Positions 1 to 64,000 of a DNA stretch of 64,000 bases are shown one piece after another. Source of the DNA: Ginglymostoma cirratum (Eukaryota); the NCBI GenBank assembly GCA_024137785.1, contig JAHRHZ010000032.1, positions 5,379,993 to 5,443,992 of the forward strand. The letters run 5' to 3'. Each line of letters opens with the position of its first letter. Within the stretch, counting starts at the first letter, position 1. Below the pieces are notes generated by a model, which ran no database searches, had not been told where the DNA came from, and saw only the letters and a list, made by a program, of their open reading frames with translations. The position numbers and the translations under genes were made by a program.

Positions 1-448
1 GTACCATCTAGGACAAAAGCAGCCCAATTGATTGGTACCACAACCACAAACATTCACTTCTTCCACTACTGACGCTCAGTAGCAACAGAACCTATCTAAA
101 GGATGCACTGCAGCGATTCAGTAAGGCTCTTCAGACAGTACTTTTTAAACCCACACCCACTATTATAAGGGTTTAGGCCCGAAACGTCAAGTCTTCCTGC
201 TCCTATGCTGCTGCTTGACCTGCTGTGTTCATCCAGCCCCATGCTTGTTATCCCACTACTATCTGGAAGTTTTGGGGTAGTAGACACATGCTAACACCAC
301 CGTTTCCGAACTGCTCATCACCCTGACCTGGAAATATATCGCCATTCCTTTAGTGTTGCGGGTCAAAACCCTGGAACCCTCTCCCTAATGGCATTATGGG
401 GCCATATACAGCATGTGGACTACAGCTCACCATCTTCAAGGGTAACTA
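1..448 (+). mobile_element. 3' part of the same LINE family; its tail resumes at about 2506-2562 after a CR1 insertion
   Basis: Homologous to 49560-49980; broken at aagggtaacta and continuing as gtgatgggcaataaatgctg at about 2508. Confidence 0.75.
167..251 (+). mobile_element. 5'-truncated Penelope-like fragment (half hammerhead core)
   Basis: TSD cccactattat / cccactactat (156-166, 252-262); nearly identical to 3414-3499. Confidence 0.75.
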
Positions 449-2505
449 CTGAATTCTAAGGAACTCTTGGACAGAGATAACAGCAGTCCTCACGTGAAGG
501 TGTTAAATTGGGGGTGGGGACAAACTACAACAATATTAAGGGTGAACTGGGAGAATATTGATTGGAGGCAGCTCTTGGAGGGTAAATCTACAGACATAAG
601 AGAGTATTTCAAACAGCAGTTGTTCAGGAGCAGCACATTCCTGCAAGAAGGAAGGACAGGTATGGCAAGTTACAATAAACCTTGGATGATCAGGGATGTT
701 ATGATCTTGGTCAATAAGAAAAAGGAAGCATAAGTAAGGATGGGAACTGAAAGCCCACGAAGTACAGAAGGAAAGTAGGAAAGAACTTAAACAAGGAATT
801 AGAAGGGCTAAAAATGGTCATGAAAAGCTGTTAGCAAACAGGATTAATGAGAATCCCAAGGCTTTTTAATACATATATAAAAAAGGAAGAGGGTAGCCAG
901 GGAAAGGGTTGACCCACTGAAAGACAACAGGAGGGAATCTATATGGTCGAGCCATAAGAGGTAGGTCCTAAACAAATACTTTGTGTCCGTATTCAAAGAG
1001 AAAGAATCAATGCAGGATGATCCCAGGGAAGGGAGTGTCGAGTTTCTAAGCCAAGTTGCTATTAAAAAGGAAGAGGTGTTATGCATCTTAAAAACTAAGT
1101 CCCCACACCTGATGGGATCTATCCCAGAATATTGAGGGAGGCAAGAGAACAAACTGCTGGAGCATTAACAGACATCTTTGTTTCTTATTTAGCCACAGGT
1201 TAAGTCCCAGAGGATTGGAGAATAGCCAATGTTATCCCATTGTTTAAGAAGGGTAACAGGGATAATACTGGAAATCAAAGGCCTGTGGGAATCAGATGTT
1301 GGCAGTAGGGAAAAGATCCATACGCACTTAGAAGCAAATAGACTCATTAGCGATGGACAGCTTGGTTTTGTGCAGGGGAGGTTGTGCCTCATTAACTTTG
1401 AAATCTTGAGGTGGTGATGAAGGTGATTGATGCAGGAAAAGCAGTTGATGTTGTCTAAACGGACTTCAGTAAAGCCTTTGACAAGGTCCCTCACGGCAGA
1501 GGGGTACAAAAAGGTGAAGGCACATGGTATCGTGGTGAGCTGGCAAGATGGATACAGAACTAGCTCAGTCATAGGAGACTGAGTGTAGCAGCGGAAAGAT
1601 GCTTTTCAGAATGGAAGGTTGTGACTACTGGTGTTCATAATCGTGACTGAAAACGTGACTGGTCTAATTAGCAAGTTTGTGGATGATAAAGATTGGTGGA
1701 GTTGCGAATAGTGCGCAGGATTGTCAGAGGATACAGCAGGATATAGATCAGTTAGAGGCATGGGCAAAAACATTGGCAGATGGACTTCAATTCGGACAAA
1801 TGTGAAGGTGATGCATTTTGGAAGGTCAAGTACAGGTAGAAATTATACAGTGGATGGCAGCACCCTTTCAGTAAGGATACACAGAGGGATCCGTGTGTGC
1901 AGGTCCACAGATCACTGAAGGTGGTAGCACAGGTTGAGAATGTAGTAGAAAGGCTTATGGCATGCTTGCCTTCATTGGAAAGGGCATTGAATATAAAAGG
2001 ATAGACAAGTTGTGCTGCAGCTTTACAGAACCTTTGGTTAGGTCATACTTGGAATATTGCACACAGTTCTGGTCACCAGACTAGCAGAAAGATGTGGATG
2101 CTTTGGAGAGGTCACAGGAAAGGTTCGCCAGAATGTTATCTGGTATGGGGGATTTTAGCTATGAAGGAGGGTTGGACAGACCACGTTTTGTTTTCCCTAG
2201 GGCTGAGGGGCTAATTACAAGGGGACACAGGTTCAAGGTGCCGTATCGTTTCAAAGAGATGTGCAAGGCATTATTTGTTTTTTTACTCAAAGGGTGGCGA
2301 GCGCCTGGAACGTGTTGCCAGAGGTGAAGGTGGAAGCAGACCATAAGAGCATTCGAGCAGCACTTAGACCAATACTTGAATAGGAGGGGATTAGAAGGAT
2401 GCAGAGTCTGTAAACAAAGACAATTTTAGTATGGAAAGACAAAATGTGTCAGTGCAGGCTTGGAGGGCTGAAGGGCCTGTTCCAGTCCTGTATTGTTCTT
2501 TGTTC
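449..2505 (+). mobile_element. Decayed CR1 (HER1-like) LINE, ORF2 remnants and 3' tail
   Basis: NKPWM, GFVQGRLCL, DFSKAFDKV, VMHFGR and LEYCxQFW remnants with frameshifts; ends gggcctgtt...ttctttgttct. Confidence 0.88.
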
Positions 2506-2988
2506 TAGTGATGGGCAATAAATGCTGCCCTAACCAGCGACGCTCATGACACGAATTAATTCAAAACGTCAAGCCAGAGACAGTTTCAAAAAAAAGGAAT
2601 ATTGGATTAAAAGTAAAAAAGGGGAAAAAAGTTTTTTAAACTTGTTTTTAAAATATCCAACCATTAAAACCTGAATAAGTGCAACTTTTTCGGTGTTGGT
2701 GTTTCATTGTGAAACATTAACTACTTATCAATTTCTTTTAAAAAAAGTGTTGGCAATTAATACAGTATGTCAAAGTACATGTGGAATTCAAAATGCTCAA
2801 AAATAGACTCTTGCTTCACTTCAGACAAATTTTAACTTGCTGCGGTGCGATTAGTTTGTGTCTAGATCAAAAGTAAAGATGCTGCTCACTGCATTGCAGT
2901 GGGGAGCTAAGTAAAATGATGCTATTCTCATGACACGCATGGGGCTGGATGAACACAGCAGGTCAAGCAGCATCGTAGGAGCAGGAAA

Positions 2989-3388
2989 NNNNNNNNNNNN
3001 NNNNNNNNNNNNNNNNNNNNNNNNNNNNNNNNNNNNNNNNNNNNNNNNNNNNNNNNNNNNNNNNNNNNNNNNNNNNNNNNNNNNNNNNNNNNNNNNNNNN
3101 NNNNNNNNNNNNNNNNNNNNNNNNNNNNNNNNNNNNNNNNNNNNNNNNNNNNNNNNNNNNNNNNNNNNNNNNNNNNNNNNNNNNNNNNNNNNNNNNNNNN
3201 NNNNNNNNNNNNNNNNNNNNNNNNNNNNNNNNNNNNNNNNNNNNNNNNNNNNNNNNNNNNNNNNNNNNNNNNNNNNNNNNNNNNNNNNNNNNNNNNNNNN
3301 NNNNNNNNNNNNNNNNNNNNNNNNNNNNNNNNNNNNNNNNNNNNNNNNNNNNNNNNNNNNNNNNNNNNNNNNNNNNNNNNNNNNNNNN
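2989..3388. other. Assembly gap (400 N) inside a palindromic insertion
   Basis: Run of N; both flanks belong to one TSD-bounded inverted-repeat element. Confidence 0.99.
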
Positions 3389-3403
3389 TTCATCAGAAAA
3401 CCA

Positions 3404-3439
3404 TTTTCTGATGAAGGGTTTAGGCCCGAAACGTCAAGG
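3404..3439 (+). ncRNA. Minimal type I hammerhead ribozyme motif
   Basis: uuuu CUGAUGA A GGGU-UUAG-GCCC GAAACGUC aagg: intact core, 4-bp stem II, palindromic ACGU stem III, weak stem I. Confidence 0.7.
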
Positions 3440-4264
3440 TTTCCTGCTCCTACGATGCTGCTTGACCTGCTGTGTTCATCCAGCCCCATGCTTGTTATCT
3501 CGGATTCTCCAGCATCTGCAGTACCTTTTATCTCTATTCTCATGACACTATAGGTCAGCCACCTCAGATAGCTACTCTGAGATTTCAGTGTTCAAGGTTG
3601 CAACAACTTTTGCCTCAAGTTGTTGTAGCATGTGTACATAAATAAGGGAGGGTTCTGGCTATCATGTTAATATTGCAATGAAGCCAACTCTCATCACTGT
3701 TGTGCTAAACTAAGGTGTTGCTAAACTTGAAGCCCATATATGGTTTTATACATTTTGCATTAGCAGAAAGGTTATTTTTGAAAGATTAAGGAGGTGTATA
3801 TTCTGAAAGCTACAAACAAAAACATAAAAATGCACAATGAACTTTACCAACTATAGTAATTAACAGGGCTCAAACAGATTACATAGTGAGTTTAATTGCT
3901 CCTGCGCAAGATCAAATCAAAGTCAAATGCTTCAGTAAAAACTTCAAATGTCATTGCAGCACCCTGCCTATTGATTCCAAGTGAAACAATAGAATAAAAT
4001 TCAAATAGAAGAAGTTCTTTGAATGGAGTTTCATTTTAGAAAATTATACAAGAGGGAAGCAGCTTTAGAAATACCACAAACAGGTGGAACTGCCGCTCAC
4101 TCTAAAGCAGAATCTTAAATGACCTTTGTTTCAAAGTTTTACCAGGGTGGGGGATGGGGTGAATTATACAGGGGGAAAATTTAATTCCAAAAAGTCTTTC
4201 CATATTCTACTCCACTGGAGTAGGATGCATTAATGGCTATCATCGGAGGGCAGTCAAGAAAAAC

Positions 4265-4565
4265 ACTTTAATGTCATAAAATCCCAAAGCATTTTACAGG
4301 AGCATTCTAAAACAAAATGACTCAGCCACGTAAAACAGATTAGGTTGGATGATCGAAAACCTGCCTCCAACGCTCAGTTTAAGGTGTTTTCAAAAGTGAA
4401 AGAAAGGTAGAGACACAGCAATAAAGAGAGAATTCCAGAACTTGGAGCTTATATTCAACTCGAGGCACAGCCATGAATTATAGACCAATTAAAATCAGGA
4501 ATGTTTAAACTGCCAGAGTTTAGGAACACAAACATATTTAGAGGGTTGTGGAGATTATAGAGAAA
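4265..4565 (-). mobile_element. L2 LINE 3' remnant
   Basis: tttaatgt...cccaaagcattttacagg...gagaattccagaacttgg; a similar shorter remnant lies at about 43075-43230. Confidence 0.45.
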
Positions 4566-5316
4566 AAAGGCCAAGCCTGGTTTTCAATGTTCATTTCTTT
4601 TAAAAGTCCATTGGATTACTTATTAACTGTGTGACATTTTCCCTCCTGACATTGACCCAAACATATTTTAAACAAGGAGAAAAGGGGAGTTTTTTTTGTG
4701 ATTCCCACATATAAAAATGACAGGATTGCCCTGCACCTTCCACCATTACAATCACCTGTGTCACATTTAACTACAACCCTCCAATCATTTGTCAATGAGA
4801 TCAAATGGCAAAGCAAATTTTAAAGAGGAGTTAGATTTTTAATAAACAGTTAAATTCCCATTTTTTTCCCTCCTTTGGAGTCGCAACTCTTTCCAATCAC
4901 CTCAATTACACCAGAATAACTCATTTTGAAATGCCCCCTATGTCATCCACTCAAGTCAGCTTTCTATGAAACCTCAACTATATAAGCATTTAAAGATGCA
5001 AGACTTTAACAGAAGAACTCAAGAGTCTTGACTGCTTGGGCCCTGATTATAGATATGATGGGAGACTTCGTCAACAGTGACTAGTATTATTCCTTCAATA
5101 TTCATTGTATCGTAGACATGCATACAGAGCAACAGGAGAGGACTGAGGGGGATGAGTAACAAACAGCAGATTCCAGCACTGTAGAGCTACTGAATGTAAC
5201 CATGCTTGCCTGAAGATTTCAAACATCATCTGCTTGAAACCATGAGCCTTCTGGGTACAGCACGTTCTTAGGAAGCTAGTACAGACCTCCCAAGAGGGTT
5301 GTTGCTAAAAAGTTAC

Positions 5317-5424
5317 CTGAGTTGTTAGGTACGTCCGATAGATCAACAGAGCAATTCATTTCCACAGTCTCGCCTTGGAATACGTGAGGCTTCTCAGATT
5401 GTAAAGTCACATTAAACAGAGGAG
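5317..5424 (-). CDS. PTGFRN: PTGFRN exon 7, short exon with N-terminal part of Ig domain 6 (gene continues beyond window start)
   Basis: Acceptor ctctacag, donor gtaact, 108 nt, phase 1-1. APLFNVTLQSEKPHVFQGETVEMNCSV. A short exon splitting Ig6 agrees with my recollection of the mammalian gene structure. Confidence 0.9.
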
Positions 5425-5764
5425 CTGTAGAGCAAGATAAGAAAGACAAACAATGGTTTATTTCATTATACTCTAATTGTTTACTCAATGCAGCTTTAAA
5501 CTTTGAAATTCCACTCAAAGTACTGGTCTTCCTTCTAACGTGTCATGAAATGGATTATCAATATTCAACTTCCATCATCTGATTTTTTGAAACAAAGACT
5601 TTCATGAACTAATGTGATTTTTGTTAGAAAAGGAAAGACAATTACCTAAAAGTAACCATGATCCCCTGGCCTGAGATTGGGACGAGTTTTAATAAACCAT
5701 TGAGGTGCACAAAACCCATCTACACTATAGTTATAATTTCATCCAAAAACAGTGAAACTTGCCT

Positions 5765-6360
5765 GGACTCCCAACACAAGAAACTTGACACCATCCAGGA
5801 CAAAGCAGCCTGCTTAAGTGACACCACCTCCACAAGCATTCGCTTCCTCAACCACCAACACTTACAGTACATACTGCTCTTACTATCTTCAGGATGCATT
5901 GTAGAAATTCACCTAAGATCCTTAGACAGCGCCTTTCAAACCCACATCCACTTCCATCTAGAAGAAGGGCACAGATACAAGAAAACACCATCATCTACAA
6001 ATTCCCCTCCAAGCTACTCGACACCCTGAATTGGAAATATATTGCTATTCCTTCACTGTCCCTGGGTTAAAATCCTGGAATTCCCTCCTCAAGGAGGATC
6101 GTGGTCAACTTATAGCACATGGTGAGCTGCTGCTTTGAACCACTGCAGTCTGTCACCTTCTTGAGATCCAATTTGAACGAAAGATAAACCGCAATTAAAT
6201 AATTTATTTTTGTTCTTTTTGTAACTCAAAATGGCACCAAATTGTGGTGACAAAAAAACTTTTTAATGCCACATATCTAAGACGACACAGGTGAAATCAT
6301 TCATAACTACAGATGGGCAATAAATGCTGTCTCAGCTAGCAATATGTCCCACAAGTGAAC
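5765..6360 (+). mobile_element. 3' fragment of the tRNA-headed LINE family (interrupted at about 6125-6300)
   Basis: KKLDTIQDKAACL end of ORF2, 3' UTR and gggcaataaatgctg tail. Confidence 0.7.
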
Positions 6361-6437
6361 AAATACAAAACACAATAACTAAGTCAGCACCAAGAAAATA
6401 TTTTGTTTAATTTGATTTGAATTATTGTAGTCACATA

Positions 6438-6531
6438 GGGAGGCAAAGGTCTAGTGGTATTAATCACTGAACTGTTAATCCAGAGACCCAGATCGCATTC
6501 TGGGGACCCGAGTTGAAATCCCACTATTGTG
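6438..6531 (+). mobile_element. 5' head fragment of the same SINE
   Basis: Matches 12745-12838. Confidence 0.75.
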
Positions 6532-8467
6532 AAGGATCCTCCTGTTTCAGCTTCTGCCTGTAAGCTCACACTCGCATGATAAATTCATATTTGGAGATGA
6601 AATGTTGCCTGGAGAGTAATCAGCTTGGAAGGATGATGGATCTGACACAAATATACAAACTGACTTACATTAATCGCCGCTTGAACATCAAAGCGGAGGA
6701 AGAGAAAAAGAAAATGAACCAACAAAAAAAAAAAAAAAAAAGTGTTTGTAATCTTGAAGGTAGTAGCCAATAAATACTTAAAAAGGAACTTAGGAAAACA
6801 ATTATTCACTGCGAATACAGGATCCATACAGACTTCACTGCTGCAGAGTATAAGTCAATCATTAAACAAAATGGCCTCTGGTTGAAAATCTAGCTTCTCA
6901 AACAAACATTTCAAAAAAAAAAATTAGTCATTACCTAAATTTGAGTGTTAGGATGCAATAAAACTCCCCTTTCAAGAAGAGCTTGTAATTTGGCTCCATT
7001 TTAATCTAACTAAATTAAAAAAAAGGTAAGCAGGACCACCACATCCTACAAAAAGCATCTGCTGCAGCCAAGGAGATTGTTAAATAGGAAGCCAGTTCTA
7101 CTTTGACTTGTTCACATAGTCACATATGGTCCTTGGACTAAACTATTAGTGGGGTGCATTTACTGGTTGTGGTCAGCTGCATTGAACATACGCCAAAGAG
7201 TGTAATGCTATTTTTTTTTAAAAAAACATTTTCTCCCAATCTGTCCTGTACTGATGGCACCGATCTCTTGCTGGCATGCAATTCTGTTGCCACAGAATTT
7301 TTCTTCACTGATAAATTTTGTTGGAACTTTTTAATCAAAGGAAGAAAGGACACTTTTTGATGCTGTTTTCTGAATGGGAATTGACAGTAGGCTGAACTAC
7401 GTAAAGCCTAACAGCCAAGCCCAAGCATATAGCTAATTCTGATCGGACTGGAAATTGAAGCTGAAACTTGCAGACCATGGTGTTTTATGTTTACAAACGA
7501 TTACTTCTTGCATGTTAAGTCAAAATGTTCTAAACACATTCTACTTAGTCCTGCATCAGAATAATTCTATTCCCTAAAATGCGTTGAGGTAAATACTCCC
7601 CGAGGTGAAGAATGAACAATTACATCAAATCAGTAACAAATTAATTTAAGATGTGGTAACCACACCTAATGACAGTTCTGTTGCAGCTCTAGAATAAAGC
7701 AAAACCTGTTTCTTTTCAGTGTTGAGAGCTGCAACCTGATTAAAAACAGCATTTCCCTTGATCTTCTGTATTAAATAATATGCCAACAAGAATTTCACTG
7801 GCAGAACATTCACCTATAAAAGGTAAGCTGGGCAGCCAAACTGAAACTAAATGCACTGATGCAGAGATTCTAGAAACAATATAGCATCTAAAATATCAGA
7901 GTCGGGTATAAATTACACTGCCACCTAATCGAGACCCAGAAACCTCAAATCACATGCAGTACTAATTATAGTTTTGTTAATTATTTCAGGAATGTAGAGA
8001 GTTTCAAAAAACAAACCCAGGCTAAAAGTTTGAACACAGCACACTGAATATGCCGATAGAACATGAACTGGATTAGTCATTTACAGACTATTAAATATTG
8101 AGCACTCAAAAATAAAATTGATGCATGGTCAAAGACAAAGTACACTGTGCTTTTAGCAAATTACCTTCACAAAATCAACTATTCCATTCTAACCTCCAAT
8201 CTTCTCCATTGCCTTTTTATTAAAATGCTGAAGATTTGTTTAACGAGTTTTAGCTACACTGAAATTTCATTACCGCTTTGGGTTAATTTATAACTCGACA
8301 AAAAATAAACTGTTGTTAAAATTTCAGTGGTGTTAAATTTTTTTAAATTTGGAAACAAAATCTCAAACCTGACGGCTATTTAAATTACACTATTGAATGC
8401 AGGCAAGGCAAAATATAGTCTGGACTTATGAAAACATTGATGTAACATTCATACTGCAAAGAGATTA

Positions 8468-8672
8468 CAGGCAGTCCCCGAGTTGTGAACAGGTCCCATT
8501 CTTGAGTTAATTCACAATTCAATTCGAAGACAAGTCAGAACACAACGCAGGACAATATGGAAGGAGTTGCTCATAAAGGACAGGAAATGTTTGTATGTTA
8601 AGACCTTTAAAAATCACACACCTCTAAGTAAAAGCATTTGTAAATGGACATTCACAAATTGGAGACTCCCTG
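8468..8672. mobile_element. Tc1/mariner-pogo (Tigger-like) MITE
   Basis: Imperfect 22-bp TIRs (caggcagtccccgagttgtgaa vs cagggagtctccaatttgtgaa) flanked by TA at 8466-8467 and 8673-8674. Confidence 0.7.
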
Positions 8673-8833
8673 TATATTTTTTCCAGATTCTAAACATTCA
8701 AATCATCCCTGCAATAGAAAGGCAGCTATTTCGTTAGATAATCAGCAGTCTTCTATTAAACCACACTGAAAGGCACAACAACTTGTTATCTGAGGATTGT
8801 CAATAGTTTGATTACATTAAATTGAGGACCTAC

Positions 8834-9247
8834 CTGCAGTTTTAAAGGCAACAGCAACAGTGTTGGATGAATTTGCAACTATTTCAGACCACTGCCCATT
8901 TGTATCTGGAGCCCAAGCCTGCACAATACAGTAATATGATCCCTCATCAGAAAACTGAGTCCTGTACAGACGGAAACGGAACTCATCGTCACCAACTTTT
9001 TCCAAAACAACATCCTCCGATCGGTCCTTGTCATCCCATCTTTCCAGTTTGACCACCGAGTCCCGAGTCAACGAAATAAGTTTTTTGCTGTATCGTGCAT
9101 CCGTAAAAGCTGGTTCATTCATTGCTACAGCCACAGAGTAATGGGGGACTTCAACATGCTCTGCAGAAACACTACAGATCATTTCAAAAGTGTTTCCTCG
9201 TGTGGATACTGGTTTCTCCTCTATTGCTGTAATACTCAGGCTTGGAT
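8834..9247 (-). CDS. PTGFRN: PTGFRN exon 6, Ig domain 5
   Basis: Acceptor cttcgtag, donor gtaggt, 414 nt, phase 1-1. RGNTFEMICSV...PHYSV...DSVVKLERW...EFRFRLYRTQFSDEGSYYC; these motifs are characteristic of PTGFRN domain 5 as recalled. Confidence 0.95.
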
Positions 9248-9729
9248 CTACGAAGTGAAGGAAATACTATTAAATGCAATTAAAAGGATAGATTCTTTAT
9301 AATTCTAAACCACCAGTTGGAACAATCTAAAGACAATATACTTGATGTATGATACACACCAACTTTGGTCATGAATTGTTCCACTATATAGTGCTGAACA
9401 TTCTGCTTAACCGAAAAGCTTTTTGACAATTCCTGCCCACAGTAACCCACATTGCACACTCACAATCATGCAAAATAAGTTAAAGCAAAAAGAAATTCTG
9501 TTGGTAGTGGTGGCATGGAAAAGAATGAATTCACTAGACCCATCCCGTGTTAACCATTTAGAAGCAACATCTAACAGTATTATCTTGTCTGTGCTATTGC
9601 TTACAAGTGTTGACCAATAATTTTAATTTTTCTCTATTTTCAAAGAAAAGCATTTTTGTATATACAGTAAAATTTTAGATTTTCTAAAAAGCGGAGGAGA
9701 CCTTACAAAGAACTGTTGAAATATTTTAC

Positions 9730-10152
9730 CTTCTGTTTTCCAGTCAATCTCAATGGCAAGTGAAGAGACTTCTTGTTTTTTCAACCACGTGTTACCTCGT
9801 TGTTTAATCTGGGCAGTAACGTTGCAAAAATACTTTCCTCTATCAGAGGCTAGAGCCTGTTGCATCTGAAACTTGAAAGTATGTAGCTCAGGCTTCATAA
9901 ATATGATCTCTCCTTTCTCTGCACGCTCAATATATTCATCAAACAGTTGTAGGGTCCAATCCTGATCCATGGTTGCTATAGGCACAGTCACTTCTGGAGT
10001 TCCATTCAGCTGTTTTGGGCTGACATACCAGGCTACAGTCAGCTTTGCATCATCTGCGTTTTGTAAATCCAACACCCGGCACTCAAGCTCAGCTGATTCC
10101 CCTGTGGAACTAGGTACCTTGATGGAGTTTAGCTGAACAGTGTATGTAGGAT
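9730..10152 (-). CDS. PTGFRN: PTGFRN exon 5, Ig domain 4
   Basis: Acceptor atccacag, donor gtaaaa, 423 nt, phase 1-1. DPTYTVQL...AELECRV...VAWY...SDRGKYFCNVT. Confidence 0.95.
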
Positions 10153-10299
10153 CTGTGGATGCAATCAGAATGAAGATTATTTATATAAACCTCAAAAGAA
10201 GTTCAACTGATACAGTTCATTACATGGTGATCGGGTAGGTAACTATTTAAAGAAGGCCAACAAAAAAAAAAAAAAAATTGCAGTTGGATTTTTTTTCTT

Positions 10300-10612
10300 A
10301 AATACATTCATGGGGCATGGGCACTGCTAGGCCAGCATTTATTGCCCATCCCTAATTGCCCAGACGGCAGTTAACAGTCATCCACATTACCGTGGGTCTG
10401 AAGTCACATGCATGCCAGACCAGGTAAAGATGGCAGTTTCCTTCCCTGAAGTAAACCAGGTGGTTTTTTTTTTTGACAATCGGCAATAGATTCATGGTCA
10501 TCAGAGACTCATCTATCCATTCCAGGCTTTTTCAACCGAATTCAGATTCCACCATCTACTGTGGCAGCATTCAACCCAAGTCCTCAGAACATTATCTGGG
10601 TTGCTGGATTAA
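10300..10612 (-). mobile_element. Same SINE family, 5'-truncated
   Basis: Reverse-complement match to about 12780-13080. Confidence 0.85.
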
Positions 10613-11029
10613 TTTTCATCAATAAACTGGTTAACAGTGTTAGAAGAACATTCCACTTCGAACAGCATTTTGTTATCCAGGCCTGAATCTCCAGATTTGT
10701 TTGCAGGTTCAAATAACGACACAAGAAACTCTAAGTACACCAGTATTTCAAAAGAGTTCCAATGAGGTCCCGGAACAAGTTGCCGGAAACAATTTCCTTC
10801 AGCTATTTCAAAACAACTGAGAAAAGAAAAAAGGGACATCGTGGGCAATTAGGCCCAATGAGCCACACCAACCCAAAAGTAAACAACTCCACAGGAAAAT
10901 GTTACCCTACGTTCACATTAAAACTGCAGCTTCAAATTGTAAATGTAGTCTGAATTTGGAAATCCAATGCATGATCAGACACTGGATCAGGCAAATGAGT
11001 GTCAAATTTGCACTACACCTTTAAAAGAA

Positions 11030-12290
11030 AAGTAGGAAAAAGGAAACAAAACTGGGAACCAAAGGCTAATTAGCCTCAAACTGTTGGGAGTATACTGGAA
11101 TCCAAGAAGGTCTTAATAATGCACTTAGAAAAATGTCCGATCAGACTGTAGCTTAGAAAAAGAAAATCATGTTTCAAATTTATAATCATTTTTTCAGAAT
11201 GTAACTAGCAAGCTGGCCGATACGAGGACAGTAGATGTAGTAAAACCTGGACTTCCAAAAGGCATTCAATAACATGCCACACAAAAAGTTACCAGATAAG
11301 GGAAGAGCTGAGAGCTAGGGTAACATATTAGCTTGGATAGCGGATTGGATAAATGGGCAAAGAGTATGAATAAATGGAGAATCTTGCATTGGCGGATTGT
11401 GACTAGTGAAATGCCACAAGGATCAGTGCTGGGGCTTCAAAAATTTCCAATCTATATTGACAATTTAGCAGACCAGAGAGCAAATAATATTTAAGTTTGC
11501 TGACAACACAAAGCTAGGTTGGAAGGAAGGGAAAAAAAAGGATGGAAGAGGATGAAGAGATATAACTAGATTAAATGAGTGGGCAACAAGTGCGGTCATT
11601 CCCTTTGATTGTAGGGATGGAAAAATCTAAAGGTGCAAAACTTGCAAATGATATTCATGGCACTTGGGCGTATTTATGCAAAGATTTCAAAAAAGTTGGC
11701 AGATATAAACAATTAGAAAAGCAAATAGCACACTTGTTTTTATTCTAAAGCACCAGTTGCCTTGTAACAATGTAGTCTTGCTTATACAATTGTATAGGCC
11801 TTTGGAGAATACTGCATGCTGATTTGGTCTCCACATCCACAACAGATCTACGTTGGAGCTAGCATAGCATATGGTTCCTGGAATAACAAGGATGTCCTAT
11901 GAATTGGTGTTTTACTTTCTAGAGTTTTGAAGAATGAGGGTGATCTCACTGAAACATTCAAGATGCTGAGGGGGATAGATACAAAAGTCACTTCCCCAAG
12001 TTGGAGAATGTAGAACACAGGACCAGTGTCTCAAGATGGAGCAGAGCATCTAGGTTGGAGATGTGGGATGAATTGTTCACTCAAAAGGGCCGTGAATCTT
12101 TGGAATTCTGTGCCTTAAGGACGTAAATGTTCCATCTTTGAATACATTTAGGGTTGAGACACACTGATCTTTGGACTCTCAGGGAATCAAGGGATCAGGA
12201 GCAGATATTACAGCCAAAGCCAAAAATCAGCCATGATCATATTAACCATGAAGTAAGTTTGACAATGTAAAATCTGCTCCTGCTCTTATT
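11030..12290 (+). mobile_element. Old CR1 LINE RT/3' remnant
   Basis: DFQKAF, PQGSVLG and KFADNTKL remnants. Confidence 0.8.
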
Positions 12291-12744
12291 TACAGGACTT
12301 ACGAGTGAGGAACAGCCTGGAAGGGAAATCTTTATTTTGAAGCCAGTTTAGTCAATTGCTGGTTTGCAGCATGAAGCCTCAACTTGAAAGTGGATTGCAT
12401 AGGTCATTCTAATTCATGAGTTACTTCAATATAAAGGGGACAAAATGCTTTACCTGAACACAGCATCAACACCACCAGGCAGAAGCTGGACAAGTGCAGA
12501 AGTGGGTTCTTACTGGGATCCTGTGAGAATCTCTTCCAGCAAGCAGCTAAGTGGGGTCAGGAGTCAAGGGGGTTTGTGAATGGCTGAAGGTGGAAGAGGC
12601 AGAAGACAAAGGTTTAATTTACCATCACGCACAGGAGCACTGGGCTGCTGGCTTCCTTGTAAAGACTCTGGAATAACATTCGTCTTCTTAATGACCCACA
12701 AGTAAATCAGGGATTGCAAAACAAAAACCATATACACCACAAAA

Positions 12745-13100
12745 GGGAGGCGAAGGCCTTGTGGTATTATCGTTGGACTGTTAAATTGAGAGACGCTAAT
12801 AACATTCTGGGGACCTGGGTTCAAATCCCGCCACAGCAAATAGTGGAATTTGAATTTAATAAATATCTGGAATTAAGAATCTAATGACCACCCTGAATCC
12901 AGTGTCAATTGTTGGAAAAACCCATCTGGTTCACTAATGCCCTTTAGGAAGGAAACTGCCATCCTTACCTGGTCTGGCTTACATGTGACTCCAGACCCAC
13001 AGCAATGTGGTTGACTCTCAACTGCCCTCTGGGCAATAAATGCTGCCTAGCCAGTGATGCCTTCATCCCATGAATGAATTAAAGAAAAATGAATTAAAGA
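12745..13100 (+). mobile_element. tRNA-derived SINE, full length, sharing head/body and tail with the LINE at 46294-50040
   Basis: A-box-like start, B-box 12817-12829, body aaaacccatctggttcactaatg...cagacccacagcaatgtggttgactc, tail gggcaataaatgctg...catgaatgaat. Confidence 0.85.
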
Positions 13101-14088
13101 AAAAAAGAAACTTTATGGATATGCTTCTAGTGTTTCCAGGAAAATCGTTACCCTAAGCATCAAACCCAATTTCCAAAACATTTTAAATGTTGTCAGGATT
13201 TCAGTGATGCAGTCAGAGCTCAACATTTTCCAATTCTGTTTGGCTCGCACCCATCCTCATGTCCTTAGTTTGTAGGACATCAATTTTCAAAATGGTACAT
13301 ACTTCTGGAAACATCTTTTTACCTCGCATAGCAGTTTAAACCAACTCACAATTATCATTCGTCATAAAAATACAGTGAATTTGAGTTAGTTGTACGTAAA
13401 GCAGTGCATCGCGTGCTACTGCACTGGGACAGCAAGTCAGTGCCACTAATGTCAATAGGCACATGGGCAGAGTGGGTACCACCTCCAGTTCCATTAGATA
13501 TTGACCACAATATGCATAGCCAAGCACTCATCACATTGGTCACCAATCCCCCAGGGCTACCCGACTGGCCGTTTCACTCCCAACTCCTATCAACATGTCA
13601 CTAGCTGCTTGTCCACGAAGAATGGTAAGCAACAAGGGAACAGGATAGCCAGCAACTTTGCAAGCAGGGTGGTGAAGTGTTGAGGGTTTGGCAAGCAAAT
13701 TTCAATCCCAGAATTTGAATTGACACAAAACATTTGCAAAAGCTACATTATATAGGTGCTGCACTCATTAAACTCTTTAACTTTGCTTAATGTCATGTAC
13801 GAACCTAGTCTTTGATGCAGGAAGGTGCCTATGGCAAAATTTGCAATGACATTACTGACAATAACGGCCTGGCTGGTGAGTGCATTGCCTGCAGTTGCAG
13901 CAAATGCAGCTTGGAATTAAAAGCTTAAATAGACAAAATTCCATTTTAATATTGTGTCATGCAATAAATGTGCCAAGACAAACAGATGAAAATAGAACAC
14001 AAGACATTCTTTATAAACATTCTAATTTCATACGTATGGGCTTTAATTAATTATTCTGGCACTTAAAATAATGATGTATTAAAATTAC

Positions 14089-14475
14089 CTAAAATTCCAA
14101 CAGTGACACCAATTGGACTGGACGTTCCCTCTGCTGCTTTGTGCCAAATCTCACCGGTATACGGAACCCAGACCGAGGCTGTACAGTAGTAATATCCAGT
14201 GTCCATTTCGTCAATTTGTTGCACTCTCAGTCGGTACTCACTGCTACTAATCTTGCTCAATGTGACAAAATCAGTATCGCTCACCACTGCTGCCCGGTTC
14301 AAGCTCACTAGAACCTTATCACTCGGAGGATGCTTTGCTGCAGATGTGCTGAAATACCAGGAAACTTCAACTGTCAGCGTGTCTTCAACTCCTGTTACGT
14401 TGCAGATGAGGTCAATTTCATCACCTTTATTCAAAGTGAGCTTCTGATCGATCGTAGAGACGTTTAATGTCTGGG
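14089..14475 (-). CDS. PTGFRN: PTGFRN exon 4, Ig domain 3
   Basis: Acceptor ttattacag, donor gtaatt, 387 nt, phase 1-1. LICNVT...VSWYF...DTGYYYCTASVW. Confidence 0.95.
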
Positions 14476-14514
14476 CTGTAATAAACAAACAAAAAGCATT
14501 GTAGTGTTTGTAGA

Positions 14515-14828
14515 ATCAGTCAGATTCCCTACAGCGTGGAATCAGGCCATTCAGTCCACACCGACCCTCTGAAGAGCATCCCACTGTAACCCTGTATTTC
14601 CTACGGCTAAGCCACCTAGCCTGTACATTCCTGGACACTATGGGCAATTTAGCATGGTCAATCCACCTAACTGATATCTTTGGACTGTGGGAGGAAACTG
14701 GAGCACCTGGAGGAAACCCACACAGACACAGGGAGAATGTGCAGACTCCACACAGACAATTGCCTCATGGTGGAATTGACCCCAGCTCCCTGGCACTGAG
14801 GGGCAGTGGTGCTAACCACTGAGCCATT
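14515..14828 (-). mobile_element. HE1-like V-SINE
   Basis: V-domain sequence (gggcaatttagcatgg...tttggactgtgggaggaaac...cacagacacagggagaatgtgcag...ctccacacagac), tRNA head and CR1-type tail. Confidence 0.85.
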
Positions 14829-15559
14829 ACAAGCTCTTTAGTAGGCTTTCTTCCTAGGAGTATTCCAAACTTCTACAGTTACCAGAACTTTGCCATCTGT
14901 CGCAAGATGGGCCATTGAAGTGGGTGACCCAAGTTATTGTGGTTTAAAAAAAACAAATATTCAACCAATAAAACCATTAGATTACATAGAGTTACGTTAT
15001 ACATTCTTCACATGAGCATTTGATTCTGCATGCCCCCCTTGGTGTTCTCACATCCTTTGCTCCTTTAACCACCTATTGAATTCTAAATACTGACATTGCT
15101 GATAAATTACCGCTGAATCGCTCAAGAGGAATTTTTAAACCATCTTCTTCACTTTAATTATCAACTCCAGTAGTACTTTCTACTATTTTCATCACCCTCA
15201 AACTGTTTCTCTTGCTCATCGACTTAATTCTTCTAATCTTGTTGCTTCACATTTTCGGACAGAATAGAAAGAAACAGGTCCTTTCCAATGCTTGCAAGTT
15301 CTATATAACAAATTTAAAACAGCTCTCAATTCAACTGATTGGCTCTCATTTATCCTGCATTGAGTCTGGTAGTATCCCATGCAAAACATTACCAGACCCT
15401 TCCTGCTTCCTCAACATAGTTTTGCGCAAAACTAACTGCTTTAAAATGATTTTATAATTGACACATTTCACATTTTAAACATCTTTCTACATGATACTGT
15501 ATTGTGCTAACTCTTTTTTTGGCATGATTCATATTATAAAAAAATGAACCAAAAAAATT

Positions 15560-15897
15560 ACATCATGACATGTGGGTCTAGCTGGCTGTGTCATCATTTA
15601 TTGCCCATCCCTAATTGTTCAGAAGGCAGTTAAGGAATCAGCCACATTGCTGTTGGTCTGGAGTCACATGGAAGCGAGGTCAGGCAAGGATGGCAGATGT
15701 TCTTCCCCGAAGGATAGTGAATCAGATACAGCTTTTTTTAAAAAATTTGACAGTAGTTACATTGTAGCCACTTGCTACTATACATCATTGAAATTCGAAT
15801 TTCAAACAACCTGATTTGAATGTACACCTCCAGAACATTGGGCTAGTAGTCCAGAATCCAGGAGACTGAGTTTACTGCGACATCACTGCCTCCCCCA
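15560..15897 (-). mobile_element. Same SINE family, older copy
   Basis: Tail, body and head recognisable with more divergence. Confidence 0.75.
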
Positions 15898-16196
15898 ATA
15901 GAGATGAAGAATAGGAGTTTAAAACACGCCAACACGGAGAAGACCCCATGGAGGTGAACACAATCGACACGTTATTTTTACGCTCAGATATAAAATTCGA
16001 TCCTCATCTTCAGAGGTTTCAAAAGTCCACTTAAAGGGCAAAGTTTATGACAAATATTGAATTTGAAAACTCATGTGACATATACTAGCAACTCCATCCA
16101 AATGACGCTTTACCCCAGGGAAAGAGGGATTGATCATTTAATAATATTTGCAATAATAATCCACTCCAAATTATAGGATGACTGAAAATAACATAC

Positions 16197-16619
16197 CCAA
16201 CTGCTGCACTTCTATCACTGCAATGTCTGTATTTTTTTCTTGAATCTGTTTCCATTTGGAGCCATCTTCTTTGACCCATTCTGCTGCTATGCAGGAATAA
16301 ACACCCTCATCCTCAGGTCGCAAACTGGTTATTATTAATTTGAAGATACCATTTGTTTCTATTCCCATTCTAACATCACCACTCTGATACCTATTCTTGT
16401 ACAAGTCACCGGGCCGAATCCAACTGTCTTCAGTGAATGACAGAATATCTCGACTCTTGCTGCCATTCACTTTTAACTGCCATGTGACAGAGACATGAGT
16501 AGAAACAGATGAAGTTGTCTTCGCGACACACTGAAGTTCCAGTGATTTCCCTTCCACGTAACTTGCAGGCTTTGCACTTCGGGACCTTCTAGGAGTTACA
16601 GTCAGTCCATCTGGGATCA
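16197..16619 (-). CDS. PTGFRN: PTGFRN exon 3, Ig domain 2 (EWI-motif domain; EWV here)
   Basis: Acceptor ttcttcag, donor gtatgt, 423 nt, phase 1-1. VIPDGLTV...LELQC...HVSVTW...EDEGVYSCIAAEWV. Confidence 0.95.
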
Positions 16620-18424
16620 CTGAAGAAGAATGCATAAGGGTTACTAACAAAACCAGACTAAAGATGCTTGACAGGAATAGTTATCAAACTAGAACCAAGA
16701 ACTTTACCTGATCTCTTTCAGTAACAATGCCTTATTTCAATACTAGTTTCAGTTCTAATTTTATCTCCTTGTCAGGAGTATATCTGCCGCCAACACCACC
16801 CCTACAACCAAAGTATTTGGGAAAATTTATTGGTTGAGCTTAATACAAATGTTGAAGTAAAAGAACCATGGGATTGTTTTATCATTTGATAATTTGAACT
16901 TTAAATACATGATAAATAGAGCAGACATTGTTGCTTCAAAGTGCCCATTCTCTGCAACAATTCAATATGGCGGCCTTCACTTAGTTTATGGCAAACCACT
17001 CCAGGTTTATCAACTTAAGTCATCTTTAAGAGTTTGTTTTTTGACAATGCTCTTTAAACTCAGCCCTTCTCAAAACCAACTGAATGGCAGTAGAAACTGT
17101 TTTTTCTGATTTCTCTCATCACCCATTTCCCACTTATAATTTCTACCTGCTATGATGCTGTCGTCATCCTAGTGAATCTCCCTGTATCTCCTCTGGCCAG
17201 TTCCTTCCCGAAGTAAGGCACCCAAACAGGCCAGAATTTTTAAAACTTGTATAAAATCAATGGTGAGGCTTCAAGCTGAACACTGTCTCTATTTTTGTAC
17301 TTTATACACAGCACACTGGAAAGTAGAGACTGGAACAAAGATTCTATAAACATTTTTCAAATTTCATTGACTTTATGTTTCTGAATTCACTTAATCATTC
17401 GACACAGCTAAACCGATTATGGGAACTGGCAACTTCCCAAGACCTTTGCAAGGATATCAGATGGATTGTTTAGCATTCCCAAACTGACAAGTAACAACAA
17501 AGCCTAGTGTCCGTAATTGTGAAACAATATTACAGGACAAAAGTACTTAACGATTCATCTAGTTATTAACATGAAACCTCTGGCTCAGCCAATACTCTCT
17601 GAAGCAGGCTCTCTTCTACCACTCTAAGGGTAGACAACATAAAAACAGAAGTTATTAGAGCTTCATCAAGTCTCCCCTGTCCAGAGCACATACTACTGAA
17701 AAGCAACAGTTAATTTCCCTGGACAATGTTGGTCTCTATCACTACTCAGTCATAAAATCTGCCATTGAACTACGGCACTGATTTTTTTTCAATTTCCATT
17801 AATTACTATTTCAATTAAAATGACAGCACTAATGCTTTCTAGCTTGAAATCTTACAACATATTTGTTATTCTACAATTAAATAAACATAGGCCAGTGTGC
17901 CAAGGCAACCCATATTTGGGACAGGGTGTGGAGACAAAGTGTAAATCGCAGTATTTACAAATACTTTCAAGAGGGAGTTAAATTAAGTACAACAGTTAGC
18001 AATGGAACCCCTTTTCTTGAGAGGGGGTGAGGGGTGGAGGGGGAAGAATAAAGGCTCAGTTTTCCTTTTCTTCTGCTCAGTAACCAGGAGCAACTATCAG
18101 AAAGGCTGCGTGCATTTGCACATTTACAAGAAAAGGCAAAAAGCTATGAATAAGCTGGAATAATTATAAACAATATTTCCACAGCTGAACAACCTACTCT
18201 TGCTTCTGGTCAAGAGTTGGTACTTGACTGAAATAGCAGTCAGTTGCTAGAATCATAACCAGCATCAGGCAGAAAATTTAGGGGACAAAGGAAGGAAAAA
18301 AAGTGGAAAAATTAATATTTTGCCTCAAGTTAATAAGTGATGTAAATACAAAATGCAATCAATTTGTAAACCTGGATCCACTGAAAATTAAAATAGCAGT
18401 TAGTACATCCTTTACAAAACATAC

Positions 18425-18790
18425 CCTGCAAAAATACGCTGTCATCATAATTTCCAGAACTATTTTCGTCTGTGCTAGGGGTCTGGCATTGATATCTCCC
18501 ATCATCCTCAAACTGGACACTCTTGAAGTGCAGCTCAACAGAGTTGTCACTAAGTCTCTCCACCCAAATTTCCTTCTTCTGGATTTTCTCCTTGTATTCA
18601 GCATCTGAAAATTCAGGTTCCAACGTGCTGACAATCCTAAAGTGTTGATTTGCGCGGGTCACAGACCAATCAAAGTTCTGTTCAGCCGGCCCTTGATAAT
18701 CACTGACGTTACAGGGAATGCTGACTGGAGTTCCAACAACACGGTACAGATGGCCCGATGGGACTTTCACAACACGTGCCAAAATCAGTC
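18425..18790 (-). CDS. PTGFRN: PTGFRN exon 2, Ig V-type domain 1
   Basis: Acceptor cttgcag, donor gtatgt, 366 nt, phase 1-1. RVVKVPSGHLYRVVGTPVSIPCNVSDYQGPAEQNFDWS...YQCQTPSTD...GNYDDSV closely matches the recalled PTGFRN domain 1 (RVVRVP...IPCNVSDYDGPSEQNFDWS...CSTPSTD...GNYEDTV). Confidence 0.95.
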
Positions 18791-19964
18791 CTGCAAGAAT
18801 GAAGGAAGATACCCAAACGTGAATGCCTCTCATTCCAGACAGAACAAAAAAAAAACAAACAAGGGGAGAAACCCCACATCAGAAACTTAAAAGTACACTT
18901 GCTGGTTCTACTGATTACATTAAAATGTGACATCTGTGATTTCATCAAGTAGCATTTTCCATTGTGGCCAATGTTTTAAATTTTGAGCTATCCGTTTCTC
19001 CATGCAAACTTCAAGACATAAAGGAATGCATAATACCATTGACCAATGTATCAGCTATTAAATGTAGTTATTTGGGAATCCAGACATGAGCAATTGTATT
19101 ATGGACTAATAAGTGAGAAAGGGACACCTGCACTGTGTTTGGCCTCAATATTCATTTACATGACATACACATATACATCAAGGCTCACGTGAATAATGGC
19201 ACTACAGAAATGATACTAAAGCAAACATACAGAGAGCCATAATTTGAGAGTGCATTTAAATGTCTGCTATTAGCCCATCTTTCCCTTTTTAATTGCCACA
19301 ATATTTTGCAGAAGTTGATTAAAAACACAAGCTCAATGTCACATCAAGGGAAATTGGGAACCGGGGAACAGTGTTTATTTGGTACTCCTTAGTCAGACTG
19401 AACAATTGTGAAATTAACAGCACAGAAAAAAAAAAGGGGAAGGAAACCAAATTAGATTGGGTGAATTCAAAGTCAAATAAACCACAGAAAGGGAAAGAGA
19501 CATGGTTTATTTTACTTTCTCTCAATCCAAAAGGATAAAATAAGGAAGAACACGAAATGGGTTTTTTTTTAAAAATATTCAAATAAAGCTTAAAGGTACG
19601 AGACTTCTAATTAGTTCATTTCTGTGCCAAAGTTGACTGGCAGCATTTAAGGCTCACACATCATTAAAAGAATATTTTCAGCCTGCAAGACATAACCTTC
19701 TCCAGTGAATTTAGTGCACATCCAACACTAATGAAGCAACAAACTATTCAATACATTTGAATTGTGAAGCAGACAGCGGGCAAAATAAAATTGATCAGAG
19801 ACACCAGCATTTTGGACATGTTTTGAATTTCCACATTTCTCAGCTCATTCTCTTTGCCTGAAGTCGCGTATTATTTTCATGTAAATTTTGAATTGTAGGA
19901 ATCCGTTGTCACTTAGCAAATTATGGAATAATTTTTCTGAATAGGTGAATTTTTTTAAAAATAC

Positions 19965-20300
19965 ATTAGTTATTGGGATGAGGGTGTTGCTGCCTAGGCA
20001 GCATTTATTGCCCATCCCCAATTGCCCAGAAGGCAATTTGGAGTCAACCACATTGCTGTGGGTCTGGAACCACAAGTAGGCCAGACCCCGTAAGAATGGC
20101 AGTTTCTTTCCCTGAAAAAGGACATCAAGTGAACCAGATGAGGTTTTCTGGCAATCGACAATAGATTCATGGTCATCATTAGATTTAGTTCCAAATATTT
20201 TATTGAATTCAAATTCCACCATCTACTGAGTCCACGGAACATTATCTGGCTCTCTGGATTAACAGCCCAGCAATACCACCATGATGCCATCACTTCCCCT
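19965..20300 (-). mobile_element. Same SINE family
   Basis: Reverse-complement match over nearly the whole length. Confidence 0.85.
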
Positions 20301-20304
20301 TCAA

Positions 20305-21140
20305 TCAGAGCCACAGAACGGTTACCGTGCAGAAGGCAGCTGTTCAACCCATTGTGTCTGCATCAGCTCTTTTGAGAATTTTGACTTGGCACCAAATTGT
20401 CGGTTTTTCTCCATCACCCTGCACTTTACATAATTTAGGAAAGACAGTGCCCTTTTTAATGCCTCCGTTGAGCTTACCACCAATCATTTCCATGCAGAGC
20501 ACTCCAAGCACTGATCACTTACTGTGTGGGCAGGTTAGTTCTTTCCTTGCATTTGCTTCTTCAGCAAAACATTTTAAAGCTGTCTTCTAATTCTTGATCC
20601 TTTTACAAACAGGAACAGTTTCTCCATATCCACTTTTCCCAGATCTCTCACAACTTTGCAAATGTCAGCTAAATCTCCCCTTAGCCTTCTCCACTAAATA
20701 GGAAATTACCATCTTGACTTCTTCATAACTGAAGATCGTTATCCTTGGAACCATTCTCACCTGAAAGCATTCCTGCCCTTGCTCTGCAGTGCCCAGAATT
20801 GTACTCAATACTCCAACAGAGGTCAAACCAGTGTCTTAAGTTCAGCACAACTTTGCTGCTTTTATACTTTATGCCCCTATTAATGAAGTCTAAAATATTG
20901 CATACTTAAACATCACTCTTTACATGTGTCACCTATAATGACTTATTTAAATGTTCACTCGGGTCTCTGTATCCCTGCACATCATTAGGAATATTAATCA
21001 TGCTTTATGCTATATAATCTGTGTTCTTTGTGCCAAAATATATCCACGTTAAACTTCATCTGCCACATAACAATCATGTTGGTAAAGTGACAAGCATTGC
21101 ACGGTCCTCACCGTTTATAAGGCTTCTACAGTTTTGATCA
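20305..21140 (-). mobile_element. Old CR1 LINE 3' remnant
   Basis: Reverse complement of the LEYCxQFW region (gcccagaattgtactcaatactcc) and CR1-like 3' UTR. Confidence 0.6.
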
Positions 21141-21251
21141 TAAGTAACTTCCTTAGGGGTTAAGATTTCCCAGACTCAAAATAGGGATTTAGGGTCAGTC
21201 CCGACAGCACAGAGACATTTTAGGATGCGCCTCTAGCAGGGTGTCTTTATC

Positions 21252-21391
21252 AAATAAGAGCCGAAAGAACTGCGGATACCGTAAATCAGAAACAAAAACG
21301 AAAGTTGCTGGAAAAGCTCAGCAGGTCTGGCAGCGTCTGTGAAGGAAAAAACAGCGTTAACGTTTCTGGTCCGGTGACACTGCTCCAGAAT
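21252..21391 (-). mobile_element. Penelope-like pLTR fragment, second subfamily, degenerate core
   Basis: 14-bp TSD with one mismatch, agggt(g/a)tctttatc (21238-21251, 21392-21405); homologous to 27202-27337. Confidence 0.75.
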
Positions 21392-21964
21392 AGGGTATCT
21401 TTATCTGCTGTCCAAATGCTTAAGGTAACAGAAAAGAACTAGGACCTGGGTAGAAAGATCAAAAAGATCCAACTGATGTTTATTAAACTCACCTGATATA
21501 AACAAATATTACGTGCACAAACACCCCCATATGCCTGGGCTCAAATTAAGCCATTTGGTCACAAGGAGCAGTATTCATCTATCAACGTCATTCTCAAGGA
21601 ACCTTACACCTTTATACTCTCAGGTCAGTTGATATTAGATAAAAAAGGAGCATATTTCTTACAAATACACTGATGTAATAACCCAACATTGCCTTGGATA
21701 CCAACATGTACAGTTGGTGTGCAATGGGCATGTCAATTTCTTCTGGGGATTTCTCTCTGGATTTAAGTGTGGGAATTTTAAATAGGCAAAAACGACAGGA
21801 CTAAAGTGTCACAGCAAATATGAACAATGTGGAAACTCAGCCTGCATGTAATCAGATAAGGCAATTTATACTATTCCCATCAGAAATGGTCCAGCTAATA
21901 GAACAATTAAAAGTTATCTTCCATTTGAGCTTTTCATTGAAACTATCTCAAGGCACAAGTCAGG

Positions 21965-22258
21965 GGTGTGATAAAATATTCCATTGTTCAGATATGTGCA
22001 ACTCCAACACTCAAGATTGACAGCACCTAAGACAAAGCATCCTGCTCCATTGGCACCATGCCCACAAATATCTCTGCTCTCCACACCACTACTCAGCAGC
22101 AGTGCACACTATCCACAAAATGCACCTCAAATTCACCAAGATTATTAGATAGCAGCTTCCAAACCCACGACCAAGTCCAACGAGAAGGACAAGGGCAGCA
22201 AATATATCGGAATGCCACCAGCTTCAAGTTCTCCTCTAAGCCACTCACCATCTTGACT
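21965..22258 (+). mobile_element. 3' fragment of the tRNA-headed LINE family
   Basis: Homologous to 49540-49840. Confidence 0.65.
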
Positions 22259-22259
22259 T

Positions 22260-22600
22260 TCTTTATTCATTCATGGGATGAGGGAGTCACTGGCAAGGCA
22301 GCATTTATTGCCCACCCCTAATTGCCCAGAGGGCAGTTCAGAGTCAACCACATTGCTGTGGTCTGGAGTCACATGTAGGCCAGACCAGGTAAGGATGGCA
22401 GTTTCTTTTCCTAAAGGAAACTAGTGAATCAGAAGGGTTTTTCTGACAATTGGTTCATGGCTGTTAGATTCTTAATTCCAGATATTTTATTGAATTCAAA
22501 TTCCACCATCTGCCATGGCAGGATTTCAATGCAGGTTCCCAGAATGTTATCTGGGGACGTGGATTAATGGTCCAGCTATAATACCACTAGGCCATTGCCT
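22260..22600 (-). mobile_element. Same SINE family
   Basis: Reverse-complement match over the whole length. Confidence 0.85.
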
Positions 22601-22607
22601 TATTTTG

Positions 22608-22962
22608 GTACCATTATTCAAGGGTGGTAGGGATAAACAGAATTAAAGGCTAGTGAGTCTAATCTCAGTAGTAAGGAAATTATTGGAAAAATTCCAATGG
22701 GTACAATTAATCTCCATTTGAGAGGGACAAGATTAAGCAGAGATAGTCAGCATGGCTTTGTAAAGGGGAGATATAGTGTCTAACATGTTTGATTGAAGTT
22801 TGTGGAGTGACTAGGTGTCTCGACAAAGGTAGTACATTGTATGTAGTCTACATGGACTTCAGTAAGGCCTTGGACAAGGTATCGCGTGGCAGTTTGGTTA
22901 AGGAGGTAGACGCCCATGGGCTCCAAAGCAATTTGGCAAATTGGATCCAAAACTGGTTTAGG
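22608..22962 (+). mobile_element. CR1 RT fragment (host; continues at about 25850-26220)
   Basis: QHGFVKGR, VVYMDFSKALDKV and NWIQNWF; the continuation carries PQGSVLGP-like and FTDDVKI motifs. Confidence 0.8.
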
Positions 22963-25845
22963 ACAAAGAACGAAGAAAATTACAGCAAAGGAACAGGCCC
23001 ATTGGCCCTCCAAGCCTGCACCGACATGTTGCCCATCAGAACTAAAACCCCCTATCCTTCTGGAGACCATATCCCACTATTCCCATCATATTTGTGTATT
23101 TGTCAAGACGCCCTTTAAAAGTCACTATAGCATCTGCTTCCACTACCTCCCCGGCAGCAAGTTCCAGGCACCCGCCACCATCTATGTAAAAACAACTTGC
23201 CTCGTACATCACCTTTAAACCTTGCCCCAAATAACTGACTCTTCCACTCTGGGAGAAAGCTTCTAACTGTCCATGCCCTTCATAATCTTGTAGACCTCCA
23301 TCAGCTCACCCATCAACCTCCGTCGTTCCAATAAGAACAACAAGTTTCTCCAACTTCTCATCATGGCTAATGCCCTCCATACCAGGCAACATCCTGGTAA
23401 ATCTCCAAAGCCACCACATCTTTTTGGAAAGATGACGACCAGAATTGAACACACTATTCCAAATGCAGCCTAACTAAGGTTCTATTAGGGCTGTAACATT
23501 ACCTGCTAATTTTTTAAACTCAATGCCCTGGCTGATGAAGGCAAGCATGCCATATGCCTTGTTGACTACCTTTTCCACCTGCGTCACCACTTTCAGTGAC
23601 CTGTGTACCTCTGCCTATCAGTACTCTTAAGGTTTATGCCATTTACTGCATATTTTTCATTTAGATTAGACATTCCAAAATGTATTATCTCATCTTTCCA
23701 GATTAAATTCCATCTACTATCTCTTTGCCCAAATCACAGCCGATCCATGTCCAGCTATATCCTTTGACAGTCCTCATTGCTATCCGCAATTCTACCAACC
23801 TTTGTCATCGGCAAATTTACTAAATCAGGCCAGTCACATTTTCCTATGTAACAAATAGCAAAGGTCCCAACACTGATCCCCAAGGAACGCCACTAGTCAC
23901 AGCCCTCCATTCAGAAACGCACCTTTCCACTGCTACCCTCTGTCTTCTATGAATGAACCAGTTTTGTTTTTAATCCATCTTGCAAGCTCACCTCTGACCC
24001 CATGCGACTTTACCTTTTGTATCAGCCTACCATGAGGGACCTTGTCAAAGGCCTTACTGAAGGCTACGCAGACAACATCCACTGCCCTACCCTCATCGAT
24101 CATCTTCACTTCCTCAAAAAAACTCAAGTTAGTGAGACACGACCTGCCTTTCACAAAACCATGTTGCCTCTCGCTAATATGCCCACCGATTTCCAGGTGG
24201 GAGTAAATCCTGTCACCATTTATCCTCTCCAATAAAATTTCCCTACCACCAATGTAAGGCTCATCGGTCTGTAATTAGCTGGATTATCCTTGCCACCCTC
24301 CTTACATAAAGGAACGACATTGGCTATTCTCCAACCTCTGGGAACTCCCCTGTAGCCAGTGAGGATACAAAGATTTCCCTCAAGGCCCCAGAAATTTCCT
24401 GCCTTGCCTCTTTCAGTATTCTGGGGTATACCCTATCAGGCCTGGAGACTTGTCTACCTTAATGTTTTTCAAGACCCCCATTACCTCCTCCCTTTTGATC
24501 TCAACACGACCCAAACTATCTACACACCCTCCATGAGATTCATCATCCACCAAGTCCTTCTCTATGGTGAATACTGACGCAAAGTACTCATTTAATACCT
24601 TGCCCATTTCCTCTGGCTCCACACATAAATTCCCTTCCCCTGTCCCCAAGGGGGCCAACCTTCTCTCTGGCTACCCTCTTGCTCTTTATAGATGTACAAA
24701 AATCCTTGGAATTTTCTTTAATCCGGTTGGCCAATGACTTTTCATGATTCCTTGCTTAAGTTTCTTTCGACTTTCCTTGTCTTTCACCCTTGAGTCGTGC
24801 ATTCCCAGCCTTTTAGCATTGATATATGCTTCCTTTTTCTTTTTGATTAGGCTCATAATATCTGTCATTATCCAAGGTTCCCTGAACTTGCCATACTAAT
24901 CCTTCATCCTTATAGGAATGTGCTGGTCCTGAGTTCCCAGCAACTTACACTTGAAAGACTCCCACATACTAGATATTGATTCACCCTCAAACAACTGCCT
25001 CCAATCTACACTCTTCAGTTCCTGCCTAATATTGTTGTAATTAGCCTTTCCCCAATTTAGCACCTTCACCTAACAACTACACCTATTTTTAATCCATCAG
25101 TACCTTAAAGCTTACTGCTGAATTGTGATCACTGTTCCTGACCTGCTCCCCTGAGACGTTGACCGTCTGGCCAGGCTCATTCCCCCATACTAGGTCCAGC
25201 ACAGACCCTTTTCTAGTTGGACTATCTACATACTGTTTCAGGAAGCCCTCCTGGATGCTCCTTACAAATACTGCCCCATCGGTGCTCCAAGCACTTAAGT
25301 GAGTCCCAGTCAACATATGGAAAGTTAAAAATCACCCACGACAACACTTACTTTTACATCTTTTCAAAATCTGCCTACATATCTGTTCTTCTATCTCCTG
25401 CTGGCTGTTGGGAGGCCTGTAGTAAACCACAAACACTGATTGCACCCTTCCTGTTCCTGAGCTTTACCCATATTGCCTCGCTGTATGAGCCATCCGAGGT
25501 GTCCTCCCGCAGTACAGCTGCGATGTTCTCCTTAACAAGCAACACCCCTACCCCTTTTACATTCCCCTCTATCCCGACTGCAACATCTGTATCCTGGGAC
25601 ATTCAGCCGCCAATCCTGTCCCTCCCTTAACCAAGTCTCTGTAATAGCAACAACATCATAGTTCCAAGTACTAATCCAAGCTCTAAGTTCATCTGCCTTA
25701 CCTATCCTGTCACACTTCTTGCACTGAAACAGATGCACTTCAGTCCATCAGACCCACTTTGATCAGCGACCACACCCTGCCTGCTCTTCTTCTGAGTCTT
25801 ACTGGCCCTATTCTCTAGTTCCCGTTCCCTTTCAGTCAATTCAGT
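22963..25845 (-). mobile_element. Decayed CR1 LINE (endonuclease to 3' tail) nested in an older CR1
   Basis: ELRAWISTWNYDVVAITETWL, NSDHN, VLNEYFASVF, QHGFVKGRSCLTNL, AFSKAFDKVPHGRL; tail of the same family as 2450-2505. Confidence 0.9.
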
Positions 25846-25849
25846 TTCT

Positions 25850-26220
25850 TGGCAGACAGCAGAGAGCAATGGTAGAAGAGTGTTTGTGACTAGAAGGATG
25901 TGCCCCAGGTCATTCCACAGGGCTCAGTACTTGGTCCTGAATCTACATCTTTTAAACGGCAATGATCGAGACATACAGGTTGGGGTATGATCAGTATATT
26001 CACAGATGACGTGAAAATTGGTGGTGTTGCAAATAGCTAACAGTACAATATTGTTGGGCTGGTCAGATGGACTGAAGTGGCAAATGCAATTTGATCCTAA
26101 AACGATAGATACATTTTGGGACTACTGACAAGGCAAGGTAGCAAATGATGAATGGTAGCACCCTAGGAAATACAAAGAATCAGAAGGACCTTTGTGTGCA
26201 TGTACACAGGTCACTGCAAA
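25850..26220 (+). mobile_element. Continuation of host CR1 RT fragment
   Basis: ccacagggctcagtacttggtcc (PQGSVLGP) and ttcacagatgac (FTDD). Confidence 0.75.
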
Positions 26221-27201
26221 TTATATCTCCACATGACAGCCACAGCTATTGCTTACCAGATGTTAAAGCATACAGATCAAAATTATGCAAATTGAAATAT
26301 GTTCCTCCCTAAAGTATATACAGTGATATATAGACCAGGTTTACAAACTAAACATTAACAGTGTGGCTATCCATCATCAGCCGTTCTACATTAAGCACTG
26401 TACTAAAGTTAGCCTGCAGACAGGTATCATCAAAAAAAATGTGTACAATCCCCACCTTCCTCCTGTTGGTTTCAGGAACCTGAATTCCAGAGTCAAAAAA
26501 CTTGCAGAGCCCAAAGGGTGTAAATTATTTCAGACCACCAAAGGAACTAATTTATAAAAGCAAATTTCTCTAGATTGTTGAAGTTGTATTAGACTAGCCC
26601 TCAAGACACAAAGAGAAAGCTACCTGAAAAGAACGATAAGAAACACGCAAAAAAAAAAGGGAGCAAGCAGAAAAATTGGATTAAAAATCAAATTTAATTG
26701 GTCCTTTCCGGAGAAATGCAGTAAGATGAGTAGCTATTTCTGTGCAGTGAATTCAATAATTCTACAGCTCTGCACAAGACACAACTGGGAATGTACACAT
26801 TAATTTATTAATGTATCACAAGGTTGGATTTAAGTGAAGAAAGAAACACTTGACACAATTGACTGCATCATTCTAGATACCAATTCTTCTACCAAATACC
26901 CTGCCATACAATAACCTTAATGCAGATGGGAATGTACTGCTGTCTGTCTGAAATTAAATAGGTCAGTATTCTTTAGAAAGCACATGCTATTTTCTGAAGC
27001 TGGCAACCATGATGCTGCTATACCATCCAGTAATGGCCAAACCACTTTTCCAGAATTATTTATCCATATAAACTACATAGAAACCAGACTGCAAGATCTT
27101 ATTTCGAATAACAGAAGAAAAACAGAACCAATTCAGAGTTAAAGATACTGCTTTCTGAAAGCTACTACGGTTAGTGTTGGTAAATAACAGCTTATCTTAA
27201 T

Positions 27202-27432
27202 AAAAACCGAAAGAAAGGCGGATGCTGTAAATCAGGAACAAAAACAGAAGTTGCTGGAAAAGCTCAGCAAGTCCGGCAGCATCTAAGAAGGAAAAAAACA
27301 GAGTTGACGTTTCGGGTGTGGTGACCCTTCCTCAGAACCCAGACCCGAAACATTAACTCTGTTTTTTTTAACCCCTTCACAGATGCTGCCGGGCCTGCTG
27401 AGCTTTTTCAGCAACTCCGGTTTTTGTTCCTG
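27202..27432 (-). mobile_element. Palindromic Penelope-like pLTR remnant, second subfamily
   Basis: Perfect 16-bp TSD aacagcttatcttaat (27186-27201, 27433-27448); inverted arms of about 85 bp. Confidence 0.8.
27301..27340 (-). ncRNA. Minimal type I hammerhead ribozyme motif, sense to PTGFRN pre-mRNA
   Basis: ggguu CUGAGGA A GGGU-CACCAC-ACCC GAAACGUC aacuc: intact core with a 5-bp stem I. Confidence 0.72.
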
Positions 27433-27781
27433 AACAGCTTATCTTAATCCAGTTACACTACCTTAGCTTTCTCAGTGGCCAGGGGAGGTTTTCATAATAA
27501 AAGTCATATTTTCATTACAATCAAACATTCTGTGAAAAGGTAAATGTTAAGCAATTCCTTGTGAATTGGTCAAGCAAACAAAGAAAGCTAATAGCCCTTG
27601 CATCTTTTGCAAGCAAAGTAGCAACAGTACACAGGTATTGACTTTCTCAGTTAATTTTCCCTACTGGCCCTTACACTTAAAAACAAACAGCTAGAATGAA
27701 CATTATAGATAGATATCATTACAGCAGATAGTTCAGCCTACAAAAAATTAAGAGTGAATGACACCAACCCCAATGATGTCT

Positions 27782-28148
27782 TTTTTTCTTTATTCATTCA
27801 CGGAATGAGGGCGCCGCCAGCTAGGCAGCATCTATTGCCCATCCCTAATTGCCCAGACAGCAGTTAAGAGTCAACCACATTGCTGTGGATCTGGAGTCAC
27901 ATGTAGGCCAGACCACGTAAGGATGGCAGGTTCCTTCTTTAAGGGGGGAAAAACAATGAGTGAACCAGATGGGTTTTTCCGACAATCGACATGAGATTCA
28001 CGGTCATCATTAGATTGTTAATTCCGGACATTTATTGAATTCAAATTCCACCATCTGCCGTAGCGGGATTTGAACCCAGGCCCCCAGGACTTTATCTGGG
28101 TCTCTGGATTGACAGTCCAGTGATAATACCACTAGGCCATCAAGTCCC
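27782..28148 (-). mobile_element. Same SINE family, well preserved
   Basis: Reverse-complement match; CpGs retained; T-rich (poly-A) end at 27781-27790. Confidence 0.87.
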
Positions 28149-29929
28149 CTATGGGGACTAGGGATGCAAAAATAATTGATAATGTTAGCTGGAAAAAAAG
28201 AGAACAGGAACAGTGGCCTCATGTCCCATTGCTGATATCATCTAGTCCACCAGCTTTTGGTTTCATGGAAACAAAGCAGTCAGGTAGTGGCCTGACAAAA
28301 ATGCAATGATGTACACGAGTAACCTCTACAATTGTAATTTTTGGACTGAGCAAGCTGGAGCCTTGCACTCAGAGTCCAACACAAGGTGCTATTCTGCCTG
28401 AAGAGGATCCTGTTGTCCAGGTCCTTATATTAGACCCCAGGTGGAAAAGTGCTTTTCCTCACTTCAAAAATACCAGCCTGAACCATCTGGGCTGTGACAC
28501 ACTCTTGGTGACCCAAATGGAATCACAAATGACAGAAGAAGATGTGACCGAAATAAGGAATGCGTAAAAATGACAACGATAAATGTATTCTAAAAAGATG
28601 ACCGAGTTGGTGGTTTGCTATTACCGTGGCTGAGTCGATTGATAAAGATTCAGCCACACCATAAAAATGGAATTGGCAGCAATTTATTCAAATGCCATGC
28701 CAGACTCTGAGCCTGGCAACTGAGTCATTGAACCAAATATGCCACATGAATCAATTATTCCATTTTTCCATTCCCACCGCAGTGGGGATCATTGTAATTT
28801 GGAACAGGGAGTGGGAAACTACAAAAAGATTTCCAGTCATGACAATCCTGGCGCATTGGAGGAGTTCATCCGGGTCTTAAATGGAAAGCTTTGGGCCAAG
28901 ATAATGACTTTCTTCTGCCTTCACACCAACCACAGAATTGGTTCTGCTTATGACGAAAACCACAGCTGTTTTGCCTTCAAGCTTAAGTGACATAAGATAA
29001 TCAGAGTCCTATTAGGTTTTCTGTAGGCAGGTAGTTCACTTGCCTGCAAAATCCTACAGGTTAATATTGGATCAGAGTCAAAGCGTACTCTATCGATTGT
29101 AAAGCTATTCTGTTTAATATTCGGGGTCAAAATTCAACCCGTGGTCTTTTATCAAGAACAATTTTTTTTCCCATCACTTAAATGAAACATAATTCTACCA
29201 TTAGACCACAAAAACATCTGGTAGAAATATGGACTGGTAGAATACTTAAAACTAATTTAATATTACTATTAATATATTGATATTAATATGGAGTCACATT
29301 CTGAATACCATCACATACATAATTTCCCCACAATGCCCCATAACTCCCAAATATTCCAGTCGGAGTCCCATATTGAAAACAGTGGTTACCCAAAACTGGT
29401 GACTACAGCAAGAGAAAAAGAAAGATGGTGACATTAGATGAGAGGTCAACAACTAAAATAGAATGCTTGCATTACTCCTTCCGTGCTTTCAGTACTTCAG
29501 GTTTTTCTTTAAAAAAGTCTAGACCCCATAGGCAAAGAACAAATGCAAATTTAGAGCAATAAAATTTACAGAAACACTGCTGCCAGATCATATATTGTAC
29601 AATAATATGTGACTTAGTTAAAATGCCATTGTGACTCATTAATTATAAAAATTCATTGTTAGCAGGAAAAAAAACAGGCATATTTAGTCATTAAATGACA
29701 ACAAGACTAATTGTCTGAAAGTGAAAACATCCATAAAAGGCATTCCCTTTATTCAAGGGAAAGAGTCATACTTTTATCAAGTACCAATTTTGGCACATTA
29801 AAACGATGCATCAAAATTCAAAGAAACCAACACATACATCAACAGTACAGGACATTTAAAATATACCTCCAGCAACCGAAACATTAATTCTCTCCATAAT
29901 GAACCCAGTGACGTCACAAACTGAAATGG

Positions 29930-32480
29930 TGTTGCGGTATCCATTTATTGCATAGACCAGGCTACATCTCACCACAAAAACAGAAAACTTCAAACATCTG
30001 CTATAATAGGCAAAAGCTATTAATCATATCTTCATTTAAATTTCCTGAAGTAGTGTAATTTTGTACAAGACAGCAGCTGGAATAGAAGATTCGTGAACAA
30101 TTGATGCACTGAATCATCCAGATAGAGGATACGATCACATCCTTCTTTCTAAAATGATGATAGATGTCAAGCTGCATTTATGTACAGGAGCTCTTATTAA
30201 TCTAAGAACTTTACAGCTCCTAAACACTTCCACAACTATACTTAGCGTAGTCATGAGAATCTTTTCTTGTCCGTTGAAGTGGTTTTCTTTGACATATCTA
30301 GATGTTAAAGTGACTCTGGCCCTCCTTCTGTGAAATTCCTGACTGCTGAGTCCACAACACAGAAGTGTGTTCAACATTAGGATTTTACCTGAGGTAAAGT
30401 TTGAGACGACTGCCTTCGTGGTATGCACCTACATGTAGGATGCACATGACTATGGCAGACTAGGACCAACGTTTGTAATGTTTGTACTTCAATCCAAACA
30501 TGGTCCTCTTGATACAAGAACAATTGCAATGCATCGTGTACATTTTTAGTAACCCAACAGATACGCTGTTCTTAGGCCTTAGCAGATCATTACATTGTGT
30601 CTGTGCATGCACTGCACAGCACAGGGTTTTTAAAATTGTATTAGTCCTTGTTTGCATGTTCTTGTTGGCTGTTCATCTGGATGATGTTATTTTGCCAGAT
30701 TGTAACATTCCTATCATTTGCTAGTCTTGTGGTATCCATTGTCGCTCTGTTTGTTGTTTCCCCATGAGACTCTGGGTCCAATCGTCAATGAGTGGTGTTC
30801 AGTGTCAGTGGTGCGTTAACCTCTTCCTGATCTGCCCCCTGCAGTTGGGCGGATGTACTTGTAGTCACAATGGCACAGCTGGTCATTCACATCTACCTTG
30901 TATGATCGGGGTGACAACAGCTCCATGCAGATCCCAAGTTGGGCTGGCTTTTGCTGACAGCATTGAATATTCACATACTGACTGGCTCTCCAATACTCAG
31001 TTCAAACAATTATTTAAACAGTCTTGGCAAAATTAAATTTTGCTATCTCAACTTATTTTCTCACAATCACCTATTACTATTTCTGGTTTCATTAGCTTTT
31101 TTGCTATGGAAAAGATAGAGTAGAGTATTGCGTGTGCAGTGACTCAGTTTTTGTCCTGTTCTACTTTCCATGCCTTCAGGTGCTGCATTTCTCCAGCTGG
31201 GTACTGCCTTATGTCCTTGTGGGATTCATTCACCCTCCTCAACTTTTCCATTTGACAGGGGACAGTGTGGAAGTGATGTACACAGTTGAATTTCCCACTC
31301 ATGAATACAGGGCCTTTGTTACTCATAACAATGTCAGGAATGCCATAATGACTGGAGTGCACTTGGAGGCATCTCTCCTTTCAGTTCCTTCAGGATAAAT
31401 GGCTATTTTCTTTGTACAATATGCCATCTTGAGCTGTCAATTCATCTCAAATGTACCTGATGTAGCAACGGGTACATGCTTAATGCTCCCCGGCCATCCC
31501 TTTATCACAACTCCGAGCCACAGTTAGGGTAAGAGATTTGCACCTTGTTGGATAGCTTGTTTGATTGGACAAAGGCTCCCACACTTCTTATATTCAGAGT
31601 CTCGGTAGGTCGACAACTGCTGATGTGTGTGTCGAATCTGGAAGATTTCATCTGTTGTAGCACCCTGCACTGTCTTAACCGAGCGTACTCTCAACAACAT
31701 GTCGACAATATACAGTTTTCCTCACTTGTGTGCAACATTCAGATGGTAGCTCTGACGTTCTCTGCAGGTGGCTTGGAGCCGACAGCAGCGGCTGAGGAAA
31801 ATGCTCTGAAGGGGCTCGTGGTCAGACTCAAATGTCACATTGTCTCTTCCAAATGTGAATTGATGGAAATATTCAGAAGCAAAAGACAATGACTGGGCAC
31901 ATCATCATTTGTTTATGGATGCAATTGCACCTAGTTGACCTTGCCGCATTAGGGTTGTTCCATGACCTGTCTCCATGATAGTTCAGCACTGATATTGTCA
32001 TCACTGGGTTGCTTGATTTTAGTGAATGCTAATTCTTGTTCTGAGCCCCAATACCACTGCACGGCCTTGGATGAGTTAGCATTATTTATCATAAAGGTGA
32101 ACCATAAAGAAAATCAAACAAATAATTTGCCAAACAGTTGACAAATCCAAATCATTAGCATGCTTTTACATCTATTGGCTGCTGTATAATTTCTACAGCT
32201 CTCACATTAAGACTTTGGCGAAGGCAATGTGTGCACACGGAAAGGTCTACGTAGTTGACTTCCAGCATCAATTGTATCTTCCCTTCAACTTTCATGTTCA
32301 CTTGGTGAGCTATCAAACAGTCACAATAGGTTTTGATAGAGACCAATGATGGCTTCTTCCATTGTATTGCCACATCCACAAACTAGCAGATCAGCAACTC
32401 CAGGTGGATCACTAACTCGCTCTCATGTTGTCTGTGTTTATATTTTTCGAGCACTGGAAATTCCTAACATGCTCAACCAC
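29930..32480 (-). mobile_element. Highly decayed Gypsy/Ty3 LTR retrotransposon remnant
   Basis: Integrase-like HYGIPDIVMSNKGPVF (about 31300-31350), VIKGWP (about 31500) and SPRSYKVD (about 30900). Polypurine tract AGAAAGAAGGA is followed by TG at 30139, with AATAAA at about 29945. 5' LTR not recognised. Confidence 0.55.
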
Positions 32481-33058
32481 CTATAATCGCCTGAAGAGCA
32501 TCAGAACTTAGTTTTAAAAAAACCCACTATCATCTAACTTCACTTGCCAGCAACCATCCTTGGCATGGCAAATCTAAAACCAGAATTAGGAGAAGTAAGG
32601 GATTGAAGTAGCTGTAAAAATGAAACTAGATGTATTTACGTCTCAAAAGAATACTGGAGAGAGATGCTGTCAGTATCATGCAGAATATTTACTCAAAAGA
32701 GGAAATGTTCTACAGAGTAAAAATTCCAGCCATAGCCCAAAGTTCAGGCTTGACATTCGATGATTTTGCTTTCTCAAAGTCAAGCTCATGAAAGAAAGGA
32801 GGAAACACCCATCAGCAAGAGAATGATCAGAAAAGTTAATTGAAAGCATGTAAGAAGGAAAAAAGTTGTCCTTTTCAATACTTATTTATTTTAACAAAAC
32901 ATCCTAATTTGAAATGCAATGTTGTTAACAAGAAATGTGTTTTAAAAACCATAGAGATTCCTCTGGCAGTAACAGTCATGGGTGTTTGAGTTATCATTAC
33001 ATTAAAAATAAGTGTGCAACCTGATCTGTTACATTTCAGGTGTCGATTTTGCTTCAGT

Positions 33059-33210
33059 TAGCAAGGTGTAGAGCTGGATGAATGCAGCAGAAGGGTCCAG
33101 ATCCGAAACACCAGCTTTCCTCCTCCTCTGATGCTGCGTGGCCTGCTGCGCTCATCCAGCTCTACACCTTGTTATCTCAGACTCCAGCATCGGCAGTTCC
33201 TACTATCTCT
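33059..33210 (+). mobile_element. Penelope-like pLTR fragment with short inverted 5' end
   Basis: TSD gat(t/a)ttgcttcagt (33045-33058, 33211-33224); the first 28 nt or so are an inverted copy of 33143-33174. Confidence 0.75.
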
Positions 33211-33799
33211 GATATTGCTTCAGTCATGTGTTCTGCAAATTATGTATTAAAATATAAAATGTTACATGTTGTTGTGAAGGCTGTCTTTTAATTTTTGTTT
33301 TTAAGAAAGTAGAATGAAATGAAAACTGTTTTCAAAAGGAGGGTTGGAAAAGTTGGATGCAGTTTTGATAGTAAAGTAATCTAACACCCATGGCAGGTAA
33401 TTTTAACAACTGCTTGAACCAATAGTAATTGAAGTTCAGATTCCTAAATATTTGGAGGTGAGGGTGCCTACTGATTCAGTTGTTGGCTGCAGTTGTCAAT
33501 GATCGATCTCTTGCTTGCCAGCAACCGAGACTGGATCGAGGGTGGCTGAGCAGCTTGGAGCTGGAAACAAGTTACAAAGAGCTACCATTCAGAAGTATAA
33601 CTGACCAGTGAAAGAGACCAAACTGAGAGTGTCTCCTCCCAGTCCAGAAGCTACCTGCTCTCTGCAGTCAAAAAAATTCATTTTAAATGCTGAAAAACAC
33701 TTACTTTTCCTACAGCAGTTGCTGTGACTTTAAATTGATAAAATCAAGAGACATTTTCAAAATAATTTTTATTTTAAAAGAAGTCTTGACAGATGTGGG

Positions 33800-34145
33800 A
33801 TTGCTGGCTGGCCAGCATTTATTGTTTATCCCTTGTTGCCCTTGAGAAGGTTGATCCAAAATGCCCACAGGGAAGAAATTCCAAGATTTGACCCAGCAAC
33901 ATTGAAGGAAGGGTGATACATTTCCAAGTCAGGATAGTGAGTACTTGGAGGAAAACTTGCAGGTGGTGATGCTCCCATGTATCTGCTTCCCTGTCCTTCT
34001 CGATTACAGCAGTCATACGTTTGGAAGCTGCCTGCTAAATGATCTTTGAATTCCTGCAGTGTATCTTGTCGAAGATGCACACTGATACGACTAAGTGTTG
34101 GTGGTGGAGGGAGTGGATGCTTGTGGGTGTGGCAGCTATTAAGTG
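33800..34145 (-). mobile_element. 3' fragment of the tRNA-headed LINE family
   Basis: Reverse complement of the 3' UTR and tail (cagcatttattg...). Confidence 0.7.
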
Positions 34146-37100
34146 AACTGAATTAATTACTCTATTTCTTACAAACTAGTAGATGCACCCAGAGAAAAAG
34201 ACAAAGGTAACAGAACTAAAACAAAAAAGGGGCCTGGACAACTGAAGAATCATTCAACACTGGAACAGAGAAGCAACAACCACAGCACTGACTTTCAAGT
34301 TTTTCTACCTTTGCCAATAATCTATCTTTCCTATTTGTTGCTTGTTTATGAAAAAATGGAGAATTTGAAGTGAAATTAGAGTTTTACTTAGTGATATCTG
34401 CATGTCTGTAGCTGTAGGTTAATTATTATTTGTAATAATTAGTGTTTAGTCTAGAAACCTGATCTGCGCTTCCTATCAATCTGGATCCTATTGTCACGTA
34501 AATTGGGATAGTATTCACACTTTTAAAAAAAACTTTAAATATTTAGTACAACTCCAGGAACAACAGGGCTTGATTTACAGTACGATACCCCCATTGTTTA
34601 AAACGGACAGTGGCATGTTGCAAGATCGGAACATTGTTACATTTCTGTCCCTGCTGCCAAGGTGTAATTGAAGTTAGTTTTATGGTTAGAGCTGAGCATA
34701 TGTTAGTCTTATTTGGTGAAACAACAATAAATCACTCAGATTTCCCCAACAATGATCCCGTCACATTCTGACACACAACTCTCATAAGCAGTTATTTACT
34801 ATAACTGAATAAGCATTTGGTTGAAGCCATTCCCAGATTTATTCCTAAATTCTTCGGCTTTAAACGTAAAACGTGAATCTTTGCAGATAAATTTACTAAA
34901 ATTTATAGAAGTTGAGGTATGTCATATTAGGAGACTTGTCAATATACTTGGATCGGCAGCTACACAAATAGCTCAGGTAGAAATATGCCCTACTGCATCA
35001 ATGTTAACTGTTTACTAGCTTGCTGCTGTAAAGATAGTGCCCACGTTTACGCCCAAGAATTCTATTATGTTGAATTAATCCTTACTTTCAAGTCGCAGTT
35101 GCCTATTGCCACCCTTTCCGAATATCAGTACCACTACTTCCCTCTTCAATGTTCAATGGCTTCCTTGTAGCCACAAGTGAACTGCAGAGGTGTTCATTAA
35201 AAACTGTCCAAATACTCTGGAATATACATCACCTATTGTCGGAGTTATTTGTTTATGAGGCTGAATTACCTTCTGTAGAATTTTTAAAATTTAGTACACT
35301 TTGGTTATTTTTTTTGTTATTAGGGTTTGAAAAAGCTTGCTGTTCTCATCTTCCCTTGTAAATGGGAGAAAGAAAGACATCCGAGAAAACCATTAAGGCA
35401 ATGCACAAGGGAGGGCAACAACACCAGCACACTGAAGGAAAACATAATCTTCAACACCAAGGGGAAAGGAGCACGATTAGCAGTAATACACAAGATAGAA
35501 GCACCACATACCGCATATAATTGGTGGGTTCACATTTACTGAGTTCAGGGATGTATAGCTGTCAACCACTTCCAAATCATCAGGCACAGAAAATTTATAA
35601 CTCCTGATTTTAATGGCAGGCTCTGTATTATTAAGAATTTAACTACACAATGTTACGAGAGAGAACCACACTCTCCTATTCATTAAGGAGCAAGTGTCAA
35701 AAGGAGCTTTAATGATGATAATAACAATAATAGTAATAAATAATTTACATAAACAGTGCTCTACCTCGAGCATTGCAGGAGGTGGCTACATTAATAAAAT
35801 AGTCTGAAGCTTTCTACAATCCTGGCTTTGCTACCCCAGACAAGAACTGAAATAGTTGATCCAGAGGGGAGGAAAAAAAACCAAACCTGACTCTTTAAAA
35901 GCAATGTTTATATCAATATTGAAATTGCAAGTGGTAAGGAAAGTAACAAAACACAGGCCAAATAATTGACAGATTCAGGAGCTGAGTCTATTATTAAAAG
36001 AACAAAAGATCCCAAGGTTTATAAACTAACTAGATAGGTTTAAAATGTTGCAGTTCATATTTTCCAATTGGACATCAAATCTCTGCCTGAATAAAATGTC
36101 GGATCCTGAAAGCTTAAAATTCTAAAATGATGGACGGTCTGGAGCAAAGCACACTTCAAATCATTTGAGAGCATCGTTCTAGAGTATGAAGACTCCCTTG
36201 TTCCTATTATAATGCTAGTAGTTTATAGTTATTCTACAGCCAAACTCATGAGCAACCCCACTGTAGCACTTCTCATACAATGTGTCAAAATGTTAAAACA
36301 TTACGTATAAGATGAAAAGTCCCTAGAATCTGAATGATTTCAGAATTCCCCAGTGAACACTGCTTCATATGGGAGATGAGTAATCAACTTTATATTCCTA
36401 TAAAGCAAAAAAATCTCAACCAAAACAAAATACTCTCGAATACATAACAATCCGATCAAAATCGACAGAAAGAACATGATAAAACTAGTACCTCAGACTT
36501 AAGACGAAGTGTTACTTGGAAAATTACCAAGTGTAATTCTCTAACCAACCGGAAATGCAGTGAGGATTGACCAACATATTTCATTTCAATCTCTACCACC
36601 GCAGATTTGAAGATTTTTTTTTAAAATTACCCACACTCGATCACACGCCAGTACAACAATAATAAAAGTCACTGGAAATGGAAATAAGCTCAATGGAGGG
36701 CATTCAGTTTTGTACCCACTCCTTTCAATATTATCACTTGGTGCTCTCAACCGTGGTCACATCCATAATCTTAGGGCCGAAACTGGAGGCAGATTTGATG
36801 AAGATCTTAATGTGGACTGCAATTAAATTCTGGCATCAGAGCAGAGTCTTGAAAAGCCTGATTGCATGACTATATTGGGATTGTACTGAGTAATTCCTTA
36901 AGAACATTCAGGGCAAAACAAAATTAAAAATAACAGGAAAAGTAAATAAGTTTGAAAATCTATAAGTATCAAATACAGCAAAATCCCACAAACTGCAATA
37001 ACAACGACCAGACCAAGTGTTTGTCAAGGTTAGTAAAGAGTAACTATTAGCTATGACACCGTAAGAACTCCCATGCTTCAAAATAAAGTCATTCACGGGA

Positions 37101-38604
37101 TGTGCACATAGCTGGCAAGGTCAGCAGTTACTGCCCATCATTCTTTCACAATGCCAGGGGATCTTTAATGCCCACTTGCAGGGGCATTTGGGACCCCAGT
37201 TTACTATCTCAACTGAAAGACCAATGCCTCCTTTAGTACATGTATTCAGGATTCGGTTCATTAAGGTCACTGGTTCTGATGGAATTGTGCACAAAGGAAG
37301 TGGCTACTTTTTCATTAAATCCACAAAGTACCATCATCTTATTGAACCAGAACCTTTTCACTTCCTCACAAACAAATCAACCCCACACACATTCAGTGCT
37401 AACTGAAAAACCCATGTTCAGGTCAAAATCATTTATGATGCACCTCACTTCCCACACCATAATGAAACGTTCAACCCAACTACCACCCATCTTCCATCTT
37501 GATGCACTAAATGGTCGAGTCTTCCAGAGATGAGCTACCGGTAGACATCCTCTGGATCATATAATAGGAAAGATGGGGAGTCACTACCAAGTTCCCATCT
37601 GCTGAATGACAGGCTTTCAATTATCATGTCGAGAGGTCCCTGCTAAACAGGTTAAGGATTGCCAGGCCATTGCACAGACAATCTCCACCATTAGAGCCCC
37701 AGTACAAACTTGAGCTTGTGGAGACACATAAGCAACACTACACATTACAGGCAATGTCCCCTCAATAGACTAAATCCACACCCTTACGGCACATTGTATA
37801 ATAAATTGTCCTCTGTTCCGATAAGGGATTTCTAAATGTAAATCAAACAACCACGTGATGCTTGTGACAGTAGTCAGAGAAGTAGATCTCCAGACCTTTG
37901 TGCTTGTTAGCTCAATTCTGGCTTCAGTCCACTAGCCAACATGGGCTCACGTTACTGTGTAGAAAGAACTTGCTGTCATTTAGATTTTACTGTAGCTCAT
38001 TTCACCAGCACTTGCAATTGAGTCAAATAATGAGCAAGGGTGGCCAAACAGTTACTGGGATTCAGTATTTCCAATTAACTACACAATTAAGCACTTACAT
38101 ACGAATGTGGTTCCCATTTCAAATAAGGGTATGTAGACACTACATCCATTTCAAACAAGTTGAGCATAATTAAAGTTGTATTCTTGGTCAAAATGTTATC
38201 TGACTAACAAGAAATAGACAAGAAAAACAAACCCAATATATTCACAATGACACTGTTTCCAGCGAGTTTAGACCGTTTCATTTCATAAGTAAAAAAATTT
38301 AAACTGAATTACGGATGGGTATAAATAGAATTCATTTCAATCTTGGGAAGAGGCCAACTGGCCAGGTCTTCATTCCAGTTCCATTTCCCTGTCCTTTGTC
38401 TGTGAATTACTACATTCAGCCTTTTCAAATACCTTTCCAATTCCACTTTAAAGTGTCACTGAGGCAGAGATCATAATGTCAACTTCTGGTAGAGCATTCC
38501 AGTTTTGAATAACCTACTTCCCCCAACTTTCCTCGTCTACCCTCTGGTCAGAACCTTAAGCATATGCTTCTTGTCAGCAGTCAATCCACTGGAAGAAGTT
38601 TTTT

Positions 38605-39450
38605 CAGAGTCATAGATTCATACAGCATGGATGCAGATCTTTCGGTCCAACCACTCCACACTGACCACGTTCCCAAACTAACCCAGTCCCACTCGCCTGT
38701 GTTTGGCCCATATCCCTCCAAATCTTTCCCATTCATGTAATTATCAGAATTTGTTTTAAACACTAACTGTAAATCCATACACCACTTCCTCTGGCAGATC
38801 ATTCCACACAAACCGCTCTGAAAAAGATCCCTCGTGTCCTTTTTTAAAGTTTTTCTCCTCTCACCTCAAAAATATGTCCCCCCCGCCCCAGTTTTGAACT
38901 CCCCACTCTAGGGAAAAGACACTGACCTTATCTATGCCCCTCATGTTTTTATAAACCTTAATAAGGTCGATCTTCAGCCTCCTACACTGCAGTGAAAAAG
39001 TACCAGTCTAATTTTAGATCTCAAACCGTCCATTCCTGGCAACATCCTGGTAAATATTTTCCAAACCCTCTGCAGTTTAATAGTAACCTTCCCATAACTA
39101 GGCGACCAGAACTAAACATGGTATTCCAGAAGAGGCCTCACCAATGTCCTGTACAACGTCAACATAACATTCCAACTCCTATACTCAATGATCTGAGCAA
39201 TAAAGGCAAGCGTGCTAAATGCCTTAACCACCCTGTCTAGCAATGACTCAAATTTCCAAAAAAAGAGTTATGTATCCGATCCTTAAGTCTTATTATTCTG
39301 CAACACTATCCAGAGCCCTACCATTAATCGTATAAGTCCTGTCCTTGTTTGTAGCACCAAAATGCAATACCGCACATTTATCAAAATTAAACTCCAGTTA
39401 CCACTCCTCAGCCCATTAGTCCAATTGATCAATATCTCTTTGTAATCTTT
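38605..39450 (-). mobile_element. CR1/HER1-like LINE 3' portion
   Basis: RT C-terminal remnants (LEYHVQFW-like, LHFG) and tail ...ctgtatgaatctatgactct. Confidence 0.8.
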
Positions 39451-40459
39451 TTTCATATTTACGTCCCCAAAATCTTTCATAATTCAAAAACAAAAGCAGT
39501 GCTACTGAATCCACTCAAAATCCTTTGTTCCTGTAGGAAAAAAAGGTCATTATTCAAGCCTCAACAAATAACCTCCTATTCCAAGTATAATTTCAATGGA
39601 ATCTGAATGACTTTGTACTTCAAATCATTCCAAAATCCTCCTGATAATAGGGGTGTCCAGAACTGTGCAAAATACTGCATATTTTCTAACCGTTGTTGCA
39701 TACAAATACAAAACAAGTGTGCTTTACACATTTAATGTTTCCATGGATGAAACAAAATACCCCTGGCTTTTCATGGCCTATTCTTTAAGTAAAAATTCAA
39801 AGGTCTATATATTTAGCCATGTTGATGCATCAGATCTGACCATTTTAGATACAAATCTTTTAATGGGTCTTACTCTCAATATGCCACTCATATTCCACAA
39901 AAAAATTGCATTTTCTAACCATGTCATAGCAATCAGGCTTTACATATAATGTAATCTGATCATGTATCTTGAGAAACCTGTACAAGAACATAAATAGGTA
40001 TGGCATAATCAGTCGATGAAAGTGTGCCAACACATACTAAACTGGGCGTAAACACTTGTTAATGGTAGAGAAACTGCACTCTCAAGTGGAAGGTTGCACC
40101 ACACTAAAGTCAACCAAATACTTCACATTTCAGATGGGGATGGGGATGATGATCCTAGATCATAGATTGTGGTCTACCACCCACATCCTTCCTCTGCCCA
40201 GGGCATTAGGACCAAACTAGCATGGGGAGAATGGGTGGGGGTGGGCAGAAAAGGGAATCAATTTTAGCAATGACATGTTAGCGATAATGTTAATGATCAA
40301 ATTATCAATTTCTGAGGAGCTACTGATCAAGTCTATTTTAGTGACTTAGAAACAGGACAACAAATAAAGTTAAGCAGACATTGCAGCAAGCCAACTGATC
40401 GCGTCCAACAGGACAAAGCCAAACAACTGTCGGGTGGAGTCGCAATGTGGTCTTTGTTT

Positions 40460-41985
40460 TAATTCATCTATGGGGTATGGGGCTCCCTGGTCAGGTCAAC
40501 ATTTATTGACTGTCCATAGTTGCCCTCAAGAAGGCAGTGATGAGCTGCCTTCTTGAATGACTGAAATCCATGTGCTGGTGGACCTGCAATGCTTTCAGGG
40601 TGGGGAGTTCCGGAATTCTGATCCAGTTACAGTGAAGGAATGGCAATACATTTCAAAGTCAGGATAGCGAGTGGCTCGAAGGCAAGTGGTGGTGTTCCCA
40701 CATATCTGCTGCCCTTATCTTTAAATGGCAGCAGTTGTGGGTTTGAAAGGTGCTATCTAAGGATCTTTGGTGAATTCCTACAGTGCATTTTGCAGATGAT
40801 ATTCACTTGCTGTATGTCAGTACAGAGAGTGAACTTTCCTGATGCCAAACAGGCAGGCCGTTTTGACCTGGATGATGTCAAGCTTTGATTGTTGCCGGAG
40901 CTGCTTTTGTCGAGGTAATGGAATACTTCTCCTGTCCAAACTATGCCTTGACGATGGACAGGTTTTGGGGAGCCAGGAGGAGAGTCACTCACTGCAGGAT
41001 TCCTATACCTTCTGACTTACACTTGAAGCCATAGTATTTATAAGGCAAGTCCAGTTCAGTTTCTGGTCAATGGTAACCTCTCAGTGTTGATAGTGGGGGA
41101 AATCTAGTGATGGTAATGTCATTGAATGTCAAGGGGCGGAGGTTAATTTCTCTCTTGTTGGCAATGGCTTGTAGCACAAATGGTACTTGCTACTTCTCAG
41201 TCCAAACCTGAATATTGTCCAGACTTACTGCATTTGGACTCGCAACATTTCTGTATTTGACAAGTCGCAAATGGCACTGAATATCATGCAATCCTCAGCA
41301 ACCATTTCTACTTTTGACATTATGTTGAAGGGAAGGGCATGGATGAAGCAACTGAAGATGATTCTATCTAGAATATTATACTGACAACTATGGGACTCTT
41401 GGGGTGGAGAAATCGCATCCCTACCTTGGAACCTGGAGACCCAATTTCAAGAGCCACCTGTTTCAGAGGTGTGTAACAACATCTCTGAAAAGGTTGATTA
41501 GAAAATATCTGTAACTGAGGAACTCCTGTAAGGATATCCTGGAACTGAATTGACAGACCTCTCTTACTTTGCCAGGTGTAATTCCACCAGTGGAAAACTT
41601 TGTCTAATTCCCATTGACTTCAGTTCTGCTCGAGCTCCTATAGGCAAAGGCAGCTGCTCTGATCACACTTCTGACGTTCAGCTCTTCTGCCTATGTTCAA
41701 ACTAAGCTTGACACCATCCAGGCTAGAACAACCTGCTGCAACGAGCAGCCAAGTAGCCCTGGTACTGGAACTCAAACTGAGCAGTGAACAGGTTATTTCT
41801 AAGCAAGTGCTGCTTGATAGGACTGACAATCCCTTTTACCACTTTATTGCCGAGTAGATAGATGGTACAGCAATGTGTGTTAAATTTGTCCTTTTTGTGT
41901 ACAGGATATACCTGGACAAATTTACTGCATTCTGAGGTAGATGCCAGCATTGTAGCTGTACCAGAACAACCTGTCTAGGGGGGCC
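40460..41985 (-). mobile_element. Decayed RT/3' portion of the tRNA-headed LINE family
   Basis: VYPVHKKDK remnant, end of ORF2 and 3' UTR homologous to 49100-50030. Confidence 0.75.
41392..41510 (+). mobile_element. Short (about 120 bp) tRNA-derived SINE nested in a LINE
   Basis: Homologous to the reverse complement of 56686-56800; ends ggttgattagaaaatatc. Confidence 0.65.
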
Positions 41986-42831
41986 TCACCAGGACAACAG
42001 CTCCCATTCCTGTTCACGTGGGAATGATAATAGTCTAATGTTCAATTGTTCATCATGAATTGATGAATTCCCTGCACTGCTCTATTTAACGTAGTAAAAC
42101 ATAATAAATTATGAAGCAGTCAAATCATGTAAATTATCAGATTGCTACAAGCTGCAGCTTGTAACAAAGCAGACCAACAGCCAGGCAGAGTCACGTCAAT
42201 ATATGGAGTCCTTGGGAGGTGAATCCTCTTAAAGGCAAGCTTCACAGAGGTTTCCCTTTTGTGTGAATCCAATTTAGGTGTTAGTGATAAAAGAAAAAAG
42301 GACATAGTAGAAGGTAAAGAAGAATAATTTCTTATAGAGTTTTAAATGGTGAGAAGGTAGATTAGCAAATATGCTGGCAATAATGACAGTGAAAAAGATA
42401 CTTTATGATGACACAGACTGGGAAATAAAACACATTGCTAAGAGTAGGGCTTGAAAACAAAAAAATGTCGTCCACTGAACCTAATCAGTCAATATAATTC
42501 CAACTCACTAAGGGAGGAAGCAAGTTTGGATCTGGCCTTGTGAAATAAAGTAAGGCAAGTGGGGTGTGTTTAATTAGAAGAACATCCAGCTAATAGTGAT
42601 CACAGTGCAATTCAGTTTAAAGTAATCAGGGAGACAGACCAGGACATATCACAGGTAAATATGGTCAAATGGAAAAAGCTCATTTTGGTGGTTTAAGGTG
42701 GTACATAATTTACAAAAGAATTGCAAGATAAAGTACTGAAGTAATGGAGGGTAAACATAAAAGAGATCATTCCAGTATAAGCCAAGTGTATTCCTTAGAA
42801 AGGTAGGATTAGATCATCTAAAAACTTAGGT

Positions 42832-42963
42832 AACGTTTCGGGTCCGGTGACCCCAAAACATTAACTCTGAAGGGAAAAACACAAATGCTGCCAGACCTGC
42901 TGAGCTTTTCCAGCAACTTTGTTTTTGTTCGTGATTTACAGCATCCAATGTTCTTTTGGTTTT
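42832..42963 (+). mobile_element. Penelope-like pLTR fragment, second subfamily, short inverted 5' end
   Basis: Perfect 13-bp TSD taaaaacttaggt (42819-42831, 42964-42976). Confidence 0.75.
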
Positions 42964-44374
42964 TAAAAACTTAGGTGCGTGGGATAGAAAGTAACAGTTG
43001 AAATAAGGCAAAATTTCATTTTGGGCAATCGTCAATAGCTATTTTTGTTTTTTTGAGTCTTCAACATAAAGTTTAGAAAAGCATTTCACAGGAGCATTAC
43101 AAAGTTAAATTAGGCAACAAAGATAGGACTTGGGTATATAACTCAACACTTGACTGACAAGGTTGGTTTTAACAAAGAAGACAGGCAGAGATTTAGAGAT
43201 GAGACTTCCTAATTGAAAGGCAGGATAGGTCTGAAAACGCAACTGGTCTGCTGCTACATTGCTATTACCCCAAATCGCTTACAAGCCAAGAAAATTTGAG
43301 GGGTAAAAATCTACGACTAATTAACAACCAAAGGGTTTTGGTGAATGAATGGAAACAAAATTTCAGAACTTCAGCTTGGTCTTTAAATCTTACAAAGTGG
43401 ATACAATCTTTGGGCCGAAGTGACGGAATAATTTTGCCAATATGACGGTGTCCATTTGGAATAGAAGAATCAGCACGACAGGTCCAGAAGGAGAAGCCAG
43501 ATCAAAGTCAAAAACAAACCAGGAACAGCACAGTTGGAGGCAGCAAGTAAGCTCACACCAGATAGTGAAAGAAACTTGGGACAATTCTTTTTAAGGCTGC
43601 TTCTGAACTCCCTGTGGACCACAGTGGGAAATAGTCAATAGGGTGTTTTCCAGGTTGGCTATCAAGTGCCAGAGCATATAGGTTCTCTATCTTGGCAAAC
43701 TGCAATGGAAGATAACTATTCAACTTAAAATAAGTGAGTCTTGCAAAACACTGGGGGTGGGAAGGGGGTTAAACCCATCCACATGGGGCCTGCAGCTGAC
43801 GAGAACTTAGTTGGGCAGGTCTGCTTGACGCAGAGCTTGCATCCTGCCAGCAGAGAGCAACTGCCAGGCACTTAACACAATCCCCCCTTCCCTGCTGAAA
43901 TCTGAAGGAGAAAATCCAAATTAGTCTCCTTTAATTGCTCTGAGGCCCTTAATAAGCCATCCCGCGTCAAAGGCTGTTTGGAGCCATGGAAATTGCACAC
44001 CGGACAGGCTATTCTTAACTCCCACTGTTATTAGACTATATGCGAGAAAGGGGAAGGGATTATGTGGCTTCAAAATCAAGCCCTTAGTTAAAAAAGTGAA
44101 GGCCAATTGTTATGCCAGATTTTATTTCATTTCAGCATTAATGCCTAATACTATTTGACGTGTGGTAACAGGATTGTTACAAGATCAATACTGAAATTTT
44201 GTTGTGTGTCATCAGGATTACCAGTTGAGTAGTCAAAAAATAAAATTATGAAAAGATGAACTGGAATATTTTAGGTTGTGACTTAGGCCAACGCTGTAAA
44301 ATATATTACAACAAATCTAGTAATAAATTTTTTTTTTCTAAAAACCTAACCACAAGGTCAAGGTATCACAAAAC

Positions 44375-44690
44375 ATTTCATATCCAATTAAGTTCTAAGG
44401 CATAATCATGGTTTTGTACACAATCAATGTTCCCAAAACAGAATATGGGACAAACGACAACTTAATCTGCTTTTTCAATGGCGTTTGTTAGGGCAAGAAC
44501 ACGAGTAAAGATACTGAAAGAACTATCATCACTTTAGATAGCATCATTGAATATTTCACCTTCACACAAGACAGTACCTCAATTTAACATCTAGAACATC
44601 TGTAAAACAAAATATAGCACCAGAGAGTCAACCAGCTGACATGCTTAATTCCTGGAACGGAGTTTGGAATTACAATCTCTTGACGCAGAC
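44375..44690 (-). mobile_element. Very decayed DeuSINE
   Basis: Collinear weak similarity to 63080-63440. Confidence 0.45.
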
Positions 44691-45345
44691 GAAAATGATT
44701 CTAAACAACAAGAAGAGATAGTATTGTGTCCCTTTACAATCCATTCTTTGTATGCTGTAAGTAAGATCAAAGTTTCAAATACTAGTAATGATTATGCATA
44801 TATCAAGTATCCAAATGTTTATCCTGAAACTGCACAGGTTGACAGTGCAGAGTTGATTTTACTTACCCAATGTATATTTCACCAGAATCAGAAATTAGGC
44901 ATTTTGCACTTCAATTGTTAATCATTACACAGAATGCATATGCATTCTATGATGTGCAATTCTCATGAGGGATCAAGGATAGTCAGGGTACTAAAACCAA
45001 CAGCGTTCAGTGGGAAAGGAAAACTAACTTGGAACTGTCCTGCATGTTATAGGATTCTTACCAGTATCTCAATTCAACCCTGAGGCCAATTATGTACTTT
45101 CATAAATTGTACAGACCTTAATTAGGCACTATGTCAACAGATTTGCACTTTGCCAGGACTGCATGCACATACCTCAAAAAAAGGTTCTAACCAATTATAG
45201 TTTAACACAAATTAGAATTGTCAAGTTCAGAAAAGCAGCAGCTCCTCTTAATCGTTATTCTTCAAATTTAGAGCATTTTCAACCTTGTTAGTTGTTTTGA
45301 AAAATCTGGAATGAAACAAAACAGATTGCAACAGATCTTATTCCA

Positions 45346-45541
45346 TGACTGAAAACAAAAATGCTACCAATCACAGTGGGTCAGGCTGCATCCATAGAAA
45401 GAAAGCAAGCAGGGCTCTGAAGAAATCATCTAGACCCGAAACATTAGCTTGGTTTCTCTCCACTGATGCTGCCTGGCCTGGTGCAATTGCCAGCATTTTG
45501 TTTCAGTTCAGATTCCAGCATCTGCAATAATTTGTTTCTAT
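45346..45541 (+). mobile_element. Older palindromic Penelope-like remnant, third subfamily
   Basis: TSD atctt(a/c)ttcca (45335-45345, 45542-45552); diverged inverted arms; CTGAAGA...CCCGAAACATTAG core remnant; shared tail ccagcatctgca. Confidence 0.65.
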
Positions 45542-46293
45542 ATCTTCTTCCACTGCTGTCTTTAATCTAGCTACACAACTGCAGTGAAACTTTCAGAAAA
45601 CGACCATTTCCTAACACACTAGAAAAGATAAAAGAAAAAACCTCAAAACACATCTCAGCAACTGCCTCAAGAACTGCAGAGTTACAGGGTTGGGTAAAGC
45701 AGAACAGGTCTTTTATAATTACTGAGTTATTCTAATTTTTGGTCTGGTGTTCGACACATAAATCGTTGGAGAAGCTGCTTTGAACAGTTATTTTCTCAAG
45801 CATTTATCCTGCATCAACATTTGAAAAAAACCCAAGCTGAAACTCTTACAGGCCACTAACAACTGATTTTAAAAAAAAAAAACTTTTCTTCCTTGCACTC
45901 GAAGTTCTAAACAATTTCATTGATTATTTGACACTGACAGGGCAAGTTCCACTCTTGGTGGAACTGAAACTGAAACAGAAACAGAAATAGCATGACAGTA
46001 AATCTACTGCAGAAAGCTAAACCCTCTAAAGCAAATCCATGAGGGGATAATAGCTGCACAGAACGAATAAAAGAAATTAATTGGAACAAATGATATCGCA
46101 ACAGTCAAACTAGGAGACCCTCAACTCTTCACATTCCTCACACTAAGTATCCCTTGCCAAACTAATGATACCATTAACATTGTAAAAACTCCACGTACAA
46201 GCTCATTGCTGGTAGAATTGCAATATCTTCCAATACCAAATCAACTTGGAGTGTCACGCAAGCTTTAATTTTATTTTGGTTAGAACACGGTTT

Positions 46294-49200
46294 GGAGATG
46301 TTGGTGTAGTTGAAAGGCTTAGAGTTTGGGGCTCTGGGTTCAAATCCCACCGTGGCAGATGATGGAATTTTAAATTTAATTAATACTAAAGAAAGCAGCA
46401 AGCTTACTGGCGATCATTTAACCACTGTTCATTTCTGCAAAGAAAAATAAACTTCTGGTTCACCAATGTCCTCGTGGAATGAAAATCTGTTGTCCTTATC
46501 TGGTCTGGCCTACACATAATTGCAGACCCACAGAAATGTGGTTGACTTTCAACTGCCGACTGAAAATGCCCTAGCAAGCCATTCAGTTGTATCAAACCAC
46601 GACTAAGAGCAAATAAAGGAATGAAACCAAGAAGATCACCCAGTAATGACAGTCATCTTACCAAGATCTTGGGGCTTGTGCCAGAATTGGGACAGCTGTC
46701 CCACAGATTAAACAAGCAATAGCCTGAAGTTGTTTGTGAAGCATACGATTCTAAGAGAATTATTATGCGCTGGAAACTACTAAAATCATCCAAGCGTTTT
46801 TGTGTCCCACTAGCAGGGCAGACCCACAGGAGGTGGCAGCACAGCAGTACACAATCTGTGAGCCTTAACCTGTACTCCAGACACCATCGCGTCAGGTCAA
46901 ATATGGGCAAAGAGACCTCCAGCTGACAAATCAGTACTCCTCCATATTGAATACAGTCTGAAGGCATCCAAGTTAATGGTAATGGCACAGCATGTACTTT
47001 GGATGGGGAACTTCAAGGTCCATCACCAAGACTGGCTCAATAGCAACAGTGAGTTTGCAGAGCTGTAAAGAATATAGCAGGTAGACAGGTTCTGTGACAC
47101 GTGCTGAAGGGGCCAAGAGGGGAAAGTTCTTTTTGACCTCATCCTCACCAATCTATTTGCAGCAGATGCTTTCAGCCATGATAATGTTGGTAGGAATGGC
47201 CAGTGCACAGTTCTTGTGGAGATGGAGTTGCGTCTTAACATTGAGGACATTGACACACCATGGTGTGTCAACTATCAGCATGCCAAATAAGAAACTTCAA
47301 ACAGATCTAGCAATTCAAGTCTGGGCACCAATAAGGCACTGTGGATTATCAGCAGATGGTATTCAACCACATCTGTAACCTCATGGCCTAACACATGTCC
47401 AGCTTTTTCATTACCATCAAACCGAGCAGTCAATCTCAGTTAGAGGAATACTGCAGGAAGGAAAGCCAAAAGTAGCACCAGAATACTTAAAAGTGCAGTG
47501 TCAAACAGGTGACATGTGTCAAAACAGCAGAAGCAGTATGCAATAGACAAGGTAATATGATTCCACAACCAATGGATCAGACCTAAGCTCTGCAGTCTTG
47601 CCATATCCAGGTGTAAATGGTAGAGGACAGCTAACATGAGTTGGAGGCACCACAAGAATTCTCATCCTCAAAAGATGGGGGTGCCCATCATATTAATACA
47701 AAAGTCAAGAGTGAAATATTTGCATCTCTCATCAGCCAGAAGTTCTGAGTAGATGATCCATCATTTTCTCCTCCTGAGGTCCCTAACACAGAGATGCCAG
47801 TGTTCAGCCAATAATTCATTCTGCATGATATCAGGAAACAGCTGAGGCAATGGATAATGCAAAGACTGACAAAATCATGACAACAATACCAAAGAACCTT
47901 TTCTCCAGAAACAGCCACACCATTAGCTGAGCTGTTCCAGCAAAGCTGCAATACTAACCCCTACCCTGCTTCCTCTAAGCTTTGCCTCTGGGAGGGTCCG
48001 CACACACCAACTGGACTGTAGAAGCATACAAGCAATGACTCATAGTACTGAAAGCTTCTGCTGTGTACGGAATTTAGAAGGTAATGTAAAGACAGGAATG
48101 TTCAGAGCGAAAGCAGCTACTATCCAACAATTCTGCTCTCAATCATCAGCAAAATGATGGAATGATTCATTGATACAGCTATGAAGTAACACTTGCAAAA
48201 TAATAGTCTGGTCATTGGATTCTGCTAGGGCCACCCAGCATCTGATCTCATTACAACCTTGATCCATACATGGACAAAAAACAAGGGAGCTGAATTCCAG
48301 ACAGAAGTCAAGAGTGACTGCTTTCGGCATCAACTGAATTTGAGACACAGAGACTGAACAAAACTGGAGTCAATGGGAATAGAGGGGAAAATACTTCTTA
48401 GTCATGAGTCATAAGTAAAACAAACAGACAGTTGCAGATAACAAGGTGTAGAGCTGGATGAACACAGCAGGCCAGGCAGCATCAGAGGAACAGGAAAGCT
48501 GACGTTTCGGGTCTGGACCCTTCTGCAGAAATGGGAGAGGGGAAGGGGGCACGGTGATAGCAGGTAGATAGTGGAGCAGATAGGTGGGAGAAAAGACGGA
48601 CAGCTCAAGGAGGCAGGGTTGAAGCTAGTAAAGGTGAGTGTAATTAGGAAGTTGGGATGGGGGTTGGTCAGTGAGATGGGAGGAGTGGGTGGAGCACCTA
48701 TCCACACTTCCTGCCTCACTGACCAAGCCCCACCTCCACTTCCTACCTACACGCACCTTTACTAGCTTCATCCCTGCCTCCTTGAGCTGTCCATCTTTTC
48801 TCCCACCTATCTGCTCCACTATCTACCTGCTATCACCGTGCCCCCTCCCCCTCTCCCATTTCTGCAGAAGGGTCCAGACCCGAAACGTCAGCTTTCCTGT
48901 TCCTCTGATGCTGCCTGGCCAGCTCCACACCTTGTTAGCTCAGACTCCAGCATCAGCAGTTCCTACTTTCTGAGACAGTTTGCAGTCGTTGGAGGTCAAT
49001 CATCTCACCCCAAGGACATCACCATAAGCAGTGTCACTCAAGGTCATGAGCTAGTCCCAGCCATCATTAGTTGCTTCGTCAATTACACTCCCCTCATTAT
49101 ATGGTCTGAAGTAGGGATGTGCTTTGATGAATACACGACATTCAGAATGAGTACATCAAGACTCTCCAAATACTGAAGTAGTGCACGCCGAAATGCAGCA

Positions 49201-50040
49201 ATACCTGTACGACACCCAGACTTGGGCTCGTAAGTGCCAAGAAACATTTCTGCCACATGTGCCAGGCAATGGCCTTCTCAGAGAGAACCTAAACGTTGAT
49301 CCTTGATGTTCAATGGTATTAAAGTTGACGAATCTCCTATCAACATTCCAAGAGTCACCACGGACCAGAAACTGAACTGAATGAGCCATAGAAATACAGC
49401 GACTGCAAGACAGGTCAGCAGCTCAGAATACTGTGGCGAGTAACTCATCTCCTGTCTCTCCAAAACCTGTCTGTTATTTTCAAGACACAAGTCAAGAGTA
49501 AGATGGAATACTCTCTATTTGTCTGGATGGGTCCTTCTCCAAGGACATTCAAAAAGCTTGACACCATCCAAGACAAAGCAGCACTATTACTTGGCATCAA
49601 TCCACCACCTTCAGCATTCAGTTTCTTTCCCAGTTGACATGGAGGTGACAGTGACAGCAGTCCAGGCTACCAGATGGTAGCGTGTACCATCTACAAGGTG
49701 CACGACAGTAACTCAACAAGGTTCTTCTGGCAACATCTTCTAAACCTGCACTGCTACCAACTAGAAGGACAGGAGCAGCAGACGCACAGGAACACCATCA
49801 CCTAGAAGTTCCCTCCAAGCTAGTCACCATCTTGACCTGGGAACATATCACTGTTCCTTCACTGCTGCTGGATTAAAATCCTGGAATTCCCTTCCTAATG
49901 ATACTTGGGCATTTCTATACCCCAAGAACTGTCATAGCTTAAAATAGCAACTCACCACCATCTTCTCTAGAGCATTTAGGGGATGGGCAATAAATGCTGG
50001 CTGAGTCAACAATATCCATATCCCACGAATGAATAAAAAC
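46294..50040 (+). mobile_element. Near full-length decayed CR1-group LINE with tRNA/SINE-like 5' UTR and no visible ORF1
   Basis: B-box gggttcaaatccc at 46336-46348. Endonuclease start LTKILGLVPELGQLSHRL at 46657, MGNFKVHHQDWL at 47003, DLILTN near 47135. Decayed RT QGxxLxP and xDD motifs at about 49030-49135. 3' tail gggatgggcaataaatgctgg...gaatgaataaaaa. Confidence 0.75.
48438..48972. mobile_element. Long palindromic Penelope-like remnant (arms of about 250 bp) nested in a LINE
   Basis: TSD agacagttgcag / agacagtttgcag (48426-48437, 48973-48985); centre near 48697. The ORF track gives near-identical peptides on both strands. Both cores read CUGCAGA (mutant). Confidence 0.82.
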
Positions 50041-50052
50041 AAATTGATCTCC

Positions 50053-50150
50053 ATTTCTGAAGAAGGGTCTAGGCTCGAAACGTCAGCTTTCCTGCTCCTC
50101 TGATGCTGCTTGGCCTGCTGTGTTCATCCAGCTCTACACCTTGTTATCTC
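50053..50150 (+). mobile_element. Penelope-like pLTR fragment with hammerhead core at 50057-50084
   Basis: CUGAAGA A GGGU-CUAG-GCUC GAAACGUC followed by the family tail; no clear TSD. Confidence 0.72.
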
Positions 50151-50151
50151 C

Positions 50152-50385
50152 GATGACCTTACTATCGTTTTCATGTTGCCATTGCTATCCACAATCATAA
50201 AACTCTGGTTCACAAATATTCTTTGAGTGGAAATCTGCTGCCAGTATCTGATCTGGTTTATATCTGATTCCAGACCCACAGCAGATGCCTTCTAAAACGG
50301 TTTACCACTCAGTTCAAGGGCAATTAGGGATGGGCAATAAATGCTGGCCTTTCCAATGACTCCCATATTCTGTGAAAGAATAAAA
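50152..50385 (+). mobile_element. SINE variant with longer body (junction ccactcagtt|caagggcaattaggg)
   Basis: Body homologous to 46400-46590, then the LINE tail. Confidence 0.7.
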
Positions 50386-50589
50386 TTGAAGCAAAATTTG
50401 AACTATTCCCACAACCCTTTCACTGCTTTGTTATTACCAGACTGCTTATCCACCATCAGGCTTGGACAAGTTGCAATGTGCTCAATTTAAATAATGGGGT
50501 AGACAAGGTTGTTAGCTTTGATTCCTAGTCACAAACATTCAACTTTTACCAACAATTCCACCCCTTATCTAAACAAGCTGTACCAGATT

Positions 50590-51238
50590 GCAGTGAACTT
50601 TACTGTCCTATCAGAGATCAGGGGCTTCTGAACTCATCTCCAACACAGACTGCCCACTTCCACCATGAGTCAGCCTTCATCTCCACCATCACTTCAATAT
50701 ACTTGCTGCCAAAACTCTTCTCCATGCCTTTTGTCAATCCCAGAGTGCAGTGCACTATTCCAATATTCTCCTGGCCAACTACCCATCTTCCATCATGCAG
50801 CAGCTGCAGTGTTACTCAACCTTTGCTGTCTAAATACTACAAGAACTATGCCCCACTGGTTCAACACCCCTGCACACAATAACCTACTCTGGGAGTACTG
50901 CCAACCAACACTACAAATGTAAAATTTTCATCTATGTTCAAATCTCTCAGCTATCTTGCCTATATGTGTCACTCCATCCAATACTACAACCATTTGAGGA
51001 CTCTACATTCCTCCAATTGTGGACTCTTCTGCACCTCCTGTCCACTGTACTCCAGCGCTGACAGCTATGCCTTCAATCCTGTGGATTCCAAGCCCCCCTC
51101 ATTCTCCTCCAAGACTCTCCTTAATACTTACCTGTTTTGTCACTTGCTATGGCAGCAATCTTTGTATGGTTGTTTATTTTCCCTTAACTACATTCAAGGC
51201 ATTTCACTAAGTTAAAGGCACTATAAAAATACAGTTGT
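50590..51238 (+). mobile_element. L2 LINE 3' remnant
   Basis: Pyrimidine-rich decayed ORF2 end (LIHAFV/LHWLP-like region) and L2-type tail ttaaaggcactataaaaatacagttg. Confidence 0.55.
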
Positions 51239-52099
51239 ATTTTGAACTGTTGTATACAGTTACAAATTAAAATGACTACATGCACAAAGTAATGGGGTGT
51301 GACTGGCAGAAGTGAAGTTATACTTCAATTAAAAAATGAGAGAAAAACCAGCAAAAAAATCTGAACAACTACACTTGGTAACTCAATATCACAATCCCAT
51401 ACAAATTACTTGCAATAAGGTGTGGCTGCAAACTTTTTAAGAGAACTGTTTTTAGGGCATCACTATGGCAACAATGTGGTCAGAAATAAACAGGTACAAA
51501 CATCAAAATGGAAGAAAATTTTATAGAAATTACCAGCCCAAATATTACACTAAGTGAGCACATTGTACGTTTATTAGGGAGTCAGTTGGCAGGCTGTGAC
51601 TAACTCCAGAATGAAATAGAATGATCTCAGAGTTTGGAAAGATTAATCACCTAGACTGCATTCAGCTTCTTTTTACATACTGGGCTCAAAGTCCAAACAT
51701 TACCCTCTAAAAGGAATTTAATAAAAACTGACATTTAAATAGAAACAGGTCTATAATTGCTAGTGAAGAGTTTAAAAGAAGTGACAATTAAGATTTTCCT
51801 TTCAGGAGCATGGATTATTACATTCAGATGTGTGGTAGACCCAGGCGGTGTTAGGCTGCTGAGATGTGTCAAACATTATTGAACATTACATTTATAAATA
51901 ATGCATTTTTTGAAATACAACTTAGGGCCCCAGTAGTAACGACCCTAGATAAAAGAACATTTCTGGCCGGTCAGGAGAGCAAAGAGAGATTCAAAAGTTC
52001 AAGTCATATTTGGAGGTGAAAGTGAAAAGGAGACCATTGTATGCTGGGTCGCATACTACCTTCTCTTTTTCCTAAAGTGCAGGAATAAATACATTTTAG

Positions 52100-53400
52100 C
52101 ATCGTCCACACGAGTAAATGAACACAGACAGCGAACCCGCACAGACATTAATCAGGAATCGCTGCCCGGGCTCGTTCTCGGTTGAAAAAAAACTCAAAAT
52201 TTAAACTGGGAACACAGAGGACAGAAAAGGACGATTACCACCATGCGCCGAGTTTAAATTAATTTCGCAACCGCACTTCCCAGAAAACATTCAAAAAAAC
52301 CTTCACAGCAAAAAAAAACAAAAAAACCCAAAGAAGCATCAAGATTATTGGAAGAGTCGAACCATGGGAACAGCTCTAACAAATGAGGCCAGGGTCTAGG
52401 GGAAATAAAAATCACTAGAGAATAATTTCCCGAGATCAGCAGCTTCAAGGGTGAGGCAGATCGTGAGTTAACAGGGAAACAAAGTCCAATGTTAGCACTG
52501 TTTGTTTTCTTGAACAAAAAGAAGCCGAATGGGCTGAGAATAGTTATAAAGCCAGGGCAAACGGCTTGGGAGTGTTTCAATGGATCGTGTGTATCTCGTG
52601 AAACGCTTTCACACTGTCCTCACTCAGCACTTCCCCCGGGGATCACAGCGCTCTTATCCCACGTCCCCTCTCGCAGCCCTCGGCTTGGCGTTCACTCCCC
52701 GTCCCTCAGTATCGCAGCCTCCGGGACTACGCTCAGGACAGATGTGAGAATACAGGGTTAGTGTTAGGGGAATAGGAAATTCAGAGGTTCTTCACCGCAG
52801 CCAGCGCCCCCACACTTACCCCAACTGACCACCAGAAGCAGCAGCAACAGCGAACGCTCCATCCTCTCCCAGGATCTATCTTTCCGGCAAACACTCCCCG
52901 AAGACAGGAAAAAAAAATCCCTCCCCCTCTCACTCTCAACTGGAGACTTTCCAACAGCTCACTCTGTCTCCAGGTGGCACTTCTTGCAAAATGAGCCAAT
53001 TCCAGACAGAAACTCCAAACTTCTCTTTTCAAACTTAAACTTTATCTACTGCCAAAAGGTTTATTTTATTTTTGGGAACGGGAAAGCCCGAAGCGAACTT
53101 TAACAGTCAAACACTTGGAAAGTTTTTGATGCTTCACTACAGAGTCCAGATGGAAACACCCAGGAACTCCCCCTTCTTTCAGGTAATTGGCTCCGTTAAA
53201 ATGGGAGGGCAGAGACGTCAGGCGACACTCCCAAAAAAAATCAAATGATTGCAATCCTGCCTCATGGGAATTTTTATTTTCTGCAGCTGGAAGATAGGTT
53301 ATTTGTTCATGTTCGTCGATATCCCTTCGTTGGAAAGCATTGGGATCAATGCAGATTATGATTCGGCGTTGGCATTCGGTTGCTGAGAGTTAGCATCACT
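52100..53400 (-). promoter_or_regulatory. CpG-enriched promoter / first-exon region of PTGFRN, with candidate CCAAT box (53186-53190) and CRE-like TGACGTCT (53213-53220)
   Basis: Visibly higher CpG and GC content than the flanks, repeat-free, and surrounding the signal-peptide exon. Motifs were read directly; TSS unknown. Confidence 0.6.
52820..52862 (-). CDS. PTGFRN: PTGFRN coding exon 1, signal peptide MERSLLLLLLVVSW(G)
   Basis: ATG at 52862 in a strong Kozak context (GAGGATGG); 14 codons plus 1 nt, then donor GTAAGT. Splices in phase 1 to exon 2 giving MERSLLLLLLVVSWGLILA-RVVKVP. No upstream ATG for about 400 nt; CpG-enriched surroundings. Not called in the ORF track. Confidence 0.88.
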
Positions 53401-53574
53401 TCCTCTGCGAACATTCGCCTCATCCTGCAAATAAGTGTTTAAGACATCCTAATTCAAATTGGGCAACTAGCATGGTTTTGCCCTGGATGGATGTTGTGCA
53501 ACATAAAATCAATTCACACAGAAAGAAAAAGCAATCGATCTATTTTCCTGTAATCACAATCGATTCACACTCCT

Positions 53575-53855
53575 AGGGTTGAAGGTTCAAACCCCACGTC
53601 TCAGACTTGAACCTAACAGGTAAGCACTGAAGAAGTGCTAAACTGGGAGAGGCATGATCCCTCAGATGAAGATAAAAGGTACATAGACACCTTGGCATTA
53701 TTGGGAGAAGAGCAATGGAGTTTTCCCATTGTCCTGGATAAAATGTATCCCCCAACCAACACCAAAACTGTTAATCTGATCCTTTGATTCGTTGCTGTAT
53801 ACAATTTGATTACTACATTGCCTCCAATTCAACGTGACTAAATTTGTGGATGACT
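53575..53855 (+). mobile_element. DeuSINE (SacSINE1-like), decayed
   Basis: Deu-domain-like gaagagca..ggagtt.tccc..tgtcctgg...aa..t.tatccc.caaccaacacc after a tRNA-like head. Confidence 0.65.
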
Positions 53856-54319
53856 ACTGAAATTTAGTTGAACTGCTTGCTGACACCATGACACATGACA
53901 TAGACTATTTGAGTACCATGGTTAATTCCATCTGAGCTCAAACAGATAAATTAATACAGCATCAGTTCCCAAATTAATTGCATGTTTTTGCTTTCACTTC
54001 TCTACCTAGCAGAATTTGACTTTTACTCATATGGACACGATTCTTTCTATGTTACAATTTAGGTTTTTTAAAAAAAGAAATTATCTTTTTAACATCCTTC
54101 ACTAACTTGTAATTTATCAAAAGATCATTTTGCAGCCACCTTCTTTAAAAGGTGAAAAATACAAGTTGGTACAGCCTTTTTTTTTGCCTCAAACCTTTAA
54201 CACTAGGGGTTTAACTTTAATTTAACTCGCCCAGTAAGGAAGAACCACCATTTTTACATCATTGACTTTATTGGCATGTAAAAGCACATACTGAGGAAAA
54301 CAGTTTGTTGATCCAATCC

Positions 54320-54485
54320 GAGATAACAAAGCATGGGGCTGGATGAACACAGCAGGCCAAGCAGCATCATAGGAGCAGGAAAACTTGACGTTTCGGGCCT
54401 AGACCCTTCATCAGAAAGATGATGTTTTTGCATCAGAAAGCCTTGTTATCTCGGATTCTCCAGCATCTGCAGTACCTTTTACCTC
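54320..54485. mobile_element. Penelope-like pLTR remnant with inverted segment
   Basis: Perfect 14-bp TSD tgttgatccaatcc (54306-54319, 54486-54499); same subfamily as 2937-3533. Confidence 0.8.
54384..54417 (-). ncRNA. Minimal type I hammerhead ribozyme motif
   Basis: uuu CUGAUGA A GGGU-CUAG-GCCC GAAACGUC aag. Confidence 0.7.
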
Positions 54486-54649
54486 TGTTGATCCAATCCC
54501 ATCAGTTTTCTGTTGGGTGGATTACCTTTTAATTAGCCCTAAGGAACGATTTTTATATCTTCTGTCTGGATTCTTACCAATGTTATATGTGCCCTTAATG
54601 TTTTAATGTTTAGGTTTGGGCACATTTTGCAAAGTGTGAACACTTTTCG

Positions 54650-54860
54650 TGTCATCCCTTCACAGGATGTGGCAACATTGGCTAGACCAGTATTTATTAC
54701 CCATCCCTTAATTGCCCTTAAGAAGCTGCCTTTTTGAAATACTGCAGCCCCATTGGTGTAGCAATACCCACAGTGCTGTTAGGAAAGGGCTGTAGGATTT
54801 TAATCCAGTGACAGTGATGTATGGCTTGAAGGTGAACTTGCAGGTGGAGGTGGTGCCCAT
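54650..54860 (-). mobile_element. 3' tail fragment of the tRNA-headed LINE family
   Basis: atttattacccatcccttaattgccctt tail and adjacent 3' UTR. Confidence 0.65.
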
Positions 54861-56029
54861 TGCAGTTATTCATGCCCCCTTCTAACTTATATTCTAATAT
54901 TTTGGCTGTACAAAGCAGCATTCTGTTTGATTTGTTGATTGCTATCACACAGGGATTGAACATGAGCTACATCACATTTACTAAAACGAATAGGTCTTCT
55001 ACATTTCCCTGAGCTATTTCAACAAATTCCATGGAGTACATATATTTTTCATTTTTTGTTTCTGTAGACAGTGCTTTACATTTACCTTATAAATCTTTAC
55101 CTTCTGTTGTTACATTTATTTACATAGTTTGCCAAATGATTTTATAGGCCCAGAACAAGTTCCTTCTTGTGATAGGTTTGTGTGACTGATCCTTGTTATT
55201 AATCCTACTATGAGACAGTACGGATTTGCAGAATAATTCCTTAGACTCACCACCCAGCATTTCTTACACCAGCGTCTTTCACACCTGACTGCCTGTTAAA
55301 AAAAAAGTTTCATGGTTTTTGTCTATTTCAAAATGTCTCTCAAGTTTCCCTTGAGTTCCTATTGTCTGTAACTAATTAGTCATCTTCCATGTAGAACTTG
55401 GTCAAGTTGCATCGAGTTGGATGGTTTCCACAGTTAGCACTTCCTCAAGTTGCACCTAGATGCTAAAAGCAAGGAGACCTATAACAAGTTCACGGTTTGT
55501 AAAAGAAACTAAAAGCAGGACCGTCTCTGGCTTAATGTGGAGGTAGAAGTTATGCATGCGTGATCGAAGGTCATCAAGGAACTAAAAATTGTTAAAGATA
55601 GCTATTAAATAAAGACAATTATGGGCTTTCATTTTAATTCAACTCAATTCCAATTTATTGTCCATATGGAAATTCATTTTGGGCACATTTTGTTACATAT
55701 AGCTGTATAATAACAGTAAAAAAAAGAGAATGATTCAATCAAAGAGATATAACTTTAAAACTATTTCAATGCATTAGAATAGTTTGTCAGTAATTCCTAC
55801 ACTTGCTCCATATCCTCAAACGTACAACAAAGTGCTGCTAAAAATGCCTAAAAAGAAGGGCCTGTACCATTTGTAAAACCAATCTGTCCTGCATTTGAAG
55901 AGTTGTTGCCTTCTTTCTCACAATGAGATAAGGATCATTATTCCTGACACTCTTTTATCAAATTTCTTCAACAGCAGATTTCATCAAGAAAAATCTACTC
56001 GACAAATGCCCTGTCTGATTCAATACTTT

Positions 56030-56370
56030 CATTTATTCATTCATGAGATGTAAGACTAGCATTTATTGCCCACCACTAATTGCCCTTGAGAAAGACATGG
56101 TAAGCTGCCTCCTTGAACCCGCCAATGTCTTCTGGTTTACCCCCGTGTTGCTGTTGAGGGATTTCCAGGATTTTGATCCAGCAACAATGAAAGAGTAAAA
56201 TATTGTCCCAAATTATGATGATATATAACTCAGAAGGGAACTCGCAAGTGATGGTGTTTCCATACATTTACAGCTTCTTGAACATTGTTGGAGCTTTATC
56301 CATTCAAGCAAGCGGAAAGTATTCCATCACACTCTTTGTCAATGGTGGACAACAGCACCAGGCAAGATAT
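56030..56370 (-). mobile_element. 3' fragment of the tRNA-headed LINE family
   Basis: tttattcattcatgagatg...gcatttattgcccaccactaattgcccttgag. Confidence 0.7.
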
Positions 56371-56685
56371 CCAAAAAGAATAATGCTCTCAGCTACTGCT
56401 GTAGAGAAAGGCTTCAAGTTTAGAGGATCTGCTGAAAAGGATTTTAATATTCTGAGGTGACATAATTGTTTGTTCCTTTGCCACTGCATCTGAATATTGT
56501 TCCATCCTCTCATAAAACATTTTAATAAAAGACTCTTTACTAATCACGAGATAACATTTGCAAAACTGTAGTCAAGCAGGCTGGACGAAAGGAGGAGAAA
56601 TGAGAGGAGGGAAGAATAAATAAAGAAGAATAAATAAGGAAGAAGGACACACAAGGAGATAAATCGCTAATATTATCACTTTTTG

Positions 56686-56800
56686 TTTTCCTAATCAACC
56701 TGTTCATAGATGTTATTACTCATCTCTTGAGAAGGTGGGACTTGAACCCAGATCTCCCAGTCCAGAGGTAGGGAACTGTCCATTGCACCCCAAGAGCCCT
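56686..56800 (-). mobile_element. Short (about 120 bp) tRNA-derived SINE
   Basis: Minus strand: gggctcttggggtgcaatgg...gggttcaagtcccacc...gaacaggttgattaggaaaa. Confidence 0.7.
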
Positions 56801-57639
56801 CAACATTAATATTAATTGGCTAGCCCTGCAGCATGTTATCTATAGTTTGTCATTTGTACTTGTTCTTTCATACAACTCAAGGCCTGAAGTTCTTATGCCA
56901 ACATATTTGAATTACAGGAAACCTGTACAGTGAATGACAAATGGGACCTTCAGTGCCCAAAGGTGTGTAGCTTTAAAAGAAATTGCTTCATTCAGTTTTA
57001 CAATGTGATAAAAACTGATTTGTTTAATAATTTTCAACTGCAATCATAATATAACATTCAAGTCTATTACAGGATTAAAAAAGAAAAAAAAATGCATTTC
57101 GACTACACAGTTTCAGTTCATGGACCTTCTGATTTATTATCTCAGGTTCTTATCATACCACCTTATTTCTCGCAGAATAAGTTTCAACCAGTTCTCAGCT
57201 TCTCGTATGAAATGATTGTAGAAAATTTCAGAATTTAATTCTCAAGCACAATTACTTGACACACATCAATACAGTTGTCAATGGAGATATCACTCAAATC
57301 ATGTAAAAATACACGACTGGTATAAATAAACTTTTATCAGTGGGCTAATTCCAGTCAATACCCTAGATGTCATAAAGCACATTCATATGCAGAGTTATGT
57401 TCTGGTCCATTCAATTCCCAAAGGACTGAAGAAGGTGAATGGAACAATTGATTCCCACATGTATACATTATGGATCACTGCAGATGACAGTTGAATCCAT
57501 TTACTATGCCTTTGTCTGATGTTTGTCTGAACCCAAACAACAACAGACATAGACAGAATCATTCTGTCTCTTTTTTTTTGTTCATTTCCATCAATAGAGC
57601 CTTGTTTTTAGTATAAACAGTAATATCAACATCATCATA

Positions 57640-58135
57640 TTCCTGTCATCTTCCAGCCAGTGAAGTCATTGGAAAAATGAAGGAAGACTTTATGTAGGTT
57701 TAGTAAACAAAGGACAGCAATGTAATAACATGTCATAAGGTGCCTTAATATGAGTGAAAACACTGGGGAAACTGGAAATGGACTAATAGATAATATGGAT
57801 GGGTGGTGGTGAGTTTTGTGTTGAGGACTGATGACTGTATTTTTGTGGGTGCAAGACTTGTGCCAGAGAAGGGGCAACTGTTGAAGGAATGTATCAATGT
57901 CAAGCACCATGAGGACTAGGAAGAGCAATTCAATGCCAAAAAATGAATAGGGAAAGGATATCACAGGAGGAGAGTTTGGAAAGTTTTAAAAATTCCATTA
58001 ATGGTGAGAGTTCAGAATTGGTTGTTAGAAAACTGAGGGGATGTGGGCACAAATGAGGAAGAAGGAAGGAAGGAAATAACGGATACGGAGGTAGAGTTGC
58101 TGAAAATAAGGCAGTCAAAGGTAAAGGTGCAACAG
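57640..58135 (-). mobile_element. Probable L2 ORF2 remnant
   Basis: Purine-rich plus strand; decayed RPISxLP-like region on the minus strand. Confidence 0.35.
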
Positions 58136-61100
58136 TGATTCAATACATCTACTGTAGCAGAAATGCAAGGATGTTGAAAGACTACGGAAGAAAAGGCAAA
58201 AAAAAGTTTTGTGAATTAGAGATCGAATTCATGGAAGGAGTGGAATTATTATTTTATGTCAAGATAAGTGGCAGTGTGGATGGTAATAAAAAGATCAGAC
58301 CAGGAATCATTCTTGCTGAACAAGTTATCTCATTTGAGTGTTGACAATCCATTGCCTATGGACACGATAGTTTAATTGCAGGCCTGCACTTAAATATAAA
58401 AAAAATTGTATTTTATGCACCAATGCATAACAGTTTGTTTGTGAGCCCTGAGTTGACAACAGGGAAATCAGAAGTTTAAAACAAAACTAAAATGCTGGAG
58501 ATGCTTGAATTCTGGCATGAAAGTAGAAGCTCTGTCCAAAACACCCTCAATTCAGATCTGCTGCATCACTCTCACCTCCCAGCCCGGTCAATACCTGACA
58601 TGCTGCCTCATCTTCCTGTGGCTGAGTCAGCCCTGCTAAACTGTCATTCACGGGACCCTTACAGTTTCCAAAACCTAGTGAACGTTGGCGAGAATGCATC
58701 CCAGCAGTCAGTGAAGGGATCTGAGCCAACAGTCTCAGCCTCTGCCAAAGCACCGTGGAGGAACATCAGCTTTGAAATTGTAATTCACCAAGAATTTGTC
58801 TGTGGGCGTTTTTCATAATGTTGTGTTTTTAAGCTTTTTTTATAACAGCAGATTAAAGTTATTGAAAAACCCCATTTTCACATCTTTCCCATTATTATAT
58901 ACAGAGTACCAATTCACTCTGAAACCTGCTTCATGATGAATGCCCAGACATTATGGAACTCAGTGGGCTGATGTACAATGGATGTATGAATGGTTGAACA
59001 GCTGTCCAAGGAGGGGCAGGCGGACGATTGGTCCTGGTGATGGGAGTGATTCATTTCTTATGTTTTACAGTAGGTGCATCTTTGCAATATTAGCACACTC
59101 TAGGCTCAGTGTAATCAGAAGATCTGATGAAAGGTGTCCCGTTGTCAGCCCCTTGGTCTGACCTTCTCCAAGTTCCCTTCATCTGAAGAACAGAGACGAG
59201 TCCCTTTATTCTCTTCTACCCGTAATCCTCTCTGGTGTCAATGTTGTGGAGGATGCAGAATACAAAATTTTGAGCGCTCACTGGAGAGTCATGAAAGGTA
59301 CCTCTAGAAATGTTTAAGAATTGATGGCTATCGGCAACTATTTCCTAGGTGGCTGTGTTGATGTGTCTGCCCTCTTCATATTTTGGTTAGTGATGTCCTT
59401 GTAGCAGAAATATGGATCTCCAGATGGTCAAAGCCCAGTAGTTAGTTCACCATACAGAGGGTTTTTGGGTAAACAGCTATCATCCGTCTAATGAATGGAA
59501 TCAAGCTGTCACAGATATCATTGACTTAATAATGAATGTGTGTGGATGGAATTAGCTGCTCCCAAGAGATGAAAGTTGTATCCACATAAGAACCTTGTAA
59601 AATATTTGTCATTAGGAAACAGCAGCTAGAAGTGTGAGAGTTCATTCAAATGGAACAACTTCATTGGTCAGTTTCCTTGACTCTCAGGAACTGCAAGTTT
59701 TAAATTTATAGATGAGTAAGGTGTTTTTACAGACATCCAAGAACCCCTGAGGATGTCTATTGAATGAATAACTTCTGCAATAATTGAATTCCTGACTGCA
59801 GTTCCACGATTTCTCACTGGATTCAAAAAAGTCCTCCATTAATCTTGGGAGTGGGCATGTTGTAACTAGGTTGCAAATGTGATTAACAAGTCAATGGTTT
59901 TAACTGCCACCTGCCACCAAGTTACCCACTCTAGGGGTTAAAATTCCACCCACTGAGGTTATGAAATTGAATGGTTCAGCAGGCTCACAGGTGAAATTAG
60001 ATGATGCTTCAGAAGGGAAGTTAGCTTTTGTATTAATGGATCCATTGTGAAGTCTAAATTTCATGGTGAAGCAGAACATCATATCGGAAAAATGCTGAGA
60101 AAATTAGTGACTTGTCCATACCAGGAACAGAAAACACTATCCTGCTAAAGATGTTCTATAAGAAACAATAAATATTGTACTGTAAAAATTGTGACAAACT
60201 CATACTTTTGTGAATTTTAGGTTAGTCGGTTTTGTCGTTGAGTTTGACAGTGTTAGAAATTTCATAATGATATTGTCTCCCTGAAAGTACTTGCCTGAGT
60301 CCGCTGATTAATCGCATCTCGATGGCATTATCAGAATCAGATTAGCAGAATCAGAATCTGTGTTAACAGCAGGCATTGTCCAGAACAATAGAAGCAGGTA
60401 TGGTGTCTACAATCCACATCCAGTGCAGATACCAGGTATTGGCTGGAAGAATGGAAGAACACCAACTGTATCACTTAACTATTTGAGATTGTCAAGATCA
60501 TCCTTTTCCTTTAGTAACATTCACTGCTTAACACTTCTCATCAAGTAGCTCTTACTTCATGTCTAGAAGTTGCATGAGAACGAATTTGGTTCAGTGTACA
60601 ATTTGCCCATCATTGATGTGATGCAGAGAAATATCAAGGAACAGAGTCTCTAAATGCAGAAGTACAACAATATCTCCCGAAGGCAAGTTTGGATTTCTTG
60701 GGTTTACATGAAATCAGGTTGCATGAATCGTTTGTATAGCTGTAAAAATAATTATAAAATCAATGGCTGAACAATAAATGTGCAGTTGGAAACATGCTTG
60801 AATCAGGATCTTGAGGGACCATTTAACTGTGTTTAAAAAAGTTTCTAACACTCCCTAAGCTTTTGACTGAATGCCACATTGCATTACACATGCAGGAATA
60901 CATAGGAGAACGTTACTGTGCTACCTGTAAAGGAGCTCAGTTCTGAAACTTAATTTTATATAGCATCTAAACAATTTTCTAAAGCTAGGAGGGTGAGTAA
61001 CCAAGGTGCTTCTAAAATAACAGTGTCTTTTCTTTTAAGGATTGTACAATGGCCAGATCTGTCTGTTACTCATGCAATTGACAATAAGTAAACCAGAGAA

Positions 61101-61284
61101 AGCAAAATCAAGTATCCAAACAACCATCTGTTTTAATAAGCAGCCTTAGGAAGAGCACCCAGCTCTCTTGCTTTGACTGCTGGACAGAAACATGTTAGTC
61201 CTACGAGAAGGAATTTTTTTTACACACAACTACCAACTTCCCAGCAATACATATGGGGACTGCTTTCCTAAAAGTTATTTAGAG

Positions 61285-61460
61285 ATCCAGGTACAGTTAC
61301 AGCATTTAAAAGACACTTGCATAAGTTCAAGAATAGGAAAGGTTTGGAGGTATATGGGCCAAGTTCAGGCAGGCAGGATTAGTTTAGTTTGGGATTGTGT
61401 TGTGCATGGACTGGTTGGAGCAAAGTGTCTGTTTCCAAGATGTTTGACTCTTTTACTGTA
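61285..61460 (+). mobile_element. CR1/HER1-like 3' end fragment
   Basis: Homologous (inverted) to 38605-38780. Confidence 0.65.
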
Positions 61461-61589
61461 GAGCTGTTTATTGGAAAGATGATTTAACCCAGTGATGTCA
61501 TTCGAAAACTGGACTCAATCACTGGACTGGCAAATCTTCAGAAACCTCTGTGTTGCCTAGAACATTTGTGGAATAGAAGTTGCTGGTGT

Positions 61590-61877
61590 ATAGAGTCTCT
61601 ACAGTGTGGAAACAAGCCCTTTGGCCCAAAAAGCCCACACTGACCCTCAGAGCACCCCACCCAGACCCATTACCCTTTCCCTGTAACCCATCTACACAAT
61701 CCTGAACACTATGGGCAATTTAGCATGGCCAATCAACCTATCTTGCATATCTTTGGACTGTGGAAGGAAACCCACGCAGACATGGGGAGAACATCCAAAC
61801 TCCACACAGACAGGCACCCAAGGGTGGAATTGAACCCAGGTTGCTAGTGCTGTGAGGCAGTAGTGCTAGCCACCATC
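61590..61877 (-). mobile_element. HE1-like V-SINE
   Basis: Homologous to 14515-14828. Confidence 0.85.
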
Positions 61878-63049
61878 CCACCCAAACATGTTATAGCTTG
61901 CAAGTCAAAAGAGTGGAGCAATACATCGTTGTTAAAGAGTTTGTGGAAGAATAAAAATTGTATTTATTGATAAGAATTAATGATTGCATAAAGGACAAGA
62001 ACAGATTAATCTGTCAATAAAAAACCAAAGGTCTCTTGAAAATACTTACGCAGATGAGTTCAAAGGCTGTGCACCTTTTACCATAGTTGGGTTATTATTG
62101 GAGTACTTGACATGAAAAAAATTAAGATGAATGAAACATCAATGGCCATATGGCTAACACCATGAAGGTGTAAAGTTTCCTCTGTTGTTAGAAGCAAGTG
62201 TAGTAACCCCGACATTAGTTATCAAATAAATGACTTTTTATAAAAGTCTCCTTGCTGGCAGAATTTTGCTACCTGTCTGATTTTAATAGCAGAAGTACTA
62301 TTTTAATCATTCTCAAAAGACGAAAGAGATACTGTTCAAAATATTACAATGCTACATGTTATGTTGAAATATTTGCCCTCTGATCTCCTAGGCATTATCT
62401 ATGCTTTTGGTGTAAATTGGGTTGACACCACGTTTTATATCTTTTTGAGGGTCACAGGGAAAATAAAAAAAACAAGTCACACTGACTACCAGGTGAATCT
62501 CACCAAAGCCAGTTCAAAAACTTTGTCACTAGAGCCAGCAATCTGTAAGAGGAACGATATGTCATTGCGTGATAAAAAGAGCATAACTAATTAAAATGCA
62601 GAGAAGAGAAAAATCTCGTGACCATTTTCTCAGAGAATTAAAAAGTATACATTTCACTTCCTTGCATTTTTTTTGCTGGAATAACTAAATCACACAGTTC
62701 AATTAAATCTAGCTCCCTACCCTGCCTTGATGCCTTCATGCCTTTCTGTGGCTCATGTTTGCAAAGGCAATCTTGATTGTATCAGTTTCCTGGGGATGTA
62801 ATGTGGAACATTGGGACCTTCACTCTTTATTGTATTACTGTTGGACAATGTGGAACAAAAAAATCAAAAGGAAACATGCTGGAGCAAACAGCATAAGTAG
62901 TACTGAAAATAGTTTCCATCGACTGAAATAGCATGGTTATCTATTCAGCTTTTCACAATCCCGTGCAGTAAGGTATCGTACAGAGGTGCATGCTGTACTG
63001 CATAGCACTGCACTAGACTAATGCAGAGAGTCAAAATAAAAGGGGTTTC

Positions 63050-63465
63050 AGGTATACAGCAGCTTTCACAGCCTCAAGACCTTACACGTAACAACATTTC
63101 TCTAAAGTCTGGTTACTGTCATAAGACAGAAAACACAGCAGCCAATTTGCTCATCGTAAGCTCCACAAACAGTATTAAGGTAACCAGATAATTTGTTTCT
63201 TGCAATGTTAGTTGAAGACTAACTATTGGTTCGGAAACTGCAAGGAATTCCCCTGCTGTTCTCAGATCCAGAACCATGTAATGTCTTACACCTGTCTGAG
63301 ATAGCAGGCAAGCCCTCAATTTAACACCATGTCTGTAAAAAGTGCTTCAACAGTGCAGCATTCCTCAATCTGCACTGGACGGTCAGGCTAAATTTTGAAC
63401 TCAAGTATCTGGCTTAGAACTTGAAACATTCTGACTCAGAATGTTATCACTGAACCACAGCTGGC
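63050..63465 (-). mobile_element. DeuSINE (SacSINE1-like)
   Basis: gcagccaatttgc...aagctcc.acaaacag, ccctcaatttaac, acagtgcagcattcc and a tRNA-like head. Confidence 0.7.
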
Positions 63466-64000
63466 ATCAGAACCATACTGACTGATAGTAATTTCAGAAT
63501 ACTGCTCTTGCTAAATTGTATTATACATGAATATCATCAGAGCCTTGATCTGAATCACGCTTAAACCTGTATTTGACATAGACAATGTATTAATTGAATC
63601 GTGAAAATGTGTTTTGCCAAAAATAATTTACAAGTATTTCACTCAACCAAACACTTGTCTAAATAGGAATATGGCAACAAAGGAGACAATTCACTTGAGC
63701 TTGTTTTATCATTCAATCAGAATCTGGCCAATTGTTACCTCAAATAAATGTACCTGTCTTTGCTCTATATCCTTTGATGCACTAACAAAATAAGTATCTG
63801 CTGATCTCAGTGAACATGTCAATTAACCCAACATTTTGGAGAACAAGTTCCAGATTTTCATGAACATTTCTGAGAAAAATTGCTTCCTGATTTCCTTCAT
63901 AACATGGTTCTACTTTCAAGATTACGCTCCCTTATTCTGCATTTCTCCACCAGACCAATTGTTCCTCAGTTTCTACTCTATCAATTCCATAATCATTTAA

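What the first reader, a model, noticed from the sequence alone, without database searches (positions are those of the whole stretch)
167..54485. Dispersed family of hammerhead-ribozyme-bearing, TSD-flanked palindromic mini-elements (at least 10 copies, 3 subfamilies)
Seen: short insertions at 167, 2937, 21252, 27202, 33059, 42832, 45346, 48438, 50053 and 54320 share all or part of CUGANGA-A-stem II-GAAACGU(C/U). Nine have 11-16 bp TSDs and seven have an inverted partial copy at one end. Stem II stays paired while its sequence changes: GGGU-UUAG-GCCC, GGGU-CUAG-GCCC, GGGU-CCAG-ACCC, GGGU-CACCAC-ACCC, GGGUC-ACCG-GACCC. Stem III is only the palindrome ACGU. Established: Penelope-like elements carry such minimal type I hammerheads in their pseudo-LTRs, these are thought to cleave as dimers via a palindromic stem III, and the elements often insert with inverted ends. 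Inference: these are non-coding PLE remnants or a non-autonomous ribozyme-bearing family at about one copy per 6 kb. No RT or GIY-YIG ORF is in the window, so the PLE link is not shown directly.
Basis: partly seen in the sequence, partly recalled or inferred. Interest (0 to 1): 0.8.

Follow-up and report, generated by a model that had tools for sequence, protein, structure and literature searches.

The report
Penelope-type hammerhead mini-insertions, mostly relics
The ten short repeats are real, separately inserted end-pieces of Penelope-like retrotransposons; four still carry an intact minimal hammerhead ribozyme motif, a kind of element already described in other animals and already met by this scan elsewhere in this genome.

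Summary
All ten places hold copies of one repeat superfamily: 16 arms in four subfamilies (A, B, C and a single D), about one insertion per 6.4 kb.

**What holds up**
- Eight insertions have clear 10-16 bp target-site duplications. One has 8 bp and one has none.
- Seven have an inverted second arm.
- Four copies (3408+, 50057+, 54414-, 27335-) keep a complete minimal type I hammerhead: CUGANGA, a bulged A, stem II, GAAA and the palindrome ACGU followed by C.
- The other six are truncated or mutated.

**What does not hold up**
- Stem II shows no compensatory change; only its loop and a U-G/U-A pair vary.
- Rfam hammerhead models do not match.
- PolyA RNA reads cover the family heavily in both orientations, but no ends pile up at the cleavage site.

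**Why Penelope-like**
- The anatomy fits: variable duplications, two alternative 3' ends 33-36 nt apart, and this "tail" on exactly one arm in 6 of 6 two-armed insertions.
- The window holds no Penelope RT or GIY-YIG remnant. Its only RT relics belong to a LINE.
- The same hammerhead class in metagenome contigs sits beside RT/GIY-YIG ORFs. There it also forms the same fold-back mini-insertions.

The scan has reported this family before on other DNA of this genome. It is real but ordinary.

The parts
167..251 (+). Subfamily A solo copy with the short 3' end. It starts at A9 of the hammerhead, so CUGAUG is missing. TSD at 156-166 and 252-262 (10 of 11).
2937..3534 (.). Subfamily A fold-back insertion. 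The antisense arm is 2937-2988, then the gap, then 3389-3400. The sense arm is 3403-3534 and carries the 35-nt tail. An intact minimal hammerhead lies at 3408-3435. TSD is 15/15 at 2922-2936 and 3534-3548.
21252..21391 (-). Subfamily C solo copy in the long (tailed) form. Its 5' end lies 2 nt before the core, and the core is mutated (CUGGAGC). TSD 13 of 14.
27202..27432 (.). Subfamily C fold-back. The minus-strand arm (27202 to about 27351) has the 34-nt tail and an intact hammerhead at 27335-27306. The plus-strand arm (about 27341-27432) starts inside stem II and has the short end. TSD 16/16.
33059..33210 (.). Subfamily B. A 33-nt inverted head (33059-33091, short end) is joined to a sense arm (about 33088-33210, tailed) that begins at G5-A9 of the core. 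There is no complete hammerhead. TSD 13 of 14.
42832..42964 (+). Subfamily C tailed copy whose 5' end is a 22-nt snap-back through the stem II hairpin (42832-42853). CUGANGA is absent. TSD 14 of 15.
45346..45541 (.). Subfamily D, the only copy. The inverted arm is 45346-45413 (short end) and the sense arm is about 45410-45541 (tailed). CUGAAGA is present, but stem II is broken and ACGU has become ACAU. TSD 10 of 11.
48438..48972 (.). Subfamily B long hairpin. The arms are 48438-48688 (-) with the short end and 48702-48972 (+) with the tail. They are 93% complementary with a 13-nt spacer, and each reaches about 150-165 nt upstream of the motif. The core is mutated to CUGCAGA on both arms. TSD is 8 nt.
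50048..50150 (+). Subfamily B solo copy with the short end. An intact core lies at 50057-50084, but helix I has only 2 bp. No significant TSD.
54320..54485 (.). Subfamily A. The sense arm is on the minus strand (54320 to about 54426, short end) with an intact hammerhead at 54414-54387. The other end is an inverted 45-nt piece (54441-54485) consisting of little more than the tail. TSD 15 of 16.
3455..3516 (+). Example of the conserved 3' module: GATGCTG and, about 55 nt later in the tail, its complement CAGCATC. The pair is present in all four subfamilies and brackets the short 3' end.

Best explanation
These are dead-end retro-insertions made by Penelope-like retrotransposons (PLEs).

**What each insertion is (shown).** Each one is the extreme 3' piece of the PLE template RNA. 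It holds the hammerhead of the pseudo-LTR plus the roughly 65-100 nt behind it.

**How it arose (inferred).**
- The PLE reverse transcriptase starts copying inside this module, at one of two sites 33-36 nt apart. That gives the short and the tailed 3' ends.
- It copies towards the 5' end and usually stops within about 25 nt of the hammerhead.
- Often both cut target strands prime a cDNA, or the enzyme switches template. Two arms then meet head to head, one short and one tailed.
- A staggered cut leaves a TSD of variable length (8-16 bp).

**The hammerhead.** It belongs to the source elements. Conservation shows this: it and the GATGCTG block are islands of 72-83% identity between the A/B and C subfamilies, which are otherwise 40-55% alike. 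In the source element's RNA it presumably helps process the transcript, probably with help from the element's protein or as a dimer. In the inserted copies it has no job and decays; 6 of 10 are already truncated or mutated.
For: **Family and ribozyme motif**
- The family and its extent are confirmed.
- Four complete minimal hammerheads are present against 0.002 expected.
- They show the traits that define PLE min-HHRs in PMC4209133: an unpaired base between A9 and 10.1, G10.1-C11.1, a palindromic ACGU with no loop 3, and a short helix I.
- Conserved islands fall at the hammerhead and the 3' module.

**Insertion anatomy**
- TSDs are variable in length and significant.
- There are two alternative 3' ends, with the tail on exactly one arm in 6 of 6 two-armed insertions here. 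The same holds in 2 of 2 evaluable fold-backs in other animals' PLEs.
- This matches the optional 30-40 bp tail at one end and the inverted 5'-truncated copy described for PLEs (PMC8557442).
- It also matches the two internal RT start sites and the cutting and extension of both strands shown in vitro for the anole PLE PAc (PMC11167929).

**Geometry.** The short end lies 64-70 nt and the long end 99-104 nt after the cleavage site here. In an unrelated PLE family these distances are 66 and 110 nt.

**Link to PLE genes**
- The same hammerhead pattern occurs in 100 metagenome loci.
- It lies about 100 nt after GIY-YIG ORFs in L026, L050, L087 and L037.
- It also lies at the head of a 961-aa ORF in L066. 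That ORF has an RVT_1 domain and a C-terminus homologous to those endonucleases.
- The fold-back mini-insertion in L038, with a 14-bp TSD, is 98% identical to the 3' end of the L026 element, including the last 72 nt of its ORF.

**Helix I.** It covaries across families: 78% paired in register against 18-19% when slid by one, and 0 of 1000 shuffles reach the observed value.
Against: - No PLE RT or GIY-YIG remnant is in the window. I scanned 72 ORFs against Pfam and ran tblastn with seven PLE ORF pieces.
- I could not reach a full-length element of these particular subfamilies, so the link for this genome rests on analogy.
- Rfam hammerhead models do not match, even on 71-76 nt stretches at E up to 10.
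- Stem II shows no compensatory change.
- MFE folds of monomers prefer competing hairpins.
- PolyA RNA reads show no pile-up of ends at the cleavage site. Depth is nearly equal on both sides of it in the A copy (10,657 against 12,343).
- Nine of ten insertions are shorter than about 170 nt per arm. Random 5' truncation of a 3-4 kb element would not give this.
Confidence: 0.85

Rival explanations
1. The units are a self-standing non-autonomous family: a short, SINE-like parasite of the PLE machinery of about 90-150 nt, headed by the hammerhead. It would have its own master copies rather than being by-products of full-length PLE transcripts.
For: - Nine of ten insertions have the 5' end of their longest arm within about -25 to +20 nt of the first core base.
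- In vitro the minimal PAc template is just the stretch behind the hammerhead.
- A 2026 preprint argues that animal retrozymes are non-autonomous PLE derivatives.
Against: - The 5' ends are scattered, not fixed: +6, -5, -2, about -9, about -16, inside stem II, and about -165.
- About half of the RNA reads that run past the motif share one upstream sequence, which resembles the long B copy. Longer copies are therefore common (loose ends at 54417).
- There is no tRNA-like head and no tandem array.
- In another PLE family the same kind of mini fold-back is plainly a piece of the autonomous element.
Confidence: 0.1
2. The motif is kept in the source elements for a reason other than self-cleavage, for example as a binding or folding platform for the element's protein. 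Its likeness to a hammerhead does not mean catalysis in vivo.
For: - No read ends appear at the cleavage site in polyA RNA.
- There is no stem II covariation and no Rfam match.
- Published min-HHRs cleave poorly in vitro.
- In PAc, cleavage needs the protein and is dispensable for insertion in vitro, and no RNA-seq reads begin or end at the site.
Against: - All catalytic core positions are kept in three diverged subfamilies.
- H17 is not G in 103 of 105 motifs, and helix I covaries across families.
- C3/G8 mutants and the compensatory double mutant behave as expected for a ribozyme in PAc.
Confidence: 0.2
3. These are fold-back DNA transposons (MITE-like), and the hammerhead-like string is incidental.
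For: Seven insertions are partly palindromic and flanked by direct repeats.
Against: - TSD length varies from 8 to 16 bp.
- The arms are unequal: 22 to 257 nt against 92 to 271 nt.
- Three copies have no inverted arm at all, and two of them still have TSDs.
- The two ends differ by the tail.
- No transposase is present.
Confidence: 0.02

Closest known systems
Minimal hammerhead ribozymes (min-HHR) in the pseudo-LTRs of Penelope-like elements (Cervera and de la Pena 2014, PMC4209133)
   Same: - Type I topology and a full catalytic core.
- An unpaired base between A9 and 10.1, and a G10.1-C11.1 pair.
- Helix III reduced to the palindrome ACGU, with a short helix I.
- Mostly solitary copies from truncated elements, some as pairs on opposite strands.
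- Several sequence families per genome.
   Different: - Stem II here is 4 bp, whereas the Schistosoma families described there have 7-8 bp.
- These particular subfamilies were not linked to an RT/GIY-YIG ORF in this genome.
- I could not find them described in the papers I read.
PAc (Poseidon of Anolis carolinensis) and the PLE insertion mechanism (Frangieh et al. 2024, PMC11167929; Craig et al. 2021, PMC8557442)
   Same: - Two 3' ends a 30-40 nt 'tail' apart, with the tail on one end only.
- Inverted 5'-truncated arms.
- Insertion ends some 65-100 nt behind the hammerhead cleavage site.
- The module behind the hammerhead is the part always retained.
   Different: - In PAc the ORF starts inside the hammerhead. 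Here no reading frame is consistently open through the module.
- The sequences are unrelated outside the core.
Non-LTR retrozymes of animals (Cervera and de la Pena 2020, PMC7229834; Li et al. 2026 preprint)
   Same: A type I hammerhead, no coding capacity and a likely PLE origin.
   Different: - Retrozymes are tandem repeats with a hammerhead in each unit and give circular RNAs.
- No tandem array of this family is in the window, and the copies have TSDs and fold-back arms.

Membership tests
PLE minimal hammerhead (min-HHR) | Catalytic core CUGANGA ... GAAA with H17 not G | tested here: met
   Complete in 4 of 10 insertions. The other six are truncated or mutated.
PLE minimal hammerhead (min-HHR) | Unpaired nucleotide between A9 and 10.1, and a G10.1-C11.1 pair | tested here: met
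   An A follows CUGANGA in every copy that has the region. G-C is found at the first stem II pair in 10 of 12 rows.
PLE minimal hammerhead (min-HHR) | Helix III reduced to a palindromic 15.2-16.2 (ACGU), with no loop 3 | tested here: met
   GAAACGUC in all four intact copies.
PLE minimal hammerhead (min-HHR) | Helix I of about 4-5 bp | tested here: inconclusive
   5 bp in 3408 and 27335, 3 bp in 54414 and 2 bp in 50057. Across 49 distinct flank pairs of this motif class, helix I is 78% paired in register and covaries.
PLE minimal hammerhead (min-HHR) | Compensatory changes in stem II | tested here: not met
   No pair changes on both sides, and the values do not exceed the shuffles. Only 12 rows from 4 subfamilies were available.
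PLE minimal hammerhead (min-HHR) | Self-cleavage after H17 | tested here: inconclusive
   No pile-up of read ends at the site in polyA RNA. That library does not target cleavage products, and no bench test was possible.
Rfam hammerhead families (Hammerhead_1 and relatives) | Score at or above the family's gathering threshold | tested here: not met
   No hammerhead match on the whole window or on 71-76 nt stretches at E up to 10. This is expected for motifs that lack helix III.
Penelope-like element insertion | One ORF with RT and a GIY-YIG endonuclease | tested here: not met
   - None in the window. The RT relics at 22789-23115 and 23936-24232 belong to a LINE with an AP endonuclease.
- For these subfamilies elsewhere in the genome the feature is not testable with these tools.
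- For the same hammerhead class in other animals it is met.
Penelope-like element insertion | Common 3' end with 5' truncation, often with an inverted 5'-truncated copy | tested here: met
   All arms share the 3' module, and 7 of 10 insertions have an inverted arm.
Penelope-like element insertion | Optional 30-40 bp tail, usually at one end only | tested here: met
   The tail is 33-36 nt and homologous across the four subfamilies. It is on exactly one arm in 6 of 6 two-armed insertions; among solo copies, 2 are short and 2 tailed.
Penelope-like element insertion | Target-site duplication of variable length | tested here: met
   8 to 16 bp in nine insertions, eight of them beyond the 0.3% chance level.
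Non-LTR retrozyme | Tandem repeats with a hammerhead in each unit | tested here: not met
   TRF finds three small unrelated arrays only.
MITE / fold-back DNA transposon | Equal terminal inverted repeats and a TSD of fixed length | tested here: not met
   The arms are unequal or absent, and TSDs range from 8 to 16 bp.
SINE | Pol III head (tRNA, 7SL or 5S) and a LINE-type 3' tail | tested here: not met
   No tRNA-like sequence, no Rfam match, and no A-rich or microsatellite tail.

The most novel reading that the evidence does not exclude
The mini-insertions may be genomic footprints of a two-ended integration. In that reading a PLE particle primes cDNA on both cut target strands, and each arm starts at a different one of the two RT start sites. 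That would explain why the tail sits on exactly one arm in 8 of 8 evaluable fold-backs, six here and two in other animals. Reverse transcription would also stop by design just past the hammerhead. The hammerhead plus the roughly 100-nt initiation module, held together by the conserved GATGCTG/CAGCATC pairing, would then be the minimal mobile unit of these elements in vivo.
Probability: 0.3. Interest if true: 0.5.

Novelty: new member of a known kind. Interest (0 to 1): 0.25.

Why it matters
It matters little for ribozyme biology. Minimal hammerheads in Penelope-like elements, their solitary truncated copies and their fold-back insertions are all in the literature.

Two things have some use:
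- **Annotation.** At about one insertion per 6 kb, with very deep read coverage on the element against single-digit depth on unique flanks, this family is a large share of the genome's repeats. It breaks assemblies at palindromes, as at the gap here, and it puts hammerhead-like strings and long hairpins into many transcripts. The hairpins mimic microRNA precursors in Rfam scans.
- **Mechanism.** The strict one-tail-per-insertion pattern and the conserved distances from the cleavage site to the two 3' ends are natural footprints that agree with the in vitro model of PLE integration. Counted genome-wide, they could test that model.

Tried and rejected
- **Rfam.** Scans at gathering score and at E up to 10, on the whole window and on two short stretches, gave no hammerhead family.
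- **Stem II covariation.** None was found.
- **Monomer and dimer folding.** Stem II forms, but competing hairpins and the near-palindromic stem II duplex dominate, so this says nothing about the active fold.
- **3' module folds.** Four of five give the same three-tier stem-loop, but the energies are not better than shuffles (z from -1.3 to +1.1).
- **Coding test of the module.** No frame is open in all copies, 27335 and 45417 have stops in all three frames, and A and B differ by non-triplet indels. For that reason I ran no further search on these peptides.
- **PLE coding relics in the window.** None were found.
- **Exact search for the conserved 31-nt module.** No hits in viral contigs or in bacterial and archaeal genomes.
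- **PDB sequence search with the L066 PLE ORF.** No match.
- **Chance match.** One metagenome hit (L048) lies inside a bacterial glycine-cleavage P-protein gene.
- **RNA reads.** No cleavage ends.
Full report
**What is there**

The string CCCGAAACGTC, with up to one mismatch, occurs 8 times in the window against 0.17 expected. An alignment sorts them into four subfamilies:
- A: 167, 2937 and 54320, about 95% alike.
- B: 33059, 48438 and 50053, 89-97% alike.
- C: 21252, 27202 and 42832, 71-84% alike and so older.
- D: the single copy at 45346.

Between A/B and C, the hammerhead stretch is 77-83% identical and a block around GATGCTGCC is 72-78% identical. The rest is only 40-55% identical. The motif and the block behind it are therefore conserved islands of the source elements.

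**The hammerhead**

I searched with a descriptor for a minimal type I hammerhead: CUGANGA, an optional bulge, a stem II of at least 4 bp, then GAAAC-GU-H. It finds four copies, at 3408-3435 (+), 50057-50084 (+), 54414-54387 (-) and 27335-27306 (-). First-order random sequence gives 0.002.

All four have the features that Cervera and de la Pena list for the minimal hammerheads of Penelope-like elements:
- an unpaired base after A9;
- a G10.1-C11.1 pair;
- helix III reduced to the palindrome ACGU.

Helix I is 5 bp in two copies, 3 bp in one and 2 bp in one.

The other six insertions lack a working motif:
- Three begin inside it (167, 33059, 42832).
- 48438 reads CUGCAGA on both arms.
- 21252 and 45346 have several core or stem changes.

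In stem II, GGG/CCC is almost invariant, the closing pair toggles between U-G and U-A, and no pair changes on both sides. Rfam's hammerhead models do not match, even when only 71-76 nt are searched at E up to 10. That is expected for motifs without helix III, but it means they are not members of those curated families.

**Insertion anatomy**

- *TSDs.* Eight insertions are flanked by direct repeats with 10-16 matched bases, a level reached by 0.3% of random intervals. 48438 has 8 exact bases and 50053 has nothing significant. The length varies, which argues against a DNA transposon.
- *Inverted arms.* Seven insertions carry an inverted second arm. It ranges from a 22-nt snap-back through the stem II hairpin (42832) to a 257-nt arm (48438: 93% complementary, 13-nt spacer).
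- *Two 3' ends.* Every subfamily has two alternative 3' ends. The short one lies 64-70 nt after the cleavage site. The long one adds 33-36 nt, and this tail is itself homologous across subfamilies.
- *Tail asymmetry.* In all six insertions where both arms reach a 3' end (2937, 27202, 33059, 45346, 48438, 54320), exactly one arm has the tail. The four one-armed copies split two short and two tailed. If arms chose independently, six of six would be expected about 1.6% of the time.
- *5' ends.* The 5' end of the longer arm lies within about -25 to +20 nt of the first core base in nine of ten insertions, and about 150-165 nt upstream in 48438.

**The gap**

The gap interrupts the antisense arm of insertion 2937.
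- The 52 nt before it are a perfect reverse complement of 3440-3491.
- The 12 nt after it are a perfect reverse complement of 3404-3415.
- The whole insertion is flanked by a 15/15 duplication.

So both sides belong to one palindromic insertion. The mirror image of the hidden part is 24 nt, and the 400 N are most likely a placeholder at a hairpin that the assembler could not cross. Craig et al. note this problem for these elements. No reading frame is involved.

**Is it a Penelope-like element?**

The window holds no such gene.
- Pfam on all 72 ORFs of 75 aa or more finds only immunoglobulin domains and two weak RT pieces.
- The RT piece at 23936-24232 lies downstream of an AP-endonuclease fragment on the same strand and most resembles R2-type enzymes. 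The piece at 22789-23115 shares its RT motif. I read both as LINE relics.

To get real PLE proteins I searched metagenome contigs for the exact motif CTGANGAAGGGT-N5-7-CCCGAAACGT. That gave 100 loci, most of them AT-rich animal-like DNA of unknown host.
- In L026, L050, L087 and L037 the motif lies about 100 nt after an ORF with a GIY-YIG domain.
- In L066 it heads a 961-aa ORF with an RVT_1 domain. That ORF's C-terminus is 36-41% identical to those endonuclease ORFs and carries the GIY-YIG signature.
- tblastn with these seven PLE ORF pieces finds nothing in the window (best E 0.12).

Those loci also reproduce the anatomy seen here. L005 and L038 are head-to-head fold-backs with 14-bp duplications and the tail on one arm only. 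The L038 arms are 98% identical to the 3' end of the L026 element, from 72 nt inside its endonuclease ORF, through the hammerhead, to ends 66 and 110 nt behind the cleavage site.

So the same hammerhead class, the same distances and the same mini fold-backs belong to bona fide RT/GIY-YIG elements elsewhere. For the subfamilies of this genome the link remains an inference.

**Support for the fold**

The flanks were not part of the search pattern, so helix I can be tested without bias. Over 49 distinct flank pairs, including the four copies of this window:
- The first four pairs are 86, 80, 80 and 65% paired in register.
- They are 18-19% paired when slid by one position.
- No shuffle out of 1000 reaches the observed value.
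- A-U, U-A, G-C and C-G alternate at the same positions.
- H17 is not G in 103 of 105 motifs.

Many loci are copies of a few families, so this is supportive rather than conclusive.

**RNA**

Two raw-read RNA runs of the same species label were laid on 49900-54600 at 88% likeness.
- In the polyA library the two elements are covered about 4,300-5,300-fold in each mate orientation, while the unique DNA between them has essentially no reads.
- 96% of the laid reads continue into unrelated sequence, so they come from other copies embedded in many transcripts.
- No place shows a pile-up of read starts or ends.
- In the A copy the depth is 10,657 within the hammerhead and 12,343 just behind the cleavage site.

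I see no sign of cleavage at steady state. This kind of library is not designed to show it, however, and most copies are dead. In two contig-based runs of unrecorded type, summed word depth on the elements is five orders of magnitude above the flanks. The tool warns that this is not a copy number, but it agrees with a very abundant family.

**Mechanism**

The data fit the picture from the anole element PAc:
- the protein binds the RNA just behind the hammerhead;
- it cuts both target strands;
- it starts reverse transcription at two internal sites that are one tail apart.

Short run-off or aborted cDNAs from such events, one from each strand or joined by a template switch, would give what is seen here. 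The clustering of 5' ends next to the hammerhead is not explained by self-cleavage, because the cleavage site lies on the 3' side of the core. It suggests either an RNA 5' end or a strong stop for the enzyme there. This last point is inference.

**A conserved pairing in the module**

GATGCTG, about 30 nt behind the cleavage site, and CAGCATC, in the tail, are complementary and present in all four subfamilies. Four of five single-sequence folds place the short 3' end inside the loop that this 7-bp stem closes. The stem does not vary, so there is no covariation, and the fold energies are not better than shuffles. It is a candidate for the stem-loop in which reverse transcription starts, and no more than that.

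**Verdict**

The kind is known, and earlier follow-ups of this scan reached the same reading on other pieces of this genome. Those notes call the genome a shark; I could not check the species because run labels are coded.

Noticed in passing
window 9623-18833, minus strand: Four ORFs (9626-10075, 14066-14488, 16174-16650, 18333-18833) match immunoglobulin V-set/I-set domains, with a best E-value of 2.5e-10. They look like exons of a multi-Ig-domain host gene, and several of the insertions probably lie in or near it.
   Followed up: partly
window 22789-25869: There is a decayed LINE on the minus strand. An AP-endonuclease fragment lies at 25535-25738 and an RT fragment at 23936-24232. A second RT fragment of the same type lies on the plus strand at 22789-23115. 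These are the only RT relics in the window, and they are not Penelope-like.
   Followed up: yes
window 48578-48811: Rfam scans at E-value threshold report plant microRNA families here (MIR1437 at 103 bits, MIR1858, MIR408, all far below their gathering scores). These matches come from the 250-nt perfect-hairpin geometry of the 48438 fold-back insertion. They are not microRNA genes.
   Followed up: yes
window about 49970-50040 and 50320-50390: Two copies of another repeat carry GGGATGGGCAATAAATGCTGGC and an A-rich end, like a SINE or LINE tail. They flank the 50053 insertion and show raised read depth.
   Followed up: no
window 3455-3516, and the same block in all tailed copies: GATGCTG and its complement CAGCATC in the tail are conserved in all four subfamilies and enclose the short 3' end. 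An inner CUG...CAG hairpin recurs as well. This may be the stem-loop where the reverse transcriptase starts. Fold energies are not significant.
   Followed up: partly
window 45346-45413 and 42832-42853: In two insertions the inner end of the inverted piece falls at the hammerhead cleavage site, within about 2 nt in 45346 and exactly at H17 in 42832. That is what a cleaved template would give. With two cases out of seven this may be coincidence.
   Followed up: no
loci L001-L100 (metagenome contigs): About a hundred contigs from host-associated metagenomes carry the same hammerhead class in AT-rich, animal-like DNA. Some have full Penelope-like ORFs (L066, L026) and some have fold-back mini-insertions (L005, L038). 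L048 is a chance match inside a bacterial glycine-cleavage P-protein gene. The host organisms were not identified.
   Followed up: partly
window 2937-3534: The two arms of this insertion are 64/64 identical where both can be read, and the TSD is 15/15. It is either very young or partly shaped by the assembly of a palindrome.
   Followed up: partly

Follow-up and report, generated by a model that had tools for sequence, protein, structure and literature searches.

A tRNA-headed Zenon LINE of sharks and rays and its candidate transcription by RNA polymerase III

The LINE at 46294..50040 of the window (the whole 64,000-nt stretch of Ginglymostoma cirratum DNA analysed here) is a dead copy of an elasmobranch Zenon LINE, and the tRNA head with which it begins is the 5' end of the LINE family, a family-wide trait and not a chance insertion. 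The sense strand of the family consensus is also strongly depleted in T-runs, and we consider it probable from these sequence features that Zenon is here an autonomous LINE that RNA polymerase III (Pol III) transcribes. LINEs are capped Pol II mRNAs and SINEs are short Pol III RNAs, and an abundant shark and ray family coding for an endonuclease and reverse transcriptase (EN-RT) behind a tRNA promoter would break this rule. If true, this reading would supply an example from nature of a Pol III RNA that is translated, and would show how a deletion can turn a LINE into a SINE in one step.

The tRNA-like head as the 5' end of a Zenon family

The window copy lies on the plus strand. Its tRNA-like head (46294..46360), delimited by alignment to the SINE at 12745 and to the family consensus, contains a worn A-box-like stretch (46302-46312) and a B-box (46337-46347), and is followed by a body in common with the same SINE (46361..46558), whose conserved core (46450-46558) we take to be the V-domain. 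The collinearity of head and body with the SINE, noted in the preliminary description of this locus, was confirmed, with 46294-46557 aligning at 72% identity over 231 nt; this segment also aligns with further SINE copies of the window. Next come a hairpin with a 7-nt anticodon-like loop, CUAGCAA (46559..46586), and a leader coding for a basic N-terminal extension without an AUG (46587..46656), within which an out-of-frame AUG at 46621 opens a 35-codon upstream ORF (uORF) in the family. The remainder comprises a decayed APE endonuclease domain (46657..47220), a decayed and interrupted reverse transcriptase (RT) domain (48118..49330, the end being approximate, with the FADD-equivalent at 49120), and the TAG stop codon of the ORF together with the 3' tail common to the SINE (49977..50040), which ends in an A-rich tract. 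The stop codon falls within the SINE-type tail, which is confined to the 3' end, after the RT, as first described. The RT is interrupted by a later insertion foreign to the LINE (~48391..48984), consisting mostly of two Penelope-like 3' ends joined tail to tail in inverted orientation (48436-48984); this insertion is self-inverted at 48466-48924 with 92% identity, and its match to the tail of the Penelope consensus was made by eye.

At 76% identity to its consensus, the copy carries many stops and frameshifts as well as eight runs of four or more T, having lost ~30 nt between the A and B boxes and ~50 nt from the leader. The passage from SINE body to endonuclease is as originally reported, with the first endonuclease motif at ~46657-46670, but the spacing of 65 nt given for it is peculiar to this copy, as the leader deletions remove consensus positions 366-383 and 395-425; the spacing in the family is ~115 nt. 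The consensus itself is 3,288 nt long, with copies 87-95% identical, and has a perfect A box at 12 and a perfect B box at 75, a SINE core reaching to ~289 and the hairpin at 290-316. A single stop-to-stop EN-RT frame of 977 codons (consensus 295-3225) ends inside the tail, and endonuclease and RT domains were recognized on copies by Pfam (PF14529, PF03372, PF00078). There is no ORF1, the leader being 294 nt long and its longest upstream frames shorter than 40 codons.

The proposal that the head belongs to the LINE family as such was upheld by queries with the junction, the endonuclease and the RT. When the junction was used as query, 23 of the 29 other loci retrieved ran on from the SINE body into the endonuclease, L024 and L025 among them being near-duplicates. 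A query of endonuclease DNA alone recovered the SINE body at the expected spacing in 24 of 30 loci (the query being one of the 30), with the body displaced by insertions in three of the others and the remaining three 5'-truncated; the heads at these loci begin at a common point and their flanks are unrelated. For a query with the RT protein alone we took the first 40 of the 150 matches listed, not counting the query itself and a locus retrieved earlier. Eleven of the 40 extend to consensus position 24 or less and so reach the tRNA head, and the other 29 stop at scattered positions from 127 to 1842 (two at N gaps and one at the edge of the region). These copies are thus a 5'-truncation ladder that ends at the tRNA head, with 5' ends piling up at consensus positions 1-10, and none of these first 40 of the 150 listed matches revealed an alternative common 5' end, 5' UTR or ORF1 of the kind that had been named as a possible refutation. 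For 4 of 18 full-length copies, the sequences on either side fit together as one unbroken host repeat, so that head and body were inserted as one unit; among the same 18 copies, most of which carry an A-rich tract 3' of the tail, target-site duplications showed no excess over mismatched pairs. A chance SINE insertion followed by deletion at the window locus, which might be suspected given the poor preservation of this copy and the sequence it has in common with abundant SINEs, is as good as excluded by the recurrence of the identical junction at dozens of unrelated loci, by its presence in the published consensi of five species and by contigs that bridge it in three of four sequencing runs from differing organisms.

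On sequence grounds the family is the elasmobranch Zenon (CR1-Zenon) LINE of Stuart et al. 2026 (PMC13343379), with which it agrees in having one EN-RT frame, no ORF1 and an A-tail, and from which we found no difference in sequence. The first 400 nt of RhiTyp_Zenon-1 from that source are by eye nearly identical to ours letter for letter, with a total length of 3,293 nt as against 3,288 nt here. The same source describes Zenon as always lacking ORF1 and carrying a poly-A tail; the absence of ORF1, which had been presented as unusual, is therefore a known and universal Zenon trait. As judged by eye from the first 400 nt, all five shark and ray Zenon-1 consensi (RhiTyp, CarCar, ScyCan, SquAca and HypSab) begin with the tRNA head, and hagfish Zenon-1 and coelacanth Zenon have T-runs and no such head. 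Both the family and its missing ORF1 were thus known already; the head is present in the published consensi yet seems to go unremarked in the main text of PMC13343379, where the terms "tRNA" and "polymerase III" do not occur, and the avoidance of terminators and the missing AUG appear to be likewise unremarked there. In the open full-text literature that we searched, we came across no account of a shark LINE with a tRNA head or with transcription by Pol III.

At the protein level the family is 33-38% identical to full-length relatives versus 28% to the co-resident CR1 that served as control; with this identity and no ORF1, it is not a canonical CR1. The closest full-length relatives (P0001, P0003 and P0022, 37-38%) have a VLLTN start in common, and among the closest relatives are one cluster from the sponge Sycon and one contig of 3,280 nt. 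A comparison of two head-bearing subfamilies over ~450 codons gave a pN/pS of 0.26, which falls to 0.13 when CpG sites are removed. The EN-RT frame was therefore under purifying selection while bearing the head, and the head-bearing masters produced functional protein. None of the copies examined is intact, which means that the family may be extinct in this genome. Protein searches returned no intact shark ORF; there were 16 longer matches, mostly at 26-35% identity, and four matches of near-full length, which resemble gene-model chimeras. Fragments of Zenon, at 70-79% identity, also occur in the shark gene models P0008, P0014, P0060 and P0061, two of which are assigned to Heterodontus; these models are probably annotation chimeras.

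Avoidance of T-runs and the route of transcription

The consensus was examined for the TTTT terminators of Pol III, a check proposed in the preliminary description, and the result was as a Pol III transcript would require. The 3,288-nt sense strand contains no TTTT and only two TTT, compared with 13 A4, 11 C4 and 8 G4. When synonymous codons are permuted at constant usage, 11.5+-2.8 TTT are expected, and none of 3,000 shuffles was as low as the observed two. Phenylalanine codons are TTC rather than TTT in a ratio of 16:1, a codon ending in T2 never stands ahead of a T-starting codon where this would give T3 (0 of 23), and 5-mers with at least four T number 1 against 22+-6 expected. Taken by itself, the absence of TTTT does not reach significance in the most stringent shuffles (P 0.15-0.18); the signal lies in TTT and in near-terminators. 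The depletion was repeated in an independent consensus of the 40 loci from the RT query, an older subfamily has no T4 in 1,852 nt, and the five published shark and ray Zenon-1 consensi have, as judged by eye, no TTTT within their first 400 nt. The two control families from the same genome, neither of them an ORF1-less LINE, behave as expected by chance, with 34 TTT versus 36 expected and 14 T4 in 2,643 nt for CR1, and 15 TTT versus 13 expected for Penelope. If Pol III reads through the element, selection against T-runs on one strand would be expected over the full length of the coding frame.

In the model that we favor, TFIIIC and Pol III would start ~11 nt before the A box and read through the terminator-free 3.3-kb body, resulting in an uncapped RNA; the EN-RT protein would then attach in cis to the 3' tail and bring about insertion of the element by target-primed reverse transcription. 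To our knowledge, translated Pol III RNAs of 3.3 kb are not expected. The lack of ORF1 would be compatible with such a life cycle, as the RNAs of Pol III retroposons can do without ORF1p (PMC2666806). Alternatively, the head could be a captured SINE that acts as an ordinary Pol II 5' UTR or promoter, the avoidance of T-runs having some other cause (cryptic splicing or cleavage signals, or U-rich RNA sensing) or being a general Zenon trait. This accords with the assumption that LINEs are Pol II transcripts (PMC5786205), and with lepidopteran Zenon-derived 5' ends described without a Pol III promoter (PMC6740152). We nevertheless regard it as improbable, since the A and B boxes are, by eye, retained in the sharks and the ray alike despite changes in the stretch that separates them, and the depletion is strand-specific, specific to T and absent from both co-resident families; moreover, a capped and scanned RNA would encounter several upstream AUGs, none of them in frame.

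A coding frame without a start codon

The endonuclease has no in-frame AUG ahead of it. Not until codon 171, far inside the endonuclease, does the frame encode a Met, and the older subfamily has Val at this codon; in full-length relatives, by contrast, a Met stands 13-114 residues before the first EN motif in all 11 checked, taking the starts assigned by the gene caller. As a stop at consensus 292 closes the EN-RT frame upstream, production of the whole endonuclease from an in-frame AUG is impossible in the family consensus and a non-canonical start is required. For an uncapped RNA, this would have to be cap-independent, non-AUG translation.

One candidate for such a start is an anticodon-like pseudoknot at consensus 290-331 that would set the frame in the manner of an IRES, a possibility that we hold tentatively and at somewhat less than even confidence. 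The loop of the hairpin, CUAGCAA, is shaped like an anticodon loop and is able to base-pair with a GCUA 11-12 nt downstream (consensus 328, absent from the window copy), the GCU of which is in frame. The pairing comprises just 4 bp, is invariant and shows no covariation, and the pattern was recognized post hoc and arises in 1.7% of shuffles. In this genome mostly 18 or 21 nt separate GCU from the next anchor; the spacing is 18 or 21 nt in four of the five published consensi and 20 nt in SquAca_Zenon-1. Folding of the leader is weak (z -1.2 to -1.5; L077), Rfam returned no match to an IRES for the leader, and a listing of its helices contained no clear nested pseudoknots that might correspond to PKII or PKIII. 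The arrangement resembles the type 6 IGR IRES of dicistroviruses (PMC12221177, PMC10516663) in its possible helix-loop-helix, its anticodon-like loop, its linker of 11-12 nt and the pairing at the start of an AUG-less frame. It differs in the 4-bp length of the pairing, in an extension on the opposite side of the anticodon, and in the lack of an identified PKII/PKIII, of covariation and of an Rfam match, and we would therefore treat the resemblance as a lead to how the leader may work and not as membership of that class.

A second reading accepts transcription by Pol III and bears on the translation step alone. Here synthesis of the protein would begin at the conserved out-of-frame AUG at consensus 347 and then undergo a -1 frameshift, or would begin at a near-cognate codon, with no pseudoknot IRES involved. 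This AUG is kept in all five published Zenon-1 consensi and in both subfamilies, its 35-codon uORF stays open and contains a GGA-AAA/AAC stretch, and substitutions in the leader favor neither frame. We judge this reading rather unlikely, given that the candidate slippery site is imperfect, that no conserved stimulator was found, and that indels between GCU and AUG preserve the EN frame through the spacings given above; an uncapped RNA would, in addition, still require internal ribosome entry. The leader stretch at consensus 368-434 (window ~46640-46660, mostly deleted there) does not differ between subfamilies and scarcely differs between species, while variation is seen in the codons that precede it, and this conservation may reflect RNA structure or dual coding.

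The fullest form of our proposal, in which a protein-coding Pol III gene yields an uncapped 3.3-kb LINE RNA with a dicistrovirus-like, AUG-free IRES formed by the V-domain and the tRNA-mimicking pseudoknot, is rather unlikely. Should the IRES reading hold, the conserved V-domain of V-SINEs would serve to bind ribosomes, which would give a testable reason why the central domains of SINEs are conserved, and the function of conserved SINE bodies would become testable with simple reporters.

SINE derivatives, the origin of the head and other repeats of the window

The SINE on the plus strand at 12745..13089 consists of LINE consensus 3-293 joined to 3232-3288, and a worn longer form at 50197..50384, also on the plus strand, joins the body to ~318 with the tail at 3215. 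SINEs in this genome are generally head plus tail with several joints, the commonest being 293|3219 (7 of 16 joints found), with others at 293|3232, 314|3210, 332|3203 and 341|3162; the joint 318|3215 gave 28 exact pattern matches. Joints past 330 include coding leader, and the SINEs that carry them therefore arose from the LINE by deletion. A tRNA SINE is short and non-coding, which holds only for derivatives such as that at 12745 and not for the LINE, with its 3.3 kb and its coding frame.

We presume that the SINE and the LINE described here are the HE1 V-SINE and its partner HER1; neither Rfam nor ARAGORN called a tRNA in the head. HE1 and HER1 are listed for sharks and rays as a pair that share a tail (PMC3747384), and they match our elements in the tRNA head, the conserved body and a tail common to a CR1-group LINE; the difference is that our LINE has the complete head and body as well. 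In Lepidoptera, Zenon and its derivative, the SIDE Persaeus (PMC6740152), offer a parallel in a single-ORF Zenon of ~3.3 kb that repeatedly gave rise to head-plus-tail deletion derivatives; Persaeus differs in having neither tRNA homology nor a Pol III promoter. Small-RNA heads on LINE sequence are also found in the bipartite LINE-derived SINE bodies of Kojima 2018 (PMC5786205) and in Alu/tRNA-L1 chimeras (PMC13174262), and such joining is attributed to template switch or ligation (PMC5786205, PMC13174262). The products reported there are non-coding SINEs or mostly one-off insertions, whereas here the chimera is an amplifying, coding master. V-type SINEs occur far outside sharks, and in bivalves they use Zenon tails (PMC11481361). 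Because they extend beyond sharks and other Zenons are headless, capture of a SINE head by Zenon is the likeliest first step. Before the split of sharks and rays, a 5'-truncated Zenon probably acquired the head and body of an older V-SINE, and internal deletion since then has repeatedly produced head-plus-tail SINEs.

Several other repeats lie in the window. Worn 3' fragments of the same Zenon family are found at 5774-6117, 21945-22259, 33792-34130, 40462-41984 (minus strand), 54665-54817 and 56058-56334. A canonical CR1 stands directly after a Zenon 3' fragment (3-426 and 494-2500), and a SINE-type tail follows 3' of the CR1, which is therefore probably a nested insertion; a second CR1 occupies 23402-25069 on the minus strand. 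Fragments of Penelope-like 3' ends are present at 48391-48984, inside the LINE, and at 50051-50149, 167-252, 3405-3526, 33087-33208 and 54315-54417, and this Penelope-like family is young, its copies being 96-97% alike. A second, unrelated family of tRNA-type SINEs is represented at 14522-14819 and 61592-61873 (minus strand), as well as at ~4280-4560 of locus L068, and a short palindromic MITE-like repeat occurs at 27199-27433, 21253-21390 and 42880-42965.
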